In this document: in pieces, positions 1 to 64,000 of the stretch
Position numbering within the stretch: position 1 is the first letter of the stretch
Layout of the letters: every line of letters starts with the position of its first letter
Assembly: GCA_001724265.1 (NCBI GenBank)
Contig: MEDY01000023.1
Location: 62,001-126,000, forward strand
DNA length: 64,000 nt
Source: Rhizaria sp. SCN 62-66
Taxonomy: Eukaryota
Reading direction: 5' to 3'
Notes under the pieces: generated by a model
What the model saw: only the letters and a program-made list of their open reading frames with translations
The model's database searches: none
What the model was told of the DNA's origin: nothing
Program-made: the position numbers and the translations under genes

Positions 1-3000
1 CGGCGGCCTCAGCCTCTGCGGCGGCGGTCGCGGCGGCCAGCGCGGCGCAGTTGGCCGTGTACGCGGCGCGCGTGGCCTCCGTCAGCTCGTGCGCCGCGGC
101 CAGCACATGCGCGATCGTGCTGCGCGCGCGCGTCAACCACCACACCACCGACGGCGGCTCGCGCGAGGCAGCGGCGCTTACATCGCCAGAGCCGGCCTCA
201 GGGGAGGTACTTAGACTGCGCGGGCCCGTAGCAATTGCGGCAAACGCGCGCCGGCGCTCCTTGACGCTGAGCCCCGTCAGGGGCGCGCTCGCCGTGTCCT
301 CGGGCGCCTCGTCGGACTCGATCGACAGCGCCGGCAGCGCGGCGGCGCCGGCGACGCAGGTCCGCACGTGCGCCGCCGCGGCCAGACGCAGCAGCGCGCG
401 CGCCGCGGTCAGCAGCTTCGCGCCCGCGGCCTCTACGGCGGCGGCGGCGGCGGTTGTCGCCGGGGTCCGCATCGCGCACACGGCGGCGGCGCTGCCAGCG
501 GTGGAGTTGCCCGTGGCGAGCAGAGTGCCCGGTGCGGCGGCGGCGCCAAGCCACTGCATGAGCGCAGGCAGGGCGGCCGTGGCGTTGCCCAGCGTCCAGT
601 CGCCGTCGCGCGCCAGCAGCGCCAGCGCGCTCAGGCCGCTGTCGCTTGCAGCCGCGCCCGCGGCGCTCGTGGGCACCGGTGCCGACAGAGAACGCAGCTT
701 GGGCAGCAGAGTGGCGACGGCGCCGGTGCAGGCGTCGCGCAGTTCGTCCACCAACGCCAGAGAACTGGCCCAGCCGCGGGCGCTACCTTCGCCGCTGCCA
801 TTGCCGCCCTCAGCAGCCTTGCTGGCCTCGGCATCGTCGGTCTCGTCGTCGTCGTCGTCGTCCTCGTCGTCGTAAACGCCCTCGGACGCGGAGGCCTAAA
901 GTCGGAAATTAGAACATGATAGTAGAGGTTCGTAAGAATAAATATAAATAAAACAATTTGCAAAAAATACATTAAATGCGAGTTTAGCTCTAGTTCGCTC
1001 AGATGGTATCTAGATAGATCAATTAAACGTTTTTAAGCACGATAACATTTGACGTACCTGACGCTTGACCGCGAGCGCGCGCTCGACGCTGCGCGCCACA
1101 GCCGCGCCCGCCGCCGTTACCATGATAACCTCCTCGAGCACCAGCAGCGCGACCACGGCGGACGCGCCGGCCGCGCTGTTGGCGTTGTTGCTGCCGCCAC
1201 CGCCGCCGCTGCCGCCGGCGAGCGTTCTCAGCCACACGGCCGTCTCGGCGCTGTTGTTGCCGCCGTCGCCGCTGCTCCCGCTCTTCTTCTGCTCCTCGAG
1301 CGCGCGCACGTCGCAGGCGAGCGCGTCGACGTGCCCGTCAGCGCGGCGTAGGGTGACGCGCGTGCCAGGCAGCACGAGTCCGCGCTCGCCGTCGCCCTGG
1401 GACCCGCCGCCAGCGCCGCGCGTGTCGCCGTCGAAGTCCTCCCCCTCGCCGACCGCGACAACGGCCAGCAGCAGTTCGGGGGCCGCGGAGACGGCCGCGG
1501 CGGTGAGTCTGCCGCGCGCCAGCCCCGTGCCCGCCGCCGACTCGAGCAGCGAGCACGTTGACAGCAGGCCGGAGCGGGCGAGCGCGATGCGGCCCATGGT
1601 CGCCGTGAGCGCCGCCAGAGGCACGTCGAAGCTGGACCCCGCGCCGGTCGCGGAGACGCTCGAGAACACGTCGCTGCTGTTCGCGCTGCCACTCCCGCCG
1701 CTGCTGCCCGCAGTATCACCAGAGTCGGCGCCGGTGCCGCCGAGAGTGGTGTCGGCGTTGTCACGGTCATCGGCCTCGGTCGCAGCGGAGGCGGCGGCGT
1801 CGGCGGCCGCGCCCTGGGCGATGGCGGCGACTTCAGTGACGCTCAGCTCGGCGCCGTCACCGCTGGCAGCGATACTCGCCAGCGCGGCGCTGTTGCCACT
1901 CAGTGTGGTGTTGCCAGAGGTAGCGTTTGAGGCAGAGGGAGCCCAGAGGGAGTCGAGCGCGGCCTCGGTGTCGCGCAGGCCGGGCATGAGAGACGGCAAC
2001 AGCGACTGCAGCGCTGCGGCGGGGGTCGCAGTCAGCGCCGTCACCAGCGCACTGTTGTAAAGCAAGGAGAAAAACATAAAGAAATGTGAGTGCAGTTTTT
2101 GAGAAAGCGAGAATTAAGACATACATGCGATATAAATGTAAAAAATTTCTAATTAAGAATCCATATTTTAAGTATAAAAATACAATTTGTAATCTGCCAA
2201 GTCGCGTATAAGCCGCACAAAGTCACATTACAGAAGGTGGCAAGTCGACGTACGTGACTGAGCGCGAAAGCGAGCGCAGGCGCGCGGTGGCCCTGAGCGC
2301 GAACACCTGCACACGCGGGTGCAGCTCACTGCCACTATTGCCGTTATTCCCGCCGCTGCTGTTGTTGTGGGCGAGCACAGCGGCGGCCTTCGCGGAGCCC
2401 GCGTAAGTCTCCGCGGCGACGGCGGCCCCGGCGAGCGGGGCGGCGCCGGGCGTGCCGAACAGCGCCGCCACGACCTGCGCCGAGCGGGCGGACTTGTAGC
2501 TGACACGGTCAAGTGACAGCAGCAGCGCCAGCACCACGTCCTTGAGCCGGATCGCGGTCGGCATGTGCAGCGCGAGGAAGTCGAGCTTGACGCGGGTCCC
2601 AGCGCCTGCTACGCCGGCGAGGGCGACGGCCACGGAGACCTTCTGCTGAGCCACCAGGCGCGACTGTAGTTCGTTGCAAACAAGGAAAATAAAACAGGAA
2701 TTATCAGGGTATATGAGAAGAATATAAGTTATAACAGATTACGCATTGATATATCCTATTTTTGTTCATTTTGAGTTGGTTCACAGATCATCACTCGCAA
2801 TAGAACGTGTGGACAAGGCTTCTTGCGAGAGCAACATAGACGTACCTGTGTGAGCGCATAGAGCCCGCGCCAGGCCTTCTGCCTGCGGCCCTCAACTGCG
2901 CGGCCGGACAGCGCGGCCACGCCCTCCGCACGGAGCACTGCGGAGGCCTCTTCGTGGCGCCGCACCAGCTGCTTGAGCCGGCGCAACTCCTCCCTGAAAC

Positions 3001-5260
3001 ATCGATAAAAAGCAATAAAAAGCAAGGTATATAAAAATTTGTGAGACAAAAGTCAAAAAATAAAGAAAACGTTTTTAAAGACAAGTTAAAACCTACAATT
3101 GTGACACTGCGATACACTTAGACGCAATAAATATAATTATTCCACAAGTTTGTTTTGCCTAAGTGATGAAGCAACGTACCTCGCCCTCTCTAGCGCGGCG
3201 GCCCGATCCTTGGCCTCCCGGTCCCTCTGCGTGAGCTCCAGGTGCAGATCATCCACCTCCTGCTGCAGCTCGCGCTCCAGCTCCGCATGCTGCGCCTCGA
3301 CGTCCTCAGACGCATCGTGCAGCGCCAGCAGGTGCGTGGCCTGTTCCTTAGCGCGTGCTAGTTCCTCTTCCAACTCCAGGTTGCGCTCGGTCAGCTCCTC
3401 GACCATGGCCTCGAACGCGGTGCCCGACGCGTCGGCCAGTTGCTCCTGCAGCTGTACAATAACGCCCTCGGCACGCTTGAGCGCGCGCGCCGCGTCGTCG
3501 TTGGTCTTGGCCTTCTTGGCGCTGGCCTCGGCCTCGGTCTGCAGCTCCGCCAGCTTGGTCTCGAGGCGGGTCTTATCGCGTACGGACATGTCGCGCAGCT
3601 TCACGAGCGCGGCCGTCAAGTCGCGGTTCTGCTTCACGAGCGCCTCGGCCTCAGCGGCGTCACCAGAGCCGGCGCCGGCGCCAGCGGAGGCAGCAGCGCC
3701 CGCAGAGCTGAAGCTCGAGACAGAGGCATTACTGCCGCCGCCGCCGTTGGCGAGCTCGGTCTTAAGGCGCTCAACCTCGGCCTCGAGAGCGCTCGCACGA
3801 TCCTCAGCCTCCAGCAGCGAGGTCTGCGCCTCATCCAGCTCTTCCTCAAGAAGCTCCTTGGCGACCGAGATCTCCTCAAAGAGCTCCGTCTGCTCGTTGA
3901 GCTTGTCCCTGAGCGACTCGACCTCGTCGGCGGCCGTGGCGTCGGCGGCGTGGCGGCTCGCCTGCTCCGTCACCGTCGCCTGCAGCGTCGCGATCCGTTC
4001 CGCCTGCACCTCGAGCTTTTGCGTCGCCACCTTAAGCTTCGCCTCGCCCGCCCTCTCGCGCTCCCGCAGGTCAGACAGGATCGACTCGTGCTCGCCCACG
4101 GTCTCGGCCAGCCGCGCCTTGACCGCCGCGTGGTCGCGCTTCTCGCCCTCCAGGTCCTGCTGCGCGTGGGCCAGATCAGACTCGAGCCGTGCGACACGCG
4201 TGGCGGCCTCGGCGGCGGCGGCCGTCGCGCGCGCCTCGAGCGCGTCTTGCTTGGCGTCGCGTGTGGCCAGCTCGGCCGACTGGCGCTTCGCGGAAGCCTC
4301 AAGCTCGGCCTGAAGGCGACTCACCGTCGTGCGCAGCTGCGTGCACTCGGCCTGCAGCTTCGCGTCGATCGAGCTCCCACCTGTACTCACACCGGCACCA
4401 GCAGCAGTGCTGCTAGAGCTCGAGCTAGCGGGCGTGGGCGCAGTTGCTGCTGTAGCCGATGTCGCTGTTGTTGCAGTCGTTGCTGCGGGAGCGCTAGCGT
4501 TAGCTGTGGGCTTGACTGGGGTCGTAGCTGCAGTCGTAGCAGCGGGCGCAGCAGCAGCAGCAGGAGCACCAGTGGTGGCCGGCTTGCTAGCAGCAGTAGC
4601 AGCAGCAGCAGCGACAGGGGGCGGCGTCGGCGGCGCCTCGGGAATGGCGCTGATGCCGGCGGCTGGAGCGCCGCCGCTGCTGGCCGCGCTGAGGCTGGCC
4701 GGCGCGGGGGCCGCGGCGGGGGCCTTAGCGGCGGAGACGAGCGGGGACGGTGCGGCGGCGGCCGCGGCGGGCTTGGGCGACGTCACAGGGGTCGCGGCAC
4801 CACTAGCACTCGCAGTCACAGGCAACGGCTTGGTCGCAGTTGCGGTGCGGGACGGCGCGCCAGCGACGGGCTTCGCGGCGGCAGCAGCAGCGGCGGGGGT
4901 GACAGCAGCAGCGGCGGACTTGGCCGCGGGGGTCGCGGTCGGCGACTTAAGCCCAGCCGCGGTCGCAGCAGCGACGGCAGGCTTCGCAGGCGTGGCAGGA
5001 GCAGCAGCGGCGGTCGCAGGGCGGACGGTGTTGGGCTTGACGAAGATGCCGTGGTTCTCGGGGCAGGCAAAGTACGCGCGGTCCTTGATGGTGCCGTTGT
5101 TCTTGCCGACGGGCTCGTTGAGGATGACACCGACCCACACGCCCGGCGCGAAAGAGGTCTCGCCCAGGAAGGAGCAGACGCCATCAATGCCGCCCGGATG
5201 CTCCTTTGTCGTCGCGATCACGCGGTCGCCGACCTTAAAGTTCACGCTGTCGGCGCTCAT
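1..5260 (-). CDS. DCTN1: Dynactin subunit 1 (p150Glued); 3' end runs off the window. Exons (minus strand) 5260-3180, 2993-2846, 2663-2254, 2051-1058, 895-<1
   Basis: The N-terminal CAP-Gly domain (FLGETSFAPGVWVGVILNEPVGKNNGTIKDRAYFACPENHGIFVK) is followed by an Ala/Pro/Thr linker and a long coiled coil (ALVKLRDMS, EAMVEELTERNLELEE) typical of p150. Four AT-rich GTACGT...AG introns (186, 182, 202, 162 nt) join the exons in consistent phase. Confidence 0.88.
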
Positions 5261-6122
5261 CGCGGGCAGCGGTGACACACGCGACTTGGGTGCGTATCAA
5301 ACTTCGAAAGCTGGCGAGGCTAGGCGAGGGCTCACAGCTGTTAAAGCTAAAGCGTCGCGTCGCCAGTGTGTGCGCGCAGTGCGGTTGACGACTTGCAAAC
5401 GCTGGTGCTGTTGTAGTGAGGGCTGTGAGCGAACGAGTGGGATGTGACGGATGGAGGAGACAAGGGGGACGAAGGCGGAATTAGCAAGACAAATTTCAGG
5501 GTTGGAATGTCGACTAAGAAGTAAAGAATTAAATATGTTAGAGAAAACAACATGTTTTTCTAATACATCGCCAAGTGATATAGAATGACAGTCTTTGTTT
5601 CTACATCACGACTTTTTTGTTCGCCAACAAGATCTCGTCTTTGCTCACATTTGCAACCAACATGAGCGAGTCGTAGAGTCCTTGACTAAAAGGATTACTT
5701 CGGCCTGCGGCTACTGGGAGGGCAATCTGGCGATATGTAGTGCGCTCTCTACCGACATGAGCTGAAGATTTTAAAAGTACATACCGATATTCCATTAAAC
5801 AAAGTCGATGATTTGAATATTGAACCTGTTATATAAGCAGGGATACTGCGGATACATCGTGTCAAACTATAATTTACCTCGTTTCCTCGTGACAGATAGA
5901 TCAGGAAGAGACCTGTGCATTCCATTTAGCATGTTGTCAAACAACAAATGACCTGCGTTGTATAGATATTTAATGCTCTTAATATTGTTCCTCTTGTGCA
6001 CGCGTTTTCCACCCGTTGATCAGTCGCACACGCCTAGTATTAAATAGACACCCGCGCAGCCTCGAACGTTCCTCACACGCAACCCACCACAAATCCCCAA
6101 TTCCCTCATTCTCTTGATTACA

Positions 6123-6944
6123 ATGCCTATAGGTATGTCTGATTTATCTCAGCCGGTGTGGATTGCTGCACTTGAAAGGCGGCTGGCTTGTCTTCGGGCT
6201 CATATCACTGCTGTCATCCACAATAAGCCCCTCGAGATCTTGAAACAACCTCATATCGAGAAAGAGGTTCCGATCCGTGCTGACGCAATTCGCATCATGG
6301 ACATGGAGAGCGACAAGAAGTCCGTCGCGGCTGCACTTAAGGCGGCGACCGAGGACTGGAACGAGAGGACGCAGCAACTAAAGCAGAAGGCCAGCATCCT
6401 TCGCACGAGCGACGCCAACGACGTCCTCGACGCGATCGCTCTTGCGTTCGTCAAGGAGCGCGCTGAGAGCGGCCCCTGGTACACACATTTCCGTCTTACG
6501 TGCAACCCGGCAACCGGTGAGTATTCTCAGCAGCGCGTCCCGCCGCACGAGGTGACAATTGGCGACATCTTATGGGCCGCCAAGTGTCACGACGACGCCG
6601 CAGTGCGCGAGGCGCTCGCCCAACGCTTTCCCGCGGACGTCTGGAGCGCGCTGACGCGGCTCTAGAGCGAGTACCACACCGCCGCGCCCGCGGACGGACC
6701 CGCACGCATCCCGGTCCCACTGGACAGCCGCGGGCGCATCACGCTGAGCATCGGGCGCGCAGACGACGCGCCCCTCGTCGTCTCCGCGCTGCTGATTGCG
6801 GGCGTGCTCGCGGACGCGGATAACGTGTTCGTCATGGAGGTACGCAAGGTTTCGCTGCTTGCACAGGCTCCTGCAGCGCCCGCATTAGCCTTTGACGATG
6901 CTGTTGTCATCGCCGCTGAGGGCGATGCTGAGAAACAAGCCTAA
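6123..6944 (+). CDS. Hypothetical protein, ~273 aa if the in-frame TAG at 6663-6665 is read as sense
   Basis: ORF 6114..6665 ends in TAG, but the same frame stays open and GC-rich (SEYHTAAPADGPARIPVPLDSRGRITLSIG...EKQA) to TAA at 6942-6944, where AT-rich sequence begins. Confidence 0.55.
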
Positions 6945-7274
6945 GTTGAGCAAGCTTGTGCTGAGTGCGCATATAGGGAAACCAGAGCAGAGGATACATG
7001 GCAGTGTGGGCGGAGAGTAGCACGAACAAAAGCTGAAAAATACAATACTAATTTGAACCGTTTGCGCGATGATAAATCTGTATTCATATTGCGTGTCTCA
7101 GAATCACACTGTATTCGTTGGCCTCAATGGCCCTTGGAGCCAAGGTGACTGACTTGGATACGTATTAATACTTGCTAAAATGAGCACAATTCATATCATA
7201 TACAGAAATATATACGCATGTCGTTATATTATTTGTGCAATGCTCGTAATTGTTATACCTCGCCAATATTTCGC

Positions 7275-8612
7275 TCACACGAGGAACTTGCGCTTGACGA
7301 CGCTGTCCCCGGCCTCTGCCCACTCAGCCTTGGTGACGCAATACTGCGCCACGAACCCTTCCTGAGCCGCGAACCGTGCGCCGGCGCGCCAGCCCGCCGT
7401 GATGGGGTCTGCGGGCTGCCGCACCGACAGCGCGGCCTCGGCCGGCACGTGTGGCCGCAAATCCCGCAGTAAACGCTCGGCGGCGTTGGGAAGGTTGAAG
7501 CAGCCGCCGACCAACACGATGTTGCCCCAGAGTAGTCCGCGCAGTTCAGCAGGCGCGGCGGCCACGGCGGCGGCCACGGTCTCGGCCAGTCCGGACTGCG
7601 GGTAGCCGATGTCCTGGGGACGAAATAACAGCTCAGGCACGGAAAAGCGCTCGTTGGTCACCGCGATCGCGTGCTCCTCATCCTCGTCGTCGTCGTTGTC
7701 GTTGCTGCTCGCGGCGGTAGCGGCGGCAGCGGCGGTGGCAGGGTCCGCGATGGCCCTGGGCGGCTTAACTTTCCCGATGAAGGTCGTGCTGTTGTTGGGC
7801 AGCACGTATTCGCGGCGGATTGTGTTAAGCGCGGCACGCTTGACTCGAGCCTTGGCCAAGTCGCCCTCGAAGTCGAGCGACACGTAGCATAGCTTCTCCT
7901 TGATGTCGTTGACCAAGTACGTCTCGTCCATAACGTCCCACTGGCGGTACGTCAGCACGTCCTTAAGGTAGTTCGTGAGCACTTTCCCGCCCAGGTCCAT
8001 GCGCTTGACGGCGGACGCAATCGGGCGGCTGCGATACACTGGCACCGCGCTGCAGCCACTGAAGCCCGCGTCCACGACCAGCGCGCACGCCGGCGGCTCC
8101 ACACTCGCGTTCGCACTGGCGCTGGCGTTGGAGGCGATGGCGGCGGCGGTGGGCGGGAAGTCGAGCGCGGGCAGCGCGGCGGCATGCGCGGCGGACATGC
8201 TGCGGTGGACAGCGCCAAACCCGTGGGTCTCGAGTGCAAGCTCCATGTACTGCGCGCCCTGGGGGCATAGCGGGGACTCGAGCAGGCACAACGCCGTGTC
8301 GGCCAGCGCTGCGTCGCTGTTGAGCAGCCCGCGGGTCGCGGCCGACGTCACGGAGGCGGGGGAGCCGAACATACGGGACCAGACGAGCGTCTCCAGTTCC
8401 CAGTCGATCACCAGCCCCTTGTCCTTGGGACGGCGGTACAGCAGCGACGTGTACTCGGTCACCTGCGCGCACTGGTCTGCGACGAGCATGCGGCGGTCGT
8501 TGCGCTGGCGCACGGCGTAGTTGGGCACAACCTTGGCGGGGCCCGCGGCGGCGTCGGCCGCGAAGCCGAGCTTGCACGTCTCGGAGCCTTCGTCCAGCAC
8601 GATCACGTTCAT
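7275..8612 (-). CDS. ARP6: Actin-related protein 6 (SWR1 complex), intronless, 445 aa
   Basis: Actin-fold motifs (VIVLDEGS, LVVDAGFS, NERFSVPELLFRPQDIG) occur with ARP6-typical KRMDLGGKVLTNYLKDVLTYRQWDVMDETYLVNDIKEKLCYVS. Ends TGA. Confidence 0.9.
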   Translation of the reverse strand: MNVIVLDEGSETCKLGFAADAAAGPAKVVPNYAVRQRNDRRMLVADQCAQVTEYTSLLYRRPKDKGLVIDWELETLVWSRMFGSPASVTSAATRGLLNSDAALADTALCLLESPLCPQGAQYMELALETHGFGAVHRSMSAAHAAALPALDFPPTAAAIASNASASANASVEPPACALVVDAGFSGCSAVPVYRSRPIASAVKRMDLGGKVLTNYLKDVLTYRQWDVMDETYLVNDIKEKLCYVSLDFEGDLAKARVKRAALNTIRREYVLPNNSTTFIGKVKPPRAIADPATAAAAATAASSNDNDDDEDEEHAIAVTNERFSVPELLFRPQDIGYPQSGLAETVAAAVAAAPAELRGLLWGNIVLVGGCFNLPNAAERLLRDLRPHVPAEAALSVRQPADPITAGWRAGARFAAQEGFVAQYCVTKAEWAEAGDSVVKRKFLV

Positions 8613-9242
8613 CTGTTTAAGGAGAGATCAGGGCGCAACACGCTCACAAAGAGATTAGCTGGGCGGTGTGTGCGGGGGTGCTACAGAGCGGGAGTTAATG
8701 TTCTTGCGGTCTGGGGTCGCTGGCTTCGCTCTGGTGGCGGAGTGCTTTTGGTTGTCTTTGAGGCATGTGAGAAAGAGAGGATATCTCGATGGAGTGAGCG
8801 TGTATGGAGATATAATTGAAAATATAAAACATAAACAACAACGCATGCCCAGATTTCTTGCGTGAAACATATAGAACGGAATTTAGACGTCGCTTGAGCC
8901 CACTGAAGTTGAGATCATGAAGCGAAGCGAGAGAGCAACAAGGTGAGTTAGACTTTTTGCGAACCGTGCCTTCGAGGCGGCTCTTCTCGCTGCATGCCGC
9001 GGGGTCAGTGTTGCGGCACGGCGGCGCCTTCGTTTGCCTTATTCGATCGCTCATTCATCGTTTGATAGCAATTCTAAGAAAGAACCCGAACAATTTTATT
9101 TAAAATTTTTGTTAGTTCTCCACCAGATACCTTTCTTGGTCTCACACACGCCCCCATTTGTCGCCCCATTTCCCTCTGTCCCTCCTTGCCTTCACCCTTT
9201 CCGCTCCGCTATCCCCGCGCGCGCCGCCGCAGGTCTCTCATC

Positions 9243-12200
9243 ATGAGTGACGGCGGTCATCACCACCGTTCCTCACTTAAGCAGACCAGCAAGCCCTTCA
9301 AGGGCTTCTCCAAGGGCGCGGCCAAGCGCGCGACGCGCGGCCGCGTCGAGGAGCGGATCACCGTCGGCTCAAAGCGCGTTACTGTTGACGGGCAGAAGCA
9401 GCGCCGCCTGGACCACGCGAATGACACGCAGCGCCGCAAGGTGCTCGAGGCCGCGCAGCGCAAGCGGCTGGGCTCGCGGCACGGCGCGCCGCGCATCGTC
9501 GGCGTCGTCGCGCTCTCCCCCACGCTCGAGGTCGGCAAACTTGCGCAGCTTCTGCGGAACGAGTGCACGCCGTGCGACAACTCGGCCAACTCGCTGCCGT
9601 TCATCCAGACGATGCGCGCGCAGGTTGAGAACAAGGACGCGCGCTTCACCTTTGTCCTCACGCCGCGCGACCCCATCGCCGTTGCCGACGTCGCCAAGGT
9701 GGCCGACGTGGTGCTGTTCGTGATGAACCCCACGGCCGCCGACGGCGAAGACCTCGGCGTCGACGTTCTGGGCAACCACTTCATGCAGATCATCAAGGCA
9801 CAGGGCCTGCCGCACGTCATCGGCGTCACCACGGGCATCTCCTCCGCTGAGGCCAACGCCGGCGCGAACGGCAGCACGCGCCGCAAGCAGACCGTGGCAC
9901 GCCTCGCCGAGCGCTTCTTCCACACCGTGTTTAACGACGAAGTCAAGGTGGTTAACTGCGACTCCCCGGCCGAGACCAAGGCGCTTCTGCGGCTGGCGCA
10001 CAACTCCCCCGCGGCGGCGCTGACGTGGCGCGTCGAGCGCGCGCGCATGCTGGGTGAGCACGTCGCGTACGTCCCCAACGAGAACTCGCCGCTGGCGCAG
10101 TCGGCCGCCGCGCTGGCCGCCGAGGGCGGGGACGACATTACGCCGCTGTTTGAGATGAACGCCGACAAGGGCCAGCTCCGCGTGACGGGCTACCTCCGCG
10201 GTGAGCGCACGCTCTGCGCGAACCAACTCGTCCACATCACCGGGTTTGGCGACTTCCCGCTCATCCAAATCGAGGGCGCGGCCGACGCCAACGCACCCGG
10301 CTGGGTCAAGGGGGCCAACCGCAAGGGCACCGCGCCGGGCGCCGCCGCCATGGAGGCCGCCGCGGTGCTGTCGCGCGCTAATGAGGAGCGCGAGACCTTC
10401 CAAGACATGCTGCCCGCCGCGGCCGCCGCGCTGGGCAACGACTTCGGCGATGACATCACCGCCGATGAGCTCGCTGCCGCAGTCGCGCAGAACCCCGACC
10501 TCGCTGCGGTACGTCTTGATTCGCATTGATCTCTCTCTTTTTGGTTAATTTCAGGATTTAATTGTATAATTTGTGTATTTTTACTAATATTTTGAGATTG
10601 TATGTTTCTATTTTTCGCTTTTAGACGTCGTCGATGTTCAAGGTTGCCGGCGACGGCTCGGTCCAGGTCCAGCGCCTGGGTCCCGAGCGCCCGCTCTTCA
10701 CGGACTGGCGCTCGCAGGAGACGGCGACCGTGCAGTCGTTTTCGTCCATCACGGCCGAGCAGGCCGCTGTGGCCGCCGCGGCCCCCCGCTTCACACAGGA
10801 CACCATCACACAAGTCCGCAACCAGGTTCGTCGGGAACAACTCTCTTCAAAATCACAAACCTAAAGCAATACCATTCATATCAATTTCTCCACCAGTAAT
10901 ATTCATGTATATAATCATTTGCACCCGATCTCATTTGTATTCATTTTTATTCATATTTACGTTGAACAGGAGATCGGCTCCGAGACGCTCAAGTCTGTGT
11001 GGGACGACATCAAGCTCTCTGACGACGAGGCCGACGACGCCGCCGCCGGCTCCGGCGCCCAGGGCATGGGCGACAGCGACGATGAGGCAGGCACTCAGGG
11101 CAAGAAGAGTGGGTTCAGCGAAGTCAACGCGGACCTGTCGCGCGGTCTCGGCCGTCTCACGTCCCCCAACGCACGCTTCCGTGCCCCTCAGGCTGACGAC
11201 GACGACGAGCTGGCGCCCCACGCCGACGTGTCAGACTTTGAGGAGGACGGCGAGGAGGGCGAGTTCGACCCCACGCAGGCCAACGCCGAGCGCCGCAACC
11301 TCCGCCGCACCGCGCGCCGCGAAGACATGGCCGAGCAGGGCATCAACGACTACGACGACACCGCGTCGCAGCTCTCAGCCTTTTCGGCCTTCTCCATGGG
11401 CTCGCTCCGCGCTCCCGGAGAGAGCTCCGCCGAGGTCGCGGCCAAGTTCTCGCAGCTGGCGTGGTCCGAGAAGGTGCGCCGCCTGTGTAAGTACGGCCGC
11501 AAGGGCGAGGACAAGCTCGCGCGCCTCAAGAAGCGCATGGAGCGCGAGGCTACTGATTTCCGCGATGAAGTTGAGTGGGACCGCAAGATCACGGCGCGCG
11601 CCCGGTTCGCGCTGTACCGTCCGCTGCGCTCGTTTCGCCAGTCGGCGTGGGACCACCACGAGAGTCTGCCCGCCGAGTACGGCCGCATCCTGCAGTTCGC
11701 CAACTTCACCATCGCAGAGCGCAACGCCAAGGACGCCTGCGCGCTCGAGAACATCTCGTCGCGGTACGTTCAGCTAAATATATCAACGTCAATATCAGCT
11801 ACATACTTCAGTGAGACATACTATTGTTTGTTTTTGATACATTTTGCTCACATTATTTTTCGTTATATCTACTTTTGCTCTATTTTTGCGCGCTTTTAGT
11901 GTGACCGAGGAGGAGGACGGCCGTCTCATGGATGACGGCGAGGACGATGCTGCCGATGCTTACGACAACGACGAGGATCCTTCTGGCCGCGCTATCGCCC
12001 CTGAGCGTGCGACCCAGGTCACCCTTGTGATCGCCAATGTGCCCGCTGACGCCGCCAAGATGGTCATGGCTGGACAGGTATGTTCCATCACATCTCACAC
12101 TAAGCAGAGCTTTTATACTGCATATATAACATCTAGATGATTTAATGTTCGGTCCAAATAACAAATATTTTATATTTTTCATTATTTTTACAACACATGA

Positions 12201-12897
12201 TTTTAATTTCACGTATTCCATTCTTTGTTTCTCTTATTGACCACTCCAGGCTCTTGCGCTCGTGTGGGGCCTGTTCCGCCACGAGCACAAGGTCTCTGTC
12301 ATGCACGTGCAGCTTAAGCGCCACAACGAGTACGACCAGCCGATCCGCAACAAGGACCCGATGCACTTCCAGGTCGGTTTCCGCCGTTTCCTCACCGCGC
12401 CGATCTTCTCCGAGCAGTGCAAGGGCACCACGAAGCTGCTGATGCAGCGCTTTGTGCCGCAGGACGTCAACTTCGTCGCCTCGTTCTACGCGCGCGTGAT
12501 GTTCCCCTCTGCCACGGTTCTCATGTTCCCAGCGCACGTGCTCGGCAGCTACAAAGACGAATTCCCCTTCAACCCCCTGGCGGCGTCTGGCACACTGCTG
12601 ACCTGCGACCCGAACCGGCTCGTTCTCAAGCGCGCCGTGCTGACTGGCTACCCCGTCAAGGCCTCGTATAACACGGCCGTCGTCAAGCACATGTTCTCCA
12701 CGCCCAGCGACGTGCAGTGGTTCAAACCCGTCGAGCTGTGGACCAAGACGGGTTTGTACGGACGCATCACCGACTCACGCGGTCTGCACGGTCTGTTCAA
12801 GGCGTCGTTCAGCAACGTTATGAAGCACAAGAAGCCGGTGCACATGACGCTTTACAAGCGTCAGTTCCCCGTCTGGAACCCCTCCACGCTCGGCTAA
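9243..12897 (+). CDS. TSR1: Pre-rRNA processing / 40S biogenesis protein TSR1, ~1,028 aa. Exons 9243-10508, 10625-10825, 10970-11763, 11900-12077, 12250-12897
   Basis: Motifs: HHRSSLKQTSKPFK N-terminus, DVAKVADVVLF, AARP2CN-like LRVTGYLRG...NQLVHITGFGDF, ARARFALYRPLRSFRQSAWD..ESLP.EY.RI.QF, and C-terminal VLKRAVLTGYP...VVKHMF..PSDVQWFKPVELWTKTGLYGRI. Introns are phase-consistent. Ends TAA. Confidence 0.93.
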
Positions 12898-13442
12898 GCA
12901 AGAACTGATACGTGCGCGCAACAGCGTTTGTTATTCGCAGTCGGATATGATAGCTTTATATTGTGTTTTACCCATATTGGACAAGTTAGAAAGAGTGAGC
13001 GAGCGAAGGGGCAGGGCAGGCTAAGCGGCGCTTCAGAAGGAAAAATGTTTTTGATATGTTTTTAGTTATATATTCCAGCAATACACATTGTGTTCTCCTC
13101 AACCATCAAGTTCCTGTCTGATAACCTATTGTTTCAGAGAGGCGTGTCTGTTTTATTGTTGGATACGGTCTGAATGAGACTTGCTTGCCTCGCTGCGGTG
13201 GCGGATCGGCAGGGTGGCCGAGAGAGACGTTACTTGGGTGGGTCAAAGTATGATTAGAAAAGAATCAGTATCTCGATCAAACGGCTGTTGTTTTGCAAAA
13301 TACTAGAAATAACGAGTAGTTTATAACCTAAAATATTGTTGATTCTTGTTTTATTTTGAATAGCAATTAATCTTGCCTTTGAAATTCCTCAGGCTTGATC
13401 TCGGTTAAAACGTCTTGTTGGAGCCTCTCTCGCTCTCCCGTG

Positions 13443-16400
13443 ATGGCGTCCCAGTACGCAGACTACGCGTCGCACGCGCTGCCGCCCGCCACGGCGGCTG
13501 CCCCACCCGCGTTCCCGGCCCGCGAGCGCATTCCTATGCCGCCGCCCCTGCACCAGCGCCACAGCAGCAGCGCCGCGCTCTCGGCCACAGCCGCAGCAAC
13601 GGCCAGCGCCAGCAGCGCCAGTAGCGCAAGCCCTCTGCTGTCGACCCAACGCTCCGCCTCCGCCGCTGCGGCCGGCGGCAGTGACGTCAAGCGTAGCCTT
13701 ATCCTCTCCGCGTCTGCGCAGTTCATCGCCGACCTGCGCGCGTCGCTGCAGCGCCAGTCGCAGGCGCTCCGCCTGCTCGCGCAGCAGCGTACTGACAAGC
13801 GCATGAGCATCGCCTCGACGGACCACGTGCTCTCCGCGCTTCGCCAGCAGCTCGCACAGATTATGCAGGGCCAGGCGCAGGGCCAGGGCCACAACGCGGC
13901 CGAGGTCGCGGCACGCATCGCGTCGCTCGAGGCCTCGCGCGCCGGCGAGGAGGCCGCGCTGGCCGCTTTGTCGCAGCAGCTCAACGACGCTGAGCGCGCG
14001 CACGATAAGACGCAGGCGGAGCTCTACAAGCACGCCGAGGTTGAGGCCGCGATTGCGCAGGTGAGACAGGAGGAGGCCGACGAGACTGACCGCCGTGCCG
14101 CCGCCACCATCGGCAGCCACAGCCACAGCACCTCGCGTGGCCCGCGTCCTGGCTACACGACCGCTACGAGCAGCGATAACATTAACGGTAGCGCGGAGAG
14201 CGACGCGAGCTCATTCGCGGACACCAGTCGTCTGTTTCCCCCGGGCTCGCGCTTTCAGTCGACGCTGCAGCCGGGTGCTGTGGCCAACACGCTCAAGCCC
14301 ACGTTCGCGGCCCGCGCCGCCGCGGCCGCCGCCAGTGAGGCCGCTGCCGCTGAGGCCGCTGCTGCCGCTGCATCGCGCACGGGGTCCCTGCAGGCCAGCG
14401 TGGCGGCGTCGCGGCTTGCTATCTCCGCGGCCGCCGCGGGCAGGATTGCGGCCGCCGAGGCCAAGGCCAACACACAGGTACGGCGAGCTAGCGATGATAT
14501 TATTGTGATATTTTCTCTCGGATTCGAATATTTTCTCCACTTTAACCGGGGTATTTGCAGATATTGGTCTCTATTTATTGTAATTTTAAGTCATTAAAAC
14601 AATTAATTCTTACAAAATCGATATATCTTTCACTTTGTAACTCCTTGCCTTGTTCGCTTCCGACAGGCGCTGGAGCGTGTGGAGCTCAACGCCGCCGGCA
14701 TCAACGCTGACGCAGTGCTCGCCGTGCGCGATGAAGCCGAGGCCGCAGAGCGCCGTGCCGCCGAGCGCGCGCAGCGCCTCCGCGCCAGTGCGGCCAAGAT
14801 TGCGCACGACGTCGCGGAGGAGAGTCGCCACGCGATCGCTGAGGTACGTGGTCACAGACTGATAACAAGTAGAAACTGGACACTCAAAGAGAGATTTGTT
14901 ATTGGAGCTATATTAAAGCTGGGAACAACGGGATATTTAAGTTCTGAACCTCATTATATATTCTCAATCTCCACTTTTCTTTCATCGTGTGCCATATTTG
15001 CGCTTCTGTAGGCCGAGAAGGCGCAGCAGGAGGAGGCCCGCCATCGCGCGATCCGCGGCCACCTTGGCCGCTCTGCACTCTCTAATCCGGACCTCGCCGT
15101 GGCGCCCGCGGCGACGCAGCGCGCGCTGGACGCCGCGCTGGTGCAAATGGACCGCGCGAGCGTCGAGTTGCACTCCGTGACGGGACCGGGCGCGGGCGCG
15201 CGCAGGCACGAGGCGCGCCTGGCGGCCGCGGCCGAGGCGGCGGAGGCGGCCGCCACGGCGGAGCGCCAGCGCGGGCAGACGCTGCCTTACAGCACCGCCG
15301 ATATCGCTAGTATTAAGGCTAGCGAGGCCGCAAGTAACAACAATAACAACAGTAACACCGCAAAGCAGCAGCAGCCGGATCAGCCCGAGTCAGAGCAGAA
15401 GGCCGCGAGCTACGTTGTTAATGGCCCGCCCTACTTGCCCCGCAGCGCGATGCCCCGGAGCACCGCCATCACTGCCAGCAGCAACCCCGAGAGCGACACC
15501 GCAGCGGGCGGTCTTGACAGCGACAACGACACTGACGACATCTCGGCGTCTAGTCCCAGCGATCTTTCCGCCGCCGCGCTCGCCGCCGCCGCGGCCCGCG
15601 CCCGCGCGGACGTGTCGCAGACCGAGCGGCTGGCGCACATGCTACAGGCCTCGGCCGCGGGCCGCGCCGCGCGGTCCGCCCCGGCGCAAGCGCGAGCGCT
15701 GGCGGCCGTGGCGGCGCAGCGCGAGCGCCAGGCGCGCGGCGAGAACAAACTCGTCTGTGGGCGCGCGTACGAGACGCCCGTGTTTACGTTTACGCCAGGG
15801 TCCGTCGATTTCCCCGACTTTGCGCCCGGGAAGCAGTACGCGCGCCGGATCACGGCGACCAATGTGTCTTTCGGGCCCAACTCGATCCGCCCCCTTCCTT
15901 GCCCCGAGCCAGGTACGACTCAGAAGAGATCTTTTGTCTCGACATATCTCAATAATTTTTGTTAATTGTTAGATATCGTTTGTTTATTCGGATATTAAAA
16001 GTATTTAAAAATATATTTAGACAATATTTACCCATAAATCACTCCAAAATGCTTGATTTTTGGATAATCTCCGCCACAGGACCGCTGGCGGGCTCCGTGC
16101 GCGTGTCGCACACCCCCGCACCGGCCGGCATGCCCGCGGGCACCACGGCGGCCTTCACGGTGCATTTTGCCCCGCGCCGCTTCCTCCCCGTGTCCACCGC
16201 AGTGACGCTACTGACCGAGGCGGGCCCGTTGACGCTGCCGGTGCGCGCGCGGCCTCCGCGCGCGCGCATCGCACTGTCACTGCCGCTGTCGCAGAACAGC
16301 AGCACCAGTCTCGGCGCCACAATCAGCTCCCGCGCCAACGCCAACGACAGCGAGAGCGCTGGCGCCAGCGCGAGCGCGAGTGAGTCGTCTGCTGCGGCGC

Positions 16401-19400
16401 TGGTCAGGCATCAAGTGACTGTGAGCGCGAGTCTGTCACTGGGCAGCGTCGTCGTCGGCGGAGCGCTCAAGAAGAGCTTTGTGGTGAGCAACAACGGCGC
16501 GATTCCGGTCAAGCTGCGCATGATGCTGGCGCCTCTCGAAGGAGACAGTGATGATAGCAACGACGAAATGATCAGTTTCAACAACAACTCTGATTTTGGC
16601 GGCAACACCAACATGGTCCACGGTCATGTGAACTACTCCTACAACGGCGATGAGCAGCCCTCGCAGCGCGGTGACCAGCTTCCTGTCCTGCCCCTGAGCA
16701 CGCTGAGCGCCCCGTACAGCACACAGTCGCTGGTGCTGCGCGGGTACTCTTCCACCACGGTGACCGTGAGTTTCTCCGCCGTTTCCCCCGGCGCCGTCAA
16801 GGCGGTGCTCCGCGTTGCCGCCCGCCTGCTGTGCGCCAGCGACGTTTACCACGAGCCCGCGGATACCGCGGTCGGCACGCCCGCCGCGGTGGCGTTCTCG
16901 AGCCGCAACCCGCTCACCAGCGACGTCAGCGCCAGCGGCTACGCGATGCACAGCGCGGGCAACGAGATCACGCACGACGGCGACGGCACTGCCGGCAACG
17001 ACGGCGCTAATTCAAGCGCGAGCGCGGTCGTGATTGAGCCCGGCGTGGCGCCCACGGACGCGCACTGCCAGTTCCTCACGGGTGTGTACGCGCCGGACCC
17101 GCCCTCGCGCTTCGCCAATACGCTCGCACCGGCCACTAAGGACGCTGCCAGCTTGACCACCTACGGCAGCGAAAACGATAAGAACAGGAGCGGTGGTGAC
17201 CGTGAGCGCGCGCTGCTGGCGGCCGTCGCCGCCGACCGCGACGACACGGCGCCGTGGCCCGAGCTCGCGCTGTCCGCAGCGACTCTGCAGCGCACGCATC
17301 CGACGACGCTGGCGTCTGTGTGGCGGTCGCCGCGGCGCTGGGATGTGCTCGTCACGGCCACGGCCACGGACCTCCCGCTCATCCTCGTCCCGCACCCGCC
17401 CCGCAACGCCAAGGCCAGCGCCAGTGCCGGTGACGTTTCCATCGCGATCTCCCCGCTTTCTGGCTACACAGGGCCCCTGGGCGGGACCAACACCGCCACC
17501 GCCGCGGTGGCTATGGCGGGCGTGGCGGGTGGGGACACCGTGCTGGACATGCAGGTCTGCGGCGTGGGCAAAACACACCGCGCCGCGCTCGGCGTGCGCA
17601 GTCTGGCCACAGCGACGACACGGGTCGACTTCACCGTCCCCGCCTGGGCCGCGGGCGCTGTCACGGTCACGCCCAGGACGCTCTTCGTGCAGGGCGTCGC
17701 CGCCGCCAGCGACGGCGATGCGCAGCAACAGCAGCAACAACATCAGCAGCTGTTGCAGCAGGTGACGGTGACTGTGGCTGCTACAGCGGCGTTCAGGAGG
17801 GAAGCGCGTCGCCGCAACAAGCTCGCTCTGAACATGAACGCTGGCGGCACTCTCCGTGCGACACTGGGCGGCAATGGCTTTGGCGCTACGGCGGCTGTGA
17901 ACGACACCAGCAATAAGATGACGCTCTATGGCGACACCAGTGCTAGAACTGCTACTTACGATGATGACGGCGTTGATGGCGACAGCTACTACTCCGACGA
18001 CCACAAGTTCGGCGGCGGCGGCGGCTTCGGTTCGATCCAGGGCGGATTACACTCCACCCTTGCGCCGGGACTCTACGACCCGCTGGACCTGCTATGCCTG
18101 AGCATCAAGGTGACGTCTCCGTCGCACAGCATCCCGCTGCCACTGACGCTGCTGGCGCGCCTGTGCTCGAGCCAGCTGCGCGTGTCGTCGCGCGCGCTGT
18201 CATTCGGCACGTGCTTCACGGGACAGACTGCGGCGTTGGCGCTCACGGTCACTAACCCGGCGCCGTACGTCGCGCACGTCGCCGTGTCAGGGCTCGGTAT
18301 CAGCACCACGGGCGGCGCAGCCGTGCTCGCGCTTGACGCCGGCGCCGCCGCTGTCAGCACCAACAACAACAGTAACAACAGCAATAACAATAACAGTAGC
18401 AGCGCGAGTGCGGGCGCCAACACGGCAAACACTGCGGTTGCGAATAAGACTGTCGCGCGCGCTGGTGCGAATAGTGCGCGTGCTGGCCCTAGCGCGGACT
18501 GCTTTGCCATCCCCCCGGCATCCTCTGTGACCGTCTACGTTCTCGTCACGCCTACCGCGCTGGCGCCCGTCGAAGGCACTGTTACACTCACTCCGCTGCG
18601 GGCGTCGCCTGTGGTCGTCAAGGTAAGCGGCCGCGCCGCCGCGCCGCCGCTGCTGCTGTCCGCGGCCGTGCTGCGCGTGCCGCCCACGGCCGACGGCGAC
18701 AGCTGCATCGCGACTTTCACCGTCACCAACACCAGCAACACGCATAAGTACGTCGAAGCGAGAGCAGTTAACGCTATGAAGCGCCGATCATATTCAATTG
18801 TATAGTTTTATGTGAAATTTTCCGAATGCATCGTGGTGATCGGTATTGAGATGTACGTTTCTGCTTTACTATGGAGTTCTATCACTGACATATCTCCACT
18901 CTTGTTTCTTGTTACTGCTGCATCACAGGACCTTCTCGCTCTCAGCCCCGGCCCCCGCGACGACGGTCAGCGGCCAGACCGACAGCGACGGACTCGGCAA
19001 CGGCGGTTTCACTCTGCCCCGTGCCCTTGGGCGGCTTATCTTTGACGCTGGCGACGAGAACATCACCGCTGACGCGGCTGACTCGGCGGGTAGCACTTCC
19101 GAGGGCGGCTCAGCTTTGAGCGGGGGCGGCCTGACCTCCTCCGCGCTGAGCAGGTACTTAGACCCGCCTTTAGCGCCCGGCTCGCTTGCCGAGCTCTCCG
19201 GCGGCGCAGGTACGGCCAACATCCCCCTCAACACGCTCGCCAACACCCCCGCGATTGTAAGTGCCATCTGCTCGGGGTACTTAGAGTTCAGCCCCAGTCT
19301 TAAAACGCTCGCGCCAGGTGAATGCACCGAAGTCCAGGTCACGTTTGCGCCGCAGATGTTTGCGCGCCTCGCCTCCGCGCTCGCCCGCAGCAACAGCCCC

Positions 19401-22400
19401 GGCAGCAGCAACGCCAAGAGCAACGCGAGCCTCGGCGCCGACGCTGGCACTGGCGCTGGGACTGACTCGACTGCTGCCGCGTCTTCGCTGTCGTCGGCGG
19501 CGGGCGCGGCGTCGCTGGTCTCGTTCTCCGGTCCGCTGGCCGAGGCCGCGTCGCTCGATGCGCTCTTGTTTCCCGCCCATAGCCAGCAGTCCAACAGCAC
19601 CAACGGCAGCAGCAACAACAACAACGGCAGTAACAGAGCGAGCTCAAGCGCAGGCCAGTTCGCCTTCGACGGCAACTACGGCGGCTTCAACGACGACGAT
19701 GAGGGCGCCGACTTCGACTCCTTCGGCATGCACGCCTCTCTCGCCGCCGCCAACAGCAGCAGCGGAGGCGGCGTGCGCAGCGAGATCCCCGGTTTGGCTC
19801 CGGTCCCGCCTAGCGCCAGCGCAGGGTTTGCCGCGCTCTGGCGCCGCCACGGCCGCCACCGCGTCGCTATCCACGTCCAGTCGCAGCCGCAGTCAGCGGG
19901 CGTCGCTGCTATTAACCGTAGCAGCGGCGGTGACTCTATCGCGACGATGTTCCTGACTGTGGAGACGACTGCGACGCTGCCGGCGCTGCGCGCGTCGGTG
20001 TCCACACTGCGCTTCGGCTGCGTCGCCTCGAGCGCCAGCGCCGCGCTCACAGTGCGCCTCGCGAACCTGACTTCGGAGCCGCTCGAGGCCGCCGCGCTGC
20101 CGCTGCCGCCGCGCTGCGCCTTCAGGCTCTCGGCGCCTTCGGTCATCGTCCCGCCGCTGGGCACCGCCGTCGCCACCGTCGTCTTCACGCCCGCCGCTGC
20201 CGCCAAGGCAGGGTCCAAGGGCGGCGCCGGTGACAACAGCGCGACGTCCGTCACCGAGGTGCTCACTCCAGGCAGCAACAACAACAACAGCAGCAGTAGC
20301 AGCGGGGAGACGGCTGCGGCGGAGCAGCGCCAGGAGCTCGTCTGGCTGGCGCGCCCCGCGGGCCTGCCGACCGCGGCCGCGCAGGCGCGCGCGCTGGCGG
20401 AGCGGCCCGTGGCGCGCGTGCGCGTGACGGTGACGGGGCAGGCCGTGACGCCAGTCGTCGCGCTCGCGCTGCCGCCCGCGCCGCACCTTTCGCTCATGTT
20501 AAGTCAAAACAACAACAACAGCAGCAGCAGCAATGCTGCCGTGGGTGCTAACGTTTCTCCCGCTGCTGCCGCCAGTGTCAGCGCTGCTAGCCGTGTGACC
20601 ACCGCTACGGCGAGTGATGCCAGTCGCAACAACAACAACAGCAACAGCAGCAGCGTCAACGGCGGCAGCAGCGGCTTGAGCCCGAGCACGAACACCGGCA
20701 CCGAGGGCTGGTCTGCGGTGAGCACGACTGGCGGCGCGCGGCCAGTGCTGTTTGCCTTCATGGGCGACGTTCTCGCGGGCGACTCAGCGACGCGCGCGCT
20801 GGTGATCCGCAATGAGTCCGCGCTCGCCACGCTCAGCTTTGCGCTCAACGCGCCCGTGTCGCTGGCGTCTCTGGTCCGAAGCGGCAGCAACGACAAGACG
20901 AAGGGCAGGGCGAGTGCCAAGGGAAGCAAAAATGCCAAGAGCGCGCCCGCAAAGGCTGGTGACGCGAGTGCGAGCGCACAGCAGATGGCTGTGAGCAGCG
21001 CGAGTTCTGGTTATAGCCACGCGAGCGCCTTCACCATGGAGCCGTCTTCGCTGAAGCTGCCGCCGAAGCGCTCCGCCGTGGTGCTGCTGCGCTACTCGCC
21101 GCAGACGCCGTCGGCGTTAAGTCAGGCCGCGTACGACCTGGGCGGGGCGGTGCTCGTGATGCACGGCCGCGCCCACGCGAGGCAGATGTTCGTTCTCAGC
21201 AGCAACGGCGACGGCGACAGCGCGGCCGCGAGTGCGACGACTGTGCCTCAGCTTATCAACGGCAGCACCAGTGCGTCCAGCGATGGCAAGAGAGCCATTT
21301 GCGCGACCGCTGCGCAGCCGGCGTGTCTGTTCGACCCTTGGGCCCACCCCAACCGGAGCAGTGTTGCTACCGCCGCCTCCAGCAGCAGCAGCAGCGGCTC
21401 TGGCAGCAACGCTGCGCCGGTCGCGGGCGGTGCGGCCACGGTTGTCCGCAGCAGCACGCACGCCGCGCTGGCGCTGGCCATCTCGCGCGCCTCCGTTCTC
21501 CGCGCCTCCAAGGGCGCCATGGAGGCGCGGTCGCAGGCTCACTCACAGGCACAGGCGCAGTCTCATGCACTCTGCAGCACCAGCGCCCCCGGCGGTGCGG
21601 TGGAGACCGGGCTGCCCGGCGTGCGCTACGTGCCCGCAGGCGCGTTCCTGGACGGTGCTGAGCCCGACGCCGGCGCGTTGCTGCCGCTCGTGCTCTCGAC
21701 CGCGGGCACGCCCGCCGCTGGCGCTGCCACTGGCGCTGGCGCTGCTAGCGCGGGCGCGGGCGCGGGCGCAGGCGCTTTGGGTGGCGACTTGCAGGCGCTG
21801 CAGGCGCAGCCGTGGTCGCCGGTGCCTGGGCTGGCGCAGTCCGCCACGCTGCTGGCCGCCGGCGCGCTCACGCTGTCTATGAACCCCCCACAGCCTTCCT
21901 CCAGCAGCGCTGAGCAAGTGGCCGTGGGCGCGCCGCAGCAGCAGTCGCAGGCGACTGTGGACAGCGTGCTTGACGCGGCCGCCGCGCAGACGCTTCAGGG
22001 CGCGGCCATCACGGCCGGTCTCGCTCCCCTGCACGACTGCAATAGCGCCAGCTTCAACGCGAGCAGCAGCGGCAGCATCGCGGCGAACGCCCCTGCCAAC
22101 GCTAGCGCTGCCGCGGGTGCTCCTGCGAGCGCCTCCGCTGCTGGCAATGGCGCGGCGGGCAACGACGCGCTGGCGCTGCTGCTGCAGCAGGGCTCCTTTG
22201 GCGGCAAGAGCGCTGCACTGGCGAGCTTCGCCAAGAGTCTCTTCTCGCAGCCCGCGACGGCCTCGCTCTTGCCTGCCGCTCACTGTGGCGTAAGCAGCAC
22301 CGTGAGCACTGCTTCGGCCGGCGCTGGCGGCGCGGGCGCCAAGAAGCCGGCGACTGCGGCTGTTAGCAACATCAGCAGCAGCGGCAGCGGCAGTAGCGCT

Positions 22401-24401
22401 GGTAGCAACAGCGGCCGCGGTCGCCCTGCTTTTGCGACAACCGGCAATGCCAACAGTGTTAACAACGCCAACGCCGCGGCTGCTTCTGGGAGCAACGCGA
22501 GCGCTGCTGCCGGTGCCGCCGCTGCTACGCCTGTGCCCGCGAGTGTGCTCCCGCTGACGCTGAGCGAAGGCGAGCACTCGGTCTCGCTGGCGACCGCGCT
22601 CGTCGCCGCGGGCCTCACCACGGCCGACCGCGTCGCCGCCGCCACCACGGGCCCCGTCGTCGCGCAGCTCGGCGCCGGCGCCGCCGCGGGCACCGGCGCC
22701 GGCGCTGGCGTGGCCGGCAGCGGCAACCTGCTGTTGCTCTCCGCCCCCGTTCAGGCCGCCGCCGCTCCGGCTGCGGCGACGTCGCGCAGCAGCAGCACAA
22801 ACCGCAGGTCCGGAGTCATCAGTAGCAGCGGGGGCGCCAGCAGCGGCGCCGGCTCCAGCTCTGCAGCCGCTGTGGGCGCCACGCACGCCCACGGACACAG
22901 CGCGACGCAACAGCAGCAGCAGCTCCAGCAGCAGCAACAGCAACAGCAGCAGCAGCTGGAGGCCGCGGCGGCGCAGGCCGAGAACGCTCGCCGCAGCCTG
23001 GGCGCGCGCGTGCTGCTGCGTCAGATCGCCGTCGGCTGCGCCGCCGTGGTGCCCGCGCAGCCCGACGCCGCCCTCGTTGCCGGCGCCTACCAGGCCCTCA
23101 CGGACCCCGAGCAGAGCGCCGCGCAGCAGCAGGCCGCCGCCGCAGCCGCCGCCGCAGCCGCCGCGGCCGCTGCGCCGGTGACCGGGGCGGGCACGGCTGC
23201 GGGCCGTCGCGCTGCAGCCGCGGCCGCTGCCGCAGCCGCTGCTGCGGGCAACGCGCCAGTGGGCGCTTCCGCTGCCGCTGCTGCAGGCAAGGGCGGCGCG
23301 GGAGCGAGCACTGGCTCTGCTGCCGGCGCCAGTAGCAGTGGCAGCGCAAACGCCGCTGCTGCGGGCGGCGCGGCGGCCGCTGCGGGCACGGCTGCGGCTG
23401 CCTCTGCTGCCGCAGCGGCCGCGGGCGCAGGATTCACAGGTTCCTTCGCGTTCACCACCGCCGAGGGGCTGCCGCTCGCGGACACGCTGGCGGCGCTGCC
23501 GCAGCAACTCGCCGTCACCCGCGCCAGCGCCGCCAGCGTGGCCGCCGGCGCTCTCCCAGCTGGCGCTGGCTCTGGCCTTGGCGGCATGGGCTCCGGCAGC
23601 AGCGGCGGCGGCGCAGTCCTGCCCGGCAGCGGCAGCAACTCCTCTCGTCCCCCGCGCGGTGGCGCCGGCTCTAGCAGTAGCGGTGACGCGTCCGACGGCA
23701 GCGCCGGCGCCGGGACTCTCGGCGGCGCCGGCTCCGAAGGCCTGCTGTGCGACCCCGCGCTGCTGTCTCCGCTTGACCCGCTGCGGTACGTCACCGTGGA
23801 GCCGGCTTGTGGCGCGCTCAGGCGCGGGCAGAGCGCCGTGGTGTCGATCTGGTTCAACGTCGCGGCCTACGCGCGCGCGCTCAAGGTCACCACGTTCGCC
23901 ACCTTCGCCCCCGCGGCGGCGACCAGCGCGGCCTCGCAGGCGGCGAACGGCGCCGGCGCAGGCGCGAACGGGCAGGACGACGAACAGAGCGCAGGCGCGG
24001 GCGCGGGCCACGGACCTCACTCCTCCGCAAGCGCCGCCGCTCGCGACGGACTGGCCAGCGGCTCTGCTTCTGCGTCTGGCGCTGGCGCTGGCTTGAACGC
24101 GGCGTCTTCCTCATCTGAGGCAGAGGCGGAGGCGGAGGCCGCGCTGCGGGTGGTGCCCCGCGGCGCATCGGACCTCATCCCGCGCTGGGTCAGCGTCCCG
24201 CTCCTGCTCACGCTCCGCGGCGGCGCCACCTCGCTCCCTCTCGGCGCGCAGCACCAGGGCGCAACCGCCGCTGGGGTTGCCGGCGCGGTGGCGTTGGCAG
24301 GAGCCGGGGGCGCGACGGTGGCTGTGCCGGGGGCGCCGGCGCAGACGGTGCAGGTCGTGCTGCGCGCGTTCGTCGATCCGAGCGCCGCGACGGCGGAGTA
24401 A
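13443..24401 (+). CDS. CFAP74: Cilia/flagella-associated protein 74-like (N-terminal coiled coil plus ASH/PapD-like Ig repeats), ~3,417 aa. Exons 13443-14477, 14667-14843, 15012-15912, 16080-18747, 18929-24401
   Basis: The segment FTFTPGSVDFPDFAPGKQYARRITATNVSF and repeated 'L.FG...G....L.V.N' Ig-like modules resemble CFAP74. Four introns join the track ORFs in consistent phase. Ends TAA. Confidence 0.72.
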
Positions 24402-24789
24402 TTCGCGAATCGATCATCTTTATGTAGCGTTTTCTCGGAAAAACAAATACACAACTTTTACATTTATGTGCGTTGTCAATATCCTCAAGTGACAAGCGTT
24501 GCATTCCCAGATGAAACATGGTTCTTATGCCATATCAGTCTTGACGATAGGAGACAGAGATTCGGGCATATTCGTGTCCTCTAAGAAGTCCGCCGTCTCG
24601 ATGATACAGTTTACTTCTTCTTCGTCCACCGTCTTGAGTGAACTACACTCTGACTTGCGCATATCAAAGACTATACAGCTATCATCTCTGCTCTAAGGAG
24701 AGTGTTTACTTTTTAAACCGTTGCCATAAAAGTTAAACTGCTAATAATTATTTTTATTTTTCCACATTGTTACGTTTTCGCTCCGCAGA

Positions 24790-26937
24790 ATGTCAGTTGT
24801 ATTCGACTTGCTGAGCGGCTTGGCCCCGAACCGAGATGCCGCTTCTGTCACCGCTGCCAGCCCTGTCTACAACCCAGCTTCAACTCAGCTTTTCTTTTCT
24901 AACAATGCCAACAAACAAGACAGAATGGAAGGCGACGCAGTATGCGGCCTAGGCGCGACGACAGGGCACGAGCAAGGCGGAAGTGGAGATTTGTTGCAGG
25001 CTGATGACGACTCACTGCTCACGTTTCCCGGCCTCCCAGAGTATCACAGCGCCGACCTATCGATGGACGCGCTTGACGACGTGCTGTTTGCGTTTGACCA
25101 CGCCACCACGGAAGCGCACCGCGCCTTTCTTGCTGCACAGACAGAGCACGGGCGCCTGTTTGCGTTCGGTCGGCTTGAGAGGGTGATGCGCAAAGCGCTT
25201 GCGTCGCAGCACAAGCCTCTCATCTCACGACTCATGTACGCACTTCAACAAATCAATTCCTTTGAGTATTACAACATAATTTTGTTCGAGAATGCAAACG
25301 TGTTAAGATCTCCGAATATCTTCTCGCGTTAATCACGAATCGCGCATTGTAGATTAAGTATCATCGTCCGTACAGCTCTCACATCTTTCATTCACCCTGA
25401 CAGCAAGACCACGCCTTCCACATCCGGCGACGCGCCCTGCGCTGCCTTCATTGCCGCCGCGCTAGACCGCGAAGCATCGCAGCTGGAAGACACACTCACA
25501 TACCTCGCGCGCGCTCTGCGGCCCCCTCTGCTTATGCCCAGCAGTGATACATGCAGCAGCAACAACATCAGAACCAACGCCGCCTGTGCACCGTCGGCCC
25601 ACAACGCCCACGTCAGCGCCTCACCCGCCAGTAACACGCTGTTAGCCAGCGACTCGCCCGCGCACAGTTTGCAGCTGCTGGCGTCTGCGCCGCTCCACGC
25701 GCTCCTCGCGTCGGCCGTCTCCCGCCTCCGGGCCCACCACGCCCTGCTGCGCGGCGAGCTCGCCAACAGGGCCTGGGGCGCGGACGCCGTAGCCGCAGCA
25801 CTGGCTGAGATGGCCCGCGCGTGGGGGTAGCAGTCGGACGTGCCGGGGACGGCCACCACGGTCGTGGGCCGGCTCGGCAGCGCAGTGGGCGCGCTCTGGA
25901 GCCGCGGCAAGAGCAAAGCAGTGGCGGCTGCGGCGGCCGCGGCAGCGGCGGTGCTCAGTCCGAGAAGCAAGGCAGACAGCAGCAGCAGCGTAAGCGCAAG
26001 TGCCAGCAACAGTATCGACTGTGCTGCTGCAACTGGCGGTGCTGTTAGCGCTAATAACGAAGCTGGTGTTGGGGACGTTTTGACTGCGAGTGAGCTTGCG
26101 AGTCCCTTTGCTGCCACTCGCGGCCGCTCTGCTAATGCTCGGAATACGCTAGCTAGTGGTATCAACGACGTGACTGAGCTGTCGCGGGCAATTGCCAGCG
26201 GAAACAGTCCGATTAGTGTTGCTAAAGCAAGTCCCAATGCAGGCACAAGCGCAGACGCTGGCAACTCGAAGGGCACCGCATCTAAAACACGCACCGACGA
26301 CTCGGTTCAGAACGAGGAACGCTATAATAGCGCTAATGGACTTGTTGGTGGCCCCGTCCGCGGTGGCACTGAGATCGGGAGCGGCAGCGACAGTGACAAC
26401 GACAACGAGAATGCGTCTCTGGCCAGCACAAGCAACAAGAGCTGGAGCAAGCTCAACAGCACAACTGCGGCTGGCATGAGTGGCTGCGCTGTTACAGGGA
26501 CCGGTAGCAACGCACTACTGCAGATGTAGGTGTATCAACCAGAGAATTCTCAGTCGCAGTCAAAGCCGCGGCCGCCGGATAACCAAGATACATTGTGCGC
26601 GAACTACGATGGCGTGCTCAGCACTAACAGTGGCGGAGATGACGTGGCATGTAACAGTATCGATAGCAGCCTTCTGCTCGCATCACGCAGGCTCCAGACT
26701 ACTTTCGTTCACAGTAGCAACAGAAAGACAAACATCGGCAGTGCCTTGACTGCGGGCATTACGAGCGGCCTCAGCGGCAATCTAAGTGGTACTTTTAGTG
26801 ATAGTTTGAGTGGCCAGTGTGACATCACAGGACATCCGTTGAGCTCTGAGCTTATGTTGCTGCGCCGCCCGACAGCCAACAACACCGTCACCACGAACGT
26901 ACGTGACACAATGACAGGCCCTCAAGCTAAGAAGTGA
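24790..26937 (+). CDS. Hypothetical protein, ~659 aa. Exons 24790-25235 and 25404-26937, with two in-frame TAG codons (25828-25830, 26527-26529)
   Basis: A phase-2 intron (GTACGC...GACAG, 168 nt) joins the exons. Three track ORFs (25534, 25840, 26530) lie in one frame and are separated only by TAG. Ends TGA. Confidence 0.6.
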
Positions 26938-27432
26938 TGTGCAACCGCCTTCGTTGCCGAGAAACTCACTGAGGCAATTTGCTACAACCCCGCATCAGCA
27001 GCAGACACACACGTACCGATTTGACATAACCGTGGTGATTGAGTGGTGATGCACATGTTTCTGAATCTTAATCATCACCAAATGATATTTCGCATAGGGA
27101 AAACCCTAAAACTTGATACAATAACATCAAGAATACCACCCATTCGATTTTGTGATGTCCCTAAGGTAACAGTAGAGTTCCTTGGCTGCCAACATTCTCA
27201 GTAGACCCGAAGGGGAAATGTATTTTTTGCACACCGGGAAGATAACGCGGTGATATTGCTCAGTAATGTTTGTTGATCACGTGCACGGACCATAATGTTT
27301 ATCCTCGCTGCTCAAAGTGTGGTTGTATTGTAGTCTAAGTAATGCCCCTGGCCCTATCATGTCAGGTTCTTGCATCGTTGTACTCGGGTAATACAAAATA
27401 TATACAGCTAAATCGTCACAGATATGTTAAGC

Positions 27433-29121
27433 TCACGTCTTGAGCACCGCCCAGGGCGGCAATGAATGCAGCAGCGGCAGCGCCAGCAGCATGTTCCCAG
27501 TCCGCAAGTCGATCACATCGTCACCGCCAGTCACACTCTTGGGCTTGTCGACACTGTCAGCGCTCGCCTCCGCACTCATAGCCGCAGGCGCAGACGCAGA
27601 CGCACTCGAGCTAGACGTGCTCGCAGCAGTCTCAGGAACGGTATCAGTCGCACTTACATTAGCGCTCGCGCTCGCAGGAGCGGTAGGATCCACAGCCTCC
27701 GAGCTGCCAGTGCCACTGCCGCTCTCACCACCGTCCGTGCTGCCACTCGCCATATTACTCACCGTCACAAGCAGGATCTTGTTGACGTCGGTGAGCGCGC
27801 GCCGCCCGTCCTTGGCGCTGTGCGCGTTGCTGCGCGCCGAGTCCACGATACGCTTCTTCTTCGGCCGCCCGCGCACCGGCGCGCCCTTGGGCCGGCTCGT
27901 CTTATATAACAGCTTCTCAACGACCACGCGCTTCTGGTCCTCGTCCGCCTTGGCCGCCTGGTTCTTGCGCCGCTCCGCGGCCTCGGCCTTGCGCGCGCGC
28001 TGCTGCTGCCCGCCGTCAGCGCCGCCCGTGTCGCCGTCGCCGCCGCGGCCGTAGCGCGGGATTCCTGGCAACGCGAGCAGCTCAACGTCGGTGTCCTGCC
28101 CCAGCATCGCGCGCTGGCGGCTCGTCAGCACCGTGGGGTCGTCGGTCATCGTGCTGGGCTTGTTCGCGAACTCGGCGTAGTCGTCGTCGTCGTCGTCGTA
28201 CTCCTCTTCTTCTTCGTCGTCGTCGTCATCATCGTCGCTGTAGCCACCGGCGCCGCCGCGCGCGCCGCTGCTGTTGGAGCTCTTGGCGCGGCCGCGCGCG
28301 GAGGCGCCAGCGCCGCCGTCGTCGGCGCCGTCATCGTCGTCGTCATTCTCGTCATCGTCGTCGTCGGCGTCGCCGTCGGAACGGTACGCGTCGTCCTTGC
28401 CAGGTTTCTTGCTCTTCTTGGTTCCGGCAGCAGCGCCCCCGGCCGCGCCGCGCTTGAAGCCCGCGCCCACGGAAACCCCTGCGCCCGCGCCCGCAGCGGC
28501 GGCCTTCTTGCCGCCCTTGGCCTTGGGGAGCTTGAACGTGGTCTCGTCGTCTGCGTCTGACGGGCAGTTCTCATTGTAAGGCCACAGCGAGTCGTCAAAC
28601 ACGGTGTCGTCGTACGGCACGCCCTCCGCGACGGCGCTGTCAAAGTCCTCTGGCAGCGTGACAACGCCGTCGCCGTGCAGTAGCGGCAGCGGGGCGGCGC
28701 CCGAGGCAAGCCACTGCTGACGCGCGGCGCGGTATGAGGCGGGAAGCTCGACGGGCAGCATGCAGCAGTCCTCGGCCAGCACAACGGGGGCCTGCGCAAC
28801 GGGGACGCCACCGAGGAGAAACCTCGCCGTGCGGGAGACGCGGAAGCGCGCGTTCGGGAGGCGCGGGCCACAGCTGGGCGCGGCAGCGGCTGTAGAGGAA
28901 GTGGTGGAGGCGGAGGCAGTGACGACAGGATTAGAGTCTGTCATTGCGACTGTAGGTTGAGCAGGTGAGTGAAACTCACTGATAGCAACTGCCGCGGATA
29001 AATCCGTAGCGAGGGTAGCACCCGGACCGAGTGCGGGTGCTGTAGGAGCTGAGGGATCCGCTGAGGAAGCGACTGGGTGAACGGCGGGATCGGTGGGAGC
29101 CGCATCCACTAACGGGTCCAT
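27433..29121 (-). CDS. INO80B: INO80 complex subunit B / Ies2-like (PAPA-1 domain) protein, ~562 aa
   Basis: An acidic region precedes LTSRQRAMLG...LLALP and RKAEAAERRKNQAAKADEDQKRVVVEKLL, which resembles the PAPA-1 helix of INO80B/Ies2. Ends TGA. The start codon is uncertain. Confidence 0.6.
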   Translation of the reverse strand: MDPLVDAAPTDPAVHPVASSADPSAPTAPALGPGATLATDLSAAVAISEFHSPAQPTVAMTDSNPVVTASASTTSSTAAAAPSCGPRLPNARFRVSRTARFLLGGVPVAQAPVVLAEDCCMLPVELPASYRAARQQWLASGAAPLPLLHGDGVVTLPEDFDSAVAEGVPYDDTVFDDSLWPYNENCPSDADDETTFKLPKAKGGKKAAAAGAGAGVSVGAGFKRGAAGGAAAGTKKSKKPGKDDAYRSDGDADDDDDENDDDDDGADDGGAGASARGRAKSSNSSGARGGAGGYSDDDDDDDEEEEEYDDDDDDYAEFANKPSTMTDDPTVLTSRQRAMLGQDTDVELLALPGIPRYGRGGDGDTGGADGGQQQRARKAEAAERRKNQAAKADEDQKRVVVEKLLYKTSRPKGAPVRGRPKKKRIVDSARSNAHSAKDGRRALTDVNKILLVTVSNMASGSTDGGESGSGTGSSEAVDPTAPASASANVSATDTVPETAASTSSSSASASAPAAMSAEASADSVDKPKSVTGGDDVIDLRTGNMLLALPLLHSLPPWAVLKT

Positions 29122-29557
29122 GCGCCGACTGGTATAGAAGAACGAAAACAAGACAGAGCGAGATATAATAAGAAACACAATAAGAAATGTGAACGATAAT
29201 TTCCATAGTGCGATGATGTCTCAGGATGACGAACGTGTGGGCTTCAGGACAAGTGTGAGATTCAACGACCACAAGCGAGGCCGATATGCCTCTCGCCCAT
29301 CGTCGAAGATGAACAAATTGCCCTGAACAGAAACGTGTCTAGCGACGTGAGCTCTCCGCTACTGCGTTCCTTGTCCAGATATCCGTTTTTAGGAGTGAAG
29401 GAGATTTTATTACGATTTGCAACATTTTTTCCGGAAGCTTCTGCAAAACTATACCTCTCTTTCCGTTCTCTGCACCACCCCCTCAGGAGCACCCCTCCCG
29501 TTCGCGTCCCTCGCGCCTCGATCGCGCCTCACCTAAGCGTCCCTTCGCGTTCGCTCT

Positions 29558-32490
29558 ATGCGCACGGCCGCGTCGCGCCTGGCCATCGCTGGCCTGGCGT
29601 GCCAGGACCTTCTGCACAAACGCGTGGCGATGATGCTACTCGCCGGCGTGCAGACGTCCATCTTGTACCCAAACACACGCCTCGACGCCGCGCTGACTGA
29701 ACTATGCACGTGTCTGCGTCGCGGCAAGCACGCGCCTGCGGCGCTCGCGCGGCTGGACGCCGAGCTGGGCGAGTCGACGCAGGTCCTGGCGCAGCTGCTG
29801 CTCATGGCGCGCTGGCAGCTCTCGCATGGCTGGTTGTACTTGTGCCTCGTGCGCGCTGGCGTGACGATGGGCGCCGTCGCCGCCTTCACTCTCACGTTCC
29901 AGCCCGCGATCGTGGAGTTCATCTACACGCACATTACCGACGTCATCGACTCGCCGTCCCCGCTGCTCGCGCCGCGCTACGCGCTCTGGTTTGTCGCCGC
30001 CGTCGCTTGCTTCTACTTTCTCCACCGGCTCCTCAACTTTGTCCACGCACTCTGGCTAGACCAGCAATTCGCCACCGCACTGTCCGTGGCCGCTGACGTC
30101 GCGCTCGACTGCAAGGCCGACGACGCGCCCGCCTGGGACTCCGGCTGGCTGCCCGCGCCGCCGCCCGGACGGGGCGTGCTGCTCAGGCACCGGCTTAACT
30201 TACCTGCCCCCGCGCGCGTTGTCGTCATGGGGGCGTCGGACGAGGCCGGCACTGTTGTCTGCTACAACGTTGGCGGAGGACCGAGGTACGCGCTATTTGC
30301 AAACGCAAAATCCGTGAACGCGGGCTGCATATCGACGTTCTATTGCTTGATCATGCTATCGTGTGAACACTGTCTCGATATCAATATGATGTTTTTGCTT
30401 GATGGGACTCTAAAACTCGATATATCGAACATCTGCTGAATACTAACGTCGTACTGTACCGTCTGTCGGATCAAGTCTCACGCTTTATAACCTCACCCGA
30501 TTTGATTTCCACATTTGTAACGATTCACTCTCTCAGGCCTGGGTACGGCTGGTACGTCACGACTGCGGGCGCCAACGCGCTACACATCGTCTCCGGCCTC
30601 TATGGCGGGCCGCTATGCTACCCTGTCACAGCGCCCTTTAGTCACAGCAACGTTGGCCACGGTGGCTCCGGCTCTGGCCCCGGATCTGACTCCCATAGTA
30701 ACGAGACGGGGCCCGGCATCGGCTGGCGCGCCGACCCCAGCCACACATACACGCTCCAGAACGCCGCTACCGCCAGTGGCGCAAACGCTAGTGCTGGCAA
30801 TAGCAGCGCGGGCCGCGCGGGTGGCTTAACTAAGAAGCAACGCAAGGCTGCCAGGAAGGCACCCCAGCTGCCGCCAGGTATGTTCTTACTTTAAGGAGTA
30901 CATAATGGACTACAACGGGAATAATAACATGCAATCTGATTTGATCAATACTGTAGCTATATTCGATATTTTTCGAGTTATATATCTCTCACATATACCC
31001 AATTTTGTGTCCCATTTGATGTATTTTCTGCAGGCGTGCGTGCCCGTGCCGCGGCCACCGCCGAGGCTCTAGCCCAAGTCACGCACTACTCGCCGCCCCG
31101 GTGGCCGCGCCAAACCGCCACCGACAAGCTCGCCGCCACGAGCGACGCCGCCAAGCGCAAGCCCGGCGCCACTGACGTCGCTGCCGAGGAGCAGAGGCTC
31201 GTCCCGTCCCCGCGCTCCCCCGGCCCGGCGGTCGGTGCCGCGCCGGACGAGGTGTCCAAGCCCTCTGCGCTGACGTACACACGCGCCAGCGGCCGCCACC
31301 GCGCGCACGGGCTCCTCATCGGCGCGGGCTTCGGCGCCGTCGCACGCGAGACCGCCGCGGCCGAGGTCGAAGCGGAGGCAGCGGCGGAGGCGGCCGAGGC
31401 CGAGGCGGCGGCCGCGGCAGTCGCGGCGGCGGTGGCGGCGGCGGACGGCCGGCGCGGGCGCGGGGCGCGCAAGGGCCAGGCCCACGGCGGCGGCTACATG
31501 CTCAGTGCGTACCCACCGTCCTACTTAGATCCCTCTGCAAACGCCAGCCATCACGCGAGCGCGAGCGCGAGTGACAGCGACGAGAGCGTGAGTCGAAGCC
31601 GGCGTGACTCAGTGGGGAATAATGCGAGCGGCGGCGCCGGTGCGAGTCGGAAGGTGAAGCGGCAGGCGCCCGGTGCTGAGATCGAGCTGCTGTCAGTCAA
31701 CGTGAAGCGCATCGTCACCAGCAGCAACAAGAGCAACAACTCTCACGCGAACGCGAATGCATGTGCGGCTGCGGGGGCAGGTGATAGCTTTAGCATTGCC
31801 GGTGTCGACATTGACATCGTCGACCAGCAGAGGGATGAAGAGGAAGAAGACGGAGTAGCACCGAAGGCGAGCCGTAAGAAAAACGCAAATGGTAGCGGGA
31901 GCGGTGACGGTAAGACCAATGGCAAGCAGTCGCTACGCGCCGCCGGGGAAGGCAACTCCGACGATGACGACCTTAATAACAAGAATACGACGAGCAGGAT
32001 CAAGGGCAGATCGAATGCGAGCAAGCACGGTCACAACCACATTGGGGCTGGCAGTGCGAGCGGTAGTGACGACGGCAACTGCGGCGGCAGTGACAGCGAG
32101 CAGCCGTCCGTGACGGAGTATTACGACCCTTACAGTGTAAGTACCCGCGCTCCGTTTACAGGAAATGGGAAGAACGTGCACTACACTGCTGATTGCAAGG
32201 ATGGCGACGGCGATGGTGATGAAGGAGGCTTCTTTAAGACGCCTTCCGGTGGGTTCAAGCTCAAGTACAACCCGAAGACCCCCAACAACGTGAACAAAGG
32301 AGGCAAAGGCGGCAACGGCGATAACGCCCAAAGTCACAGCGGAGGTGAGGGGGAAGAAGAGGAGGAAGAAAGCAGCAGCAGTGACGAGGACGACGGCGAT
32401 GACGACGATGGTGATGATGAGAGCATGAGGGATATCATCGATGTCGAGTTGCTGCCCGCGAAGTACTTGCGCGTACTTATCTGGGCTTGA
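29558..32490 (+). CDS. Hypothetical membrane protein, ~841 aa. Exons 29558-30285, 30537-30877, 31034-32490
   Basis: N-terminal hydrophobic segments (WLYLCLVRAGVTMGAVAAFTLTF; YALWFVAAVACFYFLH) precede a disordered acidic tail. Two phase-consistent introns (GTACGC, GTATGT donors). Ends TGA. Confidence 0.65.
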
Positions 32491-32776
32491 GTCAGTAAAT
32501 ATAAGGACGCCCAGTTAGGTGCAGTTACATAGAGCTATAGTCAAGTTTTGTCAAAAAAAAAATTTTATTTAGCACGATGTTTGTTTTGATTCTGGATTGC
32601 TCGACATGTCATACAGCCAGATCTTTTGTTTTCATATTCGGAAGTGTTTCTGTTCACCATTCTAAGTTCATCATAGTTGTCGTGAAAGGAGAGACAAAAT
32701 CGAAAGAGTCGCAATGCTGGCTCGCAGAAACATCAACTTGCTGAACGTAGTCCGTACACATCAATACCACCTTGTT

Positions 32777-33514
32777 TTAGCGTTTTACTGTCTCTTCTGC
32801 CTAAGAGACGCGAACGTGACCACATGGTGAATCCCACGGTTCGCGCGACGACAGCGTCATAATAAGATCATTACGCCTGAGCTGGGCAGTTAACCTTATC
32901 TTGGCGCGCACAAGAAGACTCTCGCTTGCCATTTTCTGCATTAACGCCAGAGTAGCAGCTGTCGGATCGCTGGCCGCTTTAGTACCCTGCGTCCGCGCAG
33001 CGGCTGACGGCGCGCCTGTTATCTCGGCCCCCCGTTTCGGCGCAGCAACGGGCGGGGGCTCAACGGATAATGATGCGGCGACTTGCTGCGGATAGCCGCT
33101 CCTCTCCAGGATGCGGGCAATGTGCGCGTCAAGTGTCTTTTGCCAGATTTTCTGCAGAGTTGGTGCGTCAGACGACTTTGTTGCGGCTGTGCCAGGCGGG
33201 AGTACGGCCATACCCACAAGCAGCGTGTGCACCTACAAAAGCTCCTGCAGCACCTCGCGACCCCCAGCAATGCTTGAGCAGTCAATATAATGCAGCGTCT
33301 GCAGCAATCGCACTCCGCGGTCTTGAACAAACTGTGTTACGAAGGGATTCCGCGGCTCACCCTCTCTTTCAGACACTGCAAAGTCAGGTGAAATGTCGCG
33401 GGTACTTATCGTCACGCGCAGCACGCGCAAAAGAAGCGCGATAGGCATGATGCTCGGATGGGATGTCTTTTTTACTTTTCCCCACTTTACCAGAGCTGCC
33501 TGTAACTCTGACAT
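32777..33514 (-). CDS. Possible hypothetical protein, ~245 aa if TAGs at 33233-33235 and 32801-32803 are sense
   Basis: Track ORFs 33233..33514 and 32801..33232 abut in the same frame across a TAG, and the frame closes at TAA 32777-32779. GC is lower than in neighbouring genes and no domain is recognisable. Confidence 0.35.
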
Positions 33515-34240
33515 TGACGATCTATGCCCTCGTGCGTGCCATTGACAGCGAGTGTAATTACGAGTAACATGCTCGGAACTAGACAGTCGTCTTCATTCTT
33601 CATTAATCCCCAGGCTTTACGTGATCCATCTGAATGTGCAGAGGCAGTTTCTTGCCCTCACTCATGCGATTCGGATGCATTTGTGCCGCGTTTATGTTCT
33701 CTTGGTCAGAGCCAAGAGCTCTCTTGGTATACTAAATAAAAATTAGTAGTATTATCGTCAATTCATCTTCGGTTCAGGCGATCATTGTAAATCACGTTCA
33801 AAATAATAATGCAACTTGAGCAATCGCTGATTGAGTATTAAACCACGAATATAGAGAAGTTTGCATTAAATTTAGATTAATTATGTCTATATAAATGTAT
33901 TGAAATCATTATTCATTTTTAAAACATACTTCGCAAATGCCAGCGGATATTTACGACTCCGCAACATTTGCTCGTCCCCGTCACAGTCTCAGAACATTCA
34001 TATTACAAAAAATTTGATGTACGGTGTACATATTTATGTAATAGAATAAATAGTATGTATCACAGTTTCCAAGCAATCATTCAGCGCCACAGATGTCCCG
34101 AATTTTGGAATTTCAAACAACCCACGAGCTTCATGAGCAAGATTTGATTGCGCATGTTGCAGTCACTTCACTCACAGTACAGCACTTTTGCAGTCACATT
34201 GCAGTCCCAAGCAGGATTTCCGGCGCGCCGTGCACACGGT

Positions 34241-37200
34241 TTAGACCCAGGGCCGGTCAGTGCGGCTGAGCACCCACGCCCGCAACACGCGCTGAGCGCC
34301 CCGACCGTGGCCCTCGATGCTCTCCTTCAGCGCCGGCAACTCCTGTAAGAAAAGGTTAAAAAAACACAGTAGTGAATAAAGCAAGGTAAGATTTTGGAAC
34401 ATTCAAATCAACATATTTTTTTTCGCAATTATTTAAAGTGTCTTATAATATCTATCATTTTACATTTCCGTTCTTTAGTCGAGATATATCGCGGATATTA
34501 TATGAGAACATTGTCGCCCGTCCGTACCTGGCACTCCTTGAGCGCGATGCGCGGGTCGACCTCCTCCGTCACCAGCAGCTCATCGAGCCTCGGCGCCGAT
34601 CCCAGCGCCCGGAGCACGTCCCCGCCCGCGCCGCCGCCGCTCTTGGCCGCTGCGAGACGCGCCACATCGGTCGTTGTCTCCGGCGCCACCGCGGAAATCC
34701 AGTCCCACACGCGCGGGTCCGCTGATGCGATCACCAGCCGGCCGCTGCGGGGACGGAGCGCGCGCGCGGCCAGCCACAGCGCAGGCTCCGACAGCACAGA
34801 CCCGCGCTCCAGCGCGGAGCGCTTGCGGGCACTCACCACCGTCTTGGACAGCGCCGATGAGCCAGACGCATTCGAACCGTTACTGTTGTTGCTGTTGCTG
34901 CGGTTGCTGTGGCCAAAGGCGGCACGGGCGGCGGGCCCCGCTGCGGCGGCAAGCTTGCCGTCGCGCTCCGCAGTCTCGGCGGCGGCGGACACCGCGGGCG
35001 GCGGCGGCAACAGCGCCCACACCACGTCAGCGCCGCCGACGGGCAGCGCAGCAAGGAGGTCAAGCGGGAGACCAGAGTGGACGGTCACGTTGCACAGCCC
35101 CGTCGGCGGCTCTGGCAGATCCCCGCCGTCGCCGTCAGCCGCTCCCACACTGTCGCCGTCGCTGTCCGGGCCAGTGGAGGGCTGACGGTAGCTCCGGTAC
35201 AAGAACGGCGGCGGCGCGGCCGCATACAGCGACAGCTCCTCATCACGAGCGCTCACGTTGATGTCGCTCATGTTACCGTCTGCAAGTGCTGCAAGCGCAG
35301 GCGAGTGCGTGACGCGGGCAGCGAGCAGCAGCTCGGCGGCGCGCCGCTCCACAGGCTCGTTAGCGATCACGAGGTCCTGCGGGTGCGTCTTTGCGTGCGC
35401 CAGAGCCACGGTCTCGCTCGTCGAGTTACTCTGGGGGAGGCGGGCGCCGGCCGCGTTGAGAGCGACGACGACGCGCGGTGCCACGGCGGCCGTCACCACG
35501 ACCTTGCTGTCGCCATCGTTGTCATTCGAGCCAGAGGCAGATCCATGAAGCTCGCCCTCACTGTCACTGGCACCGGTGGGGATGCTGTTTGATCGACTCA
35601 CAAACCCGTCAGTGCTCACACCGGCACTGGTGCTGGCGTTGATGCGAAAGGCCGAGGCGGGCAGCGGCATGCGCAGCAGCGCGTCCGACAGCGCCTCCGG
35701 CGGCGGGAACACGAGGCGCGTGCGCGGCGCAGTGGTGAGCCGCGCTTCGACCGTCGCGTGTACCGACAGAGGCACCGCCAGCGGTGACAGCACCACGGCG
35801 GGTTCATCCTCGCCAGCCTCCTCAGTCGCACCACTCGCCGCGCCCTTGCTCGCGCCGCTGTCGGAATTGGTACTGTGAGTGTTGACTGGAGCGATGAGCC
35901 AGTAGGGCCGAAGCGCGGCGAGCCCCCACGTCGCAGCGGCCGCGGCCAGCGCGCCGTCGACGCGCGGGCGCAGGTGTTGCCCCAGGCGCCGCAGCGACGC
36001 CGGCGCAGCGGGCACGTGGGTGGTCGCGAGGCCGAAGGCGTGGACTTGCGCCGCTGAGAGCCCGCGCAGCAGCGGCGTCAGCGTCGCCGCACTCGGCAAC
36101 ACCGACGTCACATCATCGCTGATGTTCACACTGTGGTCACTGCTGGTGCGGGTCTTGGAGGCCGCGAGTGCGAGACGGTCGCGCAGCGCCCCGGACCAGC
36201 CGACGAGCGAGACAAGCGCGCGGTCCATGCCGAGAGCGCGCCGCTTGTGCGACTCACCCAGCGCGACAGCGTGCGCGGCCCGTGCGCGCGCCACCGCGTT
36301 CGCGCGCACCGCAGCCGCGCTCACACCGCCGCTCTCGCCGCTGTTACTCCCAGAGTCGGTGAGCAAGGCGAGCTCTTGCGGCGAGAGCACGGCGAGGAAC
36401 GCCTCCGGCGGCGGCAGCGCGGGGACAATAAGGTCGGCTGCCTGGTCCTCTGCGAGCCGCCGCTGCTGCTGCTTATCCTCGCGCTCCGCCCGCTTCGCCG
36501 CGCGCCGGACCTCTTCTTCGGCCTCTTCAGCGCTCACAGCACTGATCGAGCTCGAGCTTCCCCCAGCAGCGTTTTTGCCGGTGGCCGAGGCCGCGTCCTG
36601 GAGGTCTGCGTCGATGCGCGCGAGCAGCTTGTACGCGGGCTCCGTCGCGAACGCCGCACCCCAGCCCGGGGCCGCCGCGGTGGCCGAGAGCGCGGCCTCG
36701 AGCACCGGCAGCGGCAGAGTCGCGGGCGCCGCCAGTGGCCACCGGCCGGTCGCCACTACGGTCTGTGGCACAGGGGGCGGGGACAGCGCGGACCGAGACA
36801 GCCCCGCGAGCAGCTACAGGGCTTCGGGGCTGATGGACTCCACGCGCGGCCACAGCCAGGCGGGCCACTGCGCGCCGTTCTGCGCCGCTGTCTGTGATGC
36901 TGCGCCGGCGTTAGGCGGCAGGGTCTGGGCGCTTAGACCGGTGGCGTCGCTGGATGTTGTAAGCACCTTCCAGAGCTCCATGAAGGCGCCGACTTGACCG
37001 GGAGCAAGCGCGCCGTCAGCAGCCACCGCGCGCAGCAACAGCGGCAGCAGTGTCGCGCTCGCCGCAGCGGCGCGCTTCGGCGCTGTCGCCGTGCCCGGCG
37101 ACAGCTCGCTACTCCCGTAGCTCTCGCTCTCATACTGCCACTGTGACGAGTCAGTCTGTGTAAGTACCCCCCAGGCCCTTAGACGCAGGATGAGTGCGTG

Positions 37201-39177
37201 TGCAAGCGCCCTGTCGCCCGCGGCGGCCGCGGCGCGCGCAAGGGGCACAAACGATGCCGCTGTGGGGCCCGTGGCCGTGGCAGTGCGCACCATCTCAGTC
37301 AGCGCGGAGACTGTTTCGGGGTCGAAACGCAGGGTGAACTGTGCCAGATCACCCTCGCTGAGATCCAGAGGATCCGTATCACGGAACTCAACCGCAGCGC
37401 TGCTACTGCGGTCCGCCTGCTGCTGTTGCTGCTGTTGCTGTTGGACGTCGGCGTCTGGCGTGCAGTCCGCGGGAGTCGCGTCGCTGCGGCGAGCCCACGT
37501 CTCGTGGCTCGATGCCAAAACGTCGCTTTCGTCGGTGAACAGCTTCGCGAAGCGGCCACGCACGACCGCACTCTCAGACACCTTGCCGTCGTGCAACAGC
37601 TGCGGTGCTGCACTCTCACCAGAGCTGCTCTCCTGTGTAGCAGAGCTGCTGTTGTTGTTGCTGTTGGTGTTGTTGTTGCTGTTGTTGTTCGCAGTGGTGT
37701 TCCTGTCGCGGACGACGGCGGCGTATAGCGCCTCCTGCGACGCCGCACTGCCGAGCACGCGCGCCTCATGCTGCCGCAGCAGATGCAGCAACAGCTCGCG
37801 CGGCTGCTGTTGCGCAAACCGGAGGTAGTCGAGCAGCGCGACGGCGGTGACCGCGGCAGGGTGCGCGTGCAGCCGCCGCCCCGCGCCCGCGCCCGCCTCG
37901 GCCGCCGCGACGGCCGCGACGGAGGAGCCCTCGAGTGCGGTCGACAGCGCGGTCAGACCGGCGGGCAGCGGGGTCGCGCGCGATGGCAGCGCGGGCAACG
38001 CGAGCAGCGCGGGGGCCGCGCGCGCAGCCTCTGCGGCGAGGCCCTTAATCAGAGTGTTGATCACGATGGTGTCGGGCAGGCGCGACGGCTGCGACGGCGG
38101 CCGGCGCTCGGCGCGCGCGACAGCCGCGGCGGCCGGGGTCAACACGCGACTACTACTGCTGCTCACGGTCGCTGACGCATGCGCGCTCGCAGCTCCCGAG
38201 CCCGCGGCGCTGGCGTTTGCGGCGTTCAGGCCAGAGAGCGCGCGCGCGGGCGCCGGGAGCGCGCGGACGTAGGTCTTGAGCTCAGTCGGCAAAGTCGCGA
38301 GCGCGCGCGACAGACCGGGCAGCGCGTCGAAAGCGACGAGGAACAGAGATGCCGCAGCCGCGACGTCGCCGGAGTCGACGGTAGCGCGCAGGGCCTGGGA
38401 GGCCGCAATCGTGTCGCGCGCGGACTGGGCCTCGGCGCGGTCGCGGAACAGCGCGTCTGCGGACCCAATGTGCGCTGAAGACTGAGTTGTGGCAGAGGCA
38501 GCGTTGTTGTTTGTGTTGCTGCGGATGCGAGCGTTGTCAGTATAACGCACGGGCTTTGCGCTAGCATTCACGCTCATGTCTTCATCGTCGTGATCGTCAA
38601 GCCAGCCGTCATCGGCATCGTCGTCCTCATTGTCGTAGGCATGATCATACATGTCGCTGTTGACAGAGCTCTTGCTGCGAGGATTGCTCAACGTCGCGCT
38701 GCCGCTGCCGCTGGGGCTGTGGATGTCAGCAAAGCGGTTCGCGCGGGAGCTGTGCGCAGCAACATTGCTGCGAAAGCTCTCACTGGCAGTACCATGGGCA
38801 GCAGCACCGCGTTGCTTCGCAGAAGCTTTCGCATGCTTGCCACTGGCTTTGCCGCCCTTGGCGCCCTTGCTGAGCTCTGCCGCCGCCGAGGCTGAGGACG
38901 CGCCGGAGCTAAAGGACTGGTTGCGCGCTGCGCTGCGCTGCGCGGCTGCGGCCCACTCGCTCGTCACATCAGTGAGAGAGACACCCTTCTGGTTCAACAA
39001 CGGCGATGGCTGCTGCTGTGGCTGTTGCTGCGAGTGTGGCCGTGAGGCCGCGCCACTGTGGGAGCCTGGGTGGCGGCCCTGAGAGCTAAACTCACGTGCG
39101 CCGAAAGAAGGCGTGCTGACAGACACGGTGGGCGCAAGGCAGCGCGCCAGGGTTGCGGTATGGCGAGCGCGAAGCAT
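34241..39177 (-). CDS. Mitochondrially targeted PPR-like protein with a C-terminal degenerate TrmB-like (tRNA m7G46 methyltransferase) domain, ~1,583 aa. Exons 39177-34528 and 34342-34241, in-frame TAG at 36814-36816
   Basis: The N-terminus is Arg/Ser/Ala-rich with few acidic residues (MLRARHTATLARCLAP...REFSS). PPR-like helices follow (PDTIVINTLIKGLA; PTAASFVPLARAAAAAGDRALAHALILRLRAWGV). TrmB-like motifs occur in the expected order (AKTHPQDLVIANE; NVTVHSGLPLDLLAALP.GGADVVWALLPPP; LAARALRPRSGRLVIASAD). The phase-0 intron is GTACGG...TTACAG. Ends TAA. Confidence 0.65.
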
Positions 39178-39644
39178 CCTGCGTGAGCGGAGTTAGACAC
39201 TGCTGAGCTGACCGGGCTTTTCTACAAAGCAAGGCAGAGCGTGGTAAAACCAGGTCATATAGATATATAATAAGGAAACTAAAGAGAAAATGATGTTTAA
39301 ATTTATATATCACACCGAGTGTTATATTGACGGTGACAGTGCGGACCTATACGTGTTTTAAATTCGCTGCTTCTGTTGTCCGCTATACAACCACACTCTC
39401 GGATCCGTTCATCACCTCACCAAACATGCTTGACTACATCGAAGACTAATGCATATCTGGATCATAACACAATATATGTTATAATACAATAGTTAATTTT
39501 TCATGAGCGTGCATATTCGTTCGTCGTAGCTAGTAATTGTTATGTATTCCCCGGATAAGTGTCTCGGAGAGGCCCTTGCAGGTGACTCTACCGACGCCCA
39601 ATCAGCCATAAATACGCATACCACCAACTCAAACGCTTCCGCGC

Positions 39645-40300
39645 TCACACGGCCTTGACGGGCACAGGCACCCCCGAAGCGAGGTGATCATCCGCCTCGA
39701 CGGGTGGGAGCGGACGGCCGCGGACGCGCTCGTGACGGTGGATCATAGTGTAGATCTGACGCGGCGACAGCTCGGGATTCATCTGCTGCACGCTGAACAA
39801 ATGTAAATGAAATACAAATAAAATCAACTCAAAATATGAGATAAGACTGACTTCAATGTAATACAAGTATAGTACGACACATTGACGATTTCAGATTGCA
39901 AGCGACGCTTTTCAGGAAAAAAGAGGACGTACACGTGGAAGAGGGACATCTTGAGCGGAGACGAGTTAGGGAGGAACAGAATGCCCTCGCGAATCGCCTG
40001 CGGGAGCGTGGACGCCATGCCGAAGAGCCCCATCAACGCGCCCGACGTGGCACCCAGCGCGACAGCCGCCGAGGGCGCCATGCGCCGCCACAGCAGCGCG
40101 CCAGTGGCGAGGGCGGAGACGGCGCCGACGATGCCGCCGCGGATGTACGCCTGCGTCGAGCGCTCCGAGATGAAGGTCTGGTCTGAGTCGGAGACCATAA
40201 GACGGTCCACGCGCTGCAGCTTGGGCTGCGCGACAAGCAGCGTGCGCTCGCCGGGGGCGCTTGCAGGGGCGGAAGGGGCGGTCGGCTCGGTCGAGCTCAT
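39645..40300 (-). CDS. Small two-TM hypothetical membrane protein, ~171 aa. Exons 40300-39933 and 39792-39645
   Basis: It has two Gly/Ala-rich hydrophobic segments and a phase-2 GTACGT...TTCAG intron (140 nt). Ends TGA. Confidence 0.65.
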
Positions 40301-41446
40301 GCCTGTGCGGTAAGGAGGAGAGAGGGTCAATAACGATTTTGTGAACTATCACGACTGAATTAATATACAAAAGCACGTTATTGATACCATATCTGAACAG
40401 CATTCATTTTGACGGTCATCATGCGACGAACAGGAAGTTCTCGATTGGCGGACGCTCTTGCCTACTGGGCGAGCGAAAAACGAGTACTCCGCTGCCAGCC
40501 TTTAACGCGATCTTCAAGTGACCAGAGGTCATATCTTCTTTCCTCACGCTGTAAATACGCGTGCAAAATCGAAAAATCAAGTTTCACAAAAGTTATCAGC
40601 AAATTGCGGTGACTATAAACAATCTTTATTCAGAACCGACGATTGGTACCGAAGATATACTTGAAAACATACCACTTCATCAGCACTGTCGTTTTCTCTG
40701 TCATTGCTATGTTTTATGTCTAAACGCATGTAATCAACACTGAAGACAAAATACCGCGGTGGCATTGTATGCTCAACCATGAAGTATTTATATATCTTGT
40801 TTATATGAGTATTTCAGCAATCCTCATATCCCCACACACTCAAACGTGCATCTCAAAGTACCACTTCCGACCGATATACGCTCTTGATTGGTAAACGCAC
40901 CCGAAACTTCGATGTCTCAACTCCCCTGAACGTCTGACAGCTACCAGACCCTATTCTAACTGCACCTTACGCAATCGGAGCAAACATACCGTGGACTCGA
41001 TCTGCTTGTCTGTCGCCGTCCGCCACAGCGATCAGCCTGAGGGTCGTTTCGTCCGGCGATTGCGGCTAGGTACATGGGCGGACGAATCATTTGAGATATT
41101 CAGCGATGATAAAGACTGATTGCAAATGTTTTTAATTTTTATGGTAACAATTAACTTACTAATGCGTATTGTAATTATTTATTATTCTTACGATCGAAGT
41201 TTAAGTGGGATTTCACATCTCTCGACTGAGGCGTTAGTCGTCGAACTGTCTCGCGTAACTCGACCTTTGCATAATTATCACAACATTAGCATAGCGTTTC
41301 GTTGATAATTCTTACAATTTCCTATGCTAACCTCACATTTGTACATGAAACATTGATAATCTTTAGCCTTTCGCTTTGTTTTGCTCTCATCGCAACTCAA
41401 ACAGTATTTCCACAACTGTGTCGTGCGACTCCCAGAATTGCCACAA

Positions 41447-44400
41447 ATGTCAGCTGCCACACCTGTTGCGTCCGCTGCGAACGTTGCGGGTCTTGACCCG
41501 TCGCTTATTGCTGGCGTTCCTGTTGAGTTTTCACCGCCCGCTGAGGAGGAAATGGTTAACCCCACGGATATCTACACCTTCATCCGCCGTCTCGGAGCAG
41601 GCACCTACGGACAAGTACGTTTCAACAAAAACGCGATAATGATGCCATGGACTGTTTTCATTGCTTGTAAATATAAGATAACCCCTAAATGCACGTATAT
41701 CTAGGTTTACCATTGGAATACCTCACGATTCCGACCGATGTCTCCTTCTCGCGCCTTCCCCGCACTCTTTCTGTGAACTTTGCCACTCACCCAACAACAG
41801 GTCTACCACGCCACCGACAAGCGCACCCAGCGCGACGTCGCGATCAAGATCCTCCCACTTTCGCGTCAAAATGAGGCCGAAATTGTGACGTACGAGCGCG
41901 AGGTTTCTGTCCTGCAGGCGGGCTCGACCTCGCCGTACGTCGTGAACCTGATCGAAACGTACATGTTCGACTCTGAAGTCTGGATCGTCATGGAGTACTG
42001 TGGCGCCGGCGCACTGGAGAGCATTCTCATCGACTCCGCGGGCCGCCCACAGCCGCTGTCAGAGGACGAGGCCGCCGCGGTAATCAAGATGCTCCTGCTG
42101 GGGCTTCTGCACCTGCACCAGAGGCGCAAGATTCACCGTGACGTCAAGGGCGCAAACGTCCTCGTCACAGCCCGCGGCGAGTGCAAGTACGTCAATAGGA
42201 CAAAGCTGAATGAAAAAAATATAATGGCTTTTAGCGAACTTCAAGTTCAATATACTTCAGTGTTTTTCCAATTTATTGTGAAGTCTGTATCATTGTCAAA
42301 ACTATGCTCACACACACTCTGCATGCTCCTGTCACGCCTTGCTTTGCTAGGCTCGCCGACTTTGGCTTGAGCGCGCTGCTCGACACGACGATGGGCAACG
42401 CAAACTCTCTTTGTGGTACGCCCTTTTACGTTGCACCCGAAGTCTGCAAGCGTCGGCCGTACAATGCCAAGTGTGACATCTGGTCTCTCGGCGTTCTCAC
42501 TTACGTCCTCCTCGTTGGACACGTGCCATACCAACTTCGCCACATGAAGGTACGCGGAAATCCAACAGAACGCAATTCCAACTTAAATTTACGTTTTAAC
42601 TCGTTTTTGCAATGTTATTAGATGTTATATCTGACTTTAAGTGTTCACTGCCGCCGATATCTCAAACACAAGCCCGTATTCGCATTATTTCTCCCCCGCG
42701 CAGCCTCTGGAAGTTCTGCGCGCAATTCCCACCGCGTCGCCCGACCTGTGGTACCTGCCCGGCATGCCCGACGGTCACAGCCGCTTTACACCGAGCATGG
42801 AGGCCTTCTGGCGCGACTCGGTGCACGTGCCCCCGCGCCGCGGCTGGTCCCCAGCCGTCTCAGACTTCCTCGCCTGCTGCTTCCACCACAACCCCGAGAA
42901 GCGGTGGCGCGCGGACGAGCTCCTCACCCACGTCTGGATTACACGCGTGCCTCGCTTGCGCTTTGCCGACGTCCCCGCGCGCGACGCGTCTGGCGTTGTT
43001 ACCGTCAAGCGCATGCTCACTGTGATGCCCACCGAGCCCTGTCCGCCCGACGTCGGCGGGTCTTACCCCACCAGCAGCGGCACGCGCCCCGGTCCGCAGG
43101 TCTGCGGCTGGGCAATGTTCCAGGACGACCATGGCATGGGCGCGCGTGCAACGATCGAGCGCCACGTGCGCCGCATCATTGCCAACATCACCGCGGGGCT
43201 CCAGACCAAGAACTTCACCGAGACCGGGCGCGATCGCATCGTCAAGAAGCCACGCGGCGAAGTCCTCGAGTTCAAGCGCGGCTCTACCGCCGTGCCGCCC
43301 ACGGCGGAGCGCATTGCAATGGCGGTAATGCTGGAGGAGCGCGAGAGGGCCAGCGTTGCAGAGCAAACGCGCCGCGCGTTGGAGGAGTCCGCAGCGGCGT
43401 TGAGCGCTAAAGAAGCCGAAGCCAAGAGCAAAGAGGACGCCGCCGAGGGCGTCGCCGCCGTCGCGAGCGCGTTGCACCACGGGTATAAGCACGCGCATAC
43501 CGCCACCTCTGTGTCCGGCTCCGGCGGGGCGGCAGCTGTGTACAGCGCGATCGCGACTGCGGTGGGTAACGTGCAAGTCCACTCCGACGCCGCGAACACT
43601 GCGCACAGCGTCGTCACTGTCGACAGCCACGTGACCTCAGAGAACGCGCACGACAACGCCGCCCACAACCACTACGCACACGGACAGCGCCGCGGACGCA
43701 GTCGCCGTGACCAGCAGCAACAGCAGCTGGAACAACAGCAGCAACAGCAGCTGCAGCAGGATCGTAACCGCTCCCCGTCCTCGGCCTCGGCCGCGGCCAC
43801 CGCCGAGCGCGCCGCCATCGCTGCCGCGAGCGCCGCCGTGTACACCAACACCATTGCGGTGGCCAACGCGGAGCTGCAGGAGACGATCGCCCGCGGCCGC
43901 GCACTGGCAGCGGACCGCGCGCAGCAGCGCGAGATGGCATTCGCCGCGGAACGCGATCGGCTGCGAGACGCTGCGCAGACCGAGGCGCGCGCCTTCGAGC
44001 GTGGCGTTACGGAGGCCACCGCAGCGGGCGCCGCCGCCGCGCTTGCGGTCGGCGTGCCGACAACCGCGCTGCTAAGCGCTATGAGCACTGACTTAGCGCA
44101 GTACGCGGCGAATGGAGTCGCGGGCGCCACGCAGACGATGCTGGTGCGGCGCGTCGGCGGTGTCGGCAGCGACGACACGGGTGACTACTTCCCCAACCGC
44201 GCCTGGCTCAACGGCGCGTGTCGCAGTGTCGACTTCGTGAACCTGCTCGTGCGCGACGTGCGTCGCGCGACCGAGGACGCGCACCGGTTCGAGCGCGCGA
44301 AGGCCTACTGGGACCGCGAGTACATCGCGGCGGGCAGCACGAGCGCGGCCGCCACGGCGGCGGCGGTGCAGGCCGCCACGGGTGTCATTGAGGGCACGTG

Positions 44401-46998
44401 CCACCCTGACGACGCGTTGGCCGCTGCCACAGTCGCCGCGGACGTCGCACTCCGCGAGCAGGTCTGGGAAACAAGCCGCGCGCTCGCCATCACTGCGGTC
44501 TCATTTGCCACGGCGCTGGCACAGTACGCGCGCGCTGTGCTGCGGCTGTCGGCAACAATGTCACATGAGGCCGTATGCCAGTTGCAGTCGCTTGAGCTCT
44601 ACACGGCCCACAACAACCTCCTCGTCGCCGAGATCCAGCTTCAGGTACGTGACGTGTCACATCACCACAAAGGATATTTGCGCTATAATTTATAACCTAT
44701 TTATTAATTGATTTTATCACTTATTTACTCCCATTTGATGATATGTTCTATTCTCACCGTTTTATTTTAACATTTTGTTCCTTCATTTTGTTCTTTTGTT
44801 GTTTTTCTTAGGTGCGCGGCACGAGTGCGACGCTGGCCGCGGCGGCGTTCGACGGCATCGGCCCGGACGAAGTGACATCTTGGCTCGCCAACTCCGGTCT
44901 GCTGCTCCACGGGCGATGGGCCAAGCCCTACGTGCCGGGCCTGCAGCGCGGCTGTGATGATAGGACTGAGAACTATCTGCGTCGGTGCATGCACGTCGAC
45001 CGTTACCGAGCGTCTCTGGCAGAGACGCAGCAGCAACGCGACGCCGCACTACGCGAGCTCGCCACCGAGGTTAAGCGGCAAGAGCGCGCGCTTATGCATG
45101 CGACCAACGGCACTGGCGACGCGAGCAGTTCCCCCGAAGCAGCGGCGCGCGCGCAGGCGTATGCAAACGCACAGGCCAACTTGTTGCTGCTGCAAGGACA
45201 GGCCGACGCGTTTGCGTACGCACGCGAGACGTGTCAGGGCGCCGGCGGCCGCACTGTGCAGCTGTTTGCGAGCGCTGGTTTTACCGGCGACGCACATGCG
45301 CAGTCATCGAGCAACGCCGCTACTGCCACAACTGCCGCTAACACTTACAGCAACGCGAGTGGTGGCAACTACAGTTTCTCGGCGGCCGCCGCGAACATGG
45401 CTGCCGCCGAGGCCGCCGTTGCCGCCGCCGCCGCGCAGGCCGCCAGCAACGGCTGCCTCAGCAGCGTGATTATGATGGGCGCTGATATCGGCCCTCCAGT
45501 CTGCGGTAGTAGCATCAACCGCTCGGGCAGCCAAAGTGTGCACAGCAGCGGCTCCAGCGGCCGGGAACAGCAGCGCTCTAGCCGTGGCAGCAGCAGCAGA
45601 GGCAGCAGCACCGGCAGCGGCGGCCGCGGGCAGGTTGCCACGTCCGGCGGCAGCAGCGGCGGCGGCAGCGACTCGCAGCAGTCGTGGCACGCGCCCGTGC
45701 CGAATCAGGCGCCGGCTGAGTTCATCGTGCCCCACAAGCGGCTGATCAAGATTGCGCAGGACGAGGATGACCACGAGGAGTTCACTGCCGCCGCGGAGGC
45801 CGCAGCGGCCGCGGCTTCGAACGCCATTGCGCAGCGTCAGGCCGAGGAGCAGCAACAGCAGGAGCAACAAATGCTCGAGCTCCAGCTGCAGCAGCAGCAG
45901 ATCAAACTGTACAAACAGCACCAGAAGCTGCAGACGCAGCAACAGCGGATCGACGAGCAGATGCAGCGCTACGCGCGCGAGACGGATCAGCACGCCAACG
46001 CGCAAACTGAGGCGTTTTTCACAGTGCCCGCGGTCGCGAGTTGCGCCAATGATGGCTCGGCCAACAGCTCTAACACCGACACGCATACCAAGAACGGCGG
46101 ACTCGGCTCCCTTGCCGTCACCGCGGCTACTGCTGCACCTGTTGCCATCGTCGCCTCCTATGCGCACGGTCGCACTCACGGCCACGGTCAAATCAACACT
46201 GGCAGCCACGGCTCCCGTGCTGCTGCCGCGGCGGCGCTATCAAACGGCAACGCCGCGCGCGCCAACACCGTCACCGCAATGAGCGACGAGCCCGACGCGG
46301 CCGCGCTGGCCGCCGCTGTCGTGGGCGCGGACGCAAGCACCGTCAGCACAGTGCACATGTCGACCACGCACCCGTCGCAGGGCCGGCCACGCGCCGCCAC
46401 TATCACTGTCTCCGTCGCCGCCACTGCCGCTGTTAACAAAGTTCACCATCAACAACAGCTGCAGCAACAGCAGCATCAGCATATGGCGATGGGCAATGAC
46501 TCTAGCTCAGGTGTGTCCGAGTTTGTCTCGTGCTCCGGCTTCAGCAGCACAAACAGCAGCGGCAGCGCCGCTGGTACCGATGCTGTTCACGGTCACTCTA
46601 CTCACGGTCATTCGACCGGCGACGAGACGGCCGAGCCGACCACGCTTGGCGACCTCGACTCCAGCAACGGCGACATCATCAACGGCCACGATGTGAACAC
46701 GATGAACAACCCGGAGTGTCACATCAGCGCAGTCCGCCGTAGCGGGCGTGCGCGCGGTAACAGCGCCGCTGGCGCCAACGGCAATACTGGTGGCTACACA
46801 AGCGGCAACGACAGTGACACGACGTCGCCGCAGTCGCCGGCGATGGTGCCTGTGTCACTGCTCAAGAACAACGTCAGCCAACAGCAGCACCAGCTGCAGC
46901 AACAAAAAAGCAGTGGAAGCGGCAGCGGTGAAGGCGGCAGCTCTCTGATGTGTGACTTGACTTTCGGCAGTCTCGATATGAGCATGCAGCGCGCCTAA
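41447..46998 (+). CDS. STE20-type Ser/Thr protein kinase with a long C-terminal extension. Exons 41447-41614, 41801-42186, 42351-42549, 42704-44644, 44812-46998
   Basis: Splicing restores the kinase motifs LGAGTYGQ|VY, VAIK, VWIVMEYCGAG, HRDVKGANVL, CK|LADFG, GTPFYVAPE and DIWSLG. Four introns are phase-consistent. Ends TAA. Confidence 0.88.
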
Positions 46999-47726
46999 GG
47001 GTCACTCTCGACACACTAAGTACCTCGCTGCCGTTTAAGTGCCCTCTTAGTCAAGTAATTCCTATGTAAGTACACCCCGTCTCAGTATATCTGAGATACA
47101 ACACACATCTTTGCTGTTTTGCAACTCGCTTTGTTGTACAGTTGCAACCTTTGTTAACTCTCTCTGTGCTTTTTAAGTGACATTAAGTGTCAAATGTTTC
47201 CAAGAGCGTGCGATTCTTTTCGAAGCATATCTGAGTTCCCATTGGCGTTTATACCTGCTTTTGATCGCAGCTCTTTTTTTGTTTGCTAGTTTTTCTTTCA
47301 GTGGTACTGTTTGCTTCCGTGCCCTAACTTGTTTCTGTCTCTTTTCATCGCACCAGTCACTCAATGTGTATCTTCAAGTCGGCCGATCTGAGTCAACTGC
47401 CCTATCTCTTTTCGTAGTGTCACTTGGTGTGGTGTGTTTTGTTTTCGTCTATTGTCTTCTTTTGTTGTCTTGAACAAAGAAATTATTTCTCCTATGATGT
47501 TGTAAAGCTATGTCCTTCATGGACTTAATCTAACCATCGGTCCTTCGTATGATGGCGCTCTGGACCGAGGTCGAGAGGGATTTGGTTTAAGTCAAGTTGG
47601 CAACAAAATACAGATTTGCGACCTGAATTCACGCTAAAACGGGCCGGAACACAGCTTATTTATCGTAATTGTAATTGTATTAGCAGTAAAATAGTTTATC
47701 GCACTTCTTAACGCATCGAGTTGACT

Positions 47727-47760
47727 TGCAATCTATACCACAGTGCAATCTATACCACAG
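47727..47760. repeat. 17-bp perfect tandem duplication (TGCAATCTATACCACAG x2)
   Basis: Read directly from the sequence. Confidence 0.85.
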
Positions 47761-48129
47761 TAGTTTGACCACCCAAGTCGACGCCATTAAGGTAGTTTCC
47801 GACTGCCATGGCGGAGAACTTCCTTGCGCTGCCAAAGAAGGCATAGAAAGATATCAAGAAGGTCATCCGTGCCTATGTTGCCCGCATCAGGGGGAGGCGC
47901 GAAACAAGTAGAAGGTCTATAAGTCTAAAATGCCACGATCCGAGTATAGTAAGTCCCTACGTCGCAAGTGAGGTTTTGTGCGCATTCCTTGCAGTCTGCA
48001 GGGAACGCCATGACCTTTTAGAGAGAGCAGTGTGGAGGGTCCAAGGAGAGAGTTGACAGAGGGGGCAGGAGTTCGATGTGATAACAATGAGCTTAGAAAA
48101 AGAAATACAAATACAACTATTATAAGCAC

Positions 48130-48978
48130 TTAATACACTATGGCGCTTAATAACATTCCCGGTGACAACTCACTAAGTGTCGCAGCGCCGGCGTCTCCCC
48201 ATGGCTGAACGCCAGAACCTAGATCCGGAAGTGGCGAAAGCAGAACTAGCCGTGGCACGCGCTCAAGCTTATCTCGATAAGCCATTATCACTTGTTGCCC
48301 GCGGAACTGACCTACCGCAGCAGCATCAAAGCCGTTGTTGTTGTTATTGACGCCGTTAGAACGCATGAGTGTGAAACCTGCGCCGTTGTTACGGTAGTTG
48401 TGATTGCTCGGGGCACTGAACGCAGCGACAACAGTGCCTGAACCCGCGTCAGCCCTGCCGCCACTGGGCTGCGGCGGCAGAGCTGTGGGCACGTTGGCCG
48501 GCTCCGGAGGCGTGATCTGGATTGGCTGTGACCGTGAGGGCGAGACGCCGCCAGGATTGGATAGACGCGGGTCAAGAGGAATGTTCTGGATATATCCTCC
48601 GTTAGCGCCTAAACAAGTAAAATGCAGTAGTATAGGGTAGAAGCGGACTATGACCGCTTCTACCCTCGACTACTATGCATTGAAAGAATGAGCGTGCACT
48701 GTCAGCTTCTTATCACTTTATGTATTAATACTCAAGACGACAATCAGTGTATGCTAGTTATTGGAGCAATAGGCCAATTACAATGTGAGCTCAACTGAAC
48801 TGAACGGAGAATACAGACATGATTTAAAGGATTTTTGTATTTGTCAGGTGCTTTCCTCTTTCCCTCAACATACGCCGCAGCATACTCGTCAGTCATGTCG
48901 TTATATTATTGTTATAAATAGGAGTAGACACTAACCAACTCTGCGAGTGTTGCCGAGAGCAAGAAGCAAAGATAGCAT
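48130..48978 (-). CDS. Possible hypothetical gene, structure uncertain; open exon ~48608-48174
   Basis: An open frame (ANGGYIQNIPLDPRLSNPGG...NNNNNGFDAAAVG...) follows a TTGTTTAG acceptor at 48609. A phase-matching GTTAGT donor at 48935 would add MLSLLLALGNTRRV. The 3' end is unresolved. Confidence 0.3.
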
Positions 48979-49043
48979 TAGTAACCCAGGCGCAGCGCAG
49001 TGACAGGGAGCCGCTCTGGCGCAGCAGCCGGGGGTTCCGCATC

Positions 49044-49098
49044 CACACACACACACACACACACGCACACACACACAAACACGCACGCACATACACAC
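49044..49098. repeat. Imperfect (CA)n microsatellite
   Basis: The sequence reads cacacacacacacacacacacgcacacacacacaaacacgcacgcacatacacac. Confidence 0.9.
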
Positions 49099-49483
49099 GG
49101 GACGCCAAACAAGGCGCCGCATAGGCGCGAGCGCGCGGTGTGCAGGTGTGATGGAGGGAAAGCGCTCTGTCGCGCCCCGCGGCTGCGAACCGCGGTTACA
49201 GCACGCTGTCTCCGGGAGAGGCGGCGTGCGACGGCGATTGTGGGGGCGACGGCAGCGGTGGCTGGGCGGGCGCGGAGAGGCCGCAAACGGCGAGCCTCGG
49301 AGCGCGGGATCGCTCAGCGCGCGCCGCCGCTCTCAAGCGCAGACGCAGGGAGGAAGGCGACAGGGACGGCGGTTAGGCAAACGAAAAAGTGGGAGGAGTT
49401 GGTCGGCGTTGTGTGGTGCGGCGACCAGTCCATTAGGCGAGGCTTGGTAGGCGAGGCTCTGTGAGAGAAGCTCAGCAAGCTGC

Positions 49484-49888
49484 TTAGTGGAAAGTGCGCT
49501 CCTGGTGGAACTTGCGCTTCTTCCACTGGTTGATGACGAAGCCAGCGCCGCCCCACATGACGCAGAGGTGGACGAAAGCGCGGCCGGGGTTCTGGACCAG
49601 AGTGGTGGTCTGTGTGCGGCAAGTAAGGGTGCGAGGCAGAGACGGAAGCATGAAGATGGACGTGAGCAAGGCGAGGGAGGATATACGGAGATTGGGAGGT
49701 GATCAAATTGAGCTCGAAGCGAGGGCGAGTCCGGATGGGCGTAAACAAGCCAAAAAGGAAGTGGGAAAGGGACGTACGGCGTAGGACTTAGCAGCATCGC
49801 AAGTGGACTTGGCAAAGCCGGAGGTGAAGATGCCGAGGGGGTTGTTGGAGCCGACCTTGCGGGACCAGAACGGGGTGACAGTGGACAT
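49484..49888 (-). CDS. Small single-TM protein, probably mitochondrial ATP synthase subunit f, 78 aa. Exons 49888-49778 and 49609-49484
   Basis: The spliced product is MSTVTPFWSRKVGSNNPLGIFTSGFAKSTCDAAKSYA|TTTLVQNPGRAFVHLCVMWGGAGFVINQWKKRKFHQERTFH. Its size, the F-x-H before a TM helix and the basic His-ending tail resemble subunit f. Codons are strongly biased to C-ending. The phase-0 intron is GTACGT...CACAG. Ends TAA. Confidence 0.55.
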
Positions 49889-50555
49889 ACCTGACTGACT
49901 GGGGGTGGTGCAAATAGGGCAAGGTCACACAGCGATGAAGTGAGCGTCAGGAGAAATGCAGGACAAACACAAGAAACAATAAAGCAAGGAACCTATAATA
50001 ATAATCCTACATTGACGTCTGCGACGGCGCTGAACCACAATAGCCTAAGCGATTAAACTCCCCAAGTCTCGCGGCTAGACTTTCTCCGCTGGCCGGTTGC
50101 CTTCAGCCAGAATTTTTGCGAACTGTACACAGCGACCGAGGGTTTGAAAAAATAGAAATCTAGGATGTAATTATATCGGTGGTGCCTCCGTCTATGGCAG
50201 TGATATTCAATTTCCAAATTTAATTTTGACGTTCCTATTTGTTTCTAAACTTAATATCCCTCTCTTGGACTTATATATGCTAGGTCGGCTTGCTTCCTAG
50301 TAACTGTGAGAGTCACCCATACGCCTCTTTATCTTCATGTCCCCGACGACCCCCGGTGCACTTTGCCGATCTCTTATGCAAGCAGCACAGTGTTCACGCA
50401 ATTCCCCGCTGTTAAAACTCCGATTTTTACTCTCTTTGCCTTCATAGACTCTCACACGCCTCCGGTACAGCTTACCTGAACGCGTCACTTCTCGAAACAC
50501 CCTTGCCCCGCCAGCCCCATTTCGCTCTCTGCACAGAAGCCTACCCACTTCTCCC

Positions 50556-51533
50556 ATGGCCACAGCCCCGCCGGGGCCACCTGGCCGCGGACCCGTCGAC
50601 CTGTTTCCGCCGTTCCACGCCGCGATTGCCTTCGACTCCGCGCGCTACGAGGCCGAACTGATCCCCGCGCTCCGCGACCGGCTCCGTGCCCATAGCGGAC
50701 GCAGTCGCATCCACCGTGCGGAGGGCAGCGGCGCTGCGCCTGCGACTGCGAACACTGTCAACGCGGTATCTGCAGCGACGCTGGCGATAGACCGGGCGGA
50801 GCTGCAGTTCCTCCGCGACAACGGCGTCCGCATCCCTAGCAATCGCCGCAATCGTAATACTCACCCTGCCAACGATAATGACGACGACGATGACGATGAT
50901 GATGATGATGATGAGTGCTACGACGCAGATGGCACGGGCCTTGGCCTTAGCATGCTGCAGATGGGATCCGGCGGCGCGGGCGCGCATAATGCAAGCCGCG
51001 TCGCGCCGTCCCCGTACACTCAACGCTACAACGCCGACACAGTCAGCCGTATTGCCCCATCGCCCTATATGCAGCGCTATAATAACGCTGCCGCAAGCGG
51101 CGCTCACGGTCACCCCGCTGCCGCCGCCGCTGCTGCTAATGCTGTTGGCGCGGGCGCGGGGGCTGCTGCTCAGAGGCATTACCTCTACGATGACGATGAT
51201 GATGACGACGATGACAGTCTCGGCAGTGGTCTCTTCGCAAACCCCACAGCCGCCGCCGCCGCCCACGGTCACGGGCACGGTCCTAACAACGCTGTGGGCG
51301 GTATCGGCGTCAGCAGCAAGCACTTGCTGTCCAGTGCAGTCGCCGCCGCAGACGCCGCGTTCGTCCCTTCGCCTTTTCCAGTTCGCACGCAGCCCCGTAA
51401 TGCAACCGCTGTTTCTAACGCCGCCAACAGCAATATCGGTCTAGTCACGCCAGCCAAGCGCCCCCTCGGCCCGCCGCTGCCGCCGCCCAGTGTCATCATG
51501 CCTGGCGGCACCGCTCCCGCCCCCACAGTCACT

Positions 51534-51568
<35 letters not shown>

Positions 51569-54500
51569 CACTGGCGCTGGCGCTGGCGCGGCTGCTGCTG
51601 GGAGGTTCGGAGGACTGCCGCCACCGTCGCCGTTCCGCGGTTACAGCGGGCCCCCCGTTCCCCATCCAGCGATGGGCACCAACACCATGAGTACCGCGAG
51701 TAACGCGAATACCCTCTACGACGCCCCGAGGACGCCGGAGCGCAACGGCAACCGCGGCGGCGTCGGCGCAAGTGCCAGTAAGGCGCTGCTGCTGAGCGCC
51801 AACAGCAGCCGCACGCACAGCCACTTCGGAACACATGGGACCTCTGGCGGGGGGGCTGGAACCGGTGGCGCTCACGTTCACGGCTTGCTATCGTTCCCCG
51901 CGTCGCCCGCACTCGCATGCATCACCCCCATCCGCGGCCGCAGCCACGGCAGCCACGGCGGCCATGGGAATGGCGCGTTTACGATGGCGACGCCAACGGC
52001 GCTGCCGTTGCCTGTGCCGTTGGGGCCCAATAACAACGCGGGCGTTGCAAACACGGCTGCGTTCCCGGCGTCGCCGTTCGCGCTGCGCCAGAACAGCAAC
52101 GTCAACACGAACACTTAGCAACAACAGCAACAGCAGCAGCAGTTGGCTGCGAGTGGTGATGCCGCAGAAAACGATTTGTGGTGGGAACAGGCGGTTTATG
52201 ACCCCCACTGGCGCACCAACACTGGCCCTTGTCCTTTTGACGCGGCCCCGTTGTCCCAACCTCTTACCGCGGACTCTAACGGCGCGGCTGAGTCTAAGTA
52301 CCCCGTGGGGACGCCTAAGTACCCGTTGTCGAGCGGCCAGCTGTCCCCGCGCAGCGCCGAGGCCGCTAGCGACTTATTCTTTGCAACGCGGCCCGCGACG
52401 CCGCCCGACGCACAGTACCCTGGCAAGTGCACCGTCGTCGATGCGGAAAAAGGACGGCTGGATGTTGTGCTGTATGACCCTGTAACGGATACGTTTCCGG
52501 AGTACGAGAAAGCGCTTGCAGCGCATAATAAAGCTGCTGCGGAGGCTGCCGCTGCTGCTGAGGCTGCTGCAGAGGCCGAGGCTGAGGCCGCTGCGAGGGC
52601 CGATCCTGTGGCGGCAGCAGTGGCTGCGGCGAGCGACAGGAACGCTGTGGGCGGGAATCCAGTGATAATCGTTACGCCGTCCTCCGCGAACAGCACAAAC
52701 ACTGTCGGCGTTGCTGTAGCATCCACCGGCCTCAGCAAGGGTTTTGGGGGAGACGACGACGACGGCGACAGTTACGAGTTCAACTTCGACTCTGATTCTG
52801 AAGCCACCACTGCGTTTGCAGCTAAGGGGGGTGCTGCTTACACCAACGCTGGCGTAATTGCGCCGCCGCCGCCGGTGCTCGATCTGTCCGTGATTCCCCC
52901 GCCCTCTGCACCGAGAGCCGCACCAGCCCTAACAGCAACCGCAACAGCACCGGTCGTCGTCAAAGCAGCGGCAGCTGGTGCAGTAGTGCAGCCGAGTGAG
53001 CTCACATCCGCTGCATCGGACTCATCCGCCCCGGTCGCCAGCGCGAACCCCGACTATCTCACCGTAACCACCACTGCCACTGTGGCGACTGGACTGCCGG
53101 CGACTGGTCAGTCGCCGTCGCCGCCGCTGTCGCTAACTCTGATCCCCAGCCACAGCGGCGACGGCGGCAGCGCCAACGCCGCCGCCGCCGCCCCCAGAGC
53201 GAGCCAGCGCAACAGCGCCGGCAGCACCAGCAGCGGCGGCGGCAGCGGCGGCGGTAGCGGCGGCGGCGGGAAGAACCGGCGCGGCGCGAGCGGGCTCGAT
53301 CTCAGTGCGCTGCGGCTCGCGTGGGACGCCGACGCCGCGCCCGCTGCGCCCGCCGCCGCAGGGCCCGCTAGCACTGTTGCTGTTTCCGCCCACCCCAATC
53401 CTGCGGTCGCCGCGACGACCGAGCAGGCGATCTTTGCTCCCGCACGCGGTTCTGCGGCGACTGCGACTGCTGCCGGTGCTGTTGCAGGTGGGAACGACGA
53501 CAGTACGCTTGACTTGGGGCTCACGACCATAAGCCCTACCGCTGTAACTGTGCCTGCGACCGCAACTGCGACCGCGAGTGCTGCAGCGGTTCTTGATGAT
53601 GGCGGCTTAACTTTCGGCGACGCGACCTTCGGCCTCACTCTCGGTCACCACACCGTCACCGTCAACCAGAACGCTGCGCACGCTGCTAACCCCTCTCACA
53701 GCAGCTCTATCACTGGTGTGCACACCGCGTTTGGCGCCAGCAGCAGCGGAGGCTTTGGCGCGAGTTACGACGCACTGCCGCAGGAGACGTCGCAGAAGCT
53801 TGGCCCGCTGAAGCGGCTGCCCGCGCAACGCACGCGCCGCGCGAACACCAATCTCGGTGCGCTCTCCAGCTCGAACGCGAACTTGAGCGGCACTGCCGCG
53901 AGTCTCAGCACGACGATGAACGGCAGCGGCGCTGAGGGCGACAGCGGCTCGTTCTCGCTTTCGCTGACGAGGTCGCTGCTTGCGCCCATCGGCGGCGGGG
54001 GCGGCGGCGCGGCTGCAAATGTAAACGTGGTTACGAACCACGGTGATGTTGCGGCAAATGGCGGCGCTGTGCCGAAGCGGGTGTTGGGACCGATTAACAC
54101 GACGCGCGGCTTGCCTTTGAGCCTTATTCCGAGTCAGAGCAATAACAGCCAGACCAATCATGGCACTCTAAATATGTCCGAGCTCTCGTTCGACGACGTA
54201 ACGCACGTCCCAGCCGCCGGTGCCGGCGTCGCCGCTGCAGCCGGCGTTCCAGAGGCACCTCACGACGCTGACGAAACGTCGCTGCCGATGTCGCCGCCTC
54301 TGGAGCCCAGCAGCACTCCGTTGCCCGACCCGACCCACGCTCACCACGGCAGCCACCATAACGCTCACAACGCGCACGCGGGCGAGCAGTCGCTGTCCCA
54401 GTCGCTTTCGCAGTCGCTCGCTATGACGCTGTCCGCCGCGAGCGCCGCCGCGCGCGGGGGCCGGCTTGCCCCTATCTCCGCCGCTGCCAACTCGAGCAGC

Positions 54501-57500
54501 GCCAGTTCGAGCGCAGCCAGTGTGAACAGCGCGAACGCCGCGGGCTCTAGCGGCGTTGCGTTAAAGCTTGACAGCCACTCGATGTTCGCTAACGCCGCAA
54601 GCCCCGCTGGCACGAATTCACTGAATGCACTCGCGCTGCGCGCCCGCGCTGGCGGCAATCATCACGCTAGCGCCGTCGCTGAGAACAGCGGCGACGGCGG
54701 CCGCGCAGACAGCCAGAGCGGCGGATTTGCGAGCACGATGAGTCCGTTTTCGTTCGGGAAAGCTAGGCTCACCCTTGTTCCCACAGAGGCAACATCAACG
54801 ACGAAGACCAACCTTTTCAACAACCTCAGCGCCGGCAACGATACCGCTGCTGTTGCCACCGCTGGCTCTGCTCCCGCCGTTGCAGTTGTTGTCGAGAGTA
54901 ACATCGACGACAGCGGCAGCGACTTCGGCGACTTTTACGCCGACACCGCGAACCTGCCCGCGCCCGCTGATAACAACCACGTCGAGGCGCCTCTAAGCAC
55001 TCCGCACGCGGCCAGTGGCGGCCACAGCGGCTGGGGCAACAACCCCGTCGGCGCCGCGGCCGGCCCGATCACGCCGCGCCCGGCGCGCACGCAGCCGTCT
55101 GCCTTCGCCACCTCGGCCAACAACGCCGACAGCGGTCCGACCGACGCTACCCCGCTGCGGCCCAGCAGGGCTGCGAGCGGCGGCGCGGGCAGCAACGGTT
55201 TGGCTGTGCCGGGGCAGGGACTGGCACCGTTCCCGTCGCCCGGCTACACGCCGATCAAGCCGCCCGCGCGCTCGCATGTTGACAGCGCCGTCCACACGGC
55301 CGGCGGGAACGTTTCCACGGGTAGCACGAGTTTCGGCAGCGTCACCGCAAGTTCTATCGGGACTGCGGTGGGCGGCGACGTTGCTGGGGATGGGGCTGCG
55401 TCCGCGAGTTCAAGCAAGAGGGACAGGCGGTGTGGGCAGTGGCTGCATAGTGAGGAGCTTACTCAGGTAATCACAAACAACGCCGACGGCGCTAACGGGG
55501 CCGCGGGTAGTGGCTCTGATGACGCGCACGCTGTTGCTGTGAACAACAGCAACGACTCCCGGACGCAGTCGCAGCAGCTGCAGTCGCACTCGCAGCAGTC
55601 GCTTCAGTCCCTGCCGCTGCCCAACACTGCAATCACCTCCAACTCACTTTCACAGTCTTTAACGCATTCGCAGCTGCAGGCGCAGGCGCAGCAAGCTCTA
55701 TCGCAGTCGCGCACGATGTCGCGCACACGGCACTTTAGCGCCACTGGCACCGGGAGCAGCAGCGGCGACGCCGGTTCGTCGTCGTCACCTTCACTCAGCT
55801 CGCAGTCGCAGTTTCAGCTGCACAGCTCGCAGTTGCACCTGCTTCCGTCGCAGTCGCGCTCTCGCTCGCGCTCGCAGTCGCGCCTCGCTGACAGCCACGG
55901 CGACGCCCGCGACGACGACGGCGACCGCGACGACGACGCGCACACCGCGAGAGCCCTCGGCGCCGGGACGCTGAGAGTGGCCAACGACCCTGTCAGCACC
56001 AGCGTCAGCACCACGGCTGCGAGCACGGGCAGTCAGGTTCGCCGCATCGACCTCGCTGCTGCTGCTGCGGCCGCCGCTGCTGCCGCCGCTGCTGCAGCTG
56101 CTGCTGGCGGCAATGGTGCCGCCGCCGGGGGCGAGGACGGACTTATCAGACCGATCAAGCTGCATATGTACTCCGACTCCGATTCCGAGTCCGACACCGA
56201 GTCAAACGCGTACAGCGTGGGCGCTGCTATCCGGCTCAGTAGCGCGCCTGGTGATCTTCGGTCAAGCGCTGTTAGTGCTGTGGAGACGAGGGGCAATGCG
56301 CTGGATGAAACTGACGCGAGCACGCTTGCGATCGCGGTCGATGGCGAGTCAAGCGACACTGACAACGGTGACGACTCAGGCCTCGGTGACGCCGTGAACA
56401 ACACCGACTCTTCCGGCGCTCCTGATGTTTTTGTTGGCGCTGGCAATGACAATGCGAGTGATCACGAGTACGATGACGACGAGTTCGACATTGACGTTGA
56501 TGACGTCGCCGCTGACCCGACACACGCAGACACTGCGCCTGCGAATGCGGACGCCGCACAGCTATGCGTGAGCGGGCTTGCTGACTCCGACAACCGCGGC
56601 AGCGACGCGAGCAGCGGCAGCGACGGCTCCGACCGGCGCCGGAGCCGGACAGCGTCGCAGCTCTCTCGCCGCAGGTACGACGACTCCACCGAGGATCACG
56701 ACGGCGACAGCAAGAGAAGCAACAACACGACGTTCAGCGGCATCAACGGCAGCATCAACCTCAGCCGCGTCGCCGGTCCGACTGCGCAGCAGAGCGCAAG
56801 CGCGGGCGATGCTGTTGGAGCTGCGGCTGCCGAGGCCAACGGCAATGCGACTGCTGTCTTCAACGGTGACGGGGCCGGGGGCGGCGCTGCGATTGTTGCT
56901 ATTCTGGGTGACTTCGACAGCGACTACGAAGGCGACGCGACGGCGGACAACGGTAATGCGGATGCTCACGACAACGTCGATGCCAATGGCGCCGGGGCAG
57001 AGCCTGCGGCTCTTGAAGCCGTGAACCCAGAGACTGATGCGGAGGCGGCTGCGGAGGCTGAGCGCCGTGCTCTGTTGTTTGAAGCCTCTGTGGCCGCAAC
57101 GGAGACAGTCGAGGACGACTCATTCAACGAGCTTGACGGCACACCCGCTGTGCCCGGCTCGTCGGCGCCTGCCAACGGCCACGCCGAAGACGGGGACGAC
57201 GCTGATGTGGTGGCGAATTACAGCAACAGCAAGGATGACACCAATAGCAATGATAACGAAAATGATTATGACGACAATGGCATTGTTGATAATTCCCGCT
57301 GTGCCAAACCTAATTCTAGAGCAGTGCACGGCGACGGTGTCATTGGCGCCGCTGTCCTTGCCACGCGCGGTCTGCTCGATTCGTTCACATCGACGATCAC
57401 CATGGTGCCCGCTCGCCCAGCCAATGACGCCAACGCTGGCGACGCGGCTGGGCAGTTTGGCGACGGCGACTGCGTTGACGGTAACGGCGATAGTGCCGGT

Positions 57501-60500
57501 GGCGATGATGGGAACAGCGACTTCGTCCCAGAGCCCGGAGCGATGGGCGCGATGTGGGAGAATGACGAAGACGAGTACGACAGCAACACCAACATCAAAA
57601 TCAACACCGACGCTGGCGGTGCGCACAACAACGGCAGCAACGACACTGAAAGCGACCCGACACAGGCGATCACCGCGATCACCGCCCTTTCCTCATCTGT
57701 CGCGAGCCGGCTGCCACCGCACAACAGCAGCAGCAATGCCAGCAATCACGCGAGCGGCAACCACGGCAATGCGGACAACAACAGTGACCATAATCACTTG
57801 CAGACACGAGTTGGACGCTCGCAGTCCATCGGAGCCATGCGGCCTTACTTTGAATCGCGCATTTCCTTTGATACACGGTCAAACGTTAACGCTGCGGCCC
57901 AATCCACCGATGCCTTCAGCACACCATACGACAACAGCACTGTGAATGCCAACACAAATGCTTTTGCGCCTCAACAAGTCTCGACTGAATCCTCCACTGC
58001 GAACACTGGTAGCCTTGCCGCTCCCAGCGGCGCTACACCGGTCCCGTTGCGGCGCGCGCTTACGTTTCCCGACGCCAACGCTGCGGTCAACACGTCGCTC
58101 TCTCAGCAGCAGCAGCAACAACAACAGCAACAGTCATCGCAGCCGCAAAGCGGCGACGTCAGCGTCAGCAGCACCGCTGTGCTCGGCTCGGCCAACGCGC
58201 CGCCGCTGGCGCTGCTGTCGTCGACGGCGATCCCCACTCCGACGCAGACGCCGGCGCCTTTGCTGACCGCTGCCGCTGGCTCATCAGCGGCCGGGATTAC
58301 GCGAGCTCTCGCGAGTCTGCAGCGCATCAACGGCGACGGCAATGCGTCGAGCGTCGGTGCTGGGATGAGCGGTCTTGACACGAGCGCGGTTGCGCAGCCG
58401 CTGGTATTGAACCACAGCTACAGCAACAACATCGACAGCAGTCGTCGCTACAACGGCGTTACCGGCGCTATGTATGGCACGTCTAAGCGCTCATCCATGT
58501 CCGACGTCGTAGCGGCCACTGCTTCGACGAACACGTACGCGGGCGCGAAGACAATTGGTGACCGTGAGCAGCAGCAGCAACAAAGTAGCCATGAGCCGCC
58601 GCAAAGTGACCGTGGACGGGGCGTGCTGCTCCAACAGCCCGAGTGGAGCGAGTCCGAGCTTGACGTCACTGCCATTGTGCCGCCTCACACTGCAGCAGCA
58701 ACGGATAACGCAGAGACAGGCGATCATAATGAAATGGCGACTGACGATGCAATTCATGCAGACACAGCTGCTACGAATGCGCCAGTCAAGGCCTCTGGCA
58801 ATAGCGGCGCTATTGGCGGGATCATTACGGGCACAGGCGCGATCGCCAGTGTGGGGGGTGTCAAAGTCGCTGATCTATCATGGGGCGACTGCACAATGAT
58901 CCCGTCGAAGCACCCCTTAGACCCCGGCCAGCAAGACGCACACAAACATTCCCCGCCCGTCGTCACCACTGGCGCAAGCGCTGGCGCCGCTGCTGCCGCT
59001 TCCGCTGCCACAGCCGCCGGTCCGGCCCCTGCTCCTGCTACCGCAGGCGCTGCCGTCGCTGCGGATGAGAGCGTAGACTTCGGTGACGTCACTGCAAATT
59101 CGCTCACTAACGAGTCCACCTTTGCCTTCGGCTCCCCGTTGCGCCCGCGTCAGGCCGTCACGCGCCTCCCGCTGACCCCGCTGCCGCAGTTCGATAAGAT
59201 CTACGGCGGCGCTGGCCCCGGCGATGCCACTGTAGCAGCGAACGCAACCGCGGTGGAGCCTGCTGGTGGCAAGGCCGACGCTGGCACTGTTGGCGACGAG
59301 GTTTGGGACCATAACGCGACTCTGGAGGGTCTCAACGAAAGCAATTTGTTCCCTACAAACCCCAACAGCAACAACATTGTCGGCCTTCGAAATCTCGGCA
59401 GTGTGAACGCGCTCCCTGTTAGGGCATCTCAGCTCGCGCCGCAGCCCCCGACTCACGTCCACACTGCCGCTGCGGCCGTGCCGGGCATTAGCGGCGGCGT
59501 TTCCAACCCCGTCGCAAGTGTCGCCTCTGACGACAACGCCGATGACGCTGACGACAGTGACGGCGCGCCGTGGTCGCGGCCGTTGCCGCCCATAGGCGTG
59601 CGCGGCATGGGCATCGGTGCTGCGCTGCGCAAAGCTGCCGAGGCGCGCGCTCTCGCGTCAGTGGGACCGCTTGACGGGCTTGAGCCTGCCAGTGACGTTT
59701 CTCTTGCTGTTGCGAACAACAACGACAACAGCCAGAGCTGCGCGGTCGCTGTCGGCGGCCCCGCTCAGACCGCCGGGAACGACAGCGCTGCTGCTGCGAA
59801 CACAAGTGTCGCCAGTGTCGCCAACAGCGGCAGCCGTGGCCACGGCGCTGTGTGGACCATCAAGGTCACTGGGCCGGCGTCTGCTGAGGCGTCCACCGTC
59901 GCTGCGGTCTCTGCAGCCGCTGCGGCTGCTATTAGTCACATCACTAACCCGAACGCGGTGGCCAGTGGCGAGGCTGATCCGAACGGCAACACCAGTTTGG
60001 CTGTTAGTGGCCACTCTGTTGGGGCTGGCGCTTCCCGCGCCGGTCAAAATACCTCGGGCTTCGGTCTAAGCACATCGGGCGGGCTCGATCACTCACTAGG
60101 ACTCGGCACTGGAGCTGCGTTCGCCCCTGCACACCATGCTGTCACAACACGCAGTGGTTTACAATCGGCAGATCCTGTTGCGACAGCAGGCGCCGACGCT
60201 GCCGCACACTTGCATGGAAGCGTGGACGCTGTTGACTACTCATTTGCGACAAATATCGCCCGCAACAACAACGCTAATGCAGCGAGTGCTGCCGTAGACA
60301 TTCCGCAGCCCGCATCTTTTCCACCACAGCAACAGACCCAGCCACCATCACAGGCGTTGACTCATGTTTCGTCTCCTGGGCAGACCCATGCACACCTGAG
60401 CGCGATTCGCGCGCGCCCGCTGCCCGCAAGCGACCCTAGCGGTTTCGGCGGAGGCATTGCGCTGGTGCTCGGCCCCGCCGCCGCCAGCGCGCTGCTAGAG

Positions 60501-63500
60501 CAGTCTCTGGCGGCTGCGCTGGCGCCCGCAACCAGCGCCGCAGCTGCGGCTGCAGTGGGCCACACGCACACGAACACCAGTCTGAGCAACGGTAACAACA
60601 CTCTTCCACCTCTGCCGCCGCCTGTGCTTGGCGCTCGCGACGGCAACCGCAGTTCGACTGCGGCGAACACCAGCGCGTCGGTCCGAACTCTCCGTGAGTA
60701 CAGTACCGACGACGGCAGCGATGACGGCGTTGTCGCCGACGCGCACGGCGCCACGGATGGGGTAAGTCGCACGTTGTTCGCCAACAACGACAACGACACG
60801 TTTGCCAACACAACTACACGCGGAAACGCCGTGCAGCCGCCGCATCAGCATCAGCAGCAGCTGGTGGACCAATCATTTTCTCGTCGCAGCGCCCCGCCTC
60901 GTGCAAACTCGAGATTCTTGAGCAACGACTTATCTCTGCTGAGCAAACTCGAGACGACCCATGCGCCACCCAGAGCGTCCGCGACTGCTACTGCCGCGGC
61001 CGCCGCTGCAGCAGCTGCTGCAGCCGTTGCTGGCGGCTCTGGTGGTGGGCTAACGCCGGCTGCAGTTGAGGCTGTGGCTGCAGCAGTCGCCGCCGTTCTT
61101 GCCAATTCAAACGCTAAACACGGCGTAAACGCTAACTCCGTGCAGCTGCAGCAGCAAGAGGAGTCACAACAGGGAGATGACATGTCGTTCTTTGCTGCTC
61201 CGAGCCCTGTCCTTGCTGCTGGTGTTTCCCAGCAGCACCAGCAGTTGATGCAGCAGCAACACCAACAGCAGTTACAGCTGCAGCAGATGCAGCAGCAACA
61301 GCTCCAGATGCAGATGCAACTACAGCAACAGCAGCAACAGCAACACTTTGCCCCAGCGCCACTGCAGCCACAGTTGCAGACCGAGGCGGAGGCGTTCGCT
61401 CTCGCGCACGCACTCGGCTACGGTGCGCACATAGCCCACCCACTGCATATGTCTGCGCCCGCGCCCGCGTCACAGGGCTTCCTGGAGCCGCAGTTCGGCG
61501 GCGCCGCGTACGCCGCAGTCGACGCAAGCTACGCGATGCCGCTGTCGCACGATGCGCAACTCACGCTCGTCGAGCAGTCGCAACTGCACTCGCAGTCTGC
61601 GGTTATGATGCCAGAGCAGATGCATGCAGTCCACGGCCACCATGGGAGTGACGCTGCGGCGACCGAGACTGAAGCAGAGGCCGAGGCGGAGGCAGCCGCC
61701 GTCGCCGCCGCAGAGGCCGCTTATGCCTTTGTGATGGCCCGTCGTACCGCGGCCGGGACGAACTCAGCTGTGTCAGTGCAGCACCGCGGCCAGCCCCTGC
61801 CGCCTGCTGCCGCGCCCACGGTCACTCTGACCGCCGGTGCCTCTGACGTCAAGACGACCCGCGGCGGCTTTGCCCACGACCACTCCCGCGCTGCCGACAC
61901 GACGTCCGCGTCGCTCGCGCCATTGCTGCCGCTGGAGACGTCGATGCTGCCTCACATCATCATCGACCCGCACAGCGCCAACACGCACCGCAAGCCCTCC
62001 GCAGGCGCGAGTGCGACTGCGGCTCGGCGGCTGCACGAGAGCGCGAGCGGCCCTGCGAGCGGCGCTGCGAGCCCCACCTCCGGCTCCGGTCGCAGTAACA
62101 GTAGCAGCCCGCCGAGCGCTCGCGATCACCGGGGCGGCGGTGACCGTGACCGGCAGCGCCGCGCAAGCGACCATGAACAGGAGAGTGCTGATGCAGAGCC
62201 TGCGTGGGCGCAGTCGCTGCGGGCCGCGCCGGCGCCGCTGCGCACTGCGAAGCTTATGCGCGCGCGCGACGTCGCCCTTGCAGACGCAGACGCAGACGCC
62301 GCTGCAGTGTCCGCCGCGATCCCTGCCGGCCCAGTATATGCACTACCAAGCACTGCCTCTGCTCCCGCTTCCGCTGTTGCTGCAGCAGTCGTGCCAGCTG
62401 TGCGTGCGCGGACGCGCGCGCCTGCGTTGGCTTCCGTTGTCGACGACGCCGCGTTCGCCGCGCCCGTGTCGGCCGCCGCGCGCACCGCCGCGCTGGCGCG
62501 CTCGGCCGCAACCAAAGTCGCCGCAGCGGCTTCCGCAGCCAACAGGCATGCACACAGTCGCGGTCACGATCACGTCCACGGCGATGCGCAGACGCCGGCA
62601 CCGCATGCCAATTCGTTTGCGTCCCCACCGCGTAACGCTCGTGGCCCCGCGTATGCAAGCCCGGTGAGCGGCCCTCATGTTCACAGTCACCACGTAACGA
62701 CTCCTCCGGGCTCCAACGCTGCTGCTGTTGGCAGCGCGCCGGAGTCTGCTTCGGCGGCGCTGGCTGCACTGCGGCCTATGTATGCCTCGCCTCTGCAGCC
62801 CTTCATGCGCCAGCAAGCGCTGTACGCCTATGCTGACCGTTCAGCAGCAGCGGCAGCAGCAGCGGCAGCGCAGGTTCAGTCCCAGATTGGTACTGTTGGC
62901 GCGGGTTCGATGTCGCCCATGCCACAGCCTGTGTTCGCGACGCCTGCGCCGGAGTTGGGGCCCGGTCGGGGCCGCGCGCGCGCCGCTGCCGCAGCTGCCG
63001 CTGCCGCGGCCGCAGGCGCTGGCGCTTCAGTCGGTCTAAGCGTCAACTCTGTCTCTGTCACAGCAACGCCGCGTCTTGTAACAGGAACTAACGCCAGACA
63101 CCCTCACCCTGCCTCTCGAGGCGCGTATGCTGGGCTGAGCGCGTATGCCGCTCCGGCGACGCCGTATGCAGTGGCATCGGGCGCGTACACAATGCCGCAA
63201 ACTCCGTACACAGCGCCGTACGTACCGCTTTCCGTGGCGGCGGCAACGCCGTACGGAGTTGCGCCGAGTGCTTACGCAATGCCTGCGACGCCCTACATGC
63301 AGCGGCCTGTTGCTTACGCGTCTGGTTATGGTGCTGGCTACCCTGCGCACCACGCCACAATGCAGCCATCAATGTATTCAGTCCAGCAACAAAGATTGCA
63401 GCCAGGTCTTAACCCGACAAACAGTCACTTTGCGCGCTCTCCGACCTACTCCGGGGCGAGACCCGCTTACTCCGGTGGGCTGTCTACTCCGGGTGCTGAA

Positions 63501-63572
63501 GCGAAGGCGTTGCAGTCGCTTCAGTACCAGTTGCAAGCAGCGAGGCACGGGCTTGGCACGCATCAGTACTGA
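50556..63572 (+). CDS. Giant intronless low-complexity / disordered protein, ~4,338 aa with in-frame TAG at 52116-52118
   Basis: ORFs 50556..52118 and 52143..63572 are in the same frame. The gap reads TAG CAA CAA CAG CAA CAG CAG CAG CAG TTG, with no intron or intergenic character. The downstream ORF begins at TTG rather than ATG. Ends TGA. Confidence 0.8.
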
Positions 63573-64000
63573 TCTCCTCCAAGATCGATCTTCCTTTCCT
63601 AGTTTATTCAACATTTCCGACGTTATCCAGATCAATACAATTTTTAGTGTTACTCATGAGTACGTTTCTCTTTTAAGCCCAGTCCATAGTTATTCCAGTC
63701 TGCATGATATCAGAAGAAAAAAAATTGGAAAAAAATGGATTTTTTTAGCCACACGTACTACTGGTTTGCAAGCTTTATCATTCTTAGTCAACACTTTCAA
63801 GATTTTGTGTGTTATCACAAAGAATAAGGTGCGGCATATGAATCATTGTTGTAAAAATATCGGTTATGTCCGTCTATCCCAATATGCTGTGCAGGCTGAA
63901 CACATTCCAACCACAAAAGACCTCGAGCGAGACTGGTCGCTGCATCTCGTCTGGCCCGAACAGGCCCGTTGAGGACAAACCAACACAGAGTTTATTCGAG

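Follow-up and report, generated by a model that had tools for sequence, protein, structure and literature searches.

In-frame TAG codons

Does UAG act as a sense codon in this organism, with UAA and UGA as the only stops? The 64-kb stretch of DNA analysed here (hereafter the window) belongs to a metagenome contig of eukaryotic origin, with GC-rich coding regions (GC3 about 0.8-0.9) and AT-rich introns and spacers. A first-pass annotation had claimed in-frame TAGs at seven positions, and all seven were present, with flanking residues as quoted there. They comprise five firm and two weak sites:

6663..6665, plus strand: TAG at residue 181 of gene G5 (6123-6944, TAA end); frame score 0.24 upstream and 0.34 downstream
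25828..25830, plus strand: TAG in the low-complexity gene G9 (about 25441-26937, TGA end)
26527..26529, plus strand: second in-frame TAG of G9; downstream score +0.13
36814..36816, minus strand: TAG joining 792 and 771 codons of G13 (34241/34498-39192)
52116..52118, plus strand: TAG adjoining a Gln8 run on the 5' side of that run, in the giant gene G17 (about 50553-63572, TGA end)
33233..33235, minus strand: TAG in G12 (32777-33514); weaker case
32801..32803, minus strand: TAG seven codons ahead of the G12 TAA; either sense or a true terminator

In 21 coding blocks (15,517 codons), picked as frames without TAA or TGA, six in-frame TAGs were found. Five coincide with sites of the first-pass annotation, and the sixth, at 15009, is a 3' splice site, its intron having been clipped by the block boundary. 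UAG is rare, at about 0.3-0.45 per 1000 codons (7 in 15,751 residues), and the clearly conserved genes (ARP6, Tsr1, CFAP74-like, kinase; approximately 5,000 codons in all) contain no in-frame TAG. Paralogues of the TAG contexts were sought within the window and none was found.

We assign a probability of about 0.75 to the reading that UAG is a sense codon, on an evidence base of 64 kb and not of a whole genome. The proposal of a translated UAG beside UAA and UGA as stops agrees with the contrast in coding potential, the lack of intron signals at the sites, homology across 6663, recurrence of the same TAG in independent DNA and in one RNA contig, the lack of TAG at gene ends, and TGA and TAA ends verified with Pfam. 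The organism, an uncultured, GC-rich, intron-bearing flagellate, would then decode UAG as an amino acid and terminate only at UAA and UGA.

Genuine gene ends

Each of the 12 gene ends listed in the first-pass annotation carries the TAA or TGA given for it, on the strand given. These ends, and the genes that help to define them, are as follows:

6944, 12897, 24401, 34241, 46998 and 49484: listed TAA ends
7275, 26937, 27433, 32490, 39645 and 63572: listed TGA ends
7275..7277, minus strand: TGA terminator of ARP6 (gene 7275-8612), end confirmed by homology
12895..12897, plus strand: TAA terminator of Tsr1 (gene 9078-12897, with introns), end confirmed by homology
13443..24401, plus strand: CFAP74/hydin-like ciliary gene with GT-AG introns, exons lacking in-frame TAG and a TAA end
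41360..46998, plus strand: protein kinase gene with a TAA end, whose introns define the splice signals

The Pfam Actin profile spans residues 5-448 of the 450 in ARP6 (profile positions 3-409 of 410), and GC falls to 0.37 after the end. In Tsr1, the Pfam RIBIOP_C match extends to the last profile position (291 of 291), which falls at residue 210 of the 218, and the score after the end is -0.47. About 16 gene ends could be resolved in the window, 8 with TAA, 8 with TGA and none with TAG (32801 being ambiguous). In this small sample the result is only moderately significant, the probability of 0/16 being ~0.03 at a TAG share of 20% and ~0.003 at 30% (hand arithmetic).

These ends also bear on the idea that UAG has a dual use, in which a suppressor or near-cognate tRNA would allow readthrough within genes and UAG would still terminate in some mRNA 3'-end contexts, as in the ambiguous codes of Condylostoma and Blastocrithidia. 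TAG 32801 lies exactly at the end of the G12 coding signal, with TAA seven codons later, and the sequence downstream of it (GC 0.43, score -0.11) resembles a gene end and is indistinguishable from that after a terminator; this TAG may be a true terminator. The very low usage of UAG is also what would be expected if the codon were still partly costly. However, none of the resolvable ends requires TAG as terminator, and G12 also contains the internal TAG 33233, which lies in the only stop-free frame on either side (93 codons before it and 143 open codons after it), with coding scores of ~0 in every frame. One ambiguous site is insufficient to establish a dual role, which we consider unlikely.

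Coding potential downstream of TAG

Returning to UAG as a probable sense codon, we compared the 50 codons downstream of 14 TAA/TGA terminators with those downstream of the seven TAGs. The terminators were followed by sequence with mean GC 0.38, in-frame GC3 0.36 and coding score -0.49, as against 0.63, 0.70 and +0.16 after the TAGs (Mann-Whitney p = 9e-4, 4e-4 and 3e-4, respectively). All 14 tested TAA/TGA ends led into non-coding sequence, whereas coding persisted in frame after six of the seven TAGs, with no stop in 50 codons. At 6663, 25828, 26527, 36814 and 52116 the TAG frame ranked first of six on both sides, and no stop of any kind occurred in the 50 codons past the TAG. The codon-usage training set excluded G5 and G9 and included G13 and G17, and the coding scores of the latter two genes are slightly circular for that reason.

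The individual firm sites behaved similarly, with differences in strength. The 50 codons after TAG 25828 had GC 0.75, GC3 0.84, a score of +0.47 and no stops, and the next stop of any kind lies 232 codons on. TAG 26527, where GC is 0.53 and the signal is weaker than at the other sites, lies in the sole frame that stays stop-free up to the TGA at 26935. Across TAG 36814, GC3 held steady at 0.74-0.88, with downstream GC 0.80 and GC3 0.88, and G17 runs in one frame for 556 codons before TAG 52116 and 3817 after it. Two coding stretches are never joined in a sense frame across a TAA or TGA. The stop-free blocks are consistent with the lack of frameshifts noted in the first-pass annotation.

Homology and recurrence of the TAGs

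Homologue P0032 aligned to residues 102-244 of G5, spanning the TAG and leaving no room for an intron. When the 92 residues after the TAG were used alone, they still matched the colinear C-terminal part of P0032 (E=4e-5), and this C-terminal block recurs in the products encoded by L002 and L003. An AlphaFold model of G5 (mean pLDDT 55.7) places the TAG within a predicted helix (171-185) and a predicted strand-helix-strand unit past it (204-239, with block pLDDT reaching about 72); this model is too weak to be usable as evidence. No relative of G13 around TAG 36814 was found among proteins of 860-2737 aa, a PDB sequence search with G12 gave no match, and a metagenome scan with a poor query, starting in intron-derived residues, returned no relative.

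The TAGs themselves recur in other assemblies. The DNA contig X3, from another study, shows 0 differences from window positions 34030-41381, including TAG 36814, and X6, from a third study, shows 0 differences from 51923-52158, including TAG 52116. Both TAGs being unchanged in independent studies speaks against assembly error. Locus L001 is 100% identical to 5064-7661, including TAG 6663. The assemblies in which the same TAGs recur are labelled 2015 to 2025 and come from several studies, and no strain variation at TAG codons was seen among the matches listed.

These observations can be set against an ordinary stop function of UAG, in which the TAGs would be recent nonsense mutations, mark pseudogenes or separate neighbouring genes that share a frame by chance. 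Such an origin would fit the location of most TAGs in fast-evolving low-complexity proteins without detectable relatives, as well as the public gene calls P0030 and P0051, which end G5 at its TAG. However, the firm sites lack the AT-rich spacer that follows every true gene end, and the frames past two of the TAGs stay open for 3817 and 771 codons. The premature stops are all TAG, never TAA or TGA, and are accompanied by no reported frameshifts, homology extends beyond TAG 6663, the same TAGs recur in assemblies labelled 2015 to 2025, and real gene ends lack TAG. An ordinary stop is on these grounds decidedly improbable.

Introns and RNA

The gene models contain introns, none of which explains the TAG sites. 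Introns are canonical GT-AG; the nine inspected begin with GTACG (eight) or GTATG (one), and the six measured were about 106-197 nt long with GC 0.25-0.41. The long GC-rich contig, the AT-rich introns of about 110-200 nt and the GTACG splice sites are features that we take not to be ciliate-like.

Removal of the TAGs from mRNA as part of unconventional in-frame introns of high GC content, or their alteration by U-to-C editing, would draw on two properties of this genome, namely that TAG commonly serves as a 3' splice-site ending (for example at 15009 and 44809) and that GT directly follows the TAG at 26527 and 33233. Nevertheless, the GTA[CT]G 5' splice motif was found within 300 nt upstream of 0/7 TAG sites, and no AT-rich patch surrounds 6663, 25828, 36814 or 52116 (50-nt GC bins 0.48-0.86), whereas known introns have only 25-41% GC. 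The polyA-RNA contig X5 (36655-36913) crosses TAG 36814 with 0 differences and no joint, and the homology across 6663 leaves no space for an intron. Removal or editing is thus very unlikely indeed. The RNA evidence consists of a single Logan contig, 259 nt long, assembled from one polyA metatranscriptome, with DNA carry-over possible. It is also without a positive control for splicing, because no spliced joint over the known kinase introns occurred among the matches listed, RNA depth there being about 0.4-1. Among the RNA pieces listed, TAG 36814 is the only site covered, and it is unspliced and unedited in this single contig, which may derive from DNA.

Programmed readthrough of the TMV type, which uses the motif UAG-CAR-YYA (UAG, then CAR, then YYA), was rejected, as 0/7 sites fit the full motif, the codons after the seven TAGs being AGC, CAG-TCG, GTG, CTG, CAA-CAA, GTG and GCA.

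Candidate amino acid for UAG

The first-pass annotation had called UAG probably Gln, which goes further than the contexts compared here. The poly-Gln context at TAG 52116 favours Gln with a likelihood ratio of about 10 or higher (Gln 3.4% vs Leu 0.17%; Ser 0.06%). The only homology-informative column, at TAG 6663, contains no Gln: P0032, P0033 and P0035 have His there, and L003 has Tyr (TAC). Gap placement at this column is ambiguous, as the MAFFT run A3 sets a gap there. The closest homologue carries TAC at the position of the window's TAG. Judged from these contexts, Gln is most likely, as the leading candidate for UAG and not as an established assignment.

UAG might instead encode Tyr, in an independent early-stage capture of the codon in a deep free-living flagellate lineage, to which we attach little probability. 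Such a reading would draw on the 39% identity of the best ARP6 relative, on a UAG frequency of under 0.5 per 1000 codons and on the His/Tyr column. A UAG-only change to Tyr is not among the cases named in the available parts of PMC5304391 and PMC11687900.

With Gln as the candidate, the most likely decoder of UAG would be a tRNA-Gln with anticodon CUA, and eRF1 would have lost recognition of UAG and kept that of UAA and UGA. According to PMC11687900, a CUA anticodon does not read UAA, which would allow UAG and UAA to diverge. No tRNA genes were found in the 64-kb window, and an Rfam scan of it gave no match.

Relation to known code variants

The window's organism would add one more case to the known UAG-only code variants, and the list of such cases in the first-pass annotation agrees with PMC5304391 and PMC11687900. 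In the fornicate Iotanema spirale, nuclear UAG encodes Gln, with UAA and UGA as stops (PMC5304391, PMC11687900). Like Iotanema, the window's organism is a non-ciliate flagellate that would reassign UAG only and keep UAA as a stop, with Gln as leading candidate; it differs in its GC-rich coding DNA and in that Gln is a candidate only. In the uncultured rhizarian exLh and three TARA phyllopharyngean ciliate MAGs, UAG encodes Leu, and the TARA MAGs carried tRNA-Leu(CUA) genes (PMC5304391, PMC11687900). There too a UAG-only change was inferred from environmental sequence with UAA still a stop, but Leu is without support in the window, given its low share in the poly-Gln context (0.17% vs 3.4% for Gln) and a His/Tyr column that disfavours it.

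The code proposed for the window is the same as that of the ciliates Hartmannula sinica, Trochilia petrani and Protocruzia tuzeti, in which only UAG is reassigned, to Gln (PMC11687900). Amoeboaphelidium protococcarum, known from algal ponds, reads both UAG and UAA as Gln (PMC5304391, PMC6299283). It resembles the window's organism as a non-ciliate, flagellum-bearing lineage with a stop-to-Gln type of change (Gln being the candidate in the window), and differs in that UAA is a stop in the window, where about 8 genes, the homology-verified Tsr1 among them, end in TAA. In the green alga Scotinosphaera, UAG encodes Ser and UAA is a stop (PMC11687900); this is likewise a UAG-only reassignment outside ciliates, although Ser is unsupported in the window (0.06% in the poly-Gln context, and the His/Tyr column).

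It is rare for a nuclear code to give UAG and UAA different meanings. PMC11687900 names a rhizarian, Iotanema, Scotinosphaera and a few ciliates, and the importance of such codes lies in demonstrating that UAG and UAA are separable. If true, the present case would be a further independent data point on stop-codon capture, in a GC-rich non-ciliate wastewater flagellate in which UAG is used very sparingly. A search of PMC and bioRxiv turned up no report of UAG reassignment in a wastewater eukaryote. Public gene calls already truncate proteins of this organism at TAG (P0030 and P0051), and without a check of the genetic code, eukaryotic bins from metagenomes of this kind will be wrongly annotated.

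The organism recurs in wastewater and bioreactor metagenomes from several studies and years. The best match to its ARP6 had 39% identity, the named matches were spread among a haptophyte, fungi, Capsaspora and a red alga, and in the ARP6 tree the window sequence grouped only with P0001.

Source organism and gene content

Metagenomes of bioreactors, wastewater, activated sludge and fuel cells, produced by several studies, contain the same sequence, so the window is a metagenome contig from an uncultured organism. Its Pfam gene content shows that it is eukaryotic:

7278-8627, minus strand: ARP6
9078-12897: Tsr1, split over exons
~13443-24401: CFAP74/hydin-like ciliary protein
in the window: PAPA-1 protein
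in the window: CAP-Gly protein
in the window: protein kinase, intron-split

The best relative of ARP6 had 39% identity, and in the ARP6 tree the window sequence grouped only with P0001. The GC3 of coding DNA is approximately 0.8-0.9, and spacers and introns go down to about 25-45% GC; because coding and non-coding DNA differ so sharply here, the finding can be tested inside 64 kb. All nine introns read directly were GT-AG, starting with GTACG in eight cases and GTATG in one, and the six that were measured were about 106-197 nt long with 25-41% GC, versus 60-75% for exons. The 5' splice sites (10509, 11764, 12078, 14478, 15913, 18748, 42187, ~42546 and 44645) are unusually uniform.

Coding signal around in-frame TAGs

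The first-pass annotation proposed that UAG is a sense codon, probably Gln, and that UAA and UGA are stops. All seven TAGs on which it relied were confirmed in the claimed frames, in these genes:

6123-6944, plus strand: G5, TAG 6663
~25441-26937, plus strand: G9, TAGs 25828 and 26527
32777-33514, minus strand: G12, TAGs 33233 and 32801
34241/34498-39192, minus strand: G13, TAG 36814
~50553-63572, plus strand: G17, TAG 52116

The 21 coding blocks (15,517 codons) contained five in-frame TAGs, all from this set; a sixth in the block count, at 15009, is the 3' end of an intron cut into by a block boundary.

Properties of the 50 codons downstream of terminators and in-frame TAGs (Mann-Whitney)
Measure; after 14 TAA/TGA; after 7 TAGs; p
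GC; 0.38; 0.63; 9e-4
In-frame GC3; 0.36; 0.70; 4e-4
Coding score; -0.49; +0.16; 3e-4

No stop occurred in the 50 codons after six of the seven TAGs. At 6663, 25828, 26527, 36814 and 52116 the TAG frame scored highest among the six frames on both sides, with a training set that included G13 and G17 and left out G5 and G9. TAG 36814 links 792 and 771 codons and TAG 52116 links 556 and 3817, and no TAA or TGA in the window joined coding stretches in the sense frame.

Gene ends

Each of the 12 ends listed has TAA or TGA, as reported, and among the approximately 16 resolvable ends we counted 8 TAA, 8 TGA and no TAG, an outcome with a probability of about 0.03 to 0.003 by arithmetic if the TAG share were 20-30%. 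That UAA and UGA are stops is borne out by the TGA of ARP6 and the TAA of Tsr1, which match the Pfam profile ends, and by the coding score of -0.49 beyond TAA/TGA. TAG 32801 is an exception to the pattern, as it lies seven codons ahead of the G12 TAA and the coding signal stops there; it could be either a true terminator or a sense codon close to the C-terminus.

Introns and assembly errors

The TAG sites are probably neither introns nor errors. GTA[CT]G was absent within 300 nt upstream at all seven sites, and none of the four firm sites (6663, 25828, 36814, 52116) had an AT-rich patch. Comparison with Logan contigs, not reads, gave 0 differences over 34030-41381, spanning TAG 36814 (X3, DNA, another study), and over 51923-52158, spanning TAG 52116 (X6, a third study); locus L001 is identical to 5064-7661. 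The polyA-RNA contig X5 showed 0 differences and 0 joints over 36655-36913, although this is one RNA contig at one TAG site (36814) for which DNA carry-over is possible, and among the matches listed no joint that spliced out a known intron was seen.

Homology across TAG 6663

Of the genes carrying a TAG, G5 alone had relatives that could be detected. In a full HMMER search, P0030 was the organism's own G5 product, ending at the TAG, and P0032 aligned to residues 102-244, across the TAG (residue 181). The 92 residues after the TAG, taken alone, matched the colinear C-terminal part of P0032 (E=4e-5), and this C-terminal block is also present in the coding sequence of two further loci, L002 and L003. 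These matches indicate that in-frame translation goes on beyond TAG 6663.

When 5.8 billion proteins were searched with a profile (lengths of 79-478 aa; scoring of the 8,000 candidates that shared most words), only four family members emerged, all metagenomic. One is named in its source as a bacterial FadR regulator, apparently by mis-annotation. In both L002 and L003 the reading frame has to change partway through the gene. The public gene calls P0030 and P0051 stop at the TAG of G5, giving products of 176 and 180 aa; the contig that carries one of them is 134,583 bases long, which shows that this region has also been assembled at greater length.

The probable genetic code and the candidate amino acid at UAG

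Given the coding signal on both sides, the lack of intron signals, the homology past 6663 and the absence of TAG ends, we estimate a probability of roughly three in four that UAG is a sense codon in this organism, and the core of the first-pass proposal is upheld at that strength. It would then be a further case of a known, rare class of code variant. Passages of PMC5304391 and PMC11687900 describe UAG-only reassignment in Iotanema (Gln), a rhizarian (Leu), Scotinosphaera (Ser), and Protocruzia and phyllopharyngean ciliates (Gln or Leu). In Amoeboaphelidium both UAG and UAA are Gln, according to passages in PMC5304391 and PMC6299283, whereas TAA terminates genes in the window, so that code does not fit. 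Our literature searches, which took in PMC and bioRxiv, turned up no report of such a UAG-reassigned organism from wastewater.

As to the residue, two weak clues conflict. TAG 52116 is directly followed by Gln8; in the window, five Gln come next after 3.4% of Gln (21/615), at most 0.34% of other residues and 0/209 Tyr, a likelihood ratio of roughly at least 10 for Gln. The column at TAG 6663, directly after a conserved motif, holds His in three G5 homologues (P0032, P0033, P0035) and Tyr (TAC) in L003, and in one MAFFT run this position is a gap. The proposed Gln is favoured by the poly-Gln context, and the one alignable column shows His/Tyr. With precedents also considered, Gln is somewhat preferred and Tyr is unlikely, the other residues sharing the remainder.

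Other features

The whole of G17 (50553-63572, plus strand), about 4,300 codons, is one ORF without a Pfam domain; runs of Ala, Ser, Asn, Gln and Asp make up most of it, and the window has several such very long, low-complexity genes. A small two-exon gene ending in TGA (39645-40345, minus strand) encodes a protein, perhaps a small membrane protein, whose hydrophobic segments are rich in Gly and Ala. The non-coding stretch 47574-48100 contained neither an ORF nor an Rfam match (E<=1). Its depth was 10-40x that of its neighbours in all four runs, and contigs covering it showed many differing positions and skipped 96 bases (47653 to 47750); possibly it is an RNA or repeat, either multi-copy or widely conserved.

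Follow-up and report, generated by a model that had tools for sequence, protein, structure and literature searches.

Does the TAG at 52116-52118 end a gene, or is it read as an amino acid inside one? The window in which it lies, a stretch of 64,000 nucleotides that was analysed as a whole, has a GC content of ~62%, and the host is an uncultured, GC-rich, intron-bearing flagellate from wastewater reactors. The predicted ARP6 protein falls among opisthokont sequences and groups weakly with opisthokonts.

The reading frame around the TAG at 52116

The codons surrounding this TAG are AAC ACG AAC ACT TAG CAA CAA CAG CAA CAG CAG CAG CAG TTG GCT. The preliminary description had placed it at the head of a CAA/CAG poly-Gln run, and this holds: eight Gln codons (52119-52142) follow directly. 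There are 14 runs of at least four Gln among the 14,527 coding residues of the window, and the chance that a random residue would abut one is ~0.2%. Translation of this TAG as Gln would lengthen the run to nine residues.

ORFs lie on both sides of the TAG, both in frame 0: 50556..52118 (520 aa, ATG start) and 52143..63572 (3809 aa, TTG start). When TAG is read as Gln, the frame 50556-63572 on the + strand encodes 4,338 residues, has this TAG as its sole stop, and terminates with TGA. Counted from stop to stop, 556 and 3,817 stop-free codons flank the TAG; arithmetic from base composition gives an expected stop spacing of ~40 codons in a random frame at ~64% GC. The region before the TAG (50556..52115) has a coding score of +0.32 bits/codon in frame, the other two frames scoring -0.39 and -0.71, and the region after it scores +0.31 over the first 600 codons and +0.28 over the remainder. 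Both sides match the scores of confident genes, under a codon model that had 383 of its ~5,100 training codons in the wrong frame. The stretch 50337-50555 is non-coding by the same score, and GC content, which is 0.45-0.48 over 49900-50499, reaches 0.70 at 50500. Beyond the TAG, the next in-frame ATG is at position 53916, 599 codons on. The motif PY.QR occurs only three times in the six frames of the window, twice ahead of the TAG (51012, 51063) and once after it (63291).

The preliminary description suggested comparing orthologues from related species, and searches for these yielded none: 597 pattern matches to 52119-53300 gave no confirmed related locus, and none of 1,582 candidates scored against residues 380-900 of the predicted protein reached E <= 0.001. 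A Pfam search of the gene likewise returned no families. If UAG is translated, the two ORFs form one gene, whose product of 4,338 residues would be of low complexity and specific to its lineage. The features of this gene, and four further TAGs discussed below, are listed in Table 1.

Table 1. Features of the gene containing TAG 52116, and other in-frame TAGs of the window
Feature	Position	Strand	Evidence
Upstream part, 520 codons	50556..52115	+	opens at first ATG of coding-like block; ORF list, coding score, GC rise
In-frame TAG, proposed to be read as sense, probably as Gln	52116..52118	+	frame analysis; same in X2/X3 DNA contigs
Eight Gln codons, CAA CAA CAG CAA CAG CAG CAG CAG	52119..52142	+	directly 3' of the TAG
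Downstream part, 3,817 codons, TGA at 63570-63572	52119..63572	+	ORF list, coding score
In-frame TAG, residue 181 of 273-codon gene 6123-6944 (terminator TAA)	6663..6665	+	homologues P0005 and P0006 align across; same in L001
In-frame TAG, followed by CAG; gene 25534-26937 (terminator TGA)	25828..25830	+	flanking coding scores 0.25, 0.30
Second in-frame TAG of gene 25534-26937	26527..26529	+	flanking coding scores 0.44, 0.26
In-frame TAG linking 792 + 771 stop-free codons; gene 34498-39177 (terminator TAA)	36814..36816	-	coding scores; X5 contig spans

Stop-codon use in the window

All of our stop-codon evidence comes from this one 64-kb window, in which 17 coding segments comprise 14,527 codons. 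Five TAGs occur in frame in these codons, in four genes, and neither TAA nor TGA occurs at all. The 12 inferred gene ends, ten of which are placed only from the end of an ORF and a drop in GC content, use TAA seven times, TGA five times and TAG never. The other two are backed by profile ends: ARP6 matches the Actin profile to 409/410 and ends in TGA, and Tsr1 matches RIBIOP_C to 291/291 and ends in TAA. Internal and terminal stop use differ accordingly (Fisher test, p = 1.6e-4). When the 90 single stops in six frames with 80 stop-free codons on each side are ranked by the lower of their flanking coding scores, the five TAGs take ranks 1-4 and 7, with known genes read in antisense frames at ranks 5 and 6. 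The sequence on either side of each TAG has the codon usage of coding DNA. The four sites other than 52116, which had been described as having the 3' contexts AGC, CAG, GTG and CTG, do exist (6663, 25828, 26527 and, on the - strand, 36814).

Collinear homology across a TAG is seen at one of the five sites, 6663. A single alignment with P0005 (33% identity) extends over residues 102-244 of the 273-aa protein and crosses residue 181, P0006 also aligns across this residue, and the 92 residues after the TAG, used alone, match residues 98-141 of P0005 with E = 4e-5. The gene calls P0003 and P0004 represent this 273-aa protein in truncated form. Its predicted structure, from a 3-row alignment, is too poor to judge a domain across the TAG (mean pLDDT 44.3, pTM 0.37). 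Protein searches returned no homologues of the other three TAG-bearing genes, and none of 7,999 candidates passed as an orthologue of the 1,559-residue gene. The homologous gene in L002 and L003 has no in-frame TAG, and L003 has TAC at the position of 6663, one change from TAG. Both L002 and L003 show apparent frame shifts, represent distant homologues or paralogues, and may derive from another organism.

TAGs are in frame in four genes and are unused at the inferred gene ends, coding continues beyond them, and they are accompanied by no intron or readthrough signal. The explanation that we consider probable is a variant nuclear code under which UAG is decoded, most likely as Gln, and UAA and UGA remain stops. 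UAG would be decoded, most likely as Gln, by a putative tRNA(CUA) that arose from tRNA-Gln(CUG), and the release factor may be altered. The window, L002 and L003 contain no tRNA genes, and an Rfam scan of the window gave no match.

Within the coding segments, TAG is very infrequent, at 5 per 14,527 codons or about 1% of Gln codons. The ratio of TAG to CAG is 5/476, versus 102/457 for TTG to CTG, a comparable synonymous C/T change, which makes TAG roughly 20 times rarer. None of the five TAGs is in the Pfam-domain segments (~5,350 of the 14,527 codons), and all five are in poorly conserved genes. This rarity suggests a recent reassignment, or else inefficient decoding in continued competition with termination.

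A contrasting possibility is that the code is standard and termination leaky, such that nonsense changes (CAG-to-TAG or similar) in dispensable, fast-evolving genes are tolerated through low readthrough by near-cognate tRNAs (Gln, Tyr, Lys), and no dedicated suppressor tRNA exists. This would explain why TAG is extremely rare and confined to unconserved genes, and a simple CAG-to-TAG transition is compatible with the poly-Gln position. In addition, position +4 is C, the leakiest stop context, at three of the five sites. However, five such events in four of ~17 genes in 64 kb are accompanied by no TAA, TGA or frameshift lesion, and past the TAGs a further 771 to 3,817 codons remain stop-free and coding-like in frame. 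None of the 12 terminators is TAG, the sites share neither a context nor a downstream structure (z -0.54 to +0.45), and the few listed strain differences are, by our own reading of the frames, mostly at third codon positions of the TAG genes. We therefore regard leaky termination under the standard code as unlikely.

Programmed readthrough, which the preliminary description raised as an alternative, finds no support at the five sites. Their 3' contexts differ, with no conserved columns around the TAG, and the 100 nt downstream fold no more stably than shuffled sequences (z = -0.19, 0.15, 0.45, 0.00, -0.54). In tobacco mosaic virus-type programmed readthrough, the context is UAG-CAR-YYA. In keeping with this context, CAA directly follows TAG 52116, but the next codon is CAA and not YYA, and the other four sites lack a common motif or structure. 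To our knowledge, an extension of 3,817 codons is also far beyond any known readthrough extension.

Splicing, RNA and assembly records

Verified introns in the window have GC contents of 0.27-0.41 and donors of the form GT[AG]NGT. Four further TAGs, at 11897, 15009, 18803 and 44809, were rejected as sense codons, and lie within or at the ends of AT-rich introns. The TAG-terminated ORFs at 18803 and 11897 are read as intronic because coding or a domain goes on downstream.

Splicing of an unconventional GC-rich intron, or U-to-C RNA editing, might eliminate or alter the TAG at 52116 ahead of translation; otherwise, this TAG might be a true stop between two genes. TTAG/C at this site is readable as an acceptor, and no RNA contig bridges 52116 among the matches listed; a contig of X5, a polyA RNA-library run, stops at 52049, and CAG repeats break contigs. 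The uncovered part counts neither for nor against a continuous transcript. However, none of the 62 frame-keeping GT..AG pairs that span the TAG has the local donor consensus upstream, and the 100 nt centred on it have a GC content of 0.60, versus 0.27-0.41 in real introns. The two parts are not separated by an AT-rich spacer, and no ATG occurs for 599 codons past the TAG. At the analogous TAG 36814 (- strand), an X5 contig (36655-36913) spans the site with no differences and no joint, and is thus unspliced and unedited, although DNA carry-over is possible, with no spliced joint of the organism among the matches listed. Removal, editing or a boundary between genes is accordingly very unlikely in our estimation. 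For the five TAGs in general, we found no AT-rich stretch, consensus donor, common context or RNA structure that would account for them. The earlier proposal that TAG 52116 joins the two ORFs is well supported by this lack of an intron and of a common readthrough context, by homology across one TAG, and by the counts of five in-frame TAGs versus no TAA or TGA and of no TAG among 12 terminators.

In principle, the TAGs could have arisen through errors of sequencing or assembly, or could be nonsense alleles carried by a minority haplotype. The window is from a metagenome assembly, and the corroborating data sets may overlap: the numbers for X2 and X3 are almost the same, these two could be a single data set, and the source is possibly X1. 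The X2/X3 contigs are identical to the window over 36000-41381 and 51603-53214, and the 1,671-nt DNA contig covering the latter interval contains TAG 52116 with no differences. L001, which is from another collection, equals window positions 5064-7661 at 100%, including TAG 6663. X4, from another study, includes a contig with differences from the window at 52162 and 52262, and among the matches listed there is none at 52116-52118; the placement of this contig relative to the two differences implies that it covers the TAG. The recurrence of the TAGs in L001 and X2/X3 argues against an artefact, as does the use of the same codon in all five interruptions, which is unexpected from errors. An artefact or population variant is therefore highly improbable.

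The probable residue at UAG and known variant codes

Gln is favoured, not proven, as the residue specified by UAG, because TAG 52116 abuts an 8-Gln run, TAG 25828 precedes CAG, and Gln has the highest neighbour-context log10 likelihood (Q 1.58, L 0.76, M 0.67). The poly-Gln clue would likewise be expected from a CAG-to-TAG mutation tolerated through leaky termination.

Alternatively, UAG could be a sense codon for a residue other than Gln. Candidates include Tyr, the Leu of rhizarian exLh and the Ser of Scotinosphaera. Leu is second in context likelihood and would fit the 36814 site, which reads ...PEAL?LLAGL. At 6663, the single alignable site, which is beside an indel, the homologues show His, His and Tyr, and the codon in L003 is TAC. 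But Gln exceeds Leu by about 6.6-fold in context, an unrelated residue would abut the 8-Gln run with a chance of only ~0.2% per site, and the second TAG precedes CAG. A residue other than Gln is thus an improbable reading. The preliminary suggestion that UAG encodes Gln and not Leu is favoured by context, the Gln run and the adjacent CAG, but the sole site with homologues does not corroborate it.

The UAG-only stop-to-Gln code is NCBI table 15. PMC5304391 and PMC11687900 describe such nuclear codes in Iotanema spirale, Protocruzia tuzeti and some phyllopharyngean ciliates. As in Iotanema and Protocruzia, TAG is in frame in the window, TAA and TGA terminate, TAG is unused as a terminator, Gln is favoured, and a tRNA-Gln(CUA) is predicted. 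Unlike these organisms, the host is neither a fornicate nor a ciliate, has a GC content of ~62% and introns, and uses TAG far more rarely (~1% of Gln codons). UAG encodes Leu in exLh and Ser in Scotinosphaera, and UAA stays a stop in both, according to the same two papers. The window resembles these cases in that the meanings of UAG and UAA would be uncoupled in a nuclear genome; however, context prefers Gln to the Leu of exLh, and nothing points to the Ser of Scotinosphaera.

Amoeboaphelidium protococcarum, of a lineage near Fungi, reads UAR (TAG and TAA) as Gln, as stated in PMC5304391, PMC6299283 and PMC11687900, and two Amoeboaphelidium genomes have GC contents of 40.5% and 39.9% in table 1 of PMC10608142. 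The window shares with Amoeboaphelidium a stop-to-Gln reassignment, if our reading is correct, and an ARP6 among opisthokont sequences. Unlike in Amoeboaphelidium, TAA terminates here, at 7 of 12 ends including the end of the Tsr1 C-terminal domain, and is absent in frame from 14,527 codons. We rejected Amoeboaphelidium as the host, given a GC content of ~62% versus ~40% and TAA as a terminator versus Gln. A UAR-to-Gln code of the ciliate or Amoeboaphelidium type also does not fit, as no TAA is in frame and TGA is not the sole terminator.

A more specific scenario, which we offer tentatively, is an early or ambiguous reassignment in this uncultured organism, a GC-rich flagellate that would be related to fungi and other opisthokonts. 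UAG would have been dropped as a terminator and come to be decoded as Gln, so far at ~1% of Gln positions and solely in fast-evolving genes. If true, the case would be without precedent as a UAG-only reassignment in the fungal and opisthokont part of the eukaryote tree, and would show a stop codon in the course of its natural capture. A literature search for a described wastewater eukaryote with such a code gave no relevant paper among the matches listed.

Nuclear codes in which UAG and UAA differ in meaning have been described from only a handful of lineages (PMC5304391, PMC11687900). An unrelated GC-rich case, if true, would add an independent origin of this uncoupling. The extreme rarity of TAG and its total absence at gene ends bear on whether a stop codon is lost and then captured or passes through an ambiguous stage. 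Gene callers that use the standard code split TAG genes, as in P0003 and P0004, and metagenome contigs of this organism in catalogues are therefore mis-annotated.

Stop codons inside genes and at their ends

In 17 coding segments of the window (14,527 codons), the only in-frame stops are five TAG codons, with no TAA or TGA, whereas none of the 12 gene ends counted is TAG (internal, 5 TAG and 0 other, versus terminal, 0 TAG and 12 other; Fisher p = 1.6e-4). Two of these ends are confirmed by Pfam profiles running to the last positions before the stop (Actin 409/410 and RIBIOP_C 291/291), and the remaining 10 rest on an ORF end and a drop in GC. ORF ends were excluded where the ORF continues into an intron or the gene model is weak or incomplete.

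Codon usage was scored in bits per codon after training on Pfam-bearing genes; 383 of the ~5,100 training codons were in a frame later shown to be wrong, an effect regarded as small. We screened every stop in six frames with 80 stop-free codons on each side (n = 90), ranking each by its lower flanking coding score. Ranks 1 to 4 are TAGs 36814(-), 26527, 25828 and 6663, and TAG 52116 has rank 7; the two cases in between (ranks 5 and 6) lie in frames antisense to known genes. As judged from the sequence, a code in which UAG alone has passed from stop to sense, with Gln as its likely meaning, is a reasonably probable reading. Its main rival is the standard code with leaky termination.

Positions of features in the window
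Feature	Position	Remark
In-frame TAGs	6663, 25828, 26527, 36814(-), 52116-52118	last followed by CAA CAA CAG CAA CAG CAG CAG CAG
Gene ends, TAA (7)	3137(-), 6944, 12897, 14597, 24401, 34498(-), 46998
Gene ends, TGA (5)	7275(-), 26937, 27433(-), 32490, 63572
ORF ends excluded	875, 1019, 2223, 10529, 15965, 18805, 30439, 30894, 40327, 42370, 44695
ORF-extending TAGs rejected as sense codons	11897, 15009, 18803, 44809	within AT-rich introns or splice acceptors
Gene with TAG 6663	6123-6944	273 residues; TAG is residue 181
Tsr1 gene	9243-12897	at least three AT-rich introns: 10509-10624 (GC 0.27), one between ~10625 and 10965, one between ~11775 and 12243
CFAP74/CFAP65/hydin-like flagellar gene	14679-24401	very large; at least three frames; short introns (~15966-16036; 18748/18853-18928)
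Protein-kinase fragment	41798-42370	Pkinase profile positions 14-138 of 263
High-depth segment	47288-48615	96-nt skip (47653 to 47750) in DNA and RNA runs alike
Gene with TAG 52116	50556 (ATG) to 63570-63572 (TGA)	4,338 codons

Coding continuity across TAG codons

The preliminary description placed a TAG at the head of a CAA/CAG poly-Gln run, linking two long ORFs. This holds: TAG 52116 is the sole stop in its frame and, counted stop to stop, joins 556 and 3,817 open codons. GC is coding-like throughout the block; it is 0.60 in a 100-nt segment with the TAG at its centre, compared with 0.46 in the upstream spacer (49900-50500) and 0.38 in the downstream flank. The coding score is +0.32 upstream of the TAG, +0.31 in the 600 codons downstream and +0.28 in the remainder, the same as in confident genes, and all other frames of the block are near zero or negative (-0.04 to -0.83). 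The nearest in-frame ATG downstream is 599 codons away, which leaves the downstream part without its own start. Across all six frames of the window, the short motif PY.QR has just three occurrences: two precede the TAG and the third is close to the end of this frame. If UAG alone is read as sense, 50556-63572 would be one gene.

The 4,338-residue product consists almost entirely of low-complexity sequence (Ala/Ser/Gly/Asn/Asp/Gln runs), and neither a Pfam match nor a homologue was found for it. Despite this, in codon usage the gene looks just as coding-like as conserved genes do. Two of the three strain differences listed inside the gene are at third codon positions.

An intron could also carry TAG 52116, but none of the 62 frame-keeping GT..AG pairs that span it has the local donor consensus, and the surrounding stretch, unlike introns here, is not AT-rich. 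Context-driven programmed readthrough, offered in the preliminary description as an alternative, is not supported: the 3' contexts of the five TAGs all differ, as that description had said of the other sites, nothing around the TAGs is conserved, and the 100 nt downstream show no better folding than shuffled sequences. Nonsense alleles or errors would have to account for five lesions in 64 kb that are all the same codon, for frames that remain open and coding-like over as many as 3,817 codons, and for recurrence of the TAGs in other assemblies.

Among these assemblies, a locus from another collection (L001) equals window positions 5064-7661 at 100%, TAG 6663 included. Over 36000-41381 and 51603-53214 the window is matched without a difference by DNA contigs from X2 and X3, two runs that could be a single data set. 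The geometry of a contig from another study (X4) implies that it covers TAG 52116; its listed differences include 52162 and 52262 and none at the TAG. In a polyA RNA library (X5), where carried-over DNA is possible, a 259-nt contig (36655-36913) spans TAG 36814(-) with no difference and no joint, and others lie on both sides of TAG 52116 (51603-52049, 52786-53087, 54241-54588 and 54946-55371). No contig of this library bridges TAG 52116, because CAG repeats break contigs.

Homology also extends across TAG 6663. An exhaustive HMMER search with the 273-residue protein returned five proteins at E <= 0.001. Two of them are this gene itself, called under the standard code in public protein collections: P0003, 176 aa, whose end coincides with the TAG, and P0004, a 46-aa tail. 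Gene calls of this organism are therefore already split by in-frame TAGs. The true relatives are P0005, whose alignment covers residues 102-244 as a single stretch, and P0006, aligned at 89-184; the match to P0007 is weak and repetitive. A search with just the 92 residues that follow the TAG finds the C-terminal portion of P0005 (E = 4e-5). These alignments show that the reading frame continues through the TAG. The aligned residue is His in P0005 and P0006 and Tyr (TAC) in a related locus (L003), and the site adjoins an indel; hence this TAG does not identify the amino acid.

L003, from the same metagenome as L001, carries at 905-1805 a 43%-identical copy of the gene. It reads in two frames overlapping at ~1323-1621, the result of a frameshift or of an indel in the assembly. 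Next to it lies an open frame of 1,210 codons that contains no TAG and ends in TAA.

The amino acid and the rarity of TAG

Gln is the favoured meaning of UAG, on suggestive evidence short of proof. TAG 52116 heads an 8-Gln run; because only 14 runs of at least four Gln occur in 14,527 residues, the chance per site of adjoining one is ~0.2%. Another in-frame TAG directly precedes CAG, and a nearest-neighbour likelihood (log10 units) puts Q first at 1.58, followed by L at 0.76 and M at 0.67. This is in line with the preference for Gln over Leu in the preliminary description, although CAG-to-TAG mutation alone would give the same pattern.

TAG is scarce relative to CAG (5/476) compared with the synonymous pair TTG/CTG (102/457). 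With TAG as a Gln codon under full neutrality and at equilibrium, ~100 would be expected versus the 5 observed. Either a recent reassignment or inefficient decoding under negative selection could account for this. None of the five lies in a Pfam-bearing segment.

Source organism and other features

The window is eukaryotic DNA. Contigs assembled from bioreactor, wastewater and activated-sludge runs of several studies contain its sequence, and the window is therefore a metagenome-assembled piece of an uncultured eukaryote. Seven of 17 long ORFs scanned have Pfam matches (CAP-Gly; Actin, in an ARP6-like protein; Tsr1; CFAP74/CFAP65/ASH-type flagellar Ig domains; PAPA-1), and a later scan also detected the C-terminal domain of Tsr1 and a fragment of a protein-kinase domain, which must be part of a multi-exon gene. 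Exon GC is ~0.6-0.75, spacers and introns are AT-rich, and introns are short, GT..AG, with GT[AG]NGT donors. In the Tsr1 region, the true exon follows the frame of 10865-11899; a long frame-0 ORF (10596-11777) without a Pfam match was rejected as non-coding. The flagellar genes speak for a flagellated stage, and the very large one at 14679-24401 for a motile flagellum.

The ARP6-like protein is at best 39% identical to any of its 29 matches (BLASTP; 46% over aligned columns), and its nearest Atlas clusters are fungal ARP6. A tree of 27 rows makes it sister to one NCBI protein (support 100/99), within a group with Capsaspora and fungi at 80/92, below the usual thresholds. Amoeboaphelidium is a stop-to-Gln case near Fungi, but it is ruled out as the host because TAG and TAA both encode Gln there (PMC5304391, PMC6299283, PMC11687900) and its GC is ~40% (PMC10608142, table 1).

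With UAA and UGA as stops, UAG is listed as Gln in Iotanema spirale, Protocruzia tuzeti and some phyllopharyngean ciliates, as Leu in a rhizarian and some ciliates, and as Ser in Scotinosphaera (PMC5304391, PMC11687900). Like these codes, and at the sequence level, the window has in-frame TAG, TAA and TGA terminators, no TAG terminators, and coding continuity. The best explanation is that it adds to the described UAG-only sense codes, with an unplaced lineage and unusually sparse codon use. The literature matches listed include no described wastewater eukaryote with such a code, although one may still exist.

Summed contig depth over the high-depth segment is far above the rest in all four runs (up to ~290), with many variant letters. 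The segment matches no Rfam family at E <= 0.1, shows no evident conserved ORF, and may be a repeat or an element also present in other organisms. The spacer upstream of the 4,338-codon frame (48001-50000) shows marked asymmetry between strands, with a GC skew of 0.16 and an AT skew of 0.18, and near 49040-49100 it contains a (CA)n-type microsatellite.
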